From: Selaginella moellendorffii
Lineage: Eukaryota; Plantae; Lycopodiophyta
Length of the DNA: 64,000 nucleotides
NCBI RefSeq assembly: GCF_000143415.4
Contig: NW_003314279.1
Location: forward strand, 2,007,090 to 2,071,089
Reading direction: 5' to 3'
The position numbers and the translations under genes are program-made. Positions 1-64,000 of this stretch are shown here, piece after piece (positions within the stretch are counted from its first letter, which is position 1; each line of letters opens with the position of its first letter). The notes beneath the pieces are model-generated. The model ran no database searches and was not told where the DNA came from. It saw only the letters and a list, made by a program, of their open reading frames with translations.

Positions 1-374
1 TAAGGGAATGGAGACTTTGGAGTAACAGGATTTTACCATGGGATTCAGCTGCAGGGTTTACTTGAGGTGATGGCAAACTCCAGTGTTGCAAATCTGACAC
101 TTACTGCCTTTGGCACTTCTGGCAGTAGTCCTGGCACACCTGGTCGCTTGGAGGTGCACAGGAAGTGCCCCTCCACACATATCCCCGCCATAGCCATGCT
201 CCTTGTTGACCACTCCAGGTTGACGAGCAAGTCCATGAGGTGAGCTTGGCCATTTTGGAGAATATATATTCCATTTCCCACTGAGGCTGTGGGTGGTAAT
301 GTCTTTCACAGGGTTAGTAGCCTCACGAACTGTCGTTGATTTCTTCGAACATGGCATGGTTGAGATGCTCTAAG

Positions 375-1248
375 ACGAAATGGAAACATCGCTTCTTTTC
401 GTCCAAGAGGAGAAACGAAGAACGAACAATATGGAACGTACCTGAGGAAAATGTCTGAGAAAAGAACGATCCTTTCCAATGTCTGAAAGATTGGAATACT
501 TGAGTAACTCATAAGCTCCACCTGTTGAAGTTAGAAGTTAAAACACAACAGCCAAGAGTGGCAATTCCATTTACTTACTTGGACTGGACTGAGTATGATC
601 AGCACCATCAACGCTACTCCTGCCACCAAATCAGACCAGACGCTTGCAAAGTTGCTTCGATTCTCTGCTCTGACTTCCTCGACCAATTCTAGCCTGTAAA
701 AACAACTTGAGCGAAGAACAAAGAAGCAAAGCCTGGAAACCAAACACTTACGCTTCATCGTGAAGATGCTGCGTTAGTTTCTCGTCGGAAATGGGAGGAG
801 CGATTCCAATCCTGACCTCGAACATCAAACGCTTCTCTTCGTCATCCAGTGGAGGAACCATTCCTTTGGTCACTTGAGAATCCGTGACGTTGAATGCCCT
901 GGCCAGGAATGGTTCGAGCTCGACATATCGACACAGGACTAAAAGCAAAACTGTGAGTGACATAACCACAAGGAGCACAGAAGCTACTCTGCATGACAGA
1001 AGAGGAGCTTAAGTTCCTTCAGTCGGAGCTGGATAGCTTTGGAAAGGCTAGGAAAGCAACCAGAGATTTACTACCTCTTCAACCAGCAGACATCCTGGTC
1101 GAGTCGATCAGGAACGACACGCAGTCATGCATGACGAAGTTTTCCCAGGAAACTTCACCTGGAACATAAATTTGAAGGAAAGAAATCAACTTACTGTTGA
1201 TCTTGCTGTGGAACTTGCAAATCCCCTTTTGAATTTGTTTTCATGGAG
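375..1248 (-). pseudogene. Partial, rearranged duplicate of the DLDG1/CemA-like gene (middle exons plus introns)
   Basis: Colinear similarity to 5034-5860 (e.g. RYVELEPFLARAFNVTDSQVTKGMVPPLDDEEKRLMFEVRIGIAPP vs RYVELVPFAARAFDVTDSQMTKRVVPPLEDEEK); internal deletions, an inverted insert at about 978-1062, no 5' or 3' exons. Confidence 0.85.
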
Positions 1249-1352
1249 GAAATGCACACTAGAGCACCTCTCACTGCACAGATATATTATATACATATAT
1301 GTTGAACTTCTATTTCAATTATTATTCTTAATTAATAATTATAATTAATTTT

Positions 1353-1650
1353 TTAGAAATAATTATATATAGTGACTGTTGGGCTGGTTATGATTTAGAG
1401 TGGTTGAATCAGTTGAATTTCACTCATTATATAGTGAACCACTCTCAGAATTTTGTTGATCCTGTGATTGAAGTTTATACAAATCATATTAAATCGATAT
1501 GGAATGTAATGAAAAAATCACTTCCTCACTATGGTACAACAAAAGTATTATATAAATTTTACTTTCAAAAATATATTTGGTGAAAAATATATATTAAAAG
1601 AAAGGAAGTTACATTTAATATTTTATGTAGTCATATTAAGCTACATAATC
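1353..1650 (+). mobile_element. Degenerate Merlin / IS1595-family (IS1016-like) DDE transposase fragment
   Basis: Translation from 1365: IYSDCWAGYDLEWLNQLNFTHYIVNHSQNFVDPVIEVYTNHIKSIWNVMKKSLPHYGTTKVLYKFYFQKYIW*. This matches the family motifs IxSDxWxxY, HxxVNHSxNFVDP and HTNxIExxW. In-frame stop at 1581; very AT-rich. Confidence 0.8.
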
Positions 1651-1774
1651 AATGCTGTTATAGTAGAATCAATAGTATATTTTATTTTTTACTTTTAAAT
1701 ACTTAAAAATAATATACTAGAACAATGTTTAATTTATAGTAATGAGGAAATCAATGGGGCCGTTGCATTTTTAT

Positions 1775-3160
1775 CTCCAGAATATCCTCATTCAGCCATA
1801 TGCCCAGAGGGGGTCTTTGACAGGATGCCGTCCAAGGACGTGGTCGCGTGGACGGCTGTGGTGAATGCCTACGCCCGCTGACAACGGCGTTGTGAATGTA
1901 TATTCGAGAATAGGCCCGTGAGGAACGTGGTGTCGTGGAACTCCATGATTTTCGCATATGCTCCGACAGGGCATTTCAGGCAAGACGTGGAGCTCTTTCA
2001 AATCATGCCTGCTCACAACGAGTACACGTGGAAGGTTATGATTCCTCGCTATGCTCTCAGTGGCAACACGGGCAAGGCTATGGCTGTGTTCCAGAGCGTC
2101 GGCGCAAGAACGCTAGCTGCCTAGAACGCTCTAATCTCGGCATTTGCCCAGGCTGGGGATTTCTCCATGGTGAAAGATCCCTTTGACGCAAGGCCTGCTC
2201 ACAATATTGTGTCGTGGAAGAAGCGTGATTTCCTGGACAAGTATTCTGAAAAGTTACGCGGATGCATGGAACCTTAACGAGGCGAAGCGACTATGCCAGA
2301 GCGAAGCTCAATCACCTGGAGCGTGATGCTTCAAGCATTTGCAGGGTTTGGGCATGTAATAGATGGCGAGAGTTTGTTTCATGCGAGAAACCTCACTCGG
2401 CGATCCCAGTTGCTTGTCAGCCTGGACCAACATGATTGTTTTATAAGATTGACAAAGCTCGAGCAGTGTTTGATGCTTTGGCGTGCCTTGACATGGTCTC
2501 CTGGAACACCATGGTCGCTTGCTACGCACCCGACGTCCACCACTGCAAATATTTCTTTGAGCAATGCCCGGCCACAACCTGGTGTCTTACAACACTCTCT
2601 TGTCCTCGCTGGTCAGCTGCAGATTATCCGAGGAAGCAGTGAAAATCTTCGTCGAAATGCCAGAGATAACATACAGTGTGATGATGCAAACTTATGCACA
2701 GGAAGGCCAGCTTGCGAGTGCCAGGGACTTCTACGAGACAATGCCGGATCGCAACTCAGTGCTCTCATCACCGTGATCTTGGCACTCGCCCAGCCCAATC
2801 CCCGAGAACAGCCTTTGAGCGATTTGAGGCCTGGAGCTCGATCATCGCAGCCTATGTCCAGAACGGACGCGTGACTGGATCTCTTTCGAGAGATGATCTT
2901 GCTGGCTTTCAAGCCAGACGAGACCATTTTCACGACAAATCTAGCAGGGGCAGCGAGCCAGCTCGAGCAGTGTTGCCGAGATTTTTTGTCCATGATCGCA
3001 GACTTTGGGATCTCTCCCAGGATCGAGCACGCAATGGGGCGACCTGGTCAGCTGGAGCAATCCATGCCATTTGTTCCACAGCGGGGCTTGTGGATGATGG
3101 CTCGAAATGCAAAGGTTGTGGAAATGTCGGCTGGAAAATCCGGGATAATGCCAGGTTGAC
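1775..3160 (+). pseudogene. PLS-class PPR pseudogene
   Basis: PPR motifs (RNVVSWNSMIFAY, DMVSWNTMVACY, HNLVSYNTLLS, FLSMIADFGISPRIEH...MPFVP) are split across all three frames by frameshifts and stops. Confidence 0.85.
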
Positions 3161-3885
3161 AACCAACAATCCTAGTCATCCCGGAGATGCGGGTGTTGTG
3201 CCATGTAAGCTGAAAACCTATCCCACCAGCCAAGGCGCGATAGAGGAACACCGGTATAAAAGAAATGGAGTAGGGGTTATGATTAATCCGGGAGAGCCTG
3301 AAAGGGCGCTTGCATCCCTCGGGTTGCTTAGTAAATGGGGTCGCTGACCCTTGACCACTTGGCCCCCCTCGTCGGTGACCCAGTAGTGCTAAGTCGGTAT
3401 GGTCAACCCCACCGTGACCTACAGGATAGCGCTTGGTACCCAGGGCGCCCAAGGAGGCCCGATATCTTTTGCAAACATTTCTTCGATCTTCCTTTCTGGA
3501 ATTTCTTGGTGCGGCCTTGAAGTATTTTTCACTCATTTCAGAGGAAACGAATGTTTGCGGCACAAGGCGGTTCTCAGACCATCAAAGCTCTGCTTCTCTC
3601 TCTTTCTTTTTCCCGAAGAAGCAAGGGTGGCACTTTCAAGGGGATAGAGAATTGCGTTACACTTGTTTGCAAGTCGGGCAGGTGTTACTGATTGTGAAGA
3701 AAGGTCTCCAAGCTAAAGAGGCTTGAGGAGGGATGTCTTCTACAAGAACAATAGCATCGATGAGGCTAACAAAGAGCTAGAATAAATAATGACTCCAGAA
3801 GCTTATGGATAAATAAAACATTTATAAGTAAACCACCATAAACCACCATTTCTTTTCGAAAAATAAAGGTGAAAAAAAAAGGTAT

Positions 3886-4090
3886 GCCAAAGCTATCTAG
3901 CTCCCACCGAAGAAATTCTTCTTTCTTGCGGAGTGCTGGATCTCGTCAACTTATCCCTGATTTCGAGGAGTGCGAGGCAAATTTTTGTAGGAGCTTTGAT
4001 TACCAGGGGCTACACATGCAAAGCGTCCCAGGAGCGAAAGCTGATGGAAGAAACATACCGCTCCTGAGCTCTTGAAATCGGTGGAGAGCA
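3886..4090. pseudogene. Mosaic of short DLDG1 exon-1 fragments in both orientations
   Basis: About 3886-3957 matches 5919-6005 directly; about 3962-4055 matches the reverse complement of pieces of 6240-6395; 4059-4089 (cgctcctgagctcttgaaatcggtggagagc) matches about 6515-6545 directly. Confidence 0.75.
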
Positions 4091-4257
4091 TAAAACAAAT
4101 TTTAAAATATTTCACTAAACCGGTTAAGTTGCTGAAAACCTTTATCTTAAAGATGGCGAAACAATATTTGGCGAAAAACAAAATATAGGTTTCGTATAGG
4201 GTTTGTGATTGTAAAAGGGAGACAAGAAGAACTTCTCACGAGCAGAGCAGATCGGCG

Positions 4258-4623
4258 ATGGTGGCGGTGGACGTTGAGCGGTATGTTGAGCTCAAGCGCA
4301 TGATCGACGACTTGGTGATCGAAGCTGGTAACAATAGGAGCATCCGGGTGAAACAATACGATAGCTTCGACTTTGCGGACTATGATCACTGGGCCGAGAC
4401 CAACAACAAGAGGGCGCTCAGGCCGGACTGCCATTACATGGAGGACGAGGTGGCGTTGGATCCTCCCCGTGCCGACCGGATCACGCGGATGGTGGCCGTG
4501 GCGCTCCAGCAAGAGGAGGAAGGGAACAGGAGGCAACTGGCTAAGGAGGTGAGCCACTTCACAAGGCAACTGGCGCTTCAGCAACAACAAGCCGGGCCGC
4601 CGAGCAAGAGAGCTCGCCACTGA
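4258..4623 (+). CDS. Hypothetical 121-aa single-exon protein
   Basis: ATG in good context after a purine-rich leader, GC3-rich coding-like composition, C-terminal basic PPSKRARH; no family recognised. Confidence 0.5.
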   Translation: MVAVDVERYVELKRMIDDLVIEAGNNRSIRVKQYDSFDFADYDHWAETNNKRALRPDCHYMEDEVALDPPRADRITRMVAVALQQEEEGNRRQLAKEVSHFTRQLALQQQQAGPPSKRARH

Positions 4624-4774
4624 TCGTCGAAGCATCCCCTGGAGGGATGATCGAAAACAATCTTGTATCACAAGCATTAACAAAACTTGTGAGCAAAGCA
4701 AGCTCCTGCCAAGGAGCAAAAAAGTTTTGTTGTTTGTACTTCCATATACCTGGCAATGAAGAGATCTTTCAGCT

Positions 4775-6592
4775 TTAGTGGCGTTCCATCTCGCGGAATA
4801 TGGCCGTGAGGGACGGAGACAAGCGAGGAAGATTTCGGAAAACCTGTTGCAAAGGTGGTGGTGGTCAGTGTTTTGGTAATAGGAGCAATGTACCCATAGC
4901 TTGAAGCAGGCATCGATGGTCACTGGAACTATCGCCACGAAGGAAGATATGGAAGCCTCGTTGGCCTTCATGCCGTAGTGCTCGAGGAAAAGGTTCACCA
5001 CGGTCACCCAGCCCGACTCGGAATGGTACCTAGAAAGTGGAAACATCGCTTGGTTTCATACTGTTCACAAGGCAAAGAAAACACAAGATGGTACCCGAGG
5101 AATATGTCCGAGAAAAGAATGATAAAGAATGCCTTCCCAATGTCTGAAAGATTGCTGAAGAGACGAATCCCTGAGTAACTCATGAGCTCCACCTGATGGA
5201 AGTGAGAAGTTAAACACAAGAGCCATGAGAATTCCTGTTGTGACGTACTTGCACTGGATTGAGTATGATCAGGAGCATCAACACTACGCCTGCCACATCG
5301 GACCAGACGCTTGCAAAATTGCTTCGATTCTCTGCTCTGACTTCCTCGACCAATTCTAGCCTGGAAGAGCAACTTGAGGGGAGAACAAAGAAGCAAAGCC
5401 TGGAAACCAAGAAACTTACGCTTCGTCGTGAAGATGCTGCGTTAGTTTCTCTTCGGAAATGGGAGGAGCGATTCCAATCCTGACCTCGAACATCAAACGC
5501 TTCTCTTCGTCCTCCAGCGGAGGAACCACTCTCTTGGTCATTTGTGAGTCCGTGACGTCGAATGCCCTGGCCGCGAAAGGTACGAGCTCGACATATCTAC
5601 ACAGGACTAAAAGCAAAGCTGTGAGTGACAAAACCACGAGGAGCACAGATTTCCTACCTCTTTAAGAAGGGGACCAGCACGCAGTCATGCACGACGAAGT
5701 CTGCAAGCCACGGTATCAAAATGAGGCACGCAGCGAACTTCACCTGAAACATAAACACTGGACAAATAAATCTCTCGAGATCTTGAAAGGAAGAACACCA
5801 ACTTACTGTTGATCTTGCCGCGGACCTCGCAAATCCCCTCTCGAACTTGTTCTCCTGGTGCCACTCGAGAGGCTCTTGGAACAAATCCGAGAATGGCCCG
5901 GTTGCTTTCCTAGCCTTTCCAAAGCTATCCAGCTCCGACCGAAGGTACTTAAGCTCCTCTTCTTTCTTGTGGAGTAGCTCCTGCTCGATCTCGTCAACTT
6001 CTCCCCGAGAAGAAACTTCTTTGTCCCTGGATTTCTCCCAGCTCTCACCATCCAGCCAATCTTCCCAGTTATCACTGCCGGGGTCTCGTCCCCTCTTTCG
6101 GTACCAGCGGAGCTCGTTGATGGCGTCAACTCGCTGCTTCCAGGATTTAATCTCCTCGTCGTCGAGCATCATGCGTCCAATCTCGTCCATGGCGGCCTCG
6201 TCGTTGTGCTCTCTCCACCAGTCGAAGTCGTCGAGCAAGAGTTTCTTCCACCAGCTTTCTCTCCTAGGACGCTTTGCATGTATCCTCCATTCCAAGCCCC
6301 TGGCAATTAACCTTCTCTTCGCGCTGGAGAAGCTAGAGTTTCCACTGCCGCTGCCGCTACTAGCTACAAAAATTCGCCTCGCATTCCTCGAGCTCCTGGC
6401 AATCGATCCTCTAGTAGTCCTACAGAAATGCGAGTGCCCGAAGCGATCGGATACCAAAATCCGCTTCCAATTGCTTGGAAACTCTGCTTGAATCCACACG
6501 AATCTCTGGCTCCTCGCTCCTGAGCTCTTGAAATCGGTGGAGAGCTTACCGGGGCGAAGAATTCCATCTCCCCAGGGCTGCTCGCAACGCAT
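4775..6592 (-). CDS. DLDG1: Nuclear-encoded CemA/Ycf10-like chloroplast envelope proton-extrusion protein (DLDG1-like), multi-exon
   Basis: Spliced motifs FSNLSDIGKAFFIILFSDIFLGYHSESGW and VPVTIDACFKLW; last exon VFRNLPRLSPSLTAIFREMERH* (stop 4775-4777); start Met approximate. Confidence 0.85.
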
Positions 6593-6657
6593 TTCTCTCC
6601 GGCATAGAAGCGCATCCTCATAAACCCAAAAACCTAAAAATCGCACCATATCCATTT

Positions 6658-6697
6658 GCCACGTGGCATAGGCCCCTCTAATAATCTGCCACGTGTC
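6658..6697. promoter_or_regulatory. Paired G-box/ABRE elements upstream of DLDG1
   Basis: GCCACGTGGC at 6658-6667 and GCCACGTGTC at 6688-6697, 65-105 bp upstream of the presumed ATG. Confidence 0.55.
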
Positions 6698-6777
6698 TTC
6701 ATTTTTTAACTTTGGAAGAACTTTGAAGAACTTTGGGAAAAAGGTTCATGGATTTCCAAAATCCTCAGTAGTAAGAT

Positions 6778-9700
6778 CTACAACATCGGTGGAGCAGACT
6801 CTGAGCTCTCAGGCACGTCGCTCAAGAATGTATCCCTGCTCTTCACTTCTGCTCGCTCCCTGTCCTCGTCGTCACGACCCGATGATCTTTGCTCTTGCTG
6901 CTGCTCTTCTTGGTCCTGCTGTTCTTGCTGCTGCTGCTGCTCTTGCTCGTGATCATCTTTCTTCTGTTCTCCTTGCTCTCCTCCTCCATCTCCTGTTGCT
7001 GGCGTTGTCGTCGTCGCCTCGCTGCTTGCAAACACCATGCTCCTAAACGTTTCAATCAATCCTCTGGCTCCACCGGAAGAAGATGAAGCAGCGGCGCCTC
7101 TCCCTCCTCCTGGGTCTGTGTAGTCACGACGGCGTGAAACGAGAGTTGGAAGAACTGTTTTTGACGAGGACGAACAATCCAGTTGTTGGTGGTGGACTCT
7201 TTTCGACACCTGGATCACTCTGCTTATACGAGCGAACACCCAAAGAGAGGTTAACAAAGCCATCGTTGCTCTTCGCTCTTTCCGCTCTATGCATGGCTTT
7301 GCTTTTACGTACCTTGCGACTCGGGGAAAATAAAACCGTGGACTTCCTGCTTCTCCTTCTCAACGATTGTAGAATTGGTTGAATAAGGACTCCTACGCAT
7401 GCCCTGGTCATGGATCCAGTTAGAAAGGCGAGCTTGAGCTTGCAAAGAAAGGCCTTTACCTGTCTAAACTTCCCTCCGTGGATGGCTGGCGTGAAGGTGC
7501 ATTCGGCCATCTCTTGCTTTTGCTTCTCTTTTCGCAACGCCTCGACTCTGGCAATCCGTTCTTGTCTATCCAACAAGATCAGTTTGTACCATTGACTCCT
7601 AGTGCTGCAAACAGGAAGGAATCCGAGAGTCAGGAGCATAAAGAGTTTTAAGAAACCGAGAACCAAAACAGTGCTCGTCACGCACCTAAACTTTCTCCTA
7701 CGAGCAGCAAGCGAGCGAGAGAGGCGGCACATCTTAAACTGGAACGGGAACTTCTCGTCCTTCTTCCGTAGCTTGAAAACGTTATGCAAGCCACTGGATA
7801 CAATCTTTTTCTGCAAAGTCGCGTGAAGCAACTCCGAGTGTCAGCTGATCAAACCAAGCGAAAAACGAAACAGTTGAAACCAAGTTCCATTACCTGCGCT
7901 GTTTGCATGAGTTTTTGGAACGTATCGTATGACAATGAACCTTTGCCATCGTCCATGCCCATGACAATCTTAATCTCGTCCACCACTTCGTCCGAGAACA
8001 AGGCAGTGTCGGCTTTTTCGAGATCAACGTAGCCACTCTGAATTTTTTTCACAAAATAGAGCGCGTTAAAGTTCTTCTGTTAGTTGAAACGACACTTCTA
8101 CAAACCTTATCTTTGTCGAGATGATCAAAGATTTGTTTCAACCTCCTTTCCTTGAGGTGATCCAGCAGCTGCCCGGATTTCGTACCAACGTAGTGTGACT
8201 TGGCAAGCTCAATCCTGTGTTGGATATCTCTGTCCATGAGAGACTTCTTCTTGTCCTCTATAGCAAATTTCATCTGATATAGAAACTCCCCGATAGGCAA
8301 ATTCCTCTGCAAAAAGAACAAGACAATGAAACATCCACAACTCAACAAGCTATGAAACGCAAAGAACGAAAAAACGAGTACAAAATCATTCGACAAACCT
8401 CGCCAACAGGCTGTCGGCCGATTGTTGGAGTGAAAAACTCCTGACCCGTGGTCGGATCGATCAGCTTCCGACCTCCGGGTTCCAAAAGCTTTTGCTTCTT
8501 CTCGGCGAGCCTTTCAGCGTACTGCAGCAACCGATCAAAGACAGTCGTGTTGCTTTCGTCGACTTGTCCACCGTCTCCAGTTTTGTTGATGTGAGGATGA
8601 AATGTAACTCTGGACGAAGAACAAGGCGAGGGTGAGAAACACAACCAGAGAGAAGGAAAGTTCTGGTAGAAATAGAAAGAAACAAATAATTTACACACCC
8701 TTCGGGATACCATTGCATGTATTCCGCTTGACGTCGCCTCCGGTGCTCGGCATCGTAAAACAGTTGCTCGAACCGTGTCGTGGTTTGGACGTCACGACGC
8801 TCAAACGAATGCAAGTAGTTTATCCTGGGTTTGAAGGTGCACTCCATAAGCTTGGCTTCCCACAACTGAAAGAAACATCAAGCGTTTACTACGTTTTCAA
8901 GGAATGAAAGAATGCAGAGAACCAGTGTAAGTACCTCATTGCGAAGCTCTTGCAAGTGTTCCTGGTTTTGTTTGTCCTGGACTAGCCTCTCCCACACAAC
9001 TTCCGTTCTCTTCAAACGTTTGGCGAGCTTACTTCATGCACGTAACAGGGAAGGGAGGCTGCTGATTAGAAACAAAAGGAACAGCGAACAAACTAGCTTT
9101 ATAACTGTGTGTTTTGTTGCTGGAAAAGAGAAGAAGAGAAGCAAAGTTTACCTGATCTCTGGCTTGGGAGAGATGAGCTTCAACTCGTTCATCTCGTCCT
9201 CCTGCTGCTTCTTCTCGATTTGCCGCCGCCGCTCCTGGTCCTTAGCAACAGCCTCCTGGTACAAGAGCTCGCCATAGTTTTGGAACTGCTCGGCCTCTCG
9301 TTCTCTGTTTCGCATCAATCGCCTACTTCTCTGAGAGGAAACTTTGAGCGCTAGTTAAGACAAAACGCATTCTTCTTGTTGTTTACCAGTGAAGTAACCG
9401 GTCGATCCTTCACCATCTTCTCATGGTATTGTTCCGCGATCAGCCGTGCTTCTTCCTCGACCCGTTGTTTTTGCCTTATATAGTCAGTATAAAGTCTCAA
9501 GCAGAGAGCTTTCTACACGAAAGGAAAAGGAAAAAAAAAAAAAACTTTGTGAGAATGGATCAAGGTGAAAAAAACGCTCACCATCTTCTCGGATAGCTCC
9601 GCCTTCCTTTTGTGCCTCTTTTCCTTCTTCCCCCTGTCCACGGTCTTGGTAGAAAACGTAAACGTGTGTTGGAGGAGCCTCTCGGAGAACTTAGCTGGTT

Positions 9701-10157
9701 TGATCCCCCTCCTGGCGGCCTGGTACTTCCGAAACTCCTCCAGCGTTTTGGGCTTCTCCATGTAAGCTCTCCTGGCCTGGCTGATAACATCCATGGGGAC
9801 CTGCTTTTGCTTTTGCTGGCCCTTCCTCCCCCGCTGCTGCCCATGCTCCTCGGCGGCGCCACCACCACCGCCACCCTTCCCCTTTGGACTGCCACCATCG
9901 CCGCGCTGATGCTCACGGTTGATGCTCCGGAGGTTGTAGGTGATGTGCTCCGTCAATGGCACCACGAACTGGAGCGGCAGATCGTGCTGCTTGCAAAACG
10001 CGGTGGACACCTGCTCCGGGGAGTCGCCCTGCTTCAACTCGATCTGCTCCACGCGCCCGTCCTCGATCTCCACCGTGATGGAGAGAACCACGCGCGGGTC
10101 ATGGTCATCGGCCACGGACTCTTCGATCTCCCCACCGCTGGGGCTCTCGCTTGACAT
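6778..10157 (-). CDS. Multi-exon coiled-coil/EF-hand protein with repeated (C)TFxP motifs
   Basis: N-terminal VVLSITVEIEDGRVEQIELKQGDSPEQVSTAFCKQHDL; repeats ECTFKPRIN, VTFHPHIN, FFTPTIG, ECTFTPAIH; EF-hand-like QIFDHLDKDK..SGYVDL and DDGKGSLSYDTF; many short GT-AG introns. Confidence 0.75.
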
Positions 10158-10459
10158 CTGGGCGATGGCGATCGACCCACCTCGCAAAACTCAGCTTTGG
10201 ACGCCTCCCGGATCTCTCCTCCTCATCCCCGCGCCAATGCCAATCCTGGATCCTCGCCGCCGCCGCGCCGCGCCGCGATCGAGCTGAGAATGCCGCTGGG
10301 CGCCCTGTGCTAACGGAAAAGAGTGTGCTTACTGTGCTTCCAGTCGCGAGGGGTCGAGACTCTTCGGCGAGGGGCGTTCTCTTTCGACCCCCGGGTCGTT
10401 CGTTACGAGATTCTCGGTGTGACACGCATGCCCTAAAAGCCCGGCGCGCCCCACCGTGG

Positions 10460-10680
10460 CGCGCCACGTGGCCGCAACGGCCACGATCCGCCCAACGAAG
10501 AGCGATTTAACGGAATCTTTTTATAACGGTCAACGAACATTCTGTGAGGATGTGAGCTTTATCCGGGATCGAACCCGCGACGTGTCTAAACCCAGGCGAT
10601 TGGCTAGGGCTAAGCTTTTGGTGGGCATCGAACACCAGCGCGAGCGAGGGGCCGGTGTGCGGGGGCGGGGGATCGAACCC
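10460..10680. promoter_or_regulatory. Divergent promoter with a G-box and two identical B-box motifs
   Basis: CGCGCCACGTGGCC at 10460-10473; GGGATCGAACCC (minus strand GGGTTCGATCCC, B-box consensus GGTTCGANYCC) at 10565-10576 and 10669-10680. Confidence 0.6.
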
Positions 10681-10731
10681 AGTGCCGGTGCGTGTTAACA
10701 CTTTGTCGATTCGATCCGGGGACAGTTGGTC

Positions 10732-13700
10732 ATGGTGGCGGGATCACGCCGTCGCGCTAGTGAACACCTTGGCTCTTCTTCTACTAGTGGCAAGCGCCCT
10801 AGATATGGCGCCTCCTCTTCTTCCTCCACACCCACATTGCTAGGGCGCGGGGGGCGCGCCTCGTCTAGGGCTGCCAATGGCGCGCGGGCGTCGTCGTCCG
10901 TGGTGGCGGACGATCCCGATTTCGAGCCGGGGGATTCCGAGTGCGTGGCGCTGCCCGAGGATTCTTGGTTTGGGGCGGAGGAGGCGGCCGCGGCGATCGT
11001 TCCAGTTGTCGAGGATGCCGATGTCTCTGCTGCTACTGCCGCAGCTTCATCGTCGGCCATGCCGCTGTGCTCCGGCCCTCCAGCACAGGCTTTCGCGCTC
11101 TCCGCCACTCCTCTCTACCCTAATTCCGTCAGGTGGTCTGAGGACAACCTCCTTGCAGTTGCCGCTGGACATATGGTCACTATACTGGTGAGTTCTTCCC
11201 ATGCATTGTCTTGTTCTTGCTGAAACTTTTCTTTTTTCGTGAAGAATCCAGCATCGCTGTCGGGTCCCCGGAGCTTTGTGTCCGTCTCCGTGAAGCCGAG
11301 CTTCGATTTTGGCACCGTGAATCGTGATGGTACGTGTTAAGTTCGTTCTTGTGAGTAAGCTTTTGCCTAGAGTTTGCTTTTAGAGTTAAAGCATCATTTG
11401 CTGATGCCGCTTACGCTCTCGAGGGATTCTCGTGCCGTGGTTCGCTCGATCGATTGGTCTCCGCAAGGTGTTGGATCCCATGGAGGGTACTTCTTTTTCT
11501 TTGTTCTCAAGTCACGGGCCTCTGATGTTTTCGTTTTCTCTCGGGCATTTTTTTCTTATCTTAGATGTCTTCTTGCGGTTGCCACGACAGATTATCGAGT
11601 GAAGCTGCACTCGCCACCCATGTCCGAGTATCGATCTGAGTGGATCGAGGTAAGCCACGCTTCCCTTGTTGTCTCTTGTTAACTATGAATTTGTATTGGC
11701 AGTTGTTAGACGTTTCAGAGATGATGTTTGAGTATTGTATGAAGTTTGAGTTTTTGGAAACGGAAGCATCGTTTGACATGGTACTCCTTTCGCTGACAGT
11801 TTTCTTTCATGATTGACCAGCATTTTGATAGATGTCAGATGGCATAGCTTTCAACAGAGCTTACAAGAGGCAAGGACAAATGTCCCCAGCTGAGGATCTG
11901 CTTCAGAAAAGGAGGAGAACTAGGTACTTTTACGTTTACGTACGCGGCTTTATTTTTGAAATGTTCTGCTTGTGCAGCACACCGGAGGCTTCAGTACTTG
12001 GAATGGAGGTGAGCTACTTGTTTTGTGCTGATGGTTTTGAGCTGACTCGCATCTACTCGCAGGCTGGAAATTTGCTTAACCGTCCTCCTGTTCTATGGGA
12101 TGGGCAAGCATCTCTTGCTTCAGCCCATATGAAACCTCTTGCAAACGACGGCATGGCGGATGATGCCATGAAGGTATAACTTGAATTTATCTTCAGATGA
12201 CGTAACGCCTCAATGCCAGAAACGCGGTAGAAGAGGGACTTACAGTGAACAGCTTTCAGGTGCTTGTGATTTTAAATTGTTTTCTCTACGCTTCTAAGCA
12301 GGTTATGTTCTCGTAGGCTCTGCTGATGTTGAAGGTTTCGACGACGGAAAACAAACTAAAAAGAGAAAACAGCTGAGAGTCAAAGATGGACAGCTCTCGA
12401 ATCTAACCGTCACCGCGCCCCAATACATGACAAGGAGTTCAATGCTGGCCTCTCTAGCCTTGGCATGGTCCTCGAAGTGCTCTTGCTGTGATAGCAACTC
12501 GCGAGTTTTTAGTGCTGTTTTTCTGTCGGTTGGGACGAAGTCTGGCATGGTTGGCTTCTGGCGGCTATCAACACCTGACGTATACTCGGTTGAAAAAGTG
12601 CTACCGCTACCAGACGTAAGCTTTATCGGCTTCTTAAACGCACACGAGTCCTGGGTGACTGCACTTGATTGGGCGGCTGGAGCTTCAACTGATCAAGTTC
12701 TTCTGGCAACCGGAAGCTCTGATGGGAGGTACAGTTCTACCTCGTATCAGTCTGTATCTAATGGATCTCACTCATGTTACAGTGTCAAGTTGTGGCAAGG
12801 AGATACAAGAGTATTGATGCAGTGGCAACCGTCGGCGCTTTTCCTCCCCTGGACACTTCTCTTTCAGGTGAGGGAACTATCTTGCATTTAGTTTAGTAAA
12901 TGACTAATGAAAACTCAGGTTACTGGTGTCGACAGTGTGCCAGTGACGTCTTTGGCCTTGAAATATTCAATTGAGGCGGATAATATTCTTATTGTCGTTG
13001 GAAAAGGATCCGGTAGCGTTTTAGCTTGTGAATTAACAAGTGCAGGCCAGTGCTCTCGCAGGGCTTGCCTTCCACGGGCTCACGACCAAGCGGTATGCTT
13101 CCAAATATGTGCTTTCATGGTTTGATGTGCTTCGAGTTCCAGGTTATGGGAGTTTGCTGGTCTGCAGACAAAGATCAGATATACTCGTGTGGCCAGGTAT
13201 GTTAACATTTGTTAAGCCACTAAGTATAAAGTCGTCTTTGACAGGATAACATGCTTCAACTGTGGGAATTCGCTGATACGCAACTCGTAGCCGTGGAGAC
13301 TTCCCTTTTGGCATCTGAGGTCCCGGCAACTGCTCCTGACGTGTGTAAAACATTGCAATTGTACCCACACTAAACTTCTAAACCTTACAGCTTCCGGCAT
13401 CGGCGTTGGAATCGTTTTTTGGTGTTGCACTGTCACCTGCAAATCTTTCTCTTGCAATGGTAGGATAGGTACTTAAAATTCTCTCTCTCACTTTTCCATG
13501 TGCAGGTAAGAGGAATTGCTGCTGAAGCTGTAGATCCGATGTATCAATCCAGGTACCAATGTTGTTTTATTTTTTTGTTGGCTAGAAATTTAAGATATTG
13601 TTTTTCGAAATCGCAGGTCACAAAAGGGTATTGTACAACTGGTCTGGGTCGGACAAGACGAAAATATCGTAAAAGCTGATTGTTTCGACGATCCGAGTGC

Positions 13701-14747
13701 TGGTAGATCGGCTTATACTATTGCTGCAAGCTGGGAGACAAAAATCATATCGGCATTCTCTCATCTAGATCGTCGAGCCTCGTTCGTCCTATGGGATTTG
13801 CTGACAGTTCTATCATTTCTCAAGCAACTCTGTGGAGGAGAGATACTGGGGTCCGTTTTTCAGAAATGGCTCTCAAATTGGAGTTTCGTAAACACGGGTA
13901 CTATCGAGGCTTGCTGCTGGTCAACAGAAGCTCTCAAGACGTGCTTACCAAGCTTGAGTTGTCGATGCCTACAGACAATGATCGTGATCTTTCGAAGGAT
14001 AATCCTACAGGACTTGAAACTTGGACTACTTACAGAAGGGTTGGAAGCCATGCACAATTCTGGATCACGTACCCAGTTAACTTCAGAGCAGCAAACGTGG
14101 CTGGAAATCCTTTGGTGCATGGAGCACGAGCTAAGAGAGAGGCTGATGTTCCTGGCTTTGCTCACGGCTTTGTGGTGCAAGTCCCCTCAAGCAGAGAATG
14201 CCCAAGCTAGTGTCAAGATGGAAGCCAGGCTACCAACAGCATTTTTGATGTCCGACTGGATCCTCTTGAACTCGTCAAAGGTTTCTCCTCAACTGCTGCA
14301 GCTCGCCACTGAAGTGCATAAAGTTTATAACAGGTAGCTTCTTTTTTGTGATTGCTGTCAAGATGTTAATGCGTTTTCGGTTGTGGCAGATCTGGATCAA
14401 GTTCACAAGAGCGCTGCAGCTACTGCGAGCAAACGGTTCCCTTGGAGTACCTTGAAGTTGGCTATTGCCGCGCAGAGGGAATCAACACGAGAATAAACCA
14501 TCGGTTGCAGCGGTGCTCGGCTTCCTTGCAGATCTCCCTCCCTGGTCCGTCGTGGTATTGTACGTGCTGCGGTCGAAACGCCTTCCAACAGGTTCCAGAG
14601 TTTTTTTTCTCCTTGACGTCGAGGGTCCAGATTGAGAGGCTGCCTTCGATTGTGGTGCTGGAGCCCGTTGTGTCGCGGTGTCCCTTTTGCGGAATCCTGA
14701 TGCAGAGGATCTTACCGGAGTTTTTCCTCACACCGTCTCTGGTGTAA
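10732..14747 (+). CDS. WD40 protein, TFIIIC 90-kDa/delta (tauB) subunit-like, with C-terminal zinc finger; multi-exon
   Basis: PLYPNSVRWSEDNLLAVAAGHMVTIL, VRSIDWSPQG, AHESWVTALDW..LLATGSSDG.VKLW; C-terminal Cys cluster (CYCEQTVP..HRLQRCSASL..WYCTCC..CPFCGILMQR), typical of plant TFIIIC-delta/zf-TFIIIC proteins. Confidence 0.8.
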
Positions 14748-14952
14748 GTAATGAGGTGAGTTCTCTCCTTCCTTTCGAAAGTTTTTGACGAACTTGCTGT
14801 GCTCTCGTTGCAGGCTGGTAGTTCTCAGTGCTGTGTATGTAACGGAAAACGCTTGTAAAATATGATGAGAGAGAAACTGATTATCAAGCAAGCTGGTAAC
14901 ACACTTTTCTTTGAGATATGCATTTTTTCACACCTCTAGCTAGCTGCTCTCC

Positions 14953-17418
14953 ATGTTTTTCTCTCTAGATCACGAGTTTGTGAGCTGTTACTGCAAGGAC
15001 AAGACCGAGTTTGCTACTCTTCTCAGGGAATGTGGAAACTCGAGAGCTCTAGCGCGGGGTAAGCGTGTCCATTCTCTTCTTACTTCTGCCGGATATGGAG
15101 ACGATGCGATCCTGTGCAACTTGGTCGTGCAGATGTATGGCAAGTGCGGTAACTTGGATGATGCCCGCTCCGTCTTCGATCGTATTCCTGCCAAGAACAT
15201 CTACTCGTGGAACATCATGCTGTCAGCTTACCAGCGTGCCGGTTGTGGAGTTTCGGCACTCAAGCTGTTGCGGGAGATGGATTTGGATGGTGTTCGACCG
15301 GACAGTGTAACTTACGTAAGTTATGTCACCGCTTGTTCATCGGCTGGTGCAGTCGAGCAGGGAAAGTTTGCTCATTCCAGGATCGCTGCTACTGGGCACT
15401 TCGCAGCGGACGTTTCCGTGGGGAATTCGCTGGTGAACATGTATGGAAAGTTCGGACTCGTGGAGGAAGCCAGGACGGTCTTTGAGAGCATGGTCGCAAG
15501 GAATACAGTGACTTGGAACACGCTTATCGGAGCTTATACCCAGAACGGGCATAGCAGGGAGGCGGTTGTGCTATACAAGCTGGCGAAAGAGAGCGGTGTG
15601 AAGATGAGCTATGTGACTTACGTGGTGGCTCTTGGAGCCTGTTCCACTCTCGGGCAAGGCAGGGAAGTTCACTCGGACATCGTCGCTGCGACGTGCGAGC
15701 TCAACGCTACGGTGGAAAACGCTTTGATCGGATGCTACTCCAGGTGCCAGAGTTTGGAAGATGCCCGGCTCGTTTTCAACTCCATGCAGTGCCGGAAGAA
15801 CGCCGTCTCTTGGAACTCTATGATCTCGGCCTGTGTCGCGAACGGGCGTCCTGACGAAGCTCTTGAGATTTACAGGAGGATGGACTCGAGGCCTGACAGG
15901 GTGACTTTCATGGGTGTCCTCGGTGCCTGCTCTAGTCTTCCAGAGGGAAGAGAGATCCAGCAGCGTATCAAGGCAGAAGGCTTGGAGACTAATGCCTGTG
16001 TGGCCAACGCGCTGATAACCATGTACGGGAGGTGTGGAAGCTTGGTGGACGCGAGAGAAGTCTTTGACGCGATGCCGGGGCGAGATATCATCTCCTGGAA
16101 CGCTCTGATCAACGCTCATGCTCAAAACGGCGATGGAAGAGGTGCTCTCGGGCTTTACCACGAGCTTCAAGCGGACGACATGCTAGAGCCGGATGGTGTG
16201 ACTTTCGTGGCAGTTCTCGGTGCCTGCGTAGCCTGCAAAGACTTCAAACAAGGTGACGAGGTCTCCAAGCGGATCATTCGTAGCGGGATCTACAAGGACG
16301 ACGTTGTTCTGGCCACAGCCCTCGTGAGCATGCTTGGAAAGTTTGGCGAGATGGAACAGGCGAGGACAGTGTTTAGCGGCATGGCTAAAAGGACAGCCAT
16401 CTCCTGGAACGCCATGCTTGCGGCATACTGTGACAACGGGCACGCTCGCAAAGCTCTGGAGCTCTACCACGCAATGGACGTGGATCCGGACGAGGTGACT
16501 TACATGACTGTCGCGGAGGCGTGCTCGAGCTCGCGAGATCTTCAAGAGGCTGGAGCTCTACACGAGCGTGCTGCTGCGTCCGGCATGCTGGCTCATGTCC
16601 CCCTGGCCAACGCTCTGGTCGCGATGTATGGCAAGTGCCAGCGCCTGGACGAAGCAACGCGAGTTTTCGAAGGGATTCCTCGCCGGAGCCTCGTCTCGTG
16701 GAACTCCATGATCGCGGCCTGTGTGGACAACGGGGAGAACGCCCGAGCTGTGGAGCTGTTCAAAGAAATGGAGCCGCCACCCGACGACGTAACTTTCGTG
16801 AGCGTCTTCGCGGCGTGCTCCAACCTTGGCGACTTGGCTATGGCGAGGGAAGCTCACGGAGCATTTGGATCCAGGGAGCTGCTCGATGACACCGTGGGAA
16901 CTTCGCTCGTGAGCATGTATGGGAGGTGTGGGAGCCTCGCCGACGCTCGAGCGGTGTTTAAGAGGATGCCGAGGAGGGACGCGACGAGCTGGACGAGCAT
17001 GATCGTGGCGTGTGCTCGCGGCGGCGATGGCGTTGCCGGGGTGGCGGCGTTCTACGCGATGGGACTGGAGGGAGTGGCTCCCGACGAGATCAGCTTCCTG
17101 GCGGTGCTCTTCTGCTGCAGCCACACGGGGCTGGGGCGCCAAGGCCGGGAGTTCTTCGTGCTCATGCTTGAGGAGCTGGGAGCTCGGGCCGAGCACTACG
17201 TGTGCATGGTCGACCTGGTTGGTCGGCTTGGATGGGTGGAGGAGGCACAGAGGCTCTTGGAAGCCATGCCTTTCCAGGCCGGTTCCATCGCGTGGCTGGC
17301 GCTGCTGGGGTCTTGCAACGTCCAGAGGAGCTCCCGGCGTGGAGCGCTGGCGGCCGAGCGCGTGATCGAGCTGGAGCTGGAGGAAGCGAGGCGTGGCAGC
17401 GATTTGCAAGGTTTGTGA
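14953..17418 (+). CDS. PLS-class (E-subclass) PPR protein, intronless, 821 aa
   Basis: P-L-S triplets (NLVVQMYGKCGNLDDARSVFDRI, KNIYSWNIMLSAY, PDSVTYVS); ends HYVCMVDLVGRLG..MPFQAGSIAWLALLGSC; no DYW domain. Confidence 0.95.
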   Translation: MFFSLDHEFVSCYCKDKTEFATLLRECGNSRALARGKRVHSLLTSAGYGDDAILCNLVVQMYGKCGNLDDARSVFDRIPAKNIYSWNIMLSAYQRAGCGVSALKLLREMDLDGVRPDSVTYVSYVTACSSAGAVEQGKFAHSRIAATGHFAADVSVGNSLVNMYGKFGLVEEARTVFESMVARNTVTWNTLIGAYTQNGHSREAVVLYKLAKESGVKMSYVTYVVALGACSTLGQGREVHSDIVAATCELNATVENALIGCYSRCQSLEDARLVFNSMQCRKNAVSWNSMISACVANGRPDEALEIYRRMDSRPDRVTFMGVLGACSSLPEGREIQQRIKAEGLETNACVANALITMYGRCGSLVDAREVFDAMPGRDIISWNALINAHAQNGDGRGALGLYHELQADDMLEPDGVTFVAVLGACVACKDFKQGDEVSKRIIRSGIYKDDVVLATALVSMLGKFGEMEQARTVFSGMAKRTAISWNAMLAAYCDNGHARKALELYHAMDVDPDEVTYMTVAEACSSSRDLQEAGALHERAAASGMLAHVPLANALVAMYGKCQRLDEATRVFEGIPRRSLVSWNSMIAACVDNGENARAVELFKEMEPPPDDVTFVSVFAACSNLGDLAMAREAHGAFGSRELLDDTVGTSLVSMYGRCGSLADARAVFKRMPRRDATSWTSMIVACARGGDGVAGVAAFYAMGLEGVAPDEISFLAVLFCCSHTGLGRQGREFFVLMLEELGARAEHYVCMVDLVGRLGWVEEAQRLLEAMPFQAGSIAWLALLGSCNVQRSSRRGALAAERVIELELEEARRGSDLQGL

Positions 17419-20400
17419 ATCTCGAGCTCTTTCTGCAAACCCTGTCGGCACTTATAGCATATAAATCATTTCCGAGAAGAGAAAGCATTCCTGGATTTGG
17501 ATTGATCTTGGTGTCTCCAGGATAATCTAGTCTCTGAACACGAGGGGGTGGTCATTTCTAAAAGCTTGAAAATACTGTTCTCTGCTCCTTTACTTTCTTT
17601 TCTTTACCCGATTTCCCAAAAGCCTGGTGCTGGGCTCCTGCAACAAAATCTGTGTGTTTTGATCGCCATGGAGGACACATTCATTCGCGAGCAGAGGTCG
17701 AGGGGCCCCTCAAGATTTAAATCTCTCTCCTCGACTGTCCAACCCTTTGGAAAGTAGCCATCTCGCGCGTTTTAAATCAACAAAATATTTCCTTTCAAGG
17801 TGTCAACGTGAGTGAAGGACCCCCTATGCATGGGAATTTAGCGATCTGGACGCTGTTGTGGGATCATCACTCGCTCAGCTGTGAGTTCTTTCTCGTGGGG
17901 TCGCGGGATCTTGTCAATCAATGGGTGGGTCGTTTCTTTCACTCGCTCGTTTCGATCGATGGACAGAGATTCATGGCCTAACCACAGGACTGACAATTGC
18001 CCGCCGGTGGGACAACATTCATATGATCATGGCTCCACACACTCCCACACACTGACCTTGGAAATATAAGTACGAGATTAACATCGCTATCCTCCGCTCC
18101 AAGAGCCTGTCCTCCTCCGAAGATACCATCCATGTTACGTGGCTACGGTACGATCAAACTGCATTTCTAAAGCTTGAAAGCAAAATCTTCATGTCCGGCT
18201 CGAACAAGCTGTGTACAAAAGTTACAGGCCAGAGAGTGACACATATATGAAATGACCCAAGAGGACAATCAGCGAGGGTGGTGGAAGAAACTCTGTAGTT
18301 AAATGTGTAAGTTGGAAGGGGAGGATCATCTTAAGATCTGAGTGAGTCAGGTGTGTGTTTGGTGTGATACTTGCAGACCAAAATGCCTAAGAATTTAGGA
18401 AGACTTCAAAGCTGTGTCATATCTCCAGTGTGGTAAAGATCACAATTTTTATATGGTTTTCTCTTACCAGCAAAGCATCTGGATTGAGATGCAAGTTGGG
18501 CAGTACTTGTTTCTAGTAATGTCTTTTTTCCTGTTTTATGCAGCCAAGTGACCACAATCTTCTCCAGTTTTGCGGTACCACGTTCTAGATTCATTCTTTG
18601 GCTTCTTTCAACAACACCAGGTCCTACAGACAAATGATACTAAGCAGATCCTTGCTTGTACAAGGACTAGCTGGAAAGGAAACTCCTTGCCCTTTGCTGT
18701 GAGCTTTCTTAGGAGCAAAGCCCTGCAAAACCACAGACCAGTGCTCCAGATGATGGGTTGTACTCAACTTTTGCATCACTCACCAGATACAATAACATGG
18801 TATCAGACTAATTAAACACAATGCTGGTTGTGCTGTCCTGGCAGCAAGCCAGGAGCACAGCAAAGAAATGAAAGCCATGCCCAGCAAAATCCATAACTAT
18901 GACAAACATCAGGTGAGTATAATATGAGTTTGACTAGAGCATGCCCTCAATTACCCCTTTCACCAACCAAAACTCTTTTTCACTGCAGTTTACCAGCCAC
19001 ACCAGAGAGACAGGCACACAGACAAAGCAATCACCCTCTTAGTGATCATAGTACGTTTTTTAATTTCTATATCTTTACATACTAAAAGAAGAACTTGTTA
19101 GAGAATGGAGATGAAGATGCTGCCTTTGTTTTGTTTATGTTTCTGGGGTCATATTGAGGTGTGATCCCTCTCCACTCACCAGCAGTTGCTATCAAGATGA
19201 ATTTTAACATATATTTTGACCACCACCAACTCTACAGTAACAGTAGAAACATGCAATATTTACTGTTCTGGGATTTTTATGGTGGAGGGTGGTAAGTTTC
19301 CTCACATGATGAAACTGCTATCATAAATTCCCCCAGTTTTTGCTGGTCTTCTTGTAATTCCACCACAAAGCACGATGAAGAAATGGGAGAAATACGACAA
19401 GATCATGTCGTAGTCCACCTGCTCGCTATACGCATGGTGTATAAACAAACACCTCCCTGATCAGAAGATCAGATCAAAGCCCTTTCCTCCATTTTCAGAG
19501 TTGCACGCTTGTTTAATATACTGCGTTTTTCATTTTTCTGCTGGAAGGACAATACACACACCACACCCTCCGTGTACTTCGTACTTCTGTATTCTGGGTG
19601 CGTATGGGTTGGAGCCATAAATTGAAAATCATCTGGCAATAACACCGACATTTACAGTCCACACAGTAAAAAACGGAGAGGACAAAAAAGGTCATCTAAA
19701 CATATGCCCACAAAGGCAATTTCTGGTCATGGTGTTGTTGCGGCTTAAATCACACGCACGATCGCGCTTCTTGCGGATAATCTGGAAGAAACCGTGAGCT
19801 CTAGTCCCTAGCCTAGCATCTCTTTTGAATTCTGTGAAGGAGCTCTAGCTTTTTTTCTAAAGCCCAGTGTCCGCTAGTTCACCAGCTATGGCGTGGTGCC
19901 AAAACATTTTGTTATGGCGTTTAACCAGTAGCCTGAGCTGGCTGGCAAGCCCCGGGGAACACGGGGCTGGTTTTCCTGCGTGTCCAAACCTCTACTAGCG
20001 CCAGCTACGTGAAGACAACAACAATACCAAAGAACGGAGAACCAAGAGCAGCATAACCATTTGACATTGGTTTTTTTTCTCCGTGGTATGACAAATCCAC
20101 CAACTTGTATGACTGTCAACTGACAGACCCAAAAACTTGGAGTTTCCGAAACTCGTCTCAATGGCATCTTATACTTGTAGACTCTTGGTTCTCAGCAGAT
20201 GCCGAGATTTGGCATTACGTTACAATCAATTCATGTCGTCCGTGTCGCTTGGATCGCGAGAGGGCGATCGCTTTCCGCCCCGCATTTTTGTTTGCGAGCC
20301 TTGTCGAGGGTCTGTTCCAGGTACCTTCGTTCCAATTTGATTTCAAAACTCTCCTCGCGAGGAATCAGTACAAAAGCTCCAAACTTTATTCCGCGAAATC

Positions 20401-20950
20401 CTGCTTTGGGGGAGGTCATCTTCTTACTTTGGTGCCACTGCTCTAAATTCTTTTCCACTTTCTTTTCCCTGGTGTCATCGTCGTGGTTTGGCAGTCTTTC
20501 ATTGTTTTTGTTGTGACCTTCTCATTGAGTTCTTTCCGTCCATCTTTTCTCTGGGCTCTTGCTCTTCTCCGCCTCTCCCAGCCTCGCCTTTAGCTTCAAT
20601 GTGGATGCATTCTCCATGTGTTGCGTAGATTAGAGCCAGCAGCAGATATTTCATCTGGTTTTGGACTGCGATCTCTCCTTGGAGCATTGCTTTCAAGACA
20701 ATCAAGGCCTCTCACGGTGTGCCAAGCTGTTTGTAAGTCGTAAAGAAGTCCCAGACTGTTTGCACTGCTTGCTTACCGCATCATTATAGCTCTCCACTTC
20801 CATTCCTTCCTCGGTTTCGTGGCCTTTTGCCTGAGACAACAAAACAAAAAGCAACCACCGAGCAAGAAGGAAGGAGAAGGAGAAGAGAAAAAAAGTCGTC
20901 ACAGTAGTGAGGTGTGAGGAGAGGAGGAAAACATCCAAAGCTTTTCGGCT

Positions 20951-23900
20951 ATGGCAGACAGTCCAGGAAGATTGCTTTCAAGCATTTGTTTAGGTGGTGG
21001 TGGCGCTGGCGGCTATGGAAGCAGCGGCAGCGGCCAGTCCTCGGCAAAGTACGGCTGCGTAAATATTTTCCTCCATCTCTTCGATTGGAACCGGAGGCTC
21101 TCCAAAAAAGGCCTCTTCTTGAGCAAGAAATTGCTGCCGTCAACGCTAGGTGAGAATGAGAGCGAGCCAGAGAGAGAGAGAGAGCTCTCTCTCTCTCTTT
21201 CACTCCCTCCAATCGAAAAATAAGCATGCATTTCTAATTCTAGATTTGCTCTGTGTGTTTGTGGCCAACCACAGAAGGGGCTGAGCAATCCGGGAAGAAT
21301 AGGAGGAGAAGAAAGAGCAGGAGCAACAAGGCAGCCATGGTGGTGGCGGCGTGCGAGGAGCGTTTGCCCATGGCAAAGTTGCTCCTGGTAAGCTCCAAAC
21401 ATTTCAACCATGAAAAAGAGAACTTTTACTTCTTTCTGGAGATTCGACTAAAAAGGAGAATGCTGTGTTTGCTACTCAGATTGCTGATGAGAAGCGGACG
21501 AATGGCAGCAATTTCGATGACATTCCAGAGGAAAACGAAGAGGAAGAAGGCGAAGAGGAGGAGGAACTAGAGCTCGAGAACACCACCAATGCCAGCAAAG
21601 ATAACTTGATGATCACCAGCGGCAGGAGCAGCTACAGCAGCAGCGACAAATGCTTTCCCTGTTCTTCGGAGACTCGCTCGCTCCAGGAGCTCCTCCACAC
21701 TGACCACGACGATTACTACCACCACCAGTTCGCTGCCTCTCCTCCCAAAATGCTGCACGAATTCCTCGACCCGGCCGAGCAAAAGCCGCTTTTCAGCCTT
21801 CTCATCCAGGAGGCCAAAGCAGCGTCGACATCGTCCTCCTCCATAGCTCTCCCAAATTCCCGGGAAGAACAGAGCCACCAAGCTCCCAGCTCCAGAAACC
21901 CAAAGAGGAGCTCCAATTCCCTCTCCAGGCAAGTTTCCTCCGAGAGGCCGGCCTTCGCTCGCAGAGCAAACTCTCGCAAGTCCTCATCCTCGTCGCCCAT
22001 GACCACTTCTTCCTCGTCTTCCTCCTCTACTAGCAAATGCCCCCGTGTGGCAACTGATGCGAGTCTTGGAGTCGCGGCTTCTGGATGCGGTGGTTTCAGC
22101 AGAAGGACGTCCGGGCTCTTTCTCGAGGCAGCCGCAAAGATACTTGATCCACGGGGCCAGTCGTCGAAGACGTTGACCAGGGTTGGCCACCTTTCTTCGC
22201 GGAAGAAAGTGCCCGTCTCGAAGGTACCACTCGACCACCCCGCCACAGCCGACGAAAGTAAAGCCGCCCCGGAAGAACACAAGCACAGAAGATCATTCGA
22301 GGTTCTTCCCTCGGACATCCAAAACTGCTTTGCAAACTCCTCCAGAGCATCGCTGCGCGAGAGGAGATCTGTCTCGGCACCTTGCTCGCCCGGTCCCCGC
22401 GGAGAAGAGAAAGAAGGCACCGTCCCATACACTAGCTGCGCGTCCATCCGCTCGCTCATGGAGCTCTTCCTGGACGACCTGGAGGAGGACATGGAGCTGA
22501 GCTGCCTGAGCCGGTCTCTAATCTCTCGATCACCTCGCGAAGACCTTCAAAAACTTTCCGACGCAGCACCCCCCGATGATCACAGGCACTTCCGCTCCAT
22601 CCATCTCCCAGATGGACGCGACCGCACGGTGGACGAGCTCGAAGAAGGCGACTACGTAAGCTTTCGGGACTTCCTCACGAAGGCGAAGAAGCCTAGTGCT
22701 ACTCCAGCTCCTCCAACCGAAGTGGAGGAGGATGCCTCCACTGCCGACGAGCAGCAAGATGATTGCTGCCATGTCCCCAGCGACCACCACGAAAACTTTG
22801 GATTCATGGTCCACAATCCTTTGTTCGAGGGCAGTAACTCCCCATCATCTTACTACTGCAACGAGGAGGAGCTCGGCAACGATGACGACCGAGGTCTGGA
22901 GGAGATCCTCAAGTCCATCCTCACCCAGACGAGCGATCAAGCCAAGCAGCACCGGGATCCCTCGAGACTGACATGGCTACCGGATGAAAGCAGCAAGTTG
23001 GCAGCTCCAGATCAAAGCTTCAACATGGTAAGTTTGCGCATTCTTCCTCATGATCATCGGTAGAACTAGAGTTCTAAGCTTTCTTTCTTCTTGCAGTATA
23101 ACAATACCAGCACCACCATCATTAACAACAAAGATGGCAGCAGTAGCTGCTCGGACGAGAGCCATCAACTGGACAGCGATAGCGTGGAAGTCACCTCCGA
23201 ATCCAACTGTGGAGAGGACTGCGGTCAACCCAGCCCGGTCTCGGTGCTTGACTCCCCCTTTGACGATGATCTTCCGGGAAAACGAGGCAAGAGGGGCCCC
23301 TCGAGCAGCAGCAAAAGCAGTAGAAAACGACTAGACTTTTCTGGTAAGAATCCACACTTTTTTTCCTTGCGATCTCATTATCTTTTTTTTGTTCTTGCTT
23401 AGATGATCGTCACGCTCGGAGTGTAACCAGCAGCAACACCAGCAGCAGCAGCGCGAGCTCGCCAAGTAGCATAGTTCGGTTTCAAAACTTCGACACCAAC
23501 GCGCTGGAGGAGGCCGAGGAGTACATCGCCATGGTCCTGGAGGAGTCGGGTATTGGCTACCATGCAAACGCGGTGACGCTGCTGGTGGCCGAGGCCAAGA
23601 GCGGTGGCGACTTCAACGCTGGGATCATCGGCGGCAGCGTCTTCGAGAGGCTCGAGGACCGGATGCGGGTGCAGCAGCTCATCGAGCACCTCGAGTCGTG
23701 CAGCACGTCGTCCAGTGCCGAGGATCGCCCCAGCCACCACAGCCTCGAGAGCCTGAGAGCTCACTACGGGAGCTACCACGAGTCGAGGTCCCGGAGGAGG
23801 ATGGTGTTCGACTTTGTGAACGAGATCCTGGGATCCATTGTCGCCAGGCACCTGGAAGATCACCACACGCGGGTTAGAACAGGGAGGCAGCTTGCTCAGG

Positions 23901-24100
23901 AGACTCACCAGCGGGTTCTCGAGTGGAAGAGACAGGCGTTTGATAGCATCCACGAGCTTGTTGACATGGAGATAAGTAGAGTGAGGAATTCTTTGAGTGG
24001 CAATCTTGGCGTAGAGGTCTCCGAGATTGGGCTAATCTGCGAGGAGCATATTTTCAAGAGCATGGTGGAGGAGCTGGCCAGGGACCTCGTAACCTCATAA
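20951..24100 (+). CDS. TON1-recruiting motif (TRM)/LONGIFOLIA-family protein (DUF4378), multi-exon
   Basis: GCVNIFLHLFDWNRRLSKKGLF at the N-terminus, LFLEAAAKILDP, QPSPVSVLDSPF motif, and C-terminal RRRMVFDFVNEIL..EVSEIGLICEEHIFKSMVEELARDL. Confidence 0.9.
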
Positions 24101-24615
24101 AAGTCGAATGTAGAGGCCTTCTCTACGTACCTATTGTAAAACTTCAATTTATTTATTTTTCTCTCGTTTACGTGAGTGAGAAAGCTGGATGTAGCAGTGT
24201 CAAATAAATGAATACCAACATGACCATACCTCTTCAACGAGAGAAGCAACGCGAGGGTGTATTGCCATTGCGGAGAGTATTTTCTTCCACCTGGAAAGCT
24301 GAACCAGGAGTACTTCTGGAGATTGTCAAGAGGACGACTTACCCACCCAGGTAGCGCACGAAATCAATTCTGTGTGAAGTCGAAGTGCTTCTAGAAAGAA
24401 CAATGGCAAGTTAGAGCTTTTGTTGTTTTATCTTCACGCAGCCAAATTTCCCAGAAGTCTTTGATAAAGTCTCGCTTGGTACTTCGAGTCCTGGACCATA
24501 AAGAACGTCAAATCGGATGCACTTTGCTACGAGCACACATACCGAAATATGACTCGGACTGACGCCAATGCGGAGCAGAAAACCGGAAGCTTTTCAGATT
24601 TTACCAGCTCACTGT

Positions 24616-27600
24616 TCAAGGACGATTCCAGCAGCCGCAGCACAGCCAAGATACTAGGCTCTTTTTCGCAACCTTTGGTGATTCAGGCTCCAGAGATTCG
24701 GCAGGCTTGTCACGGGCAGCGTCGACGACACATGACATGGAAATGTCGGTGTCTGGGGCTTTCGTCTTTGGTCTACCCAAGCTTTCTTGTAGCTGCCTGA
24801 GATGGATCATGACTTCATCCAGGGTGGGACGTCTACAGGGATCCCGCACAAGAACGAAGCGAATGAACTCCACCACAGGGCCAAAGTTTCCAACTTTCTC
24901 TGCTTTTTCGTTTGTAATAAGCTCCTGGAGGTTGATAAGCTTAACCATTCAGCTTCACAAAATGCTTTTCCAGCGCTTACCTCTGAATTTGTCGTCACGC
25001 GGATAAAGAAACGCATCCAATCTTCGTCATAAAGAAGGTACTCTGCTGCTAGGAGCTCGTAGAGGAGGCACCCGAGGCCCCAAACATCCACTGCTTTTCC
25101 AACACATGTATCAAGACTAGCATCCCCTCCTGTTCGCAAAAGCTTGAGCATTTCTGGACTTTTAACGTATTCTGTTCCCCTGTTTCGAACAGTGCATTCT
25201 CCTCCCTGAAACACGGACGCCTGCAAATATAGGAAGTCAAAGAAATCAATCACATTTTGCTTTTTTGAAATATAATAAATTTTACTTTGCTCTGGCCAAA
25301 GTCTGCGAGGCACACTCTGAATGGTAAAGGATGTGAATTTTCTTCTGATGGTGGCCATGTAGGATCCCAAAACTCTTCCTCTGAAATAACAGAGTCAACA
25401 GGTTCAAGGAGAACATTGTCACACTTCAGATCATAATGAACGACGTTGTGAGCTTCAAGAACTTTCACCTGTCCCATCAAAAGTGAGCTACAAACATAAC
25501 CAAGGTAGAGCTTACCGCGTCAAGAACTGCAGCATACACCTCAAGGTAAAGCGGGAGCCGGTCGACAAAGGACTTGCCCGATTTATGCGAATGCAAGCCT
25601 CCCTGATTTAGCCTCCATGCACGAAGGCTGCACTTGTAGTGCTTCAACACGAGCACAAAAGTTTCTGATTCCAAGCCGTAGTCAAGCAACTGGCTGATTT
25701 TCGGTTCTCCCAAGAACTTCTCCAAAATCTGGACTTCCGAGTATACGTCGAAAAACTTGCAAGGTTCGTAAGGTCCTTTAGGAAGTTCCACAGTCTTCAG
25801 AACCACTAGCCTTGGCCCATCTTCCTCATTAACTGTGGCTTTGTAGATCTGTATACAGAAATACTGTTAGTCCACATATAACCATCCCGAAAGAGACCTG
25901 CGCAAATGCGCCATGAGCTATACGAATTCGATTCCTGTATAGTGACGAGTTGAAAAGTCCTCTCCAGGAAAGCCTTAAGATTCTGAAGGCAGAGTGATGA
26001 AACGCTTTCATCCTCTCCGTTAAGCAGGGAAGCAAATAAGAATTTGCTACATGATTCAGATCTGGATGCAAGTCAAGTTGAACAGTTTTCCATAGCAAAA
26101 CAGCAAGTAAATAGAAAAGGATACGATAAAACAGGAAGAATGGAGCGTTGAGTTTCTGCTTCTCAGTTTGGAACCTATCACTGTATCTCTGGTCCAAAGT
26201 CCCCCTATGAAAAAAACTCAGGACAAGCTTAGTCCAAAGCGACAAGAAGGAAACAGCACATACTGAGGTGTTAGCATCAAAGTTATGTAAAGCTCGAGTA
26301 GAAAAAGATGGAGGCTCGAGTTCCGGTAAAGTCTTCTTTGCGAGCGCTCCATTTCGTAAGGCGTGGTGAGCTTGCAGCTGCCACCTGAAGTTTGCCCGTC
26401 TCCTGCCAGAGAAACGCCCGGCGACTTGTTTCCAGGCTTGGAGACCTGAATCTCTGGCTTTGCCTCCTCGGCACTGTTTTCTTGATCGCCCTTCCTAGCA
26501 GATCTTGGAAGATTCAGCTTCGGTATGAACGGTCGAAACGATGCCTTGCCACCCTCGTTTGCTAAGCTTCCAATGGAATCATCCTCAGAGTGAGTGAGAG
26601 ACTCTGAATCGCTGCTGTCGTTGTCACTGTTTGGTCGATCCTGTCCATCTTCTTCTGCAAGTTCTCGCTCCACCTCTTCGTTCAGATCGAAAAACTTCCC
26701 AGTGTAGACCACTTTCTCAGGAGCAAAATCGCCTTCAATATCCTCTGCTAGATTGTTCTCGTCAACTGTCACTGGAAATGCGACCTTTTCACTCGCTTGC
26801 TCGTGGACAGGATGCATTGGAACCGCAGGCTTCATAACCTCTTGCCACTTCTGTAGAAATTCGTGCCTGCCGGTGAAGGGTCTGCTTAGCAAGTAGCTCT
26901 CGCACGATGATGACTGTACCGCGCTCAGAGTTCGAGCTGACAGGAACCCGAGCTCCAGCTTTGGCATGTCTTTGGACAAGGACTTCTCCAACTTCTTATG
27001 CACAAGGCAGGACTTGTTCGAGCCTTCTAACTCTGGCGAAAGTAAGCAAAGTCCTTTTTTCAAGCCTGCCACTGATGGTGTTGTGACGTCGCTTGATACA
27101 CTTGACTCCATGCTCGGATGGCTGGTTTCGGACGTACGTGCGCTAGGATCTCCAACATTCTTAGTGCGAAACGAACTCGCCGAGCTCCTTAGCTGCGATG
27201 CCAATGCCTTGTTTATCCTGACTACGTCCCTCGGAGTCGCTACTTGAGAGGCCTCGTACTCCAGGGCAATCTGGTGAACCAGGAAATCCATCACTCTGAG
27301 CTGCTTAAACCTCAGAGTCACGTCGTCACTTTGATTTTGCGCCAATGCCAGCAGCACTTGTACGTGTACCGCACACTCAAGTGAGAGCTGCTCGTCTCTA
27401 ACTTCCGCCTCAGAACAGGGAGCTTCATTATCCGAGCACCAGGCTAAAGTGCAGCTGTTCTCGCTCACTTTCTCGAGAGTTGGCTCGGCAAGTTTCAGTT
27501 TCCGTCCTTGCAGCAAGTTGACGTAGTAGAGATGTATAAGCCGAAGGAAATGGAAATCCAGGAAGGGATAAGCATAAGCCTTCCCTAGAAATGGATTTCT

Positions 27601-30600
27601 TGCAGCCGTTCTTCCCAAAAGCGATTGGCTGAGCGTCGTGCGATGCCTTTGGCCATGGAAGCTCAGCCCGAAGATACTAGCCAAAAGCTGAAGACTGGCT
27701 ATCTCTAAGTTCGTGGCTGCAAGGTAGGAGAGGTTGTACGAAACACTTGCCGGACCGGATACTTGGCCACCTTCTACCGCATTACCGCCAAATCTCTCAG
27801 TTCCCCGCTGCTGCCTGTTGGTTGATTCTTGAGGTGATGCAGGTACAGGATGAGGAACTCTCCCTGAGATACCTTGCCTCTGTGTGCAGAAAGGTATCAA
27901 GTTCCGCAAATCTTCTCTGACGTGCTTCAAATGGAAGAAAGCAGCTTCATAGTCTTTCTGAGGGATCATCTTCTTTTTGCTGAAACCATCGCCCTTGAGC
28001 AGCTTCATCAGCAGTCCTGTAACAGGATTCATCAAAAACTCCAGCAGTATTCGAGTTTTTCCCGGCAAAAGCAAGTTCTTCTCTCTGTCTGCCTTCCTCT
28101 GGATGAGCCCGATAGTTAGCCGAAGAAACGAGACGAGGTTTATAACCGGAATCTCCTCGCACTGCATACTTGGCAACCACCTCGGTAGCCAGCTTGAGAA
28201 AAGATCACCTGTGGGGTCTGATAAATCGCGAAACTCCAAAGGCTCCCAAACACTCCACAAAGACTCCTCCAGAAGATCCCAAGTGCAGTCATGGCAGGCG
28301 TCCACAACGACCCACTGTGAATAGCGTCGAATGAACTCCCAGTTCTTGTCGATCAGCGTGTTCCACAGGAGATTATCCAGTTCCCTTTGCCTACAGTGCG
28401 AATTCTGCATGCATATAGCGAATAGCCGTAGAATGTTTTGCATAACTAGGAGCTCTCCGCCACCCCACGAAGCTGGACCTTCGGAAGAAGAAAGCAAGTG
28501 TAAAACTGCACCCACCTCTGCTCCGCAACGCTGAAATACTAGCAGTGCACCACCTTCCTCTGGCCATTTGCAAGCAAAGGAGCTTAGAACCTGCAGGAGT
28601 GATCCGAGCGCGACCCACACTTCCCAGAGCGACACCATCTGTTCTGTCTGCTTCCCATCGTTTTCCATGACCCTGGCTTTGTGGTCTGACAAAGTGGCCT
28701 TGATCCTCGACTGAATCTCCGAAAGCATCAAAACTGGATATCTGCTACCTTGAGACTTGTGCTCATCGGACTCGTCGAGTACGTGGATAATCTGAAAGAT
28801 ATGCTCGTGTGCCTTCTCCGGAGAGCCATCACAAACTGTCCGCACCAATTCTTCGACAAACGAGCTAATCAGTAGCAGCTTACGTGGTCCTTTGAACTCT
28901 TGTACAAGCTTTCGTCTTGTCTGTGCTAAAGAAGAGCTTCTGTTGGTAAGCATCACAGCCGCTGCAGATAGAAGATGACATATGACAGCTGATGCCTTAG
29001 TCGAGTTGGATGAGACCTCCTTTGTACCACCCCGAGGGAGCATTAGCCTGAAAGCTCTACTTGCCTTCAAACTGGTCTTTTTTCCACCTGATCTGCCGCC
29101 ATTCGGAAGTGGGAATCCTTTTACGGTTGAAACAGCTCCTACTCTCTTTAATACCAGCTTCAGTAGCACCTTGGCAAATCCACTTGACTGGCAAGAGCTT
29201 TTAAAAGTAGCTACTTGTTGTCCTTGAAGAATTGCGTTTATCCCGCTTGACGAAAACGGACAGAATGCCACAGTGGCTGAATGATCTTCATCGCTTGCAT
29301 CCGGAGCAGCACCGACAACAGGATAAGAATGCATCACTCTATCTTGCTCCAGAACCTCTCCTGGAAGATCACCGCAAGGAGAGACTTCCCCGCGACTTCC
29401 TTCGAAGTAGTAAACTTGAATGAGGTCGATAACAGCATCCACTGCTGTCCCAGCTATCAGATCAGCAAAAACAGCTGCAGCGATAGAGGATCCATGAACA
29501 ATAGCGGATAGCATGTTGCTGAGATGCACCATTTTCTCAAGGTTTTCCACTTCCCTGCTACTATCCTGTCCTTCCTTCCCCTCTACATGAATAGAAAACA
29601 TTTCCTGGTCACTGTTCTTACCTGCACTGCTATGTCTACACACCGAGTCTAGAATGCTGCTAACTGCGTCCTCCAAATGCGTGAGGAGAAAAGCACCTAT
29701 ACTGCTACTAGCTTCACCTGGAATAACCTCTATAACCTTTAAAAACGCTTCTACCACCTTGCTCGCACCTCTTCCCCCTGAGTCGACAACTAGCAATGCC
29801 TCTTCTAACAGTCTCTCTAAAAACCTTCTGTCTAGCCATTCTAAAAGCCTCAGCCATCCGTTGTTCTGCACACTAAACGAGCCACAGCACTTGGACGAAG
29901 CGTAAACCCCGTCAGAACCTGTCTCGTGGAAAGTATTCCAGTTGATTGCCGTGTCCCGAGCACTTGGCACAATGCCTCTAACGCTTTGTCCAATAACGTT
30001 TTCGGCGCCATTTTCATGCATTCCACCCAGCAGAAACTCCACCAGAGCTGCTAGGCCTTGGCGTCTTTCTTTGATGCTGGAAACCTGTAGCTTTGACAGT
30101 GCCGACTGCTCTTCCTTTGAAAGACGAGCACTAGGAAACATGCCACTCGACTTACACTCGAACAGTGTCATCCCCGAAATGAAAAAGATGAACTTCACCT
30201 TGTGTCCAGCTTCTTTCCAAGAGTTAACGAGGCAGTCAAGAAACCCGCGAACTGCAACGCCACCTACAAAACCTTCCTTTTCCACGTAAAAGTTGTTGAA
30301 GACAATGGCACCAAGAGTACCGATCCGCCGTGCATCCTGTTCCATTGAAACACTGTCCCATAGCTCCCACTCGTGCACCTGAAAAGCCTTCTCTGAATAA
30401 AAACTGACACCCAAACTCTCGCGTGACGTATCCGCCGAGAACCTGCCCTTACCGATTTTCAGCTTCCCCTCCGAGCAATCGAACCTCATAATAGTCCATC
30501 TCAAGTCCCGGGTCATCACTAGCAAATCCACACCTTCAAACGTCAACACAAATGGAAAATGGGCCAGCCAGCACGAAAAGTCCAAGTGCCGAAATCCGAC

Positions 30601-31496
30601 ATCCGCAAAGTTTGTGCTGTCCACCAGTTGTCTCAGAACTATCTGAAACTCCGCTAAAGCTCCTCCAGGCTCGACCATGCACAAGAGCTGATGGAACGCT
30701 GTAGCAGGCATGATGAGCAACCACTTGACGAACAGACTATGAGCTTCGGTGCCACCGCCATTCTCTCGCAACTCAAACCTGGACTTCCTGTAGGCGGACA
30801 GAACAACAAAAGTCCCGGCCAAGATCGTCAAGTAGCTCGCTGTTACTGCTCGGAACCTGTATGCCAGCTTCACCTGGCTTGTAAAAAACTCCTCACCACT
30901 GCTTGGAACGATCCCTCTAGTCAGCCTGTCATCACTGATCTCAACCCAAAGACAACAGGACGCGGGGCCAGAGACTTTGAGCCACTTCTCAATCCCTTCC
31001 TTGGAGCCGACCAAAACTCTAACCAAAACTGGCTCTTTGGAAACCCGTGCCTCGCTAAAGAATTCCCTGATCCTGCTCTTGTTTCGAAACAAGCAAGCCT
31101 GAAGAGCGCTTTCCTCCCTCTCCGGAAAAATGATCCCTTCCGAGAGACCGGGAATGGCATCGCTACCACCCGCAGAGAAAGCCAGCCATGGCTCCACCAT
31201 GGCTTTCCTGCGCCGCCAGTCACAACCTGCTCAGTAGCTGCCAAGACCAAAACCTGTTCTTCGATCGAATGCCGGGAGCCCAGGAATCCAACACTAGGAA
31301 ACTAAAGCCTGGCAAGAACATCGTCATGTAGCGGCCCGATATCCTCATCCAACGCGGCTGGAGCAAACGAAAACAGATTTCAGCTTGTGGCAGCTTCCAA
31401 TCCAGCATTTTCAATCGAGAGGCGAGCCCATACCTCAATGCCGATGAAATCCTGCCTTCTCCGCGGCATCCAGTCGCCCCGCCGCCGCAGTCCCAT
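24616..31496 (-). CDS. Very large (about 2100 aa) Ser/Thr protein kinase with C-terminal catalytic domain
   Basis: About 5-kb open exon 26218-31200, then kinase exons RIAHGAFAQV, VVLKTV, SEVQILE, VVHYDLKCDNVLL, LADFG, GTEYVKSPEML, DVWGLGCLLYELL, DPCRRPT; start and extreme 3' end uncertain. Confidence 0.85.
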
Positions 31497-31700
31497 GGGG
31501 ATCGCTCGCAATCCTGCCTCTTTGCAACAAACCCTAGAATCGCCAGGCGAATCGAGGCCGTCCGTTTGAAGATAGCGGGAATTTCAAAGGCACGGGATTT
31601 AAGCAGTTAGCTGGTGCCATGTGTATACTTCCCGCGATTTTTCTTTTCTTTCTGCCGGTGTTCTTCATCTAGGCCATGCCCTGTCAAAGTTTCCACATCG

Positions 31701-32916
31701 ATGGCGCTAGGGTTAGGGGTTCAAGCGATCTCGATTGCTTCTACGTCGCTGGTGGAGGAGAAGCGAGGATCAGCGATTCCGGAGCGCCAGTGCGAGCGCG
31801 TAGCATTCGCGAGAAGAATCTCTCCGCATGAACTTTTGCAGCTATGCTCGTCAAGAGAAAGGGAGAATGCCGTGGGAGTGAGGTTTAGAAGGAGAAAGAG
31901 AAATGTGATTGCCGCGGGAGCGCCAGCGCCTCCGCCTCCATCGCAGGTATGTTTGAATTCCTTTACTTTTTCCAGACTATAGATTTTGACTTGCATAAGT
32001 CATCAGATAGATCGGCCTTTGGTGGGTAGCATGGCACCAAACTTTGAAGCCGAGGCTGTCCATCACCAAGAGTTTATCAAGGTACAAAAATCTCTACATG
32101 TTTTCCAAAAACTCGATTTGAGTTTGTTCTTGGCAGGTCAAGCTTTCCAATTACATTGGAAAGAAGTTCGTTGTTCTTTTCTTCTACCCCCTCAATTTCA
32201 CCTTCGTTTGCCCGACAGGTATCTTGCTTTTTCTTTGAAACTTTGTTTCATTCTCTGCGTGTGTGTTTTCAACAGAGCTAACAGCGTTCAGCGATCGGTA
32301 CGGTGAGTTTCAAAAGCTCGACACTGAGGTGCTCGCAGTATCATCCGACAGTGTAGTAAGCTCAAAATCCATTATCACTGGTTCTGTCCTTGACATTTTC
32401 CTTCCAGTTCTCTCACCTAGCGTGGATCCAAACTGACCGGAAGTCTGGGGGACTTGGGGAACTCAATTACCCAGTTGTTTCGGATCTGACCAAGGCAATC
32501 ACCAAAGCCTATCGCGTGTTGCTACCCGACCAGGTCTTTCTATTCACTCACCGATCACACACATAGAACATAAGAGGCAAGGCAAGAACACATTTTTAAG
32601 TCTCTCGCAACTACAGATGGCCTTAACCTTTGCATAAAAACCACAGGGTATTTCCTTGAGAGGATTGTTTATAATCGACAAGGAAGGCATCGTTCAGCAT
32701 GCTACAATCAACAATCTTGCTGTTGGACGCAACGTTGACGAGGCCCTCAGGCTTGTCCAGGTAACTTCACTCGTTCTATATGTTTCACGTCGACAAAATC
32801 GTTTCTTTTAGGCCGTCCAATACGTGAAAGTGCATCCGGACGAGCTATGTCCAGCGGGCTGGCAGCCTGGGGAGCACGGGATTAAACCAGATCCAAAGCA
32901 CTTTGCTGCTGTCTAA
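31701..32916 (+). CDS. Plastid-type 2-Cys peroxiredoxin (BAS1-like), multi-exon
   Basis: Transit-peptide-like N-terminus; [62 protein letters not shown]. Confidence 0.93.
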
Positions 32917-33898
32917 AGCCGGGTTTCTTTCTTCCTTTTGGCTCTCGCAACACCAGGTAATACGCTCTCATCTCACATGAAAAGCTTTACAGCAAAAGCT
33001 CTGCAGATTTGTCGTGCGTGCCGTGCTGAATAGAAAAGCATCAAGTGGAGAAGGCTCACGTTGCAAAAGTTGGAAAGGCTGCTGGATGCGATAGTACGTC
33101 TTTTTTTCTCCTCCTGCATTCTTTTTGTTCCAAGTTTTTGTCGGAGTGAGGAGCTTCCCTTTGTTCTTTCTATGAGAGAGAAATTGTGCAAGCAAAGAAA
33201 TCCAAGAGAATGATCAAAAGTTAGCATTAAAAGCAATGGAATCCAGAATGGCATTGGCAAGCTGGCCTGGGCATCTTCTTAATTGTTCGTCACCCTGTAG
33301 GGAATCGAACCTGGGTGGAGGCATTTAAAAGCCCCCATGGGTAGGGCAAAGAAATTTTAATACGGGGCAATTTTTTTTGTTACTGGCAGAGAGGGGAGGG
33401 GACGATAGCTGCGCTCGCGCTGCGAATGGAGGCGCTGGCTCTCGCATCATCCACATCGCCGCTGTGGATCTTCTCCATTTCCTCCTCGTCCTCGCCGCTG
33501 GCTATGCCGTTGTGGAGGAGCGCGCCGCCGATGTTGCTGCTGCCGTTGCTGGACGGGTTCTTTGGCGCCAGGAGCGCGGCGATTAGGTCAAGCGGGCGTG
33601 CGTGAGGGAGGATTCGCGCAATGCACAAGAGGTACACACAGATGGGCCGGGAGCAAATGCTGCTGCCCAATTTATTATAGTTACCACAGGGGGAAAGAGA
33701 GGAAGAGATTGTAGTTTATCATAGGCTATAGTTCCTTGATTTTTTCTTCATTCTGGTAGAGGATTCTGGTAGAGGCAGCGGCGGGGTTAATCCGGGCTAT
33801 AGTTTCTAATGGGTTAGGCCTGGGAAGAAAGAAAAAAAAACAAAGAGACAAGGGGAGATAGCGAGAAAAACTGGGTGTTAGATGATGGAGATAGGAGC

Positions 33899-34967
33899 AT
33901 GCAGGAGGTGCACGGGAGCATTGTGACACCAACACTGGTTTTGTCGCTGCTGGATTTGGATCCGAGCAGCAAGAACAGGTTGGAGGGGTGGCACTCTCCC
34001 GAGAGGCCCGACGAAGACGACGAGCTCGACTCACACGAAGACGAAGAAGAAGAAGAAGAAGAAGAAGAAGTGGACGAAGGATTGGGAGTTTTGGTAGCGA
34101 ACACAAAGTGTGTGCTCGCTGGCTTCCAAAAGGAGACGTGGGTGCTCCCACTTGCTGGGCTCTTGTTGCTGCTGGGGTGCCGGGGACGAGACGACACCCA
34201 TCGCTACGAGCTCCAGCAATCCGTCGTCCGCCAAGGTGGAAAATCCCGCGGGCCGTGGAGGTGGCGGCGGTGGCGGCAGCAGCAGCAGCAGCAGCAGCAG
34301 GACGGGGGAGTCGCCTATGCCGCCGTCGGCGCAGCCATCGTCCATGCCACCTCCGATTCCAGTTCCAGCGTTCCTCAGCAGCGACGAGCCCGTGCACCCG
34401 ACCAATGGCGAGCGGAACTCGTCGGCGGCGTCGTCCGAGAGTGGGAAGAGTGCTGGCGGGGACGCTGCCGGAGGAGGAGGAGAAGGCGAAGTGAAGAAGG
34501 AGGTGGCGCGGCTGCCCGAAGTGAAACCGGGGCCGGGAGGAATCCGGAGGAAGAGATCAGGTGTTTTGGCCAAGAGGAAGATTACGTGGGTGGATGATCA
34601 CGGAGTGGACATAGCTCAAATCAAGGAGTTCGAGCCCAGGTACAACTCTTCCTTTTTCTTGTTTTTTTCTTCCCATTTTCTCTCTTTTTTTTGCTGCGAT
34701 TCTTTTGGTGGTTGTTCTTGTTTGACTCTTACTCTCTGCGTCAAGATTCCGTCAGCTTTAGTGGGCTGGTCTGGACGTGCGTGTTTTGACTCGGGCATTT
34801 TTCCTTTTCCGTTCTCCACTGTTCTTGCTCTTTTACCTTTTATCCGTTCCCAGCTTTTTGGGTGTTCTCGTTGGTGTTCTTAGAAGTTTTAGTGCAGTGA
34901 CTCCGAGGACTCCGATGAAGAGGGCGATGACGAATCCCCCCAGTCGTGCTCCTGCGTTATACAATAG
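33899..34967 (+). CDS. Small plant protein with an RVxF-type motif and C-terminal CaaX box; 5' structure uncertain
   Basis: LASKRRRGCSHLLGSCCCWG..KRKITWVDDHGVDIAQIKEFEP, intron about 34640-34897, last exon SDSEDSDEEGDDESPQSCSCVIQ*; the upstream ATG (33899) is in a different frame from the conserved part. Confidence 0.7.
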
Positions 34968-35274
34968 CATCGAATTTTCGCTGGAGCGATTGACACCAAG
35001 AACAAGAGAGCTAAACCTTGTTTCTGGGACTGGAAGAGGAACAAGAGGATCAAAGCCACCGGGACGGTCGCTCTGTATATTGGCTGTATTTCTACTGGCG
35101 CACCCGTCCGGGCTCACTACTTAGCATTGTCTTCGCATTCCTCAAAACGCTGAGAAATTTTTTTGTACGGTCTTGTAATGTTCGTACGGTACCTTGCAAA
35201 CCCTAAAACATCAAATTTAAATGGGCCCAGTGTCCTTAATTGCCGCCGACAACGTCCTCTCGTTCTAGAGAGCT

Positions 35275-36753
35275 ATGGCTGCTGCTACTCTGGCGCACAT
35301 CGTCGCAGTGCCCATTCTGCTCCAGGGCCACATCGCGCCCATGCTCCACCTCGCCCACGCCATCGCTCGCACCGGCAGGGCGATCGTGTCGTTCATCACC
35401 ACGGAATCTCACGCGCGGGCGCTCGCCGGATCCAAGCACTCGTGGTACTGGCAGGGGATTGACGAGTCGCGGCTGCGATTCCTGGGATTACCCGACTCGA
35501 GCGCTCGCAGTGGGCAGGGCGAGTGGATCGACGAGCAGGGACGCTGGCGGGGCGGCATGGACGCATTCGCTGGCGCGATAACGGGGCATATGGCAATGGA
35601 GGCGGCCCTGGCGGCGACGATCGAGGGCTTGGAATCAGTCGATTGCTTCATCTCGGATTCTCTCTCCCCGGTGCTCGATCCAATCGCTTCCAAGCTCGGG
35701 ATTCCTTTGGCGGCGCTCTGGACTGGGTCAGCATCACTGTTCGCCTTGTATCTCGACATCCACGACAATGGGTATATTCCAGTGCAAGGTAGAGAATCGT
35801 TTTGAACTTAAAAACTGTTTCAAAGAGTTGTTCTAGGCGGGAAATCGAGCGAGCGGGTGATAAGAGGAGTTCCAGGAATTGGGGAGCTGCAAGTCACTGA
35901 TCTTCCAACTACTCTCTACACGGATCAAATCGATCCGGGATACCAGAGAGCCTACATCGGGATGGCCAGGCTCAGGGAGGTCCAATTCGCAGTAGTGAAT
36001 GCTTGCGAGGGGCTAGAGGGCGAGGTGTTGGCGGAGATCAGGAAGAGTCACCCAAATCTCCTTCCAGTCGGGCCTCTCGTCAAGATCCCTGGCGACGCTG
36101 ATGACAATCACGGCCCCTTGAACAGCTCGAATGTAGGGCTGTGGGACGAGAATCACGACTGCATTACCTGGCTGGATTCCAGAGCACAGCGCTCGGTCAT
36201 CTACATCTCATTCGGGAGCATGAGCGACTTTCGATTCGAGGAGATCGAGAGCATCGGGCAGGGGATTGCAGCCACCGGGCGATCGTTCCTGTGGGTTCTT
36301 CGCGAGGAGCTCGTGAGGGACATGCCGGAGGATTTCGTCAAGATGTTTGCGAGAAGGACGAAGGAACAGGGGATGGTCATCCCGTGGTCACCGCAATCCC
36401 AGGTTCTAAACCACAAGGCCGTGGGAGGATTCTTCACCCATTGCGGCTGGAGTTCGTGCATGGAAGCCATCCTCGCTGGAGTTCCCATGCTTGCGCTGCC
36501 CCGGTTTGTGGATCAAACGTTCAATGCCAAGGTGGTTTGCGACGATTGGGAGGTGGGACTGCGGATGATCCCAAAGGGCGATGTTGATGGAGTCGTGAGT
36601 AGGGAGCGCGTGGAAGTGGGGATCAATGCGCTGGTGGAGAAAGGTGGCGAGCTGAGGAGCCGCGCGATGGAGTTGCGCAAGAAGGTCGGAGCTGGATCAC
36701 GCGAATCTATCGAGGGGTTCATCGACTCGATTCTGGAAAGGAGGAAGGACTGA
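35275..36753 (+). CDS. Family-1 UDP-glycosyltransferase with one 48-nt intron (35789-35836)
   Basis: HIVAVPILLQGHIAPMLHLA (catalytic His); PSPG box WSPQSQVLNHKAVGGFFTHCGWSSCMEAILAGVPMLALPRFVDQ; splicing restores the frame. Confidence 0.95.
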
Positions 36754-36825
36754 CAGTTTGTTTGGTATCAAAGCAAACTAATCCTCGAGTGGGAGTGTGC
36801 CACAAATCAAAATGGTATCGATCAA

Positions 36826-38973
36826 ATGAAGCACAACACTCGAGAGAAGTGGCTGGAACTCATCGAGAATTGTGACAATCTTTCTACTGCCCGGCGCATT
36901 CACTCGGGAGTCCTTGGCCAACACTCGCATCTTGATGTTTTCGTGCTCAACAAGCTTGTGGGCATGTATGGCAGATGCGGTAGCCTAGCGCACGCCCGAG
37001 AGGTTTTCGATGCCATTGCTGCCAAGGACGCCTTCTCCTGGCAACTCCTGCTATCAGCCTGTGCCCGCAATGGACCGCTCGGGCAAGCCAGAGAAGTTTT
37101 TCTCCAGATGCCTGACAAAGATTTGGTATCCTGGAATTTGCTGCTGGGAGCAAATTCTAAACACGGATCTCCCGAGGATACCAAGAAGACCTTCGATTCC
37201 ATGCCGCAGTGGGATTGTTTCTCGTGGACCATCTTGCTCAATGTATATGCCCAAGCGGGAGAATTGGAAGACGTTAAGAAGATCTTTGATAGCATTCCAG
37301 ATAAAAACATCTTCATGTGGCGCACTATGATCAAGGCATTTCATAAAGCTGGTGATGCTGTAAACGCGAAGAAGTGTTTCCACCACATTCCATTGTATAA
37401 CCTTGTAATCTGGAATGCGATGCTTACAGCTCATGCCCAAACTGGGCATCTAGTAGAAGCGAGAAAGATATACGAGCAGTTTCCGGCATGGAATCTTGAG
37501 TCCTGGAATATAATCCTGGCCGCGTACGCCAGGAATGGTGAGCCGATGGAGGTGCGTGAAGTGTTTGAATCCATGGAGCAACGGAATCTAGTGTCTTGGA
37601 ACTCCCTTCTTTGGGCATATGTCCAAGGCGGGCATCTAAGAGAGGCCAGGCGAGTGTTCCAATCAACGCCAGAGAGGGATCTCATCTCCTGGAACACGCT
37701 GCTCGATGCGCACTGCCAGCACGCCGGATCGATCGACGAGGCGAGGCTGCTGTTCGATACGATGCCACATCGCGACGCGGTGTCATGGAATTCAATCGTC
37801 GCGGGGTACGCGCGGGCTGGCAATCCGGAGGAAGCCAAGCGTCTGTTCGATAGGGCTCCTCAGCTGGATCTTAAGATCTGTACCACGATGGTAGCGGCGC
37901 TGGCAGAGAGCGGCCAGATCCAAGAAGCCCGGGCGCTCTTCGATGGGATCCTCGAGAAGGATTTGGCGCTCTGGAACGCTCTGCTCGCTGGCTGTTGCCT
38001 GCGTTCGCAATCGCTGGAAAAAGCGCTGGAAATCTTCGATGCGATGCCGCGGGTGAATCTCTCATCGTGCTCGTCCCTGCTCTCGTGCTACTCTCGATTC
38101 GGGGAGCTGGAGCGCGTCAAGCAGTTCTTCGATCGAATGCCGCAGCAAAATCTCGTGTCCTGGAGTTGCATGCTACTCGCGTATGCGCAGAACGATCGCC
38201 TGGATCACGCCAGGAGCTTGTTCGATCAGATTCCAGAGCGGGACCTCGTGTGCTGGAATTCGATCTTGGGAGCGTATGCCGGCAGTGGCGATCTGCACGA
38301 ATGCCGCAAGATCTTCCAAGAAATCCCGGATCCAAGCGTGGCCTCCTGGACATCGCTTCTCACCGCCTTCGCGACCCAAGGGCATCTCGCGGAAGCCAAA
38401 GAGCTCTTCGATCGATGCCCCAATCGAGACACGATCATCTGGAACGCGCTGCTGGCGGCGTACGCGACCAGCGGGCGACCAGCGGTGGCAATGGATCTGT
38501 TCACCAAAATGCCCGATCAAACGCCCATCGCTTGGACTTCCTTGCTAGCAGCATTTGCCGCGAGGGGGCATCTTTTAAGATGCGAGGAATCCTTCGCGGC
38601 GATGAAAACTCTCCACGCCCCTGGGGAGGCGTGCTTCGTGCTGGCCCTGGCGGCGTCTGGTCACGGGGGTCGCGTGTTCGATTCGCGCCGCCACTTCCAG
38701 TCAATGGTGGCTGACTTTGACCTGGAACCCCGGAAGCAGCACTACAGCTGCATGGTGGACGCGCTGGCCAGGGCGGGCTACTTGGACGACGCGATGGAGC
38801 TCCTGGAGAATATGCCTTACCGCCCGGATACCGTCGATTCGATGTGCTTCCTGGCCGCGTGTAGGAGCCACCAAGGCGACCGCCCCCTTCGTCTTCTCCA
38901 CGAGGGCGACAAAGAATCGTCCACTTACGCGCTCCTGGCTAGCATTTCCAGCTCTAGAGTCACTGCTCCTTGA
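36826..38973 (+). CDS. PLS-class PPR protein with a long array of 31-aa (SS-type) motifs, intronless, 715 aa
   Basis: About 18 tandem repeats such as DLVSWNLLL..G...A...FD.MP; ends HYSCMVDALARAG..MPYRPD; no DYW domain. Confidence 0.95.
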   Translation: MKHNTREKWLELIENCDNLSTARRIHSGVLGQHSHLDVFVLNKLVGMYGRCGSLAHAREVFDAIAAKDAFSWQLLLSACARNGPLGQAREVFLQMPDKDLVSWNLLLGANSKHGSPEDTKKTFDSMPQWDCFSWTILLNVYAQAGELEDVKKIFDSIPDKNIFMWRTMIKAFHKAGDAVNAKKCFHHIPLYNLVIWNAMLTAHAQTGHLVEARKIYEQFPAWNLESWNIILAAYARNGEPMEVREVFESMEQRNLVSWNSLLWAYVQGGHLREARRVFQSTPERDLISWNTLLDAHCQHAGSIDEARLLFDTMPHRDAVSWNSIVAGYARAGNPEEAKRLFDRAPQLDLKICTTMVAALAESGQIQEARALFDGILEKDLALWNALLAGCCLRSQSLEKALEIFDAMPRVNLSSCSSLLSCYSRFGELERVKQFFDRMPQQNLVSWSCMLLAYAQNDRLDHARSLFDQIPERDLVCWNSILGAYAGSGDLHECRKIFQEIPDPSVASWTSLLTAFATQGHLAEAKELFDRCPNRDTIIWNALLAAYATSGRPAVAMDLFTKMPDQTPIAWTSLLAAFAARGHLLRCEESFAAMKTLHAPGEACFVLALAASGHGGRVFDSRRHFQSMVADFDLEPRKQHYSCMVDALARAGYLDDAMELLENMPYRPDTVDSMCFLAACRSHQGDRPLRLLHEGDKESSTYALLASISSSRVTAP

Positions 38974-39039
38974 TAGCAATCGATGGTATTTATGGATTAG
39001 AGGGACAAGGATCTCCGATCCATGAATTTGTCTAGATGA

Positions 39040-39459
39040 TCAGGGTTTCTTGGACGAGGCCTCCTCCTCCCGGTCGACCACGGCGTGGAGCAAGCTATCG
39101 TCGTCCACGACCATCTCCATGGGCGAGCTGCCGAGGCCGTCGGCCACGGCCAGCAAGATCTGCTTGAGCTGCTCGCGGAACTCGGCGAGATCCACCTTGC
39201 CGTCGTGATCCATGTCGAACATCTCGAACGCCGACTGGTAGAGCGCATTGAGCTCCTCGGGGGTCTTGCTCACCGGGAATCCGCCCACAGTCTCCAGAAG
39301 ATTGAGGCGCTCCAGCGCGACGCGGAGCTCCGAGCGCGAGAGGACGCCGTCGTTGTTGACATCCAGCTCCTTGAACTGGGGATCCACGGCCTTGATCAGC
39401 GCCGCCTCGTCCAGCGCGAAGTTGCGCACAGCGTTTCCATCCAATAGCACCACGCCCAT
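39040..39459 (-). CDS. Small two-EF-hand calcium-binding protein
   Basis: MGVVLLDGNAVRNF; EF-hand loops DVNNDGVLSRSE and DMDHDGKVDLAE; LLAVADGLGSSP. Confidence 0.92.
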   Translation of the reverse strand: MGVVLLDGNAVRNFALDEAALIKAVDPQFKELDVNNDGVLSRSELRVALERLNLLETVGGFPVSKTPEELNALYQSAFEMFDMDHDGKVDLAEFREQLKQILLAVADGLGSSPMEMVVDDDSLLHAVVDREEEASSKKP

Positions 39460-39497
39460 CGCCAAAAGCACCGCACACAAACCTTGCGTCTTCGATT

Positions 39498-39571
39498 CGC
39501 GCCACGTGGCCTCTTAACCGTTAGATTGTGTCGCTTATGCGAATATGCCCTAAATTTCGCGCCACGTGGCC
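39498..39571. promoter_or_regulatory. Duplicated CGCG/G-box module in a 163-bp divergent promoter
   Basis: CGCGCCACGTGGCC at 39498-39511 and 39558-39571; the second overlaps E2F-like TTTCGCGC (39555-39562). Confidence 0.6.
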
Positions 39572-39622
39572 TTTAAAAGTTTTTGGCCCATCGCGCGGGC
39601 AAGCCCTAGAAATATCGAAGGC

Positions 39623-41241
39623 ATGGCTATGGCGGAGGAGAAGAGAAGAGAGGTTTTGCTCGACGACGACACGCTCATCGCCATTTTTCGGCTGCTGCTG
39701 CCGCGATCGCTTGCCAGATGCGCTGCGGTCTGCTCCCAATGGTGAGTCTCGATCGAGCTTGCAGGAAATATGTCCCTGATCGATTCAATGCCTTGCTCCA
39801 GGCACAGGCTAGTAACTTCACAGCTCATGAAAGACGCATGCAGTAGACATGGGGGTTTACTGTATAGCGATCCCTCGCGTTGCAAAGAGATTATGATCAG
39901 AACGGAGCAGTTTGATCGACTTTTTACATGCAACCCGAGCGTTCTTTCTTCTCAAGCTCACTCTGGCAGGTAAGCTCTAATTTTCGTCTTGTGATTTTCC
40001 AGCCCGAAGTTTCTCCAGAGTGAACTGCTGTCACTGGTCGATGGACACACTTGCAACAGGTTCCAGTGATAATGTAAGCTCGTCTAGAAAAAAAATTTCT
40101 TACGTTTTCTTGCTTTTAATGCTTTATTTCATGGTGGCAGACTGTTAGTGTTTGGTCGATGGATTCCATGCAATGCATGGAAGAATACAGAGTTCCAGAT
40201 AGCGTCGCAGCTGTTAAGTTTGATGGAAGCAGAGTAAGTTCTCTAGTTGCTGGCCAATTCAAAGACTTCCATCCAGATATTCGCAGCGGCTGGCAAGGAT
40301 GTCCACATATGGAAACGTGGGAACCGCGAAACTCTTCGAGTTCTTGGAGGTCACAACCAACGCTTGCATTCTATGCAGTAAGACTACGCTATCGAAGCTT
40401 GAAATGTTTTTTCTTGATTGTTTTCCTTTCTGTTAGCTGCATCGATCCTGAGTTAGCGGTGGGCTGTGCGGATGGCACAGTAAGGATTTTTGACATGTAC
40501 ACTGGTCGCTGCTCGATGCTCTTAAGGTGCGTTCCTTTTTTGTTGAATGAAACTCTCAGACGTTCTTTGCAGGCACCACACGGAAAAGGTAACGTGTATC
40601 AGATCTTTAAATAAGCCCAGTGTACTAGTTAGCGGCTCCTATGACTGCTCCGTGCGACTGTGGGATCCTTTGTCGGGAGAGAACGTTCGAAACTACTTTC
40701 CGGCTTCTTCAGGTGCAGTCGCTCAACCCTTCGCAACTTCTATGAACTTGATAGCTCATCCCCTTACCAACAGGCATTTCCTGCCTTCATGTGGGAAAGG
40801 ACAGGATTGAGCTCATCGTTGGAACTGTATTGGGCGACATAGATTGCTTCGATATCCGGTACAATCTCTTCCAACTGCTTGGTTTTCAGCTAGTTTCAAC
40901 GTTTTTTCTTTTGTAGAGTCGGAGGTAGGCGGCCTTTGTGGTCTAGGCGCAGTAGTAACGGTCCAATCAACAGCATCCACTGGCCAACCTATACACTCGA
41001 CAATTCATGCATGATAAAGGCGATTCTGATCGGGGGAAACGATGGCAAGCTGCATCTTATCAATAGCGACACCGGCCGCACCTTTCGTACGTTTACGCGC
41101 GACGGTCACTCTTCTCCAGTTTTATCAGCGAGGCTGGGACATACTCGGTTCGTGTCGTGTCATGCCGATGGCACCGTGACAAGGTGGATATTTGATCAAG
41201 GACGTACCCGCGTCGGCTTCGCCATCTGCCAAGCGTGTTAG
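39623..41241 (+). CDS. F-box/WD40-repeat protein, multi-exon
   Basis: F-box LLDDDTLIAIFRLLLPRSLARCAAVCSQW; WD repeats LATGSSD.TVSVW, LAVGCADGTVRIFD, LVSGSYDCSVRLWD, FVSCHADGTVTRW. Confidence 0.88.
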
Positions 41242-41641
41242 ATCTAATCAACTTCGTTATCAAGGTAATACTCTCCTTGCTTTTTTCTTGTTTCCTAACG
41301 CCAAATCATCCCAGACATTTCAACAGAACATGAAAATCCAGAGACTAGTCCGCTGCATTGCTTTCAAGCAAAGTTTCTCGGCTTTTCCGGTCTTTGGAAT
41401 GCGTATAACTTTCCTGGAATCCTCGAACCGCACGACTGTTGTCTAGCAGCCAGCACCAGGTTCTCGTTTTCCTAGCAATCTCTAGCACCAATTTTTTCTA
41501 CTGTGTCTCCAGATGTGAGCGAGACAATGGCTTAACTTGAGTATAAGAGTCGCAACATGCTTTGAAATAGCCGTCAAGCTCAACGCTCAAACAATTATAT
41601 GGGTACGCTTATGATCCGCCTTGTCTAATAGATCGACTAAG

Positions 41642-43507
41642 TTACTGCCTAGAAGGAAGTTTTACCGTACGTATAGCTCCCAAGCTACCGGAAGAACGAT
41701 CTTCGCTGCGACGATCGTGAAGTGCTGCTGTCTCACCCAGCCCCCACCTCCGCATGAAGGCCTCCGTCTCCACATCCTCCACTAGTCCAGCTCGCGTCTT
41801 CATGACGTGCGTGGTGGCTCTGTGGAGCTCGACCTCGGCAGCTTTCATGATGCACGCCAGATCCAGGTCGTCCTCTTTCTTCCAGGTCGGGACGAACGCC
41901 TGGAAGTCGACGGAGTCCATCGCCGGCTCTGGGCTGGAGGAAGGAAGCTGGAGCTTTGGAACCGGGGCGGCTATGGGGATGTAGCGCGTGGAGGCGGCGT
42001 CGCCTTCGTCCTCCTCTTCCGGGATGGGTGCCAATATCCAGTTGCCTTCGTAGACTGGGGATCCCAGAGGCTCGGGGGCTTGAGCGGACTCGTCGCCTTC
42101 TTCGAGCATCTTGAGGAACTGTCGCGCGACCGAGTTGGCCTCGTCGTAAATGTTAGTGGCAGAGCGGTCAGTGCTATCAGCGGTGTGGTCCTCATGGATC
42201 TTCGGTGTGACTTTGGCGATGGCAAGCTCCTTGCCCGTCTCTGCTATGGAATCCACCTCTTCCTCCGAGCCGGTTGAGTCGTCCAGGCTGTAGTCTTCTT
42301 TGGAGATCTCCACGGGCTCTTCGATAGTCGGCTTCTTCTCGCGTCGCTTTGATGATGCGTCGGAGGTGCTCTGGATCTGTGCTTGCACGAGAGAGCAAAG
42401 CATGGAGTCGAGGCGGCTGTCCGGGGCGGTTCTCAGGTCCTCCTCGTCTTGGTTGTGATCTTCGCCACCTTGGTCGTTGTCCGAGCAAGAAGACGAGCAC
42501 GCCTCCTGCGCGAGGCCTGCGAGATCGGGCATCGACTTGAGCGACTCGGAGCGGGCAAAGAGCGTGGACGAGACGTTGACGAGGCCGCTGAGAGGACGGA
42601 GCCGCCGCCAGAGTGCTGGGCGATTGTGCTGCTGCTCGTTGGCGAATCGGCAGCTCTCGGTTCGGATGGATGGATTTGAAGGAGCTGGAACAGCGGTTGT
42701 CGCAGCACCGCCACCACCACCACTGCTTTTGGAGAAGTTGACAAACTCGTAGCCAATGCTTGCGACCACACTGGCGCCTTTGAGGTTCTCGGAAGCACTG
42801 ATCATGAAAGCGGCAGTCCAGGCGCTCGAGGCGGCAAAGTCGGCGGTGTCGCCGATCGCGGCTGGGAGAATGCTGCCGAGGTCGAGCGTGAGCTCGCCAA
42901 GAACCGCCTGATCGAAGCTCGACACGATGAGCAGCTGGAACGACTTGGACACCGGGTGCTTGATGGCGTGCGGCGAAGCCCTGGACGCCCTCACCTTGGA
43001 GTGGAGATGGAGCGTCTCCTCGAATTCAACGCTGCCATTGAGCGCCCGCGACGCCAGAGTCTTGGAAGAACGCGCCTTGCGCAGGCAGTGGACCTCGAGG
43101 AGGATGCCGTGCGTGAGGTAGACGGGGAGATCGCGAATGGCGTGGATGTGGATGGAGAAGACGCAATCGAATGCCCGGTAGTGGAAGAAGCGCCAGCCCC
43201 AAAACCTCTGCTGCTGCTGTTGCTGCTCCTGCTGCCGAATCGGATGATCCTTCTTCTTGCTGTTCTTCGCGTTGTTCTTCGCGACCTTTGGCTGCTCAAA
43301 ACCCTGGGAGTGCGTGAAATATCGCCTCCATTCCCCCGCCTCCGGCCGTGGCGCTGCGTCTTTGCCTGCATTGTAGCTCGCTGGCCCCGATCGCGACTGG
43401 CTCGCCGCGGCCTTCGATCCGGGCGGCTTGAGCAGCCTCGAGCTCGGCTTCTCGGTCGCATCAAACATCCTGCCCATCTCCCTGCCGAAATACCCAGCTC
43501 CAAACAT
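41642..43507 (-). CDS. PLASTID MOVEMENT IMPAIRED1-related (PMIR-like) NT-C2 domain protein, intronless, short form
   Basis: FDCVFSIHIHAIRDLP..GSVEFEETLHL (NT-C2), SVARQFLKML, LVEDVETEAFMRRWGL. Confidence 0.8.
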   Translation of the reverse strand: MFGAGYFGREMGRMFDATEKPSSRLLKPPGSKAAASQSRSGPASYNAGKDAAPRPEAGEWRRYFTHSQGFEQPKVAKNNAKNSKKKDHPIRQQEQQQQQQRFWGWRFFHYRAFDCVFSIHIHAIRDLPVYLTHGILLEVHCLRKARSSKTLASRALNGSVEFEETLHLHSKVRASRASPHAIKHPVSKSFQLLIVSSFDQAVLGELTLDLGSILPAAIGDTADFAASSAWTAAFMISASENLKGASVVASIGYEFVNFSKSSGGGGGAATTAVPAPSNPSIRTESCRFANEQQHNRPALWRRLRPLSGLVNVSSTLFARSESLKSMPDLAGLAQEACSSSCSDNDQGGEDHNQDEEDLRTAPDSRLDSMLCSLVQAQIQSTSDASSKRREKKPTIEEPVEISKEDYSLDDSTGSEEEVDSIAETGKELAIAKVTPKIHEDHTADSTDRSATNIYDEANSVARQFLKMLEEGDESAQAPEPLGSPVYEGNWILAPIPEEEDEGDAASTRYIPIAAPVPKLQLPSSSPEPAMDSVDFQAFVPTWKKEDDLDLACIMKAAEVELHRATTHVMKTRAGLVEDVETEAFMRRWGLGETAALHDRRSEDRSSGSLGAIRTVKLPSRQ

Positions 43508-44553
43508 CAAGAAAATGCCGCCGCGGTCAAGAAACAACAGCTTACCGCGGCGATCGCAAAGAAAGAATGGTCAGCTTATGGCGCGGGCGCGCGCGCGCGC
43601 TGGCATGGAAGCGAAGAACCCTAAAATTCTCTCCCCACCACTCTCTGAATCAATGCAGCACACCGGCACTAAATCTTTGTTTTCTACTTCAAAATACCGG
43701 TAGCGCGGGATATGGGTTTGATCCTCGCGGGCCATTTATTCCAACGCCTGGCAAAATCTGGGCCGTTGATCTGCCAAGGCCAGAATTTTAGAGTAACTTT
43801 GCCGCATTTTAAAAAAGTCACACTCCATTTTTAGGGCTCTTGCCCATGAGCCTCTAGGGTTTCAATTCCTTTGAGACAAGAATCCACAGCGCCTTGGAGC
43901 GGCCGTGGGCGCCGCGATAGATCCGCTCTCGCAACTCGAGGTACTGTAAATCCTCCCGTGCTCTCTCTGTTCAAGGTCGAATTTTTTTCTTTCGTTCTTT
44001 CTTTTTTCCTTTCGTTTTCTTTGGTCCGGCCCTTTCGTGAATTGCCCCGATCTGCGAGAATTTTGCCTTGTTTTCCTTAGCTCGACAAAATTGCAGGGCT
44101 GCATGTCCGCTACTTCTTGAGTTTTCTAAGAGTTTGTAAAGTTAGCGGAGAAAAGCAATTGGGCAAACACCTTGTGTTTGTTCCTGTGAGGCGGAGGAAA
44201 AAAAAAAAGACCCTACAAAGCACGCTGGGAAAAATGCTACTGGATATCAAAAACTGTGTATGAGACACATACTGGAGAAAGATCCTCTTATTTTACCTGA
44301 AAACTTCGATCTCGATCGACTCTTTGCTTTTTCTTGTGAGTGTGCCTTTTGTGAGTGTGCCTCGTGTCATTACTTCTTTGACTATCACACCGCTGTTCTC
44401 TCTCGTATTGCTTGCCCGCTTGCTTTGTGTGCTGGAGCTTGAGTGTGGCTTCAGTGTTCTTCGTTTTGCTTTGCTTCGTTTTTCTGGTTCCTCGTTTTTA
44501 ATGGTTGTTGACAGTGGCATAGTTGTATAACAGGTAGTGAAATCTCTCTCAGA

Positions 44554-45867
44554 ATGCCAAAGGATAAAAGTAGCAGCACTTTCTCAAATAAGTCTCATGA
44601 TTTGTTTTACAAGCCTTACTCGACAACGCGGGGGGCATCGCCCAAGCAGGAGGACACCGCCGAGTGGGAGGACGTGACTTGCCCGATATGCATGGAGTCA
44701 CCCCACAACGCAGTGCTCCTCCTGTGCTCCTCCTCGGACAAAGGCTGCCGCCCCTATATGTGCGATACCAGCTATCGCCACGCAAACTGTCTAGACCAGT
44801 ACATCAAAGCTCACGCGAAAGCTCAGTCACCCAGCAACGCCAGCGTCAACACCTTCATCACCAGCGGCGGCGGCGCATCTCTGAACTCACCGGCTGCTCG
44901 CTCCGCCGCCACCTCCGCCGCTAGAGGACCGACAGACATATCCGGACATATCGAGCTATACAAGGCTTGCAAAGGCTTGGAGCTCGTGTGCCCGCTGTGC
45001 CGGGGCAAAGTTAGCGGCTGGAAGGTGGTGGAGAGAGCCCGGCAGAAGCTCAACGTGAAGCGGCGGGGCTGCGCTCACGACTCGTGCGCGTACGTCGGGG
45101 CTTACGACCAGCTGCGCAAGCACGCCAGATATGTGCATCCTTACGCTCGCCCCTCGGAGGTTGATCCGGCTCGCCAGAGGGACTGGTGGCGGCTCGAGAG
45201 CCAGAGGGACTTGGGCGACGTTTTCAGCACCATCCAGTCGGCGATGCCGGGGGCGACTATCGTCGGGGACTACGTGATCGAGGATGGCGACGAGGAGGAC
45301 GAGGAGCGGGACGAGGAGCACGAGCACGAGTTCGATCTGGAGCACGAGCACGACGACGAGGACGAGGACGACGACGAGGACCAGTTCCACGACAACAACG
45401 CTGGCGTTGGCGGTGGTGGCAGTGGTGGCGGTGGTGGTGGTGGCGGCGGCGGCAGCGGTGCTAGCGGCTCGCCCGTCGCGGGTGTGGACCGCAACTTGTG
45501 GACGATGCTGTTTCTCTTCCGAGTCTTTGGGGGATCGTCGTCTTCGTCCTCTGCCGCTAGCAGCCGAGATCATCACACGAGCAGCAGCGGTGGGAGCAGC
45601 CACTCTCATCACCAGCAGCAGCAGCAGCATCGCGCTCACGGCGGCAGCAGCCGCCAGCAGCATTACCAACCCCGTCACCGCCATCACCTCGGTGTGGCTC
45701 CGCCGCCCAGGAGCTACCGAGGAGCCACATCGCCATACTTTGCGCCCCGTGGTGGTGGAAGCTCCTCGAGCGGCAGCAGCCGCGCTGCGATGATGGATCG
45801 CAATAGGACGACGACTTCGTCTTCGTCATCGGCGTCTAGAAATCGACGCCGGAGCCACCATCGCTGA
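44554..45867 (+). CDS. DUF1644 zinc-finger protein
   Basis: WEDVTCPICMESPHNAVLLLCSSSDKGCRPYMCDTSYRHANCLDQY; LVCPLCRGKVSGWKVV..LRKHAR.VHP.ARPSEVDP. Confidence 0.93.
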   Translation: MPKDKSSSTFSNKSHDLFYKPYSTTRGASPKQEDTAEWEDVTCPICMESPHNAVLLLCSSSDKGCRPYMCDTSYRHANCLDQYIKAHAKAQSPSNASVNTFITSGGGASLNSPAARSAATSAARGPTDISGHIELYKACKGLELVCPLCRGKVSGWKVVERARQKLNVKRRGCAHDSCAYVGAYDQLRKHARYVHPYARPSEVDPARQRDWWRLESQRDLGDVFSTIQSAMPGATIVGDYVIEDGDEEDEERDEEHEHEFDLEHEHDDEDEDDDEDQFHDNNAGVGGGGSGGGGGGGGGGSGASGSPVAGVDRNLWTMLFLFRVFGGSSSSSSAASSRDHHTSSSGGSSHSHHQQQQQHRAHGGSSRQQHYQPRHRHHLGVAPPPRSYRGATSPYFAPRGGGSSSSGSSRAAMMDRNRTTTSSSSSASRNRRRSHHR

Positions 45868-46008
45868 GCAAAGACGAGAGCAAAGTTCTTATTTCTTCCT
45901 TTTTTCAAATCAAATAGCCCGCCCAAGGGTATATTCCACTTCTCTGCTTTTTTGAATTCAAATCACCCGCATATTCTCTCATTTTTAGGGTTCTTGGGGC
46001 TAGGGTTT

Positions 46009-48570
46009 ATGGCGACCGCGATCTTGTGGAGCGCGCATTCTCCGCCTCTCCCGCAATGCGGCGTCTCGATCGGAGTGTTTCGAACGTCCCGAGCAGGGGC
46101 ATCGGCTTCGGCGGCGGTGGCGCCGTCCTGTGCCACTGGTGCCGACGAGATTTTCAGCGTGCGCGGTGCCGAGGAGGCGTCCAAGCAGATCGAGACGAGA
46201 GTCGCCAAGCTGGTGAGTGCCTTCTCGTCGCCGGGGGGGAAATCACAGGATCTGGAGGGTGTAGCGCTGTGTCCTCGTGTGGCGGGGCGTGTCCTAGAGA
46301 GGATGTCCGACCCAGATGCCGCGCTGCGCTTCTTCCACTGGGCGAGCAAGCAGCAGGGCTTCGATCACAACGTCTACACCTACAATCGCCTGTTTGAGGC
46401 GCTGCTGCGGGCTCGCCGGATCGATGAGACTTGCCACATCCTTAAGAACGGGTGGCCTCCCGGGATCACGCCCAACGTCTTCACGTATGCTGTGGTGATC
46501 CAGGGCCTGTGTAAGTCCGGGGATCTGGACAAGGCTTGCGAGCTCCTGGAGGAGATGAGAGAATCCGGGCCCGTCCCAGATGCCGCGATTTACAACTTCG
46601 TCATCCATGCTCTCTGCAAGGCCAGGAACACCGCAAAGGCTCTCGACTACTTTAGAAGCATGGAATGTGAAAAGAATGTGATCACGTGGACCATTATGAT
46701 CGATGGCCTCTGCAAGGCGAATCGCCTGCCCGAGGCCACCACCTATTTCGCGAAGATGAAGAAGAAAGGTACTGTGCCTAACGAGTGGACTTACAATGTG
46801 CTGATCAATGGATTTTGCAAGGTACACAAGGTGCACAGAGCCTACTTGCTGCTCAAGGAGATGAAAGAGTCGGGGCTTGCTCCAAATGTGGTGACTTACA
46901 GCACGGTTATCCATGGATTCTGCCGGCAGACAAAGGTTGACACGGCTTACAAGCTCTTCCGGCAAATGGTGGAGAACGGCTGCATGCCAAACCTTGTGAC
47001 TTACAACACGCTGCTCTCGGGGCTGTGCCGCAATGGGCTCATGGACGAGGCTTATGAGCTTTTGGACGAGATGAGGGAACGGGGGCTCCAGCCGGACAAG
47101 TTCAGCTATGACACCCTCATGGCTGGGCTTTGCAAGACTGGGAAGATCGATATGGCTTTGAAAGTCTTCGAGGATAACAGCAACGGTGATTGTCCTCCGG
47201 ACGTTGTAGCTTACAGCACTCTCATCGCTGGGCTTTGCAAGGCTGGAAGGCTGGACGAGGCTTGCAAGCTCTTTGAGAAAATGCGAGAGAACTCCTGCGA
47301 GCCTGACGTTGTCACTTTCACGGCACTCATGGATGGACTGTGCAAAGGGGACCGTTTGCAAGAGGCGCAACAGGTTTTGGAGACGATGGAGGACCGGAAC
47401 TGCACTCCCAACGTGATCACTTACAGCAGCCTGATCGACGGGCTTTGCAAGACTGGCCAGGTGCGAGACGCTCAAGAGGTTTTCAAGAGAATGATAGTCC
47501 GGGGCATTGAGCCAAACGTGGTGACTTACAACAGCTTGATCCATGGCTTTTGCATGACCAACGGGGTAGACTCCGCACTTTTGCTAATGGAAGAGATGAC
47601 AGCAACAGGGTGCCTTCCGGATATCATCACCTACAACACACTTATTGACGGACTTTGCAAGACGGGAAGGGCGCCGGAAGCGAACAGGCTGTTTGGAGAC
47701 ATGAAGGCCAAGTTTTGCAACCCGGATGTTATCACGTACAGCTGCTTGATCGGCGGGTTTTGTAAGCTGGAGAGAATCGACATGGCTCGCACGTTGTTCG
47801 ATGACATGCTCAAGCAGGCAGTCCTCCCCGATGTCGTCACTTTCTCGACACTAGTGGAAGGATACTGTAATGCTGGACTGGTGGATGATGCCGAGAGGCT
47901 TCTGGAAGAGATGGTTGCCAGTGACTGCTCTCCGGACGTGTATACTTACACAAGCCTGGTCGACGGCTTCTGCAAAGTCGGAAGAATGGTGGAGGCGCGC
48001 AGAGTTCTCAAGCGAATGGCCAAGCGGGGATGCCAGCCCAACGTGGTGACTTACACCGCTCTCATTGACGCGTTCTGCAGAGCTGGGAAGCCGACGGTGG
48101 CTTACAGGCTGTTGGAGGAGATGGTTGGCAACGGCGTCCAGCCGAACGTTATCACGTACAGGAGCTTGATCGGTGGCTTCTGTGGGACTGGGGACCTGGA
48201 AGAGGCTCGCAAGATCCTCGAGAGACTGGAGCGCGACGAGAACTGCAAGGCGGATATGTTCGCGTACCGGGTGATGATGGACGGGCTGTGTAGAACAGGG
48301 AGAATGAGCGCAGCTCTGGAGCTTCTCGAGGCCATCAAGCAGAGTGGCACGCCTCCTCGCCACGATATCTATGTGGCGTTGATCAGGGGGCTGTGCCAGG
48401 GGAAGGAGCTCGGCAAAGCCATGGAAGTTTTGGAAGAGATGACGCTCTCGAGGAAAAGCAGGCCAAATGCCGAGGCTTACGAGGCGGTGATCCAGGAGCT
48501 AGCAAGAGAAGGGAGGCACGAAGAGGCAAACGCGCTCGCAGACGAATTACTTGGTAACAAAGGCCAGTAA
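46009..48570 (+). CDS. P-class PPR protein, intronless, about 853 aa
   Basis: About 20 canonical 35-aa repeats (PNVVTYSTVIHGFCR...); transit-peptide-like N-terminus; ALRFFHWASKQQGFDH. Confidence 0.96.
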   Translation: MATAILWSAHSPPLPQCGVSIGVFRTSRAGASASAAVAPSCATGADEIFSVRGAEEASKQIETRVAKLVSAFSSPGGKSQDLEGVALCPRVAGRVLERMSDPDAALRFFHWASKQQGFDHNVYTYNRLFEALLRARRIDETCHILKNGWPPGITPNVFTYAVVIQGLCKSGDLDKACELLEEMRESGPVPDAAIYNFVIHALCKARNTAKALDYFRSMECEKNVITWTIMIDGLCKANRLPEATTYFAKMKKKGTVPNEWTYNVLINGFCKVHKVHRAYLLLKEMKESGLAPNVVTYSTVIHGFCRQTKVDTAYKLFRQMVENGCMPNLVTYNTLLSGLCRNGLMDEAYELLDEMRERGLQPDKFSYDTLMAGLCKTGKIDMALKVFEDNSNGDCPPDVVAYSTLIAGLCKAGRLDEACKLFEKMRENSCEPDVVTFTALMDGLCKGDRLQEAQQVLETMEDRNCTPNVITYSSLIDGLCKTGQVRDAQEVFKRMIVRGIEPNVVTYNSLIHGFCMTNGVDSALLLMEEMTATGCLPDIITYNTLIDGLCKTGRAPEANRLFGDMKAKFCNPDVITYSCLIGGFCKLERIDMARTLFDDMLKQAVLPDVVTFSTLVEGYCNAGLVDDAERLLEEMVASDCSPDVYTYTSLVDGFCKVGRMVEARRVLKRMAKRGCQPNVVTYTALIDAFCRAGKPTVAYRLLEEMVGNGVQPNVITYRSLIGGFCGTGDLEEARKILERLERDENCKADMFAYRVMMDGLCRTGRMSAALELLEAIKQSGTPPRHDIYVALIRGLCQGKELGKAMEVLEEMTLSRKSRPNAEAYEAVIQELAREGRHEEANALADELLGNKGQ

Positions 48571-48944
48571 AAAGAGATTGTAATCACAAATCCTGAATAT
48601 TGTGTGAATACTATAGATGTTCTCCTGGTATGTTTCCTAAGGCTTTTGCAGAAATCAACAACAGTGGCCGTAAAACTTATGTTCGATACCACTCATTTGC
48701 TAGCGATAAGGCAAAGGCTATATTATCCATCGTGTCATAATAGAATGTCATTGACTTTTTCAACCCGTGAGAATTCTAGCATCTCTTTAGCAAAAAATGA
48801 TTCCCTAGATCACATCCATAATAGATGGACCACCAGCATCACTTTTTCACCTGATTGTTAACTTTCATTTTTTCCTTCTTGATTTTTTTGAAAGTTCTTG
48901 ATCGTAAGCCACAAATTTTTCATTTTTGTCTATTCAACCACGTT

Positions 48945-49138
48945 CCAATTTTTTTTAGCCTTATGTCTATTCAATTACGTACTACATGAACAACCAAAGG
49001 TTCCCACTTATTGTACCAATTCTTTCTTAGCCTTATGTAGATTCAACTACGTACTACATGAACAACCAAAGGTTCCCACTTATTGTACCAATTCTTTCTT
49101 AGCCTTATGTAGATTCAACTACGTACTACATGAACAAC
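48945..49138. repeat. 72-bp tandem repeat (about 2.7 copies) upstream of MTPSL
   Basis: Unit ccaattctttcttagccttatgtagattcaactacgtactacatgaacaaccaaaggttcccacttattgta. Confidence 0.9.
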
Positions 49139-49241
49139 ATGAGCAACACAAGCAAGAAAACAACCATTCAACTGTTCAGTTTCTATTTTTATTTATAAAG
49201 CCCTCTTTTACAGTTTAAAGTTCATGTAGGACTCTTCTTTC

Positions 49242-50288
49242 ATGGCTGTTTCATCCATTGTGAGCATTTTCGCAGCAGAGAAAAGATATTCCATTCCACC
49301 AGTGTGTAAACTCCTTGCCTCTCCAGTGCTGAATCCTCTGTACGATGCAAAGGCCGAGTCTCAGATCAATGCGTGGTGCGCCGAGTTTCTGAAGTTGCAA
49401 CCTGGAAGCGAGAAAGCTGTGTTTGTTCAAGAAAGCAGGCTTGGATTGCTCGCGGCTTATGTTTACCCGACCATTCCATACGAGAAGATTGTTCCGGTTG
49501 GAAAGTTCTTCGCTTGGTACTTTCTTGCAGATGACATTCTGGATAGCCCGGAGATCTCCTCGTCGGACATGAGGAATGTGACAACTGCATACAAGATGGT
49601 TTTAAAGGGAAAATTCGACGAGGCCACGCTTCCAGTGAAAAATCCGGAGCTGCTGAGGCAAATGAAGATGTTATCTGAGGTCTTGGAAGAATTGTTCCTC
49701 CATATAGTGGATGAATCAGGCCGATTCGTGGATGCTCTGACCAAGGTGCTCGACATGTTTGAGATTGAATCGAGCTGGCTTCGCAAGCAAATCATTCCCA
49801 ACTTGGATACGTACCTCTGGCTGAGAGAGATCACATCTGGTGTTGCTCCTTGCTTTGCTCTGATTGATGGTTTACTGCAACTTAGGCTGGAGGAGCGTGG
49901 CGTGCTGGATCATCCTCTCATACGCAAGGTTGAGGAGATTGGGACGCACCACATTGCGCTCCACAATGACATGATCTCGTTCAGGAAGGAGTGGGCGAAA
50001 GGATACTACCTCAATGCCGTGCCCATTCTCGCCAGCAATTGTAAGTGTGGCTTGAACGAGGCAATTGGCAAGGTTGCGAGCATGGTGGAGGATGTGGAGA
50101 AGGATTTCGCCCAGACAAAGCATGAGATCGTTTCAAGTGGGCTTGCCATGAAGCAAGGAGTCATGGACTATGTGAACGGGATAGAGGTGTGGATGGCCGG
50201 AAACGTAGAATGGGCATGGACGAGCGCTAGATACCATGGAATTGGGTGGATCCCTCCTCCAGAAAAATCAGCGACCTTCCAACTCTAG
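49242..50288 (+). CDS. MTPSL: Microbial-type terpene synthase-like protein (class I), intronless, 348 aa
   Basis: DDILD aspartate-rich motif, YLWLREITSG sensor Arg, NDMISFRKE (NSE/DTE) triad, W..SARY; single-domain size. Confidence 0.93.
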   Translation: MAVSSIVSIFAAEKRYSIPPVCKLLASPVLNPLYDAKAESQINAWCAEFLKLQPGSEKAVFVQESRLGLLAAYVYPTIPYEKIVPVGKFFAWYFLADDILDSPEISSSDMRNVTTAYKMVLKGKFDEATLPVKNPELLRQMKMLSEVLEELFLHIVDESGRFVDALTKVLDMFEIESSWLRKQIIPNLDTYLWLREITSGVAPCFALIDGLLQLRLEERGVLDHPLIRKVEEIGTHHIALHNDMISFRKEWAKGYYLNAVPILASNCKCGLNEAIGKVASMVEDVEKDFAQTKHEIVSSGLAMKQGVMDYVNGIEVWMAGNVEWAWTSARYHGIGWIPPPEKSATFQL

Positions 50289-50322
50289 ATTGTTGCTCAA
50301 ATAGTAATTAATAATTTCTCTC

Positions 50323-51815
50323 ATGGAGTGTTTTAGAAATTCATATCTAAGCAGTGTTTTCGTCCTGAACAAGCAAATTGAAATGCACGGTAGATGTGGT
50401 AACATCAAGCATGCAGCTCAGATCTTCCATGGTATGGCCAAGAGGGACAAGTTCAGTTGGGATCTTTTGCTGGTTGCCTTCTGCAAAAACGGGCATTTTG
50501 ATGAAGCGCGAAGGCTCTTCAGCTGCATGCCGTGCTGGAGTCTCGTGTCATTTACTGCTATGATTTCTGTTGCCTCCCAGAGAGGCCAAAGCAAGAAATA
50601 CAATCTGTTACAAACTTGATGCCAGAGCACGATCTTTTCTCTGTAAACGCGGTGCTTTTTGCCTTTGCCGAAAATGGGCATCTTGATTCTGCCAAGGTAG
50701 TATTTAGCAAAATGCCTGCTCGCAACTTGGTGTCGTGGACGACGATGCTGGGGGCTTTATCTCAATTCGCGGATGTGGAAAGCACTTTTGAAGAGATGCC
50801 GGAGCACGATGTCGTCTCGTGCACTTGCGCAATTGCAGCATTCTCCCGTCACGGGCATCTGGAGTCTTCTCTGGAGCTCTTCCACGCCATGCGTGTGAGG
50901 AATTTCTCGACTTGCACCGCAATCCTCTCCGGCTACGTCCACTGCGGCCTCCTGAAAGAGTCCGAGCGCTTCTTTCACGATCAAATGCCACAGCACGATC
51001 TTGTCTCCGTCACAACGCTGCTCGTCGCCTACACCCAAAGCCAACGCCTTGAGGAAGCCAGCTGCCTCTTTGATTCTCTTCCGTACGTAGATGCCGTGTG
51101 TTGGAACGCCATAGCCACGGGACTTTCCCAGTGCGGCCTCCTGGACGAAACCACGAAAATCCTCGACAAAATGCCGGCATGGAATCTTGCAACCTGGAAC
51201 ACGCTGCTAACATCACACTCCTTGCAAGGGAATCTTACCGGGGCTAGAAGAGTCTTTCACGAAATGCCATACAAGAACTTGGTGTCGTGGAACGCAATGC
51301 TCTCGGCATATGCCCAAAACGGGCAGCTTTCTCTTGCAAGGAAGGTGTTCCAAACGATGCCCCTGCGCAGCGTTGAATCCTTCAGTGTAATGCTGACCGC
51401 ATATGCCCAAGCCAGCAGCCCCAGCGACGTGTTTGATTCCTTCGAAGAGATGAAGATAGTGGAGATGCCCGACGATTCCTGCTTCACTTTGGTGCTGATG
51501 GCGAGCAGCCAAGTGGGCGAGCCCAATGTCGGCGGCTCCTACTTCAACTCCATGCGTCTGGATTACGGGGTGGCGGCGAGAAAGCAACACTACTGCTGCA
51601 TCGTGGACATGCTGGGGCGAGCGGGATACCTGCATGCGGCGGAAGAGCTTGTGCAAACCATGCCTTTTCTTCCCAACTCGTGGGACTGGACGTCCATGCT
51701 AAGTTCTTCCAGAGGCGATAGAATCTGGAAAAACGGTGCTCGAGTGACGAAACGAGCTTTGCTTTCGGGCCCCAGCGATGGAGCTGCTCTTGTGCTGCTC
51801 GCACGCTCCTCATGA
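50323..51815 (+). pseudogene. PLS-class PPR gene with one frameshift near 50590
   Basis: ORF 50323-50619 (VFVLNKQIEMHGRCGNI..) continues in another frame (LMPEHDLFSVNAVL..HYCCIVDMLGRAG..MPFLP). Confidence 0.8.
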
Positions 51816-51889
51816 TTCTTACTACTTTTCCGAAACTTTACCTCTATAAAATGGGTTATCGAATTTAGGGCCCCGCCTCTCCGACGCCG

Positions 51890-53200
51890 CGACGATGTGG
51901 TCGCGAGTTTGAATCGCTTCTTGGACATCTGGAAGGCGGCATCGGCCATCGGCCAGGTTTTATCCTTACTACCATTTCTCGTATTTTGGAGCTGAATCGC
52001 GTGATTCTAGAGGAGGCGCATTGCCATTGTTACATGTGTTAGGGTCATTGACAATTTCAGCTCGGGTAGTCGAGGAGCAGAGTGCGTTATTCTTTCTTCT
52101 CATTCTTTTTTTATGATTTTTTTTTTCAAGGCACTTCCTTGCAAGTGACTGCTGTGATTTTCCTTCATCGGAGGCAAGCAGCACTCTTTTTTTCTTTTGC
52201 AAATGGTGATGCTACTTTCGTGAAATACTTTTTAGAGGATCTATGCAGCCATTTTGCCGCTCGCTGCCGGCTAATCCCATACAAGAATGTCTCGAGCCTG
52301 TGGATGGATCAATCCGGGGTAAGCGAAATCTGCCTTTTATTTCTTCGAGAGTTTAACTCCCGCTTCGCAGCACGAGAAAAATGGTTTGATGCTGTCACTC
52401 GGGCAGTCACAGGACATAGCTCAGTTCTTGTTTCTCTTCTTGAGTTCTTAAGAATCAAAACAGGCGGTGCTCCAGAAGAAGCTCTTGAAGCTCGAGTTCA
52501 CTACGCTCTTCGAGTACCTCCAAGTAAGAAACGTGCCGCGCAAACTCTGGTTTGTATGACGGTTTTTCGTGGCACATTTTAGAAGATTGTTGGAGCTGCC
52601 ATGAAACCAGTTGGCAGGCATGCTATGTTTTACTTTGCAGCGGCTGTCTCCGACTTCTACGTCCCCTGGAACTCCATGGTAAGAACTTCTCGTCTTCTCT
52701 CGTTTTGTTTTCGGTGGAAATCTCAAAAATAATCTTCTCTATCCAGATGGAGCACAAGATCCAGTCGGATGACGGCTCGATGACAATGCAGCTCGCTCCG
52801 GTTCCAAAGATGCTTGGATTGTTACGAAAGCATTGGGCTCCGGAGGCCTTTTGCGTCTCGTTCAAGGTTTTTCATTTCCTCTTTACTCTTCTCCTCTATA
52901 GCAGCTCAATCGAGCAAAGTTTTATATCGTATCAGCTGGAAACGGACGTGGACATACTCCTCAAGAAAGTACGCTCGTCGCTTTGCAAGTATGGCATGCA
53001 CGCGGTGGTCGGCAACGAGCTCGACACGAGGAAGAACAGGGTCGTGATTGTGACAAGAAAAGTAGAGATGGTTTTGGAAAAGGGTGACTGCTCCGACATA
53101 GAGTTGCCGCTGGTGAATTTTCTGGTCGGCCATGTATCTCCAGCAGCAACAAGCATGAATTTGGCAGCAGCACGAGAGCCTTGCGCTCGTCCCATCAAAT
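51890..53200 (+). pseudogene. Phosphopantothenate-cysteine ligase (PPCS/COAB) pseudogene
   Basis: [49 protein letters not shown]|LETD; the family GGTTVPLE and AST segments are missing and there is a frameshift near 52150. Confidence 0.85.
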
Positions 53201-53214
53201 CCTCCACAGGTCAA

Positions 53215-54010
53215 GTCCACTCACTCGCGAGTTCTTCCTTGTCTCAAACACTTGCCGGCTCCCAGGTCTTCCTCTCCAATCTCCTCATATAAATGTATGG
53301 AAGATGCGACCGATGCTCTCTTGGTTTTTGAGGGGTCTTGTTTGATCTCTTGTTCTTGGCATATGCCCAAAACGGACATCCACAAAGGTCACGGACGGCC
53401 ATGTTGGTATTATACGCACGGAATGGCCACCTTGGCGATGCCATGGGTCAGAGACATTGTGGCCAACTGTGGCATATGCATCTTGTTAAAGAGCTTAAAA
53501 TTTCTAGAGAGATGCTCAAAGAATCTTGTAGGGGGCATCTTGTTGGCGCCAAGTTCAGCGCGAGGGATGTTTGAAGTGATGCTTGAGCGAGATCTCGTGT
53601 GGAGCGTGATCTCGTGTCCTTGGCCAGAGTCTGTGGCATCTGATGAGCAGTAGAATAGGCGGACAAGCTGTCCTTGAAATCCCTTGCTAGTGCTTCTTAC
53701 AAATGCTCAGCTAATTTCTTATGCCGAGCGGGGCAATTGGATCCGCTAAGCTTTCCTTTGATGCTATGCCGGGAAGGGATCAAGTATCCTGGAATGCTAA
53801 AATTTTTGTGCCGGGCATTGTCACTGTCGAAACTGATGCTTGATAGTGTTCCTTATCATATTGGAATGCAATGTTATCAGCAGCATCTTCAGTTTTCCGA
53901 ATCAGTTTCTTTCATCAAATGCCAGACGTGTCTTGGAATGCAATGTTTTTCCTCATGCTTGCTTGGGATGTTATTTCCTTCAACACCTTATTGGGCAGTA
54001 TGCAGCTTGG
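53215..54010 (+). pseudogene. Heavily decayed PLS PPR pseudogene
   Basis: QVFLSNLLI*MYGRC, LAYAQNGH, MLERDLV, MLAWDVISFNTLL fragments in different frames. Confidence 0.7.
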
Positions 54011-55063
54011 AGGGAAACAAAGTATCGTTTTTCAAGCTGACACCCTTTGGTCAGTTGGATCCAATTGACTTAGGGTGTGAAGGATAAGATTTTAACAGTT
54101 CTTTTGGACCATGATAGCTGAGTCTATTGCTGGACTCACTATAACGAGGGAATGTGTTAATCTTCTTATGTAAAAGTGTTCATATGTGTGGAGGTTGTAC
54201 TTGCTATGTAAACCCTTCTCCATCAAACTTGCGGATGGATGCCTTTCCTTCTATAGTGCTATCCCAGCTCCGATACCATGAGACAAATCGGGATCAAAGC
54301 GCACCGCGCTAGCGGACAGAACAGGAAAACCCTAATGTCTACGTGGTGAGGGTGTGTCGTGTAACAATCCTGACTTGCCTGTGTTGGAGCCACGAGAACG
54401 TTGAGCCCGTTGCCACACTTATGATCGTGTTGAGCACCATGGGAGCAGCGCAAAAGTTGGTCATGTTGTGCTCGGCTATGGTGACAAAGATTCCTTTGGC
54501 CGTCACCTGTGGAAACGAGGAACTTTACTGCTATACGAGTGTAAATGAAGAGATGAGGAAAAGCAAACCTGGCGAAGACATATGTTGGTCCTGGCCAGAG
54601 CTGCGACTGCCCAAGGAAAGCACCACCCATTGCAATGGAAGAGCAGGAGAGTCCAGAGATAGATGCATGGCAAGCTTAAGCTGGCTTCACATCTTATTCT
54701 GGAAGAGGTCAGTTGTAGAATTGTGGAAGAAGACATAGAATAGAAGACATTTTTTTGCCTATACAGAGATTGAGGATGTGGCAGTGGTATGAAAGTCGAA
54801 AGTTCTCATTGTTGCTCCCCTGGATGTGGGATGTGGGATCTCAAAAGGACAGGCAGTGATCTGGTGAACCTTGTTGGAAGATAGAGAGTTCTTTTTTTCT
54901 TTTTCTAATGAACAGCTTATCATTTGCAGACATTTTCCAGGAGAATGACAAATGCCACCGAGTTGCTTCAGAGGGGCACAAGTTTCGAGATGCATGAATG
55001 TGGGTACAGTAAACATGCTGATTTTGTTCCGTTTCAAAGTGTCACTTGAGTTATTTCTTCTCA

Positions 55064-55195
55064 CAGCTCGATCATCTCCAGGAAATGGTCCCATTCCGCA
55101 AGGAAGCTAGTAGCATAGCTTAAGTCTCCAATGTGGAAAATTGCATCTACTACCTCTTTTGCCATGGCATCAATAACTTGCAGTGCACCAGGCTG
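55064..55195 (-). pseudogene. Purple acid phosphatase (nucleotide pyrophosphatase type) exon fragment
   Basis: QPGALQVIDAMAKEVVDAIFHIGDLSYATSFLAEWDHFLEMIE (GDxxY metal motif). Confidence 0.8.
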
Positions 55196-56624
55196 CAAAC
55201 ATAAATAGTTCAGGAGTGTGAATGCAATGTGTGAATGGTAATTTTTTCTTCTTGCTATCTCTTGCAATATGAGAGGTCATGTTTCTGTGCATAGGGGAGA
55301 ATATCATCCAGCCGTGTGGGCTGGGAAGTATGTGAATAGCTGGCAGACATCATTTGACATGAAAGACAGATGGCCACAGTAAAGTTCTTCTTCTTTTTCC
55401 CTTTTCTGACTAGTTTCGCTTGTAGAATAGACTTGCTAGTGGATGACAATAATTTGTGGGCATCTCACACTGGTCCCAGAGGCTGGAACGGTGAGATCAG
55501 TGGTTAGCTTTGCATAAATTTCTCAAGTTTTCTCTTTTAGATCCCGATATGCTCCAAGTGGGGAATGGTCAAATGTCCTTGGCTGACTTTCATTCACATT
55601 TTAGCATTTGGTCTATCATGAAGGTGTAAGCAATTAAATTTTCCATTCTACTTTAGTCACTTAACCACACCTCTGACCACTTGGAGGAATCTCATTCACA
55701 ACTTCCTTAAGTTCAATTCAGGACTTGGGATTTGCTAGTCCCGAGAATGGCATCCATGCCACTCAACCCTTGCACTTGGTCCAAATGCTCCACGTGTCCA
55801 GTCCCAAGACTGACACCCAAAGGTACCACTAACATATTGGCCTGTTACGCCAAGGCCATGCCCATTCACTTTTGCCACACTGGTGGTACAATACCACTTG
55901 CATCACAATCCCGTCTCTCCAAGACTGGGCCGTCCGTCCATGAGTGGTCATCCCAGATCCACTCCTTAGCATCTTTAGGATGCCTGCAGACATGGGAAAC
56001 AACCTTCCCCAATATCCCTTTAACAGTCCCCACCAAGATCCTTTTCTGTGCATGGCCATATTCACCAACACTACCACTGGATCAAGGCCCACAGGCCCAA
56101 CCACTAAGTCCCACTGTCCTTTGGGACTTCCTCACCACATGACCGTGTCATTGGTCACCAGAGGATCACTGCTCTTCCCTTCCATAGTCTGGGACTTTGG
56201 GACATCATTTTGGAACACCGCAGCCCTATGCGGGCCTCCTGGGTGCTCTCCCCACCTTCTGTCTTTGGGTGCTCTAGCCATGGGCTTAGAGCGAGGTTCC
56301 GTTGAGCCACGCTTAGTATCCAAGTAGGTAGTGCCACCCACACTTGGACTGGGAGCATCGGCCAGTCGATCTCCCGGGGGAACTAAAGCCGGCTCTTGAA
56401 CACTTCACCAGACTACCCCGCTTGTCGGTCCGTATTCACTCTAGTCTTAGACTTCCCAGTGGTCAGTTCATCACCCAATACTGGGTCTAGCCTTCCTGGG
56501 CCAAACTGGCCTTTCCTGGCCAAACTGGCTCCACTGCAATCCTCCCCCTTACTATACTTTTGGAGCTCACCAAACCCCCCAGAGTTTGGGAGACGAGCAC
56601 TTTGGGCTTTCACCCTCTTAGACT

Positions 56625-57195
56625 CAAACTTGGACTTGGACTCGGACTCGGACTCGGACTCGGACTCGGACTCGGTCTCGGGCTCGGCCTCGGCCTTGGT
56701 CTCGGTCTTGGTCCCGGTCCCGGTCCCGGTTGCAGTCTCGGTCTCAGTCTCGGTCCCGGTCTCGGTCCCGGCCTCGGTCTCAACCTCGGACTCCATCTCG
56801 GGTCCTTCTCGAACTCCATCTCGGACTCCGTCTCAGACTCCATCTCGGACTCCGTCTCGGTCCATCTCGAACTCCATCTCGGGTCCATCTCGGACTCCGT
56901 CTCGGTCCATCTCGAACTCCATCTCGGGTCCATCTCAGACTCCGTCTTGGACTTCATCTCGGACTCCATCTCAGACTCCATCTCAGACTCCATCTCAGAC
57001 TCCATCTCGGGTCCATCTCAGACTCCATCTCAGACTCCATCTCGGTCCATCTCAGACTCCTTCTCGGACTCCATCTCGGACTCCATCTCGGGTCCAACTC
57101 GGACCCCATCTCGGACTCCATCTCGGACTCCATCTCAGACTCCACCTCGGGTCCACCTCGGACTCCATCTTGGACTCCATCTCGGGTCCATCTTG
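56625..57195. repeat. 6/12-bp minisatellite (CTCGGA / CTCGGACTCCAT)n
   Basis: Visible periodicity, giving low-complexity ORFs in several frames on both strands. Confidence 0.92.
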
Positions 57196-57683
57196 GACAC
57201 TTCCATGTGTCATGTGTTAGTCCTTTTTGGGTCCCTTTTTAGAGCCTTGCTTATTGCTTGTTTCGTGCTCATTCCTCGAGCACTTTGTTGGGAGTTCCAC
57301 TCCCGCTCTCGACCTATCAAGTTGGAGCTTTTAGTCCAAATGTGTTACGCTCGTTTGGCTTTCGCTTCGGCCACTACCACGTGGCACCCTTCCGGCTCCA
57401 CTTTGGGGCCTAGGGATTTTGTGTCTCACAGAAGGTTTGCATGCTCATTTATCATTAACCCAGACTATAGTACCTTGCCTCAAGCACCTCTCATCATTGG
57501 CTATGAGTTGAGAACAATCACGAAAGAACACTTTGAAATTTACAAGAACACTAAGATAATAGTGGTAAATTAAGGTAAGTTTTTGAAGATTAGAGCTATT
57601 GCTTTTTTAATATTTTTCTTTTGATATGTAAAATACAAGGACGCAAAGTGAGCCGAATAGGACAGTCAGAGTTAATTACTTCT

Positions 57684-57866
57684 TGTTTGAGACTGACGAA
57701 GTATTGTGTGATCACTGTAGCACACCTTATCTCTCTCCCCTTAATGTTTGACACTGACAAAGCATTGTGTGATCACTGTAGCACACTTTATCTCTCTTCC
57801 CTTAATGTTTGACACTGACAAAACATTGTGTAATCACTGTAGCATACTTTATCTCTCTCCCCTTAA
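57684..57866. repeat. 61-bp tandem triplication spanning the flank/LTR junction of the TRIM
   Basis: tgtttgacactgacaaagcattgtgtgatcac|tgtagcacaccttatctctctccccttaa repeated three times. Confidence 0.88.
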
Positions 57867-59050
57867 GCCAACTAGAAAAGGGGCAATTACTTGATAAGAG
57901 AGCCATTAATGGCTATTTTATCCCTATTTATCCCCCAAGGTTCCAAGGATCCACGATGACAGTATATTCAAATCTCATCCCATGATCACATGCGCTACAC
58001 TCACCCCCCCTTCAGAGATGTCAATGTCCTCATTGACTATTGACTAATGTAGACCAGCTGAGCCAAGAGTCCTCGTCCTTTATGCTAGTCAATGTCCTCA
58101 TTGACTATTGACTAGCGTAGACCAGCTAAGCCAAGAGTCCTTGTCCTCATTGACTATTGACTAGCATAGACCAGCTGAGCCAAGAGCCCCCTTCAGAGAG
58201 GACATTGCCCTTCAGAGCTGTCAATGTCAGTGTTAGTCTACAGACTCTATATCAGAGCTGTCAATATCAGTGTTAGTCTATAAACTCTATATCAGAGCTG
58301 TCAATGTTAGTGTGTAGAAACTAGTCTACAGAAGAAGGCAACTAGTCATCCACCCGTACCACAGTCCCACACAAGAGGAAGGATGTACTGCACCCGTACC
58401 ACAGTCCCACACAAGAGGAAGGACGTACTTGCCCTTCAGAGCTGTCAATGTCAATGTTAGTCTATAGACTCTGTATCAGAGCTGTCAATGTCAGTGTTAG
58501 TCTATAAACTCTATATTAGAGCTGTCAATGTTAGTGTGTAGAGACTAGTCTACAGAGGAAGGCAACTAGTCATCCACCCGTACCACAGTCCCACACAAGA
58601 GGAAGGACGTACTGCACTTGTACCACAGTCCCACACAAGAGGAAGGCACACAAGAGGAAGGATGTACCGCAATTACTGCAGTCCTATGGTGGATACCTTC
58701 ATCCGTGGATACTCCACACAAGAGAATGGACGTACGTATGGATATCCAATACGTATAATTTCAAATTTAGAGGTAGGTATATTTTCACAATTTAAGGGTA
58801 AAAATATACCTTGCTCAAGGGTATATTATATTTTTAAGTAGCTACTAATCAATGGGAATCGAACTCGTGCCATTTGCTCCGATACCAACTGTAGCACACC
58901 TTATTTCTCTCCCCTTAAGCCAACTAGAAAAGAGGTAATTGCTTGATGAGAGAGCCTTTAGTGGCTATTTTATCCCCATTTATCCCCAAGGTTCCAAGGA
59001 TCCACAGTGATAGTATATCCAAATCTCATCCCATGATCACATGCGCTACA
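57838..59050 (-). mobile_element. Complete non-autonomous LTR element (TRIM)
   Basis: LTRs 57838-57999 and 58890-59050 (TGTAGC...GCTACA); 5-bp TSD ATCAC (57833-57837 and 59051-59055); PBS TGGTATCGGAGC at 58876-58887; PPT GAAGGGGGGGTGAG at 58000-58013; non-coding interior. Confidence 0.95.
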
Positions 59051-59789
59051 ATCACGTAGGCCCTTCGCGATAGAATTGTCATGGTAGCATGAAACAAAGG
59101 GTGGAAGCGAGTATTAATCAGGAACAACTGTAAATTGAATCAACTATGACAACAAATATGAAAAATTTGCAAAAGGTACACAATATGTTACACAATTCAC
59201 AATTGATATATATCTTTGTGCTGTGTGGGTTATAGCACGAAGATTAGACTTCAAGGTAGGAGGATGGTTTTGAAGTGGAAATAGATTCCCACAACTGTGG
59301 GGTGTATATCTTGTCCAACATTTCCATGGTAGAATTGTGCTTTAATAGTGGAAGATGAACATGGGATGCCAATACCACTGATTTGTAGTTAAAAAGTGGA
59401 TTTTAAATTGATTTTCCTTCTTCATTATAATATGTGTTTTGTCAAGGATTTTGCAAATCCTTACATAAAATGCCTCAATGATTGGAGAGCATAAATTTAT
59501 GTTGCTAAATACAGGAACGACAAGGGTTGCATTCATACAGCAACCATGTCGCAAATCTACATCAAGCAGAAAAACCTCTAGCTTTGGTTTCTTTGAAAAA
59601 AATGAGTCTCGGAAGCATACCCCCATGCGCATTTGATTGAGCCCCCATTGGCAGTCACTGAAAGGTAACCATTGTTCACTACTGTGGGATCCAGGCAGCT
59701 TTCCAGGCTTCGCTGGCGGCGATTCTGTGGTAGTGGTGAAGATCTATGCTCGAGAGGCGAGCCAGATGATGCTAGATGTGCTGGGGGAA

Positions 59790-60360
59790 TCTGAATTGGA
59801 AAGATGAACAATTTCGGCCGGGCAGAGAGCTTTCCTCTGCCGCTGGGAACATCGTGCTACTCCAATATTTTCTTCAGTAACAAGAGCTTCGGCAGATTTC
59901 TCTCAAAGGTGAAATCCTCGCTCCTGGATATTTCTCTGACATTGTTGCTGGGCGGCCAGAGGAGAAGGCACTGGAGGCGATGCATATGCTTGTGCAGGCG
60001 TTTTAAACGTCTTGGACAGTGAGAAGGGTGTGAGGGCCTTCGTGCCGCTGCTAAAGTCCCAGGAATTGCTCAAGGAGCTCTCTTTTATGAACAATGGGAT
60101 CTCCATTGTGCTGCATGGGAGATCGTCACCACCACCATCTCTCTCAAGCTCTTCCACTTCCACAACAACTTGACCGGTGATCAAGGAGCCAGATCTCTCA
60201 CCAGGCTCATCGAGAAGGTTGTCCAGCTCGAGAACTTTCTCTTCTCATCGACTGGAGTTGGGTGGCACTGGCTTCAGCCATCGCTGGTGGATCCAACCTC
60301 AAAGTTCTCAACTTGAGAGACAACAGGTCCTGGAGGTGGTGCTGTGCTTGGAAAATTTCA
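59790..60360 (+). pseudogene. RanGAP (LRR region) gene fragment
   Basis: IFFSNKSFG, SDIVAGRPEEKALEAM, EKGVRAFVPLLKSQELLKELSFMNNGIS, LKLFHFHNNLTGDQGA, broken by frameshifts and deletions. Confidence 0.8.
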
Positions 60361-60439
60361 ATCATGATAAATCTACATACCGTGCCATGAAAAACCCAGA
60401 TTTTGTACATATTAAAGAGCGCTCTACATTTCCCTGGCG

Positions 60440-60800
60440 CTGCTGTTGTTGTCACATATGCAACCAGGAAATGGGTTGTCAAATAAATAGTCTTTGTGCT
60501 TTGGGACAAGAGTGGGAACTCTTAGAGCTGGACCTGTCCTCACTTTGTGCAGCATTTTCACTTGAAACGCAAATTCATCCCAAGACATATTCCCAGCTCC
60601 ATAGCTATCAATGAGCCAAATAAGCTTTCACCTGGAGGAGAGTGGAATGAGTTAGAGAATTAGAGAAACTATAAATGTAGAATGAAGCCATGTTTCCATC
60701 ATGCGTGAACATGAAGACATCGCTCTCAAGTGCAACTGCATCATCCACAGCCGAGAGCCTGTTTTGGTACCTGGCAGTTGAAAGCTCCTCATAAATTGTC
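60440..60800 (-). pseudogene. O-fucosyltransferase-family C-terminal fragment
   Basis: [35 protein letters not shown] ... SWDEFASQVKMLH ... FDNPFPGCIC. Confidence 0.7.
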
Positions 60801-61449
60801 AATCTTGAATGTGAGTACACACGATCTTCAGTGACCTATCTATGTGAAATCAGTGATAGTCTGTCTACTACTGGCAATTCCTGTCATATGATTTCTTGTG
60901 TTCTTGTAACTACTGTTAGTAGAGCAGTGAGACAAAAAAAAAAAAAAAAACAAACAAAAAAAAAGGGGTTTAATGTGTAAATGTGAGCAACATTGGAAAA
61001 ACAATGCATACTTTGTAAGGCCCTTTTTTTATGATGGAAAATGTTTTCAATTATAATTGTGACGGGAGAATAACAACTGAAAAATCACATCCTTTTCCAG
61101 TCTTTCTCCAAAGACTATTAAATTTAAAGATTTAATACAAAATTAGAGTAGTGGTGCAAACATCAAAGAGATTGCAGTAGGTGGCCCTAATTATTTTAAG
61201 ATATATGAACAAATTTAACCATCAAACCGAATAATGAAAAATATTTACAATTATATATTTCAGATACCTCTTGGGCAACATAAATAAGAATGAAAAACAA
61301 ACACAATTCTAAATGCAATGAGCAACTAATAAGTGATCTTGATAAATAATTAAAGAGATAAATCTCTATGCTAATGCATTCACAATATTGTGGAAAATAG
61401 AGAATAAAGTGTTAAATTCAACAAAAATTTAAGGATGTTTAAGTGATAT

Positions 61450-61454
<5 letters not shown>

Positions 61455-61496
<42 letters not shown>
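61455..61496. repeat. (TA)21 microsatellite
   Basis: Direct reading. Confidence 0.97.
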
Positions 61497-61499
<3 letters not shown>

Positions 61500-61716
61500 A
61501 AATTAGATAACTGATCCCAAGATGATACAATGCACCAGGTTCAAATTATTTTAAATCCCAAACCCTAAACAAAAATAATTTTGTTGTACAAAGACGGTAT
61601 TTATTGATGAATATTTCTTATTATATCTACTATATACCATATTTATACAACAAAATTATGTTTAATTTTAATAATATAGTACCGAATCAATGAAATACTC
61701 TTTCAGGGAGGGCTGC

Positions 61717-62048
61717 CTACTTGAGCATGTCATCGAACAACGTGCAAGCCATGTTGATCCTATCCAGCTTACAAAACCCACCAATCAAGCAGCTGTACGT
61801 GATAACATCTGGATTGCAAAACTTGGCCTTCATTTCTCCAACAGCCTGTTCGCTTCCAGCACCCTTCCTGTCTTGCAAAGGCCGTCAATAAGTGTGTTGT
61901 ATGTGTTGATATCCAGAAGGCACCCTGTTGCTGTCATCTCTTCCATCAGCAAAAGTACGGAGTCTACCCTGTTGGTCATGAAAAAGCCATGGATCAAGCT
62001 GTTGTAAGTCACCATGTTTGGCTCAATGCCCCAGACTGTCATTCTCAT
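61717..62048 (-). pseudogene. Inverted fragment copied from the P-class PPR gene (about 47490-47820)
   Basis: GIEPNMVTYNSLIHGFFMTNRVDSVLLLMEEMTATGCLLDINTYNTLIDGLCKTGRVLEANRL vs GIEPNVVTYNSLIHGFCMTNGVDSALLLMEEMTATGCLPDIITYNTLIDGLCKTGRAPEANRL. Confidence 0.9.
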
Positions 62049-63277
62049 GATAATCTATGGAGGATGAAGCTAGGGTTGTGTTGTTTGCAAGTGGTTGTCG
62101 TTCAACTCACTATGGTCACTAAAGCCAAAGTTCTAAATGGAGTTCCAACATCTTGCAATATTGTATGTATCAACTTTATATTCTTCGCACCACTAACGAT
62201 ACCACTGAGTGCTCAATTCTCCTTAAGCTCATTGAGCGCCAACTCAATCACTATGGGCATCTTGTCTTTAACAACATGTGGTACTTTTAACAACACTTGA
62301 CTAATGCATATGAATAGACATCAAACTTTTAAAATGCACTAAATGCAAAAATTATGTATATACTACAAGGTTTTATGCTTGCTAAACACTCAAGGATTTT
62401 AAAATCACTTTTTATAACACTTTATAACCTCTTATACACTTACTATATATTAGATGTTGTTCTCCATTCAAGTAAAAATTTCTCAATCAAAAGAGATGAT
62501 TAAACATGAAATATAAGCATAAACCAACAAAAAGCTTTAAAAAAAGACCTTTAAACTTTTTGTAGAAATCATGAAACCAAACTCTAAAAACATGTATAAC
62601 AATCTTGTAAAAAAGTAAATTTAAAAATCTCACTCAAATACTCTCAAAACACTCACTAAATCTAACAAACACATATCCAAATAAAAAATATAAAGATTTT
62701 GTAACTGCCAATTCCTAAAAAAAAAATTTAGAGCTCGTTGAAAAGCTTTATCTAAGATTTATCTAGCCATGTAAGAAAGATTTATCTGCATTACTTAGAA
62801 TTGCATGAGAATGCCTTAGACATTTTTTACACTCTAAATAAAAGAACCTAAGTGAAAAGCTCTATATATTATTTGATCTTGGATTAAAACTCACATATAA
62901 AGACTCTAGAAAAAGCTTACAAATAAATCTATCTGACAAGTTAAAGAAAGATTAAAATTGTTAGAATTAAAGTTAGCTCTTAAATACTTCACTAATTTAT
63001 CCATCAATATTTACTTTAGCTTTAGACTCTCTAATTCTTATATTATCACCCACTATATAGGTATAATCGACATTAGTTTTCCTAGAGTAATCCCCTTTTA
63101 TTATTCCATATAAATTTACCAAAACCCTGCGCTCCTCCTAGGGTTTGGGAGAGCACAAAGGACCTGCCAACCCTAAAAGTGGTTTCATTCATTTAAGGAA
63201 CTGATTGCTTTGCCCCCTGAATATATTTAGCCCTAGATACTTTAAACATTTAATTTTTCGGTGAGATAGTTTTGACA

Positions 63278-64000
63278 GGATCTTGTTATCCATCTTAGAG
63301 AAGATTATTTTTGAGATTTCCACCAACAAGAGAAGACGAGAAGTTCTTACCATGGAGTTCCAGGGGATGTAGAAGTCGGAGACAGCCGCTGCAAAGTAAA
63401 ACATAGCATGCCTGCCAACTGGTTTCATGGCAGCTCTAACAATCTCTAAATCTGCCACGAAAAACCATCATAGAAACCAGCGTTTGCACTGCACATTTCT
63501 TACTTGGAGGTACTCAAAGAGCGTAGTGAACTCGAGCTTCAAGAGCTTCTTCTGGAGCACCGCCTGTTTTGATTCTTAAGAACTCAAGAAGAGAAACAAG
63601 AACTGAGCTTACAGAATGATGTCCTGTGACTTCCCGAGTCACAACATCAAACCATTTTTCTCGTGCTGCGAAGCGGGAGTTAAACTCTCGAAGAAATAAA
63701 TGGCAGATTTCACTTACCCCAGATTGATCCATCCACAGGCTCGAGACATTCTTGTATGGGATTATCCGGCAGCGAGCGGCAAAATGGCTGCATAGATCCT
63801 CTAAAAAGTATTTCATGAAAGTAGCCATTTGCAAAAGAAAAAACAGAGTGCTGCTTGCCTCCGATGAAGGCAAATCAACATCATAGTCACTTGCCAGGAA
63901 GTACCTTGCAACAAAAAAAAAAGAAAAAATCATAAAAGAAGAATGAGTAGAAAGAATAACGCACTCTGTGGAGGCTGCTCCTCGACTCCCCGAGCTGAAA
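63278..64000 (-). pseudogene. Second, inverted PPCS/COAB fragment (runs off the window end)
   Basis: Reverse-complement near-copy of about 52055-52760 including introns; FSSGSRGAASTE is intact but there is a frameshift near 63875; 3'-truncated after MDNKI. Confidence 0.88.

Follow-up and report, generated by a model that had tools for sequence, protein, structure and literature searches.

B-box-like motifs at the TFIIIC90 gene of Selaginella moellendorffii and several other land plants suggest TFIIIC self-control as in yeast

Our analysis of a 64-kb stretch of the Selaginella moellendorffii genome (hereafter, the window) revealed that two identical B-boxes, a pair far beyond chance expectation, directly precede the coding region of a gene classed by homology as TFIIIC90, a subunit of the tauB module of TFIIIC. 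B-box-like motifs are present at the orthologous gene of several other land plants as well, and this pattern of sequence suggests that TFIIIC may control itself in plants as it does in yeast. The data favor a functional element over a chance match or a relic.

A B-box cluster at the start of a TFIIIC90 gene

Searching the whole window for the 12-mer GGGATCGAACCC returned two occurrences, both on the plus strand (10565-10576 and 10669-10680), and none of 100 dinucleotide-preserving shuffles of the window reproduced the two copies. Read on the minus strand, each copy is GGGTTCGATCCC, with an exact match to the B-box consensus GGTTCGANYCC at 10565-10575 (B-box 1) and at 10669-10679 (B-box 2); across the window the consensus is matched three times, against 0.24 matches expected. 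An earlier note on this DNA had drawn attention to the identical 12-mers at 10565 and 10669 and to the fit of their minus strand to GGTTCGANYCC, which the search and the shuffles confirmed. It had also placed the copies about 155 and 50 bp before the ATG at 10732; the measured distances are 156 and 52 bp from the ends of the 12-mers (167 and 63 bp from their starts). The same note had raised the frequency of the motif in other promoters as a point to consider, and none of those in the 64 kb of the window or in the 16-kb locus of the other haplotype carries it. A further strict B-box, GGTTCGATTCC, lies on the minus strand at 33301-33311 as a lone match, and the near-matches AGTTCGAGCCC and AGTTCGATTCC are located at 34628-34637 and 58855-58864; the numbers of both kinds are in line with chance, and no tRNA was detectable around any of the three.

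The pair is accompanied by weaker elements. More specifically, a degenerate B-box on the minus strand (TGTTCGATGCC, 10624-10635) has two mismatches, at positions 52 and 60, and retains six of the six bases that human TFIIIC220 contacts base-specifically (i.e., G53, T55, C56, G57, C61, and C62; position 54 has no such contact). A weak B-box-like match on the plus strand (GATTCGATCCG, 10708-10718), also with two mismatches, is probably not significant by itself. Finally, a remnant of a third perfect B-box is preserved on the minus strand at 10588-10593 (AAACCC on the plus strand), and its intact counterpart exists in the other haplotype. That allele (GL377599.1, locus L002) is 97% identical over 450 bp upstream of the gene and contains perfect B-boxes at three positions relative to the ATG (-179, -150, and -63). 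The intact middle copy, GTGGCTGGGATCGAACCC, lies opposite the remnant; in the window haplotype it was removed by a 12-bp deletion between 10587 and 10588 together with a G>A change. As one copy has been lost in the window haplotype, single copies are dispensable. The copies are alike over only 12 to 16 nt, namely, GGGATCGAACCC and, in two copies, a subsequent AG; no alignment extends into their flanks. Identical cores within unrelated flanks indicate that the 12-mer was preserved or re-created rather than carried along in a recent larger duplication. In a word-index protein search, no TFIIIC90 ortholog was retrieved from other Selaginella species.

The gene downstream of the cluster (LOC112346884; plus strand, 10732-14747) is of the TFIIIC90/GTF3C4 (yeast tau60) type, contains many introns of ~50 to 80 bp, and encodes 1,030 aa. 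The window represents the GL377583.1 haplotype: the 621 aligned bp of locus L001 match it without any difference, and L001 position 6001 corresponds to window position 10732. The gene product is XP_024532494.1 (P0092), whose first 151 residues are 100% identical to the translation of window exon 1. Exon-wise searches yielded weak, although concordant, matches in Pfam (TFIIIC_delta, E = 0.0039; zf-TFIIIC, E = 0.0026) and no match in the PDB. In place of joined exons, we relied on P0092 and P0001, full-length proteins from the database. P0092 matched TFIIIC_delta, a beta-propeller domain, with 72.9 bits (E = 4e-20; Pfam gathering cutoff, 27); its score for the C-terminal zf-TFIIIC, 21.4 bits, is below the cutoff of 23 (E = 0.0026 for the last exon alone). 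The cysteines and histidine of zf-TFIIIC are invariant in 13 plant orthologs. A phmmer search with one exon (12319-12726) against a representative library recovered the 1,030-aa S. moellendorffii protein at 99% identity along with ~90 plant relatives, which carry the UniRef name "TFIIIC 90kDa subunit N-terminal domain-containing" and one of which is called "like AT3G49400" in one source. Moreover, a profile built from the 13 plant orthologs matched the human GTF3C4 chain 8cli_B along one collinear stretch of ~260 residues (E = 7.9e-12); the single sequence matched the same chain with E = 4.7e-4. The winged helices of TFIIIC220 that read the B-box are, in the human structure, held by a rigid tauB core made up of TFIIIC90 (yeast tau60) and TFIIIC110. 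By its domain and profile matches, the gene at 10732 is thus the ortholog of TFIIIC90/GTF3C4/tau60 and a tauB subunit gene, upholding the assignment made in the earlier note. An intron-less 821-aa ORF (14953-17418) follows 200 bp past the TFIIIC90 stop codon and overlaps a 761-aa PPR gene annotated in L001; synteny from TFIIIC90 to the PPR gene is common to both haplotypes.

We then asked of the sites whether they belong to a tRNA gene. ARAGORN found no tRNA gene in the 64-kb window, and Rfam found no tRNA in 9500-11500, even at E ≤ 10; the ARAGORN calls obtained at thresholds of 70 to 80% were scattered and mutually overlapping, with one on the wrong strand, and were treated as noise. Near the sites, we detected neither an A-box with up to two mismatches nor a minus-strand run of four T, and no SINE or tRNA signal appeared at any threshold that separates signal from noise. 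With ARAGORN, permissive Rfam, and the A-box and terminator scans all empty, a tRNA gene or relic was rejected, in agreement with the earlier observation that neither copy sits in a tRNA cloverleaf or has a clear A-box. Likewise, the orthologous loci contained no tRNA by ARAGORN or by Rfam at permissive E-values. Having no tRNA, no A-box, and no terminator, the sites are therefore B-box-only, like ETC sites. On the plus strand the element reads GGATCGAACCC, with A at position 54, and A54 is found in the B-box of the initiator tRNA; the string of this B-box occurs together with "initiator tRNA" in three papers.

To position the sites relative to transcripts, contigs of four runs (from four studies) were placed on 9300-12800. 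The contigs are spliced at GT..AG introns of 46 to 78 bp and are therefore RNA-derived. Those of the TFIIIC90 mRNA have 5' ends at 10604, 10624, 10638, and 10668, positions that do not fix a transcription start site exactly; the contig end at 10668 abuts adapter sequence and is therefore a real fragment end. The divergent neighbor gene (minus strand, 6778-10157), whose 813-aa product has only faint EF-hand/PFU matches, gave mRNA contig 5' ends at 10362, 10386, 10395 (adapter), and 10409. As had been noted earlier, the sites lie between divergent genes: the start codons of the pair (10157 on the minus strand and 10732 on the plus strand) are 574 bp apart, their transcript 5' ends are ~200 bp apart, and the gap free of contigs in all four runs (10410-10603) is taken as the shared core promoter. 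This gap contains a TATA-like TTTTTATAA (10518-10526) and a perfect 14-bp palindrome, CGTGGCGCGCCACG (10455-10468), overlapping a CACGTG G-box (10465-10470); the palindrome and CACGTG are a possible shared regulatory site of the bidirectional promoter. B-box 1 is located in the gap, 28 to 39 bp upstream of the farthest mRNA 5' end (10604), the degenerate copy falls within the initiation zone, and B-box 2 belongs to the 5' UTR, such that the sites span about -40 to about +75 around the TFIIIC90 mRNA contig 5' ends. The first coding exon of the divergent gene is longer by 6 nt (CGCCAC, inserted after 9856) in the RNA contigs from some runs, and RNA contigs also show several SNPs over the 5' region of this gene (10185-10267); insertion and SNPs probably represent the other haplotype. 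Further transcribed SNPs are located at, for example, 10791, 11034, and 11037.

B-box-like elements in orthologous promoters

Orthologous loci with up to 6 kb of upstream sequence were obtained from Diphasiastrum (two paralogs), Calypogeia, Nymphaea, Setaria, Brassica oleracea, and Sphagnum, and extra plant contigs were collected by scanning metagenomes with a conserved N-terminal block. The metagenome contigs were assigned by their exon-1 peptide: L022/L023 derive from a eudicot closest to Acacia (78%), L024 is Caryophyllales-like (92% to Chenopodium), and L011 to L016 and L018 are Sphagnum again and add nothing new. The remaining loci were uninformative, namely, a conifer-like transcript without promoter (L010), a locus cut at the contig end (L019), the second Diphasiastrum paralog (L004; upstream flank mostly N and first exon missing), and L020/L021, in which a chimeric exon-1 copy lacks its own start. 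For each promoter, the minimum mismatch count to the B-box in the interval -300 to -1 was compared with first-order Markov simulations of that promoter, giving the p values below.

The eudicot contigs L022/L023 carry a perfect B-box, GGGTTCGAATCCC, at -55 on the minus strand (p = 0.0007 for L022); it is the textbook GGTTCGAATCC and differs from the Selaginella copies at position 59. In Diphasiastrum, GGATCGATCCC at -25 on the minus strand has one mismatch (p = 0.012) and is the sole GNTCGANYCC match in 45 kb. The Caryophyllales-like L024 has AGTTCGACTCC at -174 on the minus strand, again with one mismatch (p = 0.038). Elements with two mismatches were found in Brassica (AGTTCGAATCG at -90, minus strand; p = 0.31), in Sphagnum (one plus-strand site; p = 0.32), and in Calypogeia, where AGGTCGATCCC occurs on the plus strand at -277 and -199 inside a repeated 18-mer and TGTTCGATCTC on the minus strand at -79 (p = 0.37 for the promoter). 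Nothing with up to two mismatches was present within -300 to -1 in Nymphaea (p = 0.97) or Setaria (p = 0.54). Neither the A54 variant of Diphasiastrum nor the G54 variant of Calypogeia alters any of G53, T55, C56, G57, C61, and C62. In Selaginella, Diphasiastrum, L022, L024, and Brassica, the best site runs antisense to the gene. The outcome of the conservation check proposed in the earlier note is partly positive: a second lycophyte and three eudicots have B-box-like elements at the gene, and Nymphaea, Setaria, and Sphagnum have nothing convincing.

Combining the eight promoters other than that of Selaginella by Fisher's method gave p = 0.0015, a value obtained with a -300 limit picked after part of the data had been seen and resting mainly on three loci, two of which are metagenome contigs placed by exon-1 peptide only. 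An unbiased count of 8-mers shared by at least three of seven promoters gave 8, against 0 to 15 in control windows; as this is no excess, on the 8-mer test alone the occurrence of TCGATCCC in three species is unremarkable. Moreover, in Nymphaea, Setaria, Sphagnum, Calypogeia, and Brassica, a strict B-box is lacking up to 1 kb from the ATG, and the element is therefore neither universal nor strictly conserved. A tentative and somewhat doubtful proposal is that an antisense B-box shortly before the TFIIIC90 start codon is old and recurrent in land plants, from lycophytes to eudicots (in the latter sometimes joined to a telo-box), where it would act as a sensor of TFIIIC abundance that sets the level of the tauB scaffold subunit. 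Plants would then have their own version of TFC6 autoregulation, operating on a different subunit than in yeast, and their first functional ETC site.

Several features of these loci are recorded here in their own right. In Calypogeia fissa (L005:5717-5740 and 5797-5818), the TFIIIC90 promoter contains the 18-nt TGAGGTCGATCCCGARCG twice, at a spacing of 78 bp, and the repeats hold the only two TCGATCCC 8-mers in 21 kb. In Brassica oleracea (CM002784.1; L008:1545-6001), the TFIIIC90 ortholog is arranged head-to-head with Tau95 (TFIIIC subunit 5), with 726 bp between the coding regions, thus placing two TFIIIC subunit genes on one bidirectional promoter; the pair probably corresponds to Arabidopsis AT3G49400/AT3G49410. 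The literature searched yielded nothing on the AT3G49400 promoter. The eudicot represented by L022/L023 has additional copies of TFIIIC90 exon 1 (L022:769-1065, L020:4001-4123, and L021:4001-4123), one of them 3 kb upstream on the same contig and another continuing in frame from an unrelated ORF upstream of it and having neither its own start codon nor a B-box.

What might read the cluster

TFIIIC would be the simplest reader of an exact B-box. We consider the cluster a set of putative ETC-like TFIIIC sites that would give TFIIIC90 negative feedback by promoter occlusion, a mechanism to which we assign a probability of roughly 0.4 and which is the most likely of those considered, given the ETC-like setting and the echo of yeast TFC6. 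According to this scheme, when TFIIIC is abundant, its tauB module (i.e., the winged helices of TFIIIC220 on the TFIIIC110-TFIIIC90 scaffold) would occupy the high-affinity B-boxes, and a complex of roughly 600 kDa at about -40 to +75 would hinder assembly of the pre-initiation complex or early elongation. Output of the TFIIIC90 gene would then drop, resulting in negative feedback like that of ETC6 at yeast TFC6. Bound TFIIIC could also keep the two divergent promoters apart. We infer both the occupancy by TFIIIC and the sign and size of the regulatory effect.

Four other explanations have to be weighed. A different factor might read the near-palindrome GGGWTCGAWCCC (core TCGATCC or GTTCGA), making the B-box match coincidental. 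The 12-mer is indeed nearly palindromic, and the palindrome extends to CGGG..CCCG around copy 1 and to CTGGG..CCCAG around copy 2; the Diphasiastrum site, GGATCGATCC, is a perfect palindrome, and the repeated 18-mer of Calypogeia holds GGTCGATCCC, two mismatches from a strict B-box. In addition, Brassica (L008:5903-5922) and L024 (263-282) have in common, on the minus strand, the composite AAACCCTAGTTCGA, a telo-box abutting a B-box-like element. As the telo-box is fused to the element in these two eudicots, another promoter factor, maybe one associated with the telo-box, might be the reader there. However, reading by another factor requires an exact coincidence with the 11-nt B-box consensus, three times over, at a TFIIIC subunit gene. 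The difference at position 59 between GGTTCGAATCC and the Selaginella copies is, moreover, as expected for a B-box (N at 59) and not for a fixed palindrome, and the literature searched contains no known plant element of the same sequence. On balance, we regard a different reader as unlikely.

Alternatively, the cluster, although bound by TFIIIC, might have an architectural, boundary, or positive promoter role, separating or organizing the two divergent genes without any feedback on TFIIIC90 levels. ETC sites act as insulators and tethering sites, typically in divergent intergenes, and the Selaginella cluster lies between genes whose transcript 5' ends are ~200 bp apart; furthermore, the promoter that Brassica TFIIIC90 shares with Tau95 suggests co-regulation rather than simple self-repression. 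Yet the recurrence of the element tracks the TFIIIC90 gene, the neighbors of which differ among species, and the sites adjoin the TFIIIC90 start instead of lying midway between the genes, making a role of this kind improbable.

We attach a similarly low likelihood to the copies being functionless, neutral leftovers of decayed tRNA-derived DNA or of local micro-duplications. The 12-bp indel by which the haplotypes differ in copy number would fit such an origin, as would the four of five possible T-stem pairs kept at 10669-10680 and the lack of the strict motif in several orthologous promoters. In contrast, three identical 12-mers with unrelated flanks do not fit the decay of larger duplicated units, no tRNA or SINE signal rises above noise, there are no further copies of GGGATCGAACCC in the 64 kb, and independent occurrence at the orthologs of distant plants would be unexpected.

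Lastly, the element might work at the RNA level. With its antisense orientation in most of the species found, a complement of the tRNA T-arm (GGGAUCGAACCC) would be part of the mRNA leader and might pair with tRNAs or T-loop-containing tRNA fragments, coupling the fate of TFIIIC90 mRNA to tRNA abundance; the antisense orientation of the best site in the five promoters named above and the location of B-box 2 within the transcribed 5' UTR would accord with this RNA-level role, but it is very unlikely, given that all observed mRNA 5' ends are downstream of B-box 1 and of the additional copy found in the other haplotype, that complementarity to any tRNA would amount to only ~12 nt, and that Calypogeia has its two strongest matches on the sense strand.

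Relation to known TFIIIC-binding systems

The capacity for tRNA and 5S rRNA synthesis is set by TFIIIC, which in addition organizes chromatin. Control of TFIIIC levels is known for only one subunit, in budding yeast, and ETC sites have been mapped in yeasts and animals. In the literature searched, we found no report of plant ETC sites, plant TFIIIC autoregulation, or plant TFIIIC occupancy, and the motif string appeared in tRNA-related contexts only. The cluster thus offers an easily mutated candidate for asking whether TFIIIC acts at plant Pol II promoters, as well as whether TFIIIC self-limitation is a general principle that arose repeatedly and on different subunits.

Compared with the internal promoter of tRNA genes (type 2 Pol III), the Selaginella sites have the same 11-nt B-box as elongator tRNA genes but neither a cloverleaf, an A-box 30 to 60 bp upstream, nor an oligo-T terminator. 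A B-box alone suffices for high-affinity TFIIIC binding. The sites also resemble the ETC sites of yeasts and human and the COC sites of S. pombe, which likewise have the B-box consensus with no A-box and no terminator. ETC and COC sites give no transcript and, like the Selaginella sites, prefer closely spaced divergent Pol II promoters: six of the eight yeast ETC sites, most S. pombe COC sites, and human ETC sites are in short divergent intergenes. Unlike the Selaginella candidates, which are known from sequence, an ETC site is by definition one at which TFIIIC, but neither TFIIIB nor Pol III, has been measured as bound, and the ETC sites of yeast have a conserved 10-base 3' extension, which is not seen at the Selaginella sites.

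A precedent is ETC6 at TFC6. As related in PMC3334521, TFIIIC binds this B-box of the yeast TFC6 promoter, with the effect that TBP occupancy declines and the transcript level is about halved (Kleinschmidt et al. 2011). In both cases, a B-box without a Pol III gene lies in the Pol II promoter of a tauB subunit gene, and in both the setting is a divergent intergene (TFC6-ESC2 in yeast). The yeast example comes from a budding yeast with binding measured, whereas the Selaginella example is from a land plant and is read here from DNA. The subunit is tau91 in yeast and of the TFIIIC90/tau60 type in Selaginella, and the single yeast site compares with two perfect copies (three in the other haplotype) and one degenerate copy in Selaginella. 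What is new relative to the yeast TFC6 case is therefore the subunit involved, the copy number, and the lineage.

Follow-up and report, generated by a model that had tools for sequence, protein, structure and literature searches.

The region studied, a 64,000-nt stretch (the window) of Selaginella moellendorffii scaffold GL377583.1, contains four PPR genes that each begin just behind the stop codon of an unrelated gene on the same strand. The question raised by this arrangement is whether the PPR genes are the second reading frames of two-protein messages or separately transcribed genes with very close neighbours. The original prediction offered two options, namely expression from the host transcript through re-initiation or leaky scanning, and promoters located inside the upstream gene. 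Were the PPR genes truly second cistrons, a land plant would have expanded a gene family by a new route.

The PPR genes and their upstream neighbours

The features of the window that bear on this question are as follows.

14442-14747, plus strand: last coding exon of a TFIIIC-like gene, an ORF with stop codon TAA at 14745-14747
14748-14952, plus strand: TFIIIC-like/PPR_A gap, 205 nt, out of frame with PPR_A, with a candidate intron at 14756-14812
14953-17418, plus strand: PPR_A, an 821-aa intronless PLS-type ORF with a short N-terminus
34927-36753, plus strand: UDP-glycosyltransferase (UGT) gene, public model of 531 aa, Pfam UDPGT, stop codon TGA at 36751-36753
36754-36825, plus strand: UGT/PPR_B gap, 72 nt, in frame with PPR_B, no stops
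36826-38973, plus strand: PPR_B, 715-aa PLS-type, with ATG and stop identical in the public model
44554-45867, plus strand: ORF of the DUF1644 gene, Pfam DUF1644, stop codon TGA at 45865-45867
45868-46008, plus strand: DUF1644/PPR_C gap, 141 nt, open and in frame with PPR_C
46009-48570, plus strand: PPR_C, 853-aa P-class, 18 repeats, transit-peptide-like N-terminus
49242-50288, plus strand: MTPSL (microbial-type terpene synthase-like) gene, Pfam terpene synthase
50289-50322, plus strand: MTPSL/PPR_D gap, 34 nt, AT-rich, out of frame with PPR_D
50323-51815, plus strand: PPR_D, a shorter paralogue of PPR_B, about 26 N-terminal residues missing
52035-53292, plus strand: PPCS-like (DFP) gene model with a faint DFP match, starting 219 nt behind PPR_D
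53338-53804, plus strand: weak PPR relic behind the PPCS-like gene, with a tblastn match at 53727-53804 and PPR-like words in the ORF 53338-53574
1759-3093, plus strand, and 61684-62060, minus strand: PPR-like remnants elsewhere in the window

The four predicted stop-to-ATG distances are exact: 205 nt (14747 to 14953), 72 nt (36753 to 36826), 141 nt (45867 to 46009) and 34 nt (50288 to 50323). Pfam matches also bear out the identities given to the PPR, UGT, DUF1644 and MTPSL genes (PPR, UDPGT, DUF1644 and terpene synthase, respectively). The tandem 35-residue motifs of PPR_A to PPR_D match the Pfam profiles PPR, PPR_1 and PPR_2 with E-values of 1e-47 to 1e-261. Pfam searches gave no DYW domain match in PPR_A, nor in PPR_B and PPR_D, which are PLS-like as PPR_A is; the assignment of PPR_C to the P class was reconfirmed by an atlas search. 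PPR_B shows no damage and its repeat array is complete; 66 nt beyond it lies the end of a convergent EF-hand gene. The exact product of PPR_A is absent among public gene models according to an exact-protein look-up. PPR_C and DUF1644 are joined in the public annotation in one 1187-aa model.

The identity of the gene ahead of PPR_A is less certain. Its zf-TFIIIC match is weak (E = 0.0026) and fails the curated cut-off; since it extends to position 95 of the 98 positions of the Pfam profile, the stop codon at 14747 is plausibly the real C-terminus, judging from the sequence. The intron-like GT-AG segment noticed in the following gap is present as a candidate intron of 57 nt, GTGAGT...TTGCAG.

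The description of four full-length PPR ORFs applies to three of them, the fourth not being one ORF in this haplotype. A 1-nt frameshift near 50590 splits PPR_D into ORFs 50323-50619 and 50532-51815, which the public PPR_D model (348 aa) bypasses by introns. An intron as the cause of the frameshift was rejected: the motif register indicates an indel of a single nucleotide, and the alleles seen in RNA are distinguished by one T, the second allele having an extra T near 50590 and reading through in frame. The PPR relic predicted behind the PPCS-like gene is detectable, if weakly; neither it nor the remnants elsewhere in the window add anything to the pattern. Pfam gave no match for the relic ORF 53338-53574 or for the PPCS-like ORF 52552-53292. 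Retroposition of PPR copies into host 3′ UTRs was considered and dropped, an A-tract being absent at all four PPR 3′ flanks.

RNA across the junctions

RNA was mapped as the assembled contigs of four runs over 44900-50899, a segment that includes two junctions and a silent control. The control is the spacer 48729-49199, which is free of RNA contigs; depth is zero in its 48900-49099 bin in each of the four runs, and the flanking bins agree with the listed contig ends. The spacer provides an internal check that RNA is what the runs contain.

At the DUF1644/PPR_C junction, the contigs of the upstream gene end at 45878 (run X1), 45938 (X3) and 45821 (X8), and those of PPR_C begin at 45995-46100 and end at 48529-48728 in the four runs. 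Between them, 45939-45994 holds zero contigs in all four runs, with bin depths equal to the sum of the listed contigs, although contigs, as distinct from reads, drop rare variants and a coverage hole alone proves nothing. Contig depth for DUF1644 and PPR_C, a rough measure, is 62.8/13.4, 380/31.8, 29.9/6.7 and 73.7/18.9, a 4-12-fold difference. No splice joint linking the two genes occurs in the four runs, and no intergenic joint was seen in the contigs of either pair within 44900-50899. These observations point to DUF1644 and PPR_C being separate messages, and expression of PPR_C from a host transcript is contradicted by the separate contigs, the empty gap and the unequal depth. The second option of the original prediction does hold here: according to contig ends, at most about 60 nt separate the end of the DUF1644 message from the start of the PPR_C transcript, and the PPR_C promoter must therefore overlap the DUF1644 3′ end.

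The same data weigh on the idea of fusion proteins, in which the single in-frame stop codon would be bypassed by read-through or splicing to give UGT-PPR, DUF1644-PPR and Chromo-PPR chimeras. In-frame, stop-free gaps (72, 141 and 45 nt) are present in three of seven PPR tandem pairs, against a naive expectation of 0.55 (P about 0.009, post hoc), and in none of 14 non-PPR pairs; besides the 1187-aa model, a public Chromo+PPR model (P0003, 895 aa) joins such neighbours. The feature was, however, spotted after the fact, a frame match alone in three of seven pairs equals the chance rate, and there is no biological rationale for the pairing of partners. As neither a contig nor a joint crosses the DUF1644/PPR_C gap in the four runs, the fused public model is unsupported there, and chimeric proteins are a most improbable explanation.

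The two shortest gaps are covered by continuous RNA. MTPSL contigs start at about 49200 and continue past the stop codon to 50408-50446, bridging the 34-nt gap in every run. For the 72-nt UGT/PPR_B gap, each of the 13 words of 31 nt sampled from 36724-36855 is found in contigs of at least six RNA runs from four studies. Such contig and k-mer continuity fits a shared transcript equally well, single molecules not being shown by contigs; it is expected in any case, because the measured 3′ UTRs of about 70-160 nt exceed both gaps. Continuous RNA across these gaps does not establish one shared message.

Genuine bicistronic expression of these and similarly tight pairs, with the PPR protein made from a read-through mRNA via re-initiation or leaky scanning, can draw on the bridging, on gaps too small for a conventional promoter and on a 5-codon uORF in the 72-nt gap (ATG at 36812), whose stop codon overlaps the PPR_B ATG. 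The upstream ORFs argue the other way. They measure 1047 nt (MTPSL), 1314 nt (DUF1644) and about 1600 nt of coding sequence (UGT), with 26, 10 and, in the last 966 nt of UGT, 17 ATG triplets (19, 17 and 16 expected), which makes leaky scanning implausible; AUG depletion before the PPR starts was not found in the three genes counted. Re-initiation following long ORFs is inefficient. The one resolvable pair, DUF1644/PPR_C, is monocistronic, and bridging is anticipated from 3′ UTR length. In MTPSL/PPR_D, depth falls from 28 to 2.9 to 0 in X3 and is roughly equal in X1. Depending on the run, the MTPSL:PPR_D ratio is anywhere between about 1 and more than 10, as a rough measure from contig depths. 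The two genes thus vary independently and do not form one obligatory unit. Host-transcript expression finds no positive support in the other pairs, and bicistronic expression of the tightest ones is very unlikely.

A further explanation is passive read-through, by which PPR_D, and possibly other copies, would be a promoterless, untranslated and decaying 3′ tail of the upstream gene. PPR_D is frameshifted and lacks the N-terminal residues noted above, its depth is not clearly above that of MTPSL in any of the four runs, which also fits read-through, and contigs continue into it from MTPSL. On the other hand, the second PPR_D allele is in frame at 50590, depth in X1 is 30-42 for PPR_D (alleles, and possibly paralogues, summed) against 18.6 for MTPSL, PPR_B is intact, and PPR_C has its own transcript. 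This explanation is unlikely, if conceivable for PPR_D.

Gene spacing and promoter elements

Spacing was compared in a small sample of eight annotated loci of the same assembly, based on a public annotation in which some models are fused. In front of PPR genes, the tandem CDS-to-CDS gaps measure 34, 45, 72, 141, 154, 205 and 218 nt (median 141, n = 7). Those ahead of non-PPR genes range from 5 to 5940 nt (median 134, n = 17), and 53% of them are at most 205 nt long; the difference in the eight loci is not significant (one-sided Mann-Whitney p about 0.13-0.24). Sequence-checked tight pairs include bVLRF1 followed by DNA polymerase alpha (78 nt) and Nramp followed by RED (63 nt), both without a PPR gene, as well as a PPR gene followed by peroxiredoxin (8 nt). 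In five of the eight convergent pairs the stop codons are separated by 30-115 nt; divergent gaps in the sampled loci begin at 112 nt, and tandem gaps have a median of about 135 nt. Outside the window, three of the eight sampled PPR genes have a same-strand gene upstream, four have a divergent neighbour and one has no gene annotated upstream.

Upstream distances of PPR genes in this sample are thus no shorter than those of other tandem pairs, which counts against spacing peculiar to PPR genes, and placement behind same-strand genes above chance is not borne out either. The accompanying caveat that the genome is compact everywhere proved apt, non-PPR genes being equally compact. A literature search found nothing specific on polycistronic genes or intergenic distances in Selaginella.

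The 141-nt gap contains promoter-proximal elements. TATATT is located at 45931-45936, ahead of the earliest PPR_C contig start at 45995, and a telo-box, TAGGGTTT, at 46001-46008 adjoins the PPR_C ATG. Among the four PPR genes, this combination of its own contig start and such elements in the gap is seen for PPR_C. TAGGGTTT occurs eight times in the window (1.3 expected), and on the sense strand it precedes 8 of 48 start codons by at most 150 nt, seven of them by 0-35 nt (0.3 expected). These include the start codons of PPR_C, DNA polymerase alpha, WCOR413 and ABCA, with tandem gaps of 78-141 nt. In Arabidopsis and rice, the telo-box (AAACCCTA/TAGGGTTT) marks 5′ UTRs (PMC3022908). The Selaginella element is likewise over-represented and concentrated in the 5′ UTR just before start codons; it differs in that the sense strand always carries TAGGGTTT, often adjoining the ATG, and its role is putative.

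Compact gene islands and shared messages

Three known systems are suitable for comparison. Green-algal polycistronic loci (Chlamydomonas, Chromochloris, Auxenochlorella) resemble the PPR pairs in having two unrelated same-strand ORFs, tens to a few hundred nucleotides apart, in the green lineage (PMC7896298, PMC11291117). In the algae, the first ORF is short (median 444-600 nt) and its Kozak context weak, start codons are depleted ahead of the second ORF, and inter-ORF spacing is 212-260 nt, far below a background of about 3.3 kb (PMC7896298, PMC11291117). In contrast, the Selaginella pairs have unequal abundance, long AUG-rich first ORFs and a spacing equal to the genome background; where the algal loci carry both ORFs on one RNA that runs from a shared promoter to a shared poly(A) site, DUF1644/PPR_C gives separate RNAs. 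The defining features of the algal loci (equal abundance, a short first ORF, depleted start codons and a spacing well under the background) are missing from the PPR pairs, which also speaks against bicistronic expression.

Read-through and intergenically spliced transcripts of Arabidopsis are similar in involving tandem plant genes, RNAs that run together and gene models that fuse neighbours (PMC9768141). They are minor by-products, sensitive to NMD, and translation of their second ORF is rare (PMC9768141), a further point against a productive second cistron; an intergenic joint is absent in the two Selaginella pairs examined. The third system is that of compact green-lineage genomes with overlapping UTRs. 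In Micromonas, the mean intergenic distance is about 170-210 nt and convergent pairs overlap (PMC4815162). The Selaginella loci share gaps of 30-250 nt in all orientations, convergent and tandem 3′ UTRs that must overlap, and monocistronic genes; unlike Micromonas, Selaginella is a vascular plant with a genome of about 100 Mb, and in the sampled loci compaction is limited to islands between transposon-rich stretches. The loci fit a compact island, with tiny gaps whatever the gene family or orientation.

The PPR genes are therefore probably ordinary members of an ultra-compact gene island, transcribed separately from units that abut or overlap one another. Coding regions in islands of this kind lie about 30-250 nt apart in every orientation, and UTRs are very short, with 3′ UTRs in the range measured above and 5′ leaders that span at least 14-45 nt. 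With UTRs and gaps of this size, the core promoter of each downstream gene would coincide with the 3′ UTR or the final codons of the gene before it. At gaps too short to contain a 3′ UTR (34 and 72 nt), the upstream message would enter the first PPR codons and the transcription units would overlap; rare or low-level read-through RNA between neighbours may also occur. PPR_A, PPR_B and PPR_D would have start sites of their own, which, like the exact transcription start and poly(A) positions, are presumptive. That tight spacing is often seen with PPR genes may simply reflect their large number, their lack of introns and the ease with which long ORFs are noticed. Compaction alone leaves unexplained the in-frame, open gaps of three of the seven PPR pairs. 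It is conceivable, though very improbable, that some of the tightest pairs that are in frame (UGT/PPR_B; Chromo/PPR in locus L004) give PPR protein off a shared RNA, as a second cistron, by stop read-through or by stop-removing splicing. In that event, host genes would in part supply the expanded PPR family of Selaginella with promoters, and perhaps also with N-terminal sequence.

That ordinary genes are densely packed is biologically unremarkable, but it has practical consequences. Public Selaginella models fuse neighbours, as in the DUF1644+PPR and Chromo+PPR models, so 'novel PPR fusion proteins' from Selaginella need an RNA check. A telo-box immediately 5′ of an ATG may serve as a marker of independent start sites, and the promoters of many Selaginella genes must sit within the 3′ end of the upstream gene.

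Gene junctions and PPR reading frames

By exact protein matching, the window corresponds to about 2.007-2.071 Mb of scaffold GL377583.1 in Selaginella moellendorffii assembly GCA_000143415.2. Four PPR reading frames in the window begin a short distance behind the stop codon of a same-strand gene, as originally predicted. All four junctions were confirmed by ORF listing and direct reading:

14953-17418, plus strand, PPR_A; ATG at 14953, 205 nt behind the last-exon stop (14747) of a TFIIIC-like gene
36826-38973, plus strand, PPR_B; ATG at 36826, 72 nt behind the stop (36753) of a UGT gene
46009-48570, plus strand, PPR_C; ATG at 46009, 141 nt behind the stop (45867) of a DUF1644 gene
50323-51815, plus strand, PPR_D; ATG at 50323, 34 nt behind the stop (50288) of an MTPSL gene

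The PPR arrays, UDPGT, DUF1644 and the microbial-type terpene synthase are supported by Pfam; the TFIIIC assignment is based on a sub-threshold zf-TFIIIC match in the last exon. Against the description of all four PPR ORFs as full-length, PPR_D consists of two ORFs (50323-50619 and 50532-51815) split at about 50590 and lacks the first helix of the family, since its alignment to PPR_B starts at residue 37. PPR_C belongs to the P class, has 18 repeats and an N-terminus resembling a transit peptide, and is not an obvious recent copy of an editing factor. In the PLS-type ORFs (14953-15060 and 36826-36930; 10926-11000 in L004, one of the annotated loci sampled below), the first repeat lies only 8-25 residues from the start, with no evident organelle-targeting presequence ahead of it; the P-class PPR_C has one.

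The UGT/PPR_B gap contains a five-codon upstream ORF (MVSIK, 36812-36829), the TGA of which overlaps the PPR_B ATG (AAATGA). On the minus strand, 41642-43537 form an ORF of 631 aa that weakly matches the NT-C2 domain; it lies inside a 3-kb stretch without a gene in the public annotation.

Spacing of PPR and other genes

Intergenic spacing was sampled in eight annotated loci of this assembly, each of 20 kb; two of them cover the window and six surround paralogues, and every annotated range that was checked proved to be a coding range. The tandem gaps ahead of the four window PPR genes (34, 72, 141 and 205 nt) and of three PPR genes elsewhere (45, 154 and 218 nt) have a median of 141 nt, versus 134 nt for 17 non-PPR genes (5, 8, 63, 78, 90, 108, 109, 127, 134, 219, 231, 246, 671, 982, 1614, 3018 and 5940 nt). 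The two sets do not differ significantly in the eight loci, in a test that entered 0 nt for the L004 pair, later measured at 45 nt. The short distance is not special to PPR genes. Verified in sequence, the DNA polymerase alpha start lies 78 nt behind bVLRF1 and the RED start 63 nt behind Nramp. In locus L007 (12580-12593), a peroxiredoxin start codon follows an annotated PPR stop by 8 nt, likewise verified; here the arrangement is reversed, with the PPR gene upstream, and closer than in every window pair.

Stops of convergent pairs are 30-115 nt apart in five of eight cases in these loci, and in them the caveat of a compact genome holds, non-PPR gaps being equally tight. Outside the window, three of eight PPR genes have a same-strand gene upstream; for four the neighbour is divergent (112-2993 nt), and for one no upstream neighbour is annotated. 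The four-of-four pattern in the window is a consequence of a run of plus-strand genes and not a PPR rule. The tight arrangement is real, and it is not specific to PPR genes.

RNA across the junctions

Logan contigs of four RNA runs (X1, X2, X3 and X8), each from a different study, were placed on 44900-50899. The spacer between PPR_C and MTPSL (48900-49099) has zero depth in all four runs, which therefore behave as RNA. At the DUF1644/PPR_C junction, DUF1644 contigs end at 45878 (X1), 45938 (X3) and 45821 (X8); PPR_C contigs of the four runs start at 45995, 46016, 46096 and 46100, and their far ends lie at 48529-48728. Because the depth of bin 45900-46099 is, in each run, the exact sum of the listed DUF1644 and PPR_C contigs, positions 45939-45994 are covered by nothing, although assembled contigs lose rare forms and such a hole is not proof. 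Contig depth is 4-12 times higher for DUF1644 than for PPR_C, and no joint between the two was found among the contigs of the four runs. At contig resolution, the separate contigs and the uncovered interval speak against the proposed spanning message. Also in the gap are TATATT (45931-45936) and, adjoining the ATG, a telo-box (46001-46008).

The sole PPR_C contig of X2 is without 53 nt (46769-46821) kept in the other three runs. The edges of this stretch show GT..AG and a 7-nt direct repeat (AAGGTAC), and its loss would shift the frame; the X2 sample either uses a mini-intron here or carries a deletion allele.

Measured on the contigs, the 3' UTR spans at least 71 nt in DUF1644 and about 100-160 nt in PPR_C, and the 5' leader at least 14 nt in PPR_C and about 40 nt in MTPSL. 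The 34-nt and 72-nt gaps are shorter than these 3' UTRs, and the PPR start codon must therefore fall within the upstream message; bridging of these gaps is geometry and no evidence for a second cistron. The 34-nt MTPSL/PPR_D gap is bridged in all runs (contigs 49203-50408, 50226-50408, 50293-50446 and 49287-50710). The contig end at 50408 was rejected as a transcript end, being an assembly break beside a variant at 50412. In X3, MTPSL has a depth of 28, which drops to 2.9 and finally to zero within PPR_D; in X1, MTPSL and PPR_D have about the same depth. From these patterns, the MTPSL message normally ends within the PPR ORF, about 100-150 nt past its own stop codon, and the level of PPR_D RNA changes either independently or through variable read-through. 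Two RNA alleles occur at 50590: X2 has the frameshifted form of the window, and X8 and, in part, X1 have a form in which one extra T keeps the frame open; PPR_D may be intact on the other haplotype.

At UGT/PPR_B, an index lookup found all 13 sampled 31-mers of 36724-36855 in at least six RNA runs of four studies, so that RNA molecules span each 31-nt stretch across the 72-nt gap. This requires either an overlap of 30 nt or more between the two messages or some RNA read-through.

In algal polycistronic loci, one promoter and one poly(A) tail serve ORFs of near-identical abundance, the first ORFs are short and inter-ORF distances are far below background (PMC7896298); the first Kozak context is weak and start codons are depleted ahead of the second ORF (PMC11291117). 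The Selaginella pairs differ in having first ORFs of at least 1047 nt with 10-26 ATG triplets, unequal ORF abundances and background spacing. Read-through bicistronic RNAs in Arabidopsis are NMD targets, the second ORF of which is seldom translated (PMC9768141). Dicistronic expression is thus unsupported, and it is contradicted where testable, by the separate RNA contigs of DUF1644 and PPR_C; rare read-through RNA, and translation from it, is conceivable in principle at the two tightest pairs (34 and 72 nt). The fallback of the original prediction, promoters overlapping the upstream gene, fits what is there, as does compactness of the genome.

Fused gene models and telo-boxes

The public annotation joins DUF1644 and PPR_C into a single 1187-aa model (window 44260-48570), for which the contigs of the four runs offer no support. 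It also joins a chromo-domain gene and the PPR gene 45 nt behind it (P0003, 895 aa, L004 9118-12998) through a predicted intron at about L004 10776-10972 that takes out the stop, the gap and 16 PPR codons. Three of the seven PPR tandem pairs have a stop-free gap with a length divisible by three, leaving one stop between the ORFs:

window 36754-36825, 72 nt
window 45868-46008, 141 nt
L004 10881-10925, 45 nt

By naive expectation, 0.55 such pairs would occur (P ~0.009, post hoc); among 14 non-PPR pairs there were none, with 1.1 expected. These in-frame gaps are probably due to chance, since they were noticed after the fact and one pair is demonstrably two RNAs.

The telo-box TAGGGTTT occurs eight times in the window versus 1.3 expected, a number reached in none of 100 shuffles. 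In the eight loci, eight of 48 start codons have a sense-oriented copy in the 150 nt ahead of them (0-35 nt away in seven), versus 0.3 expected from locus-wide density; in the opposite orientation, none was found within 150 nt 5' of these 48 start codons. The copies near starts, in the coordinates of each locus, are:

window 46001-46008
L004 19024-19031, minus strand
L006 393-400, minus strand
L006 19704-19711
L007 16727-16734
L008 12753-12760
L003 609-616, minus strand
L003 17507-17514

Five of these eight telo-box genes, PPR_C, DNA polymerase alpha, WCOR413, ABCA and a WW-domain gene, lie behind tandem gaps of 78-231 nt. Telo-boxes are concentrated in 5' UTRs in Arabidopsis and rice (PMC3022908). 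By analogy, tight gaps with a telo-box would hold the downstream gene's own leader, and in Selaginella the telo-box has the look of a strand-specific leader element.
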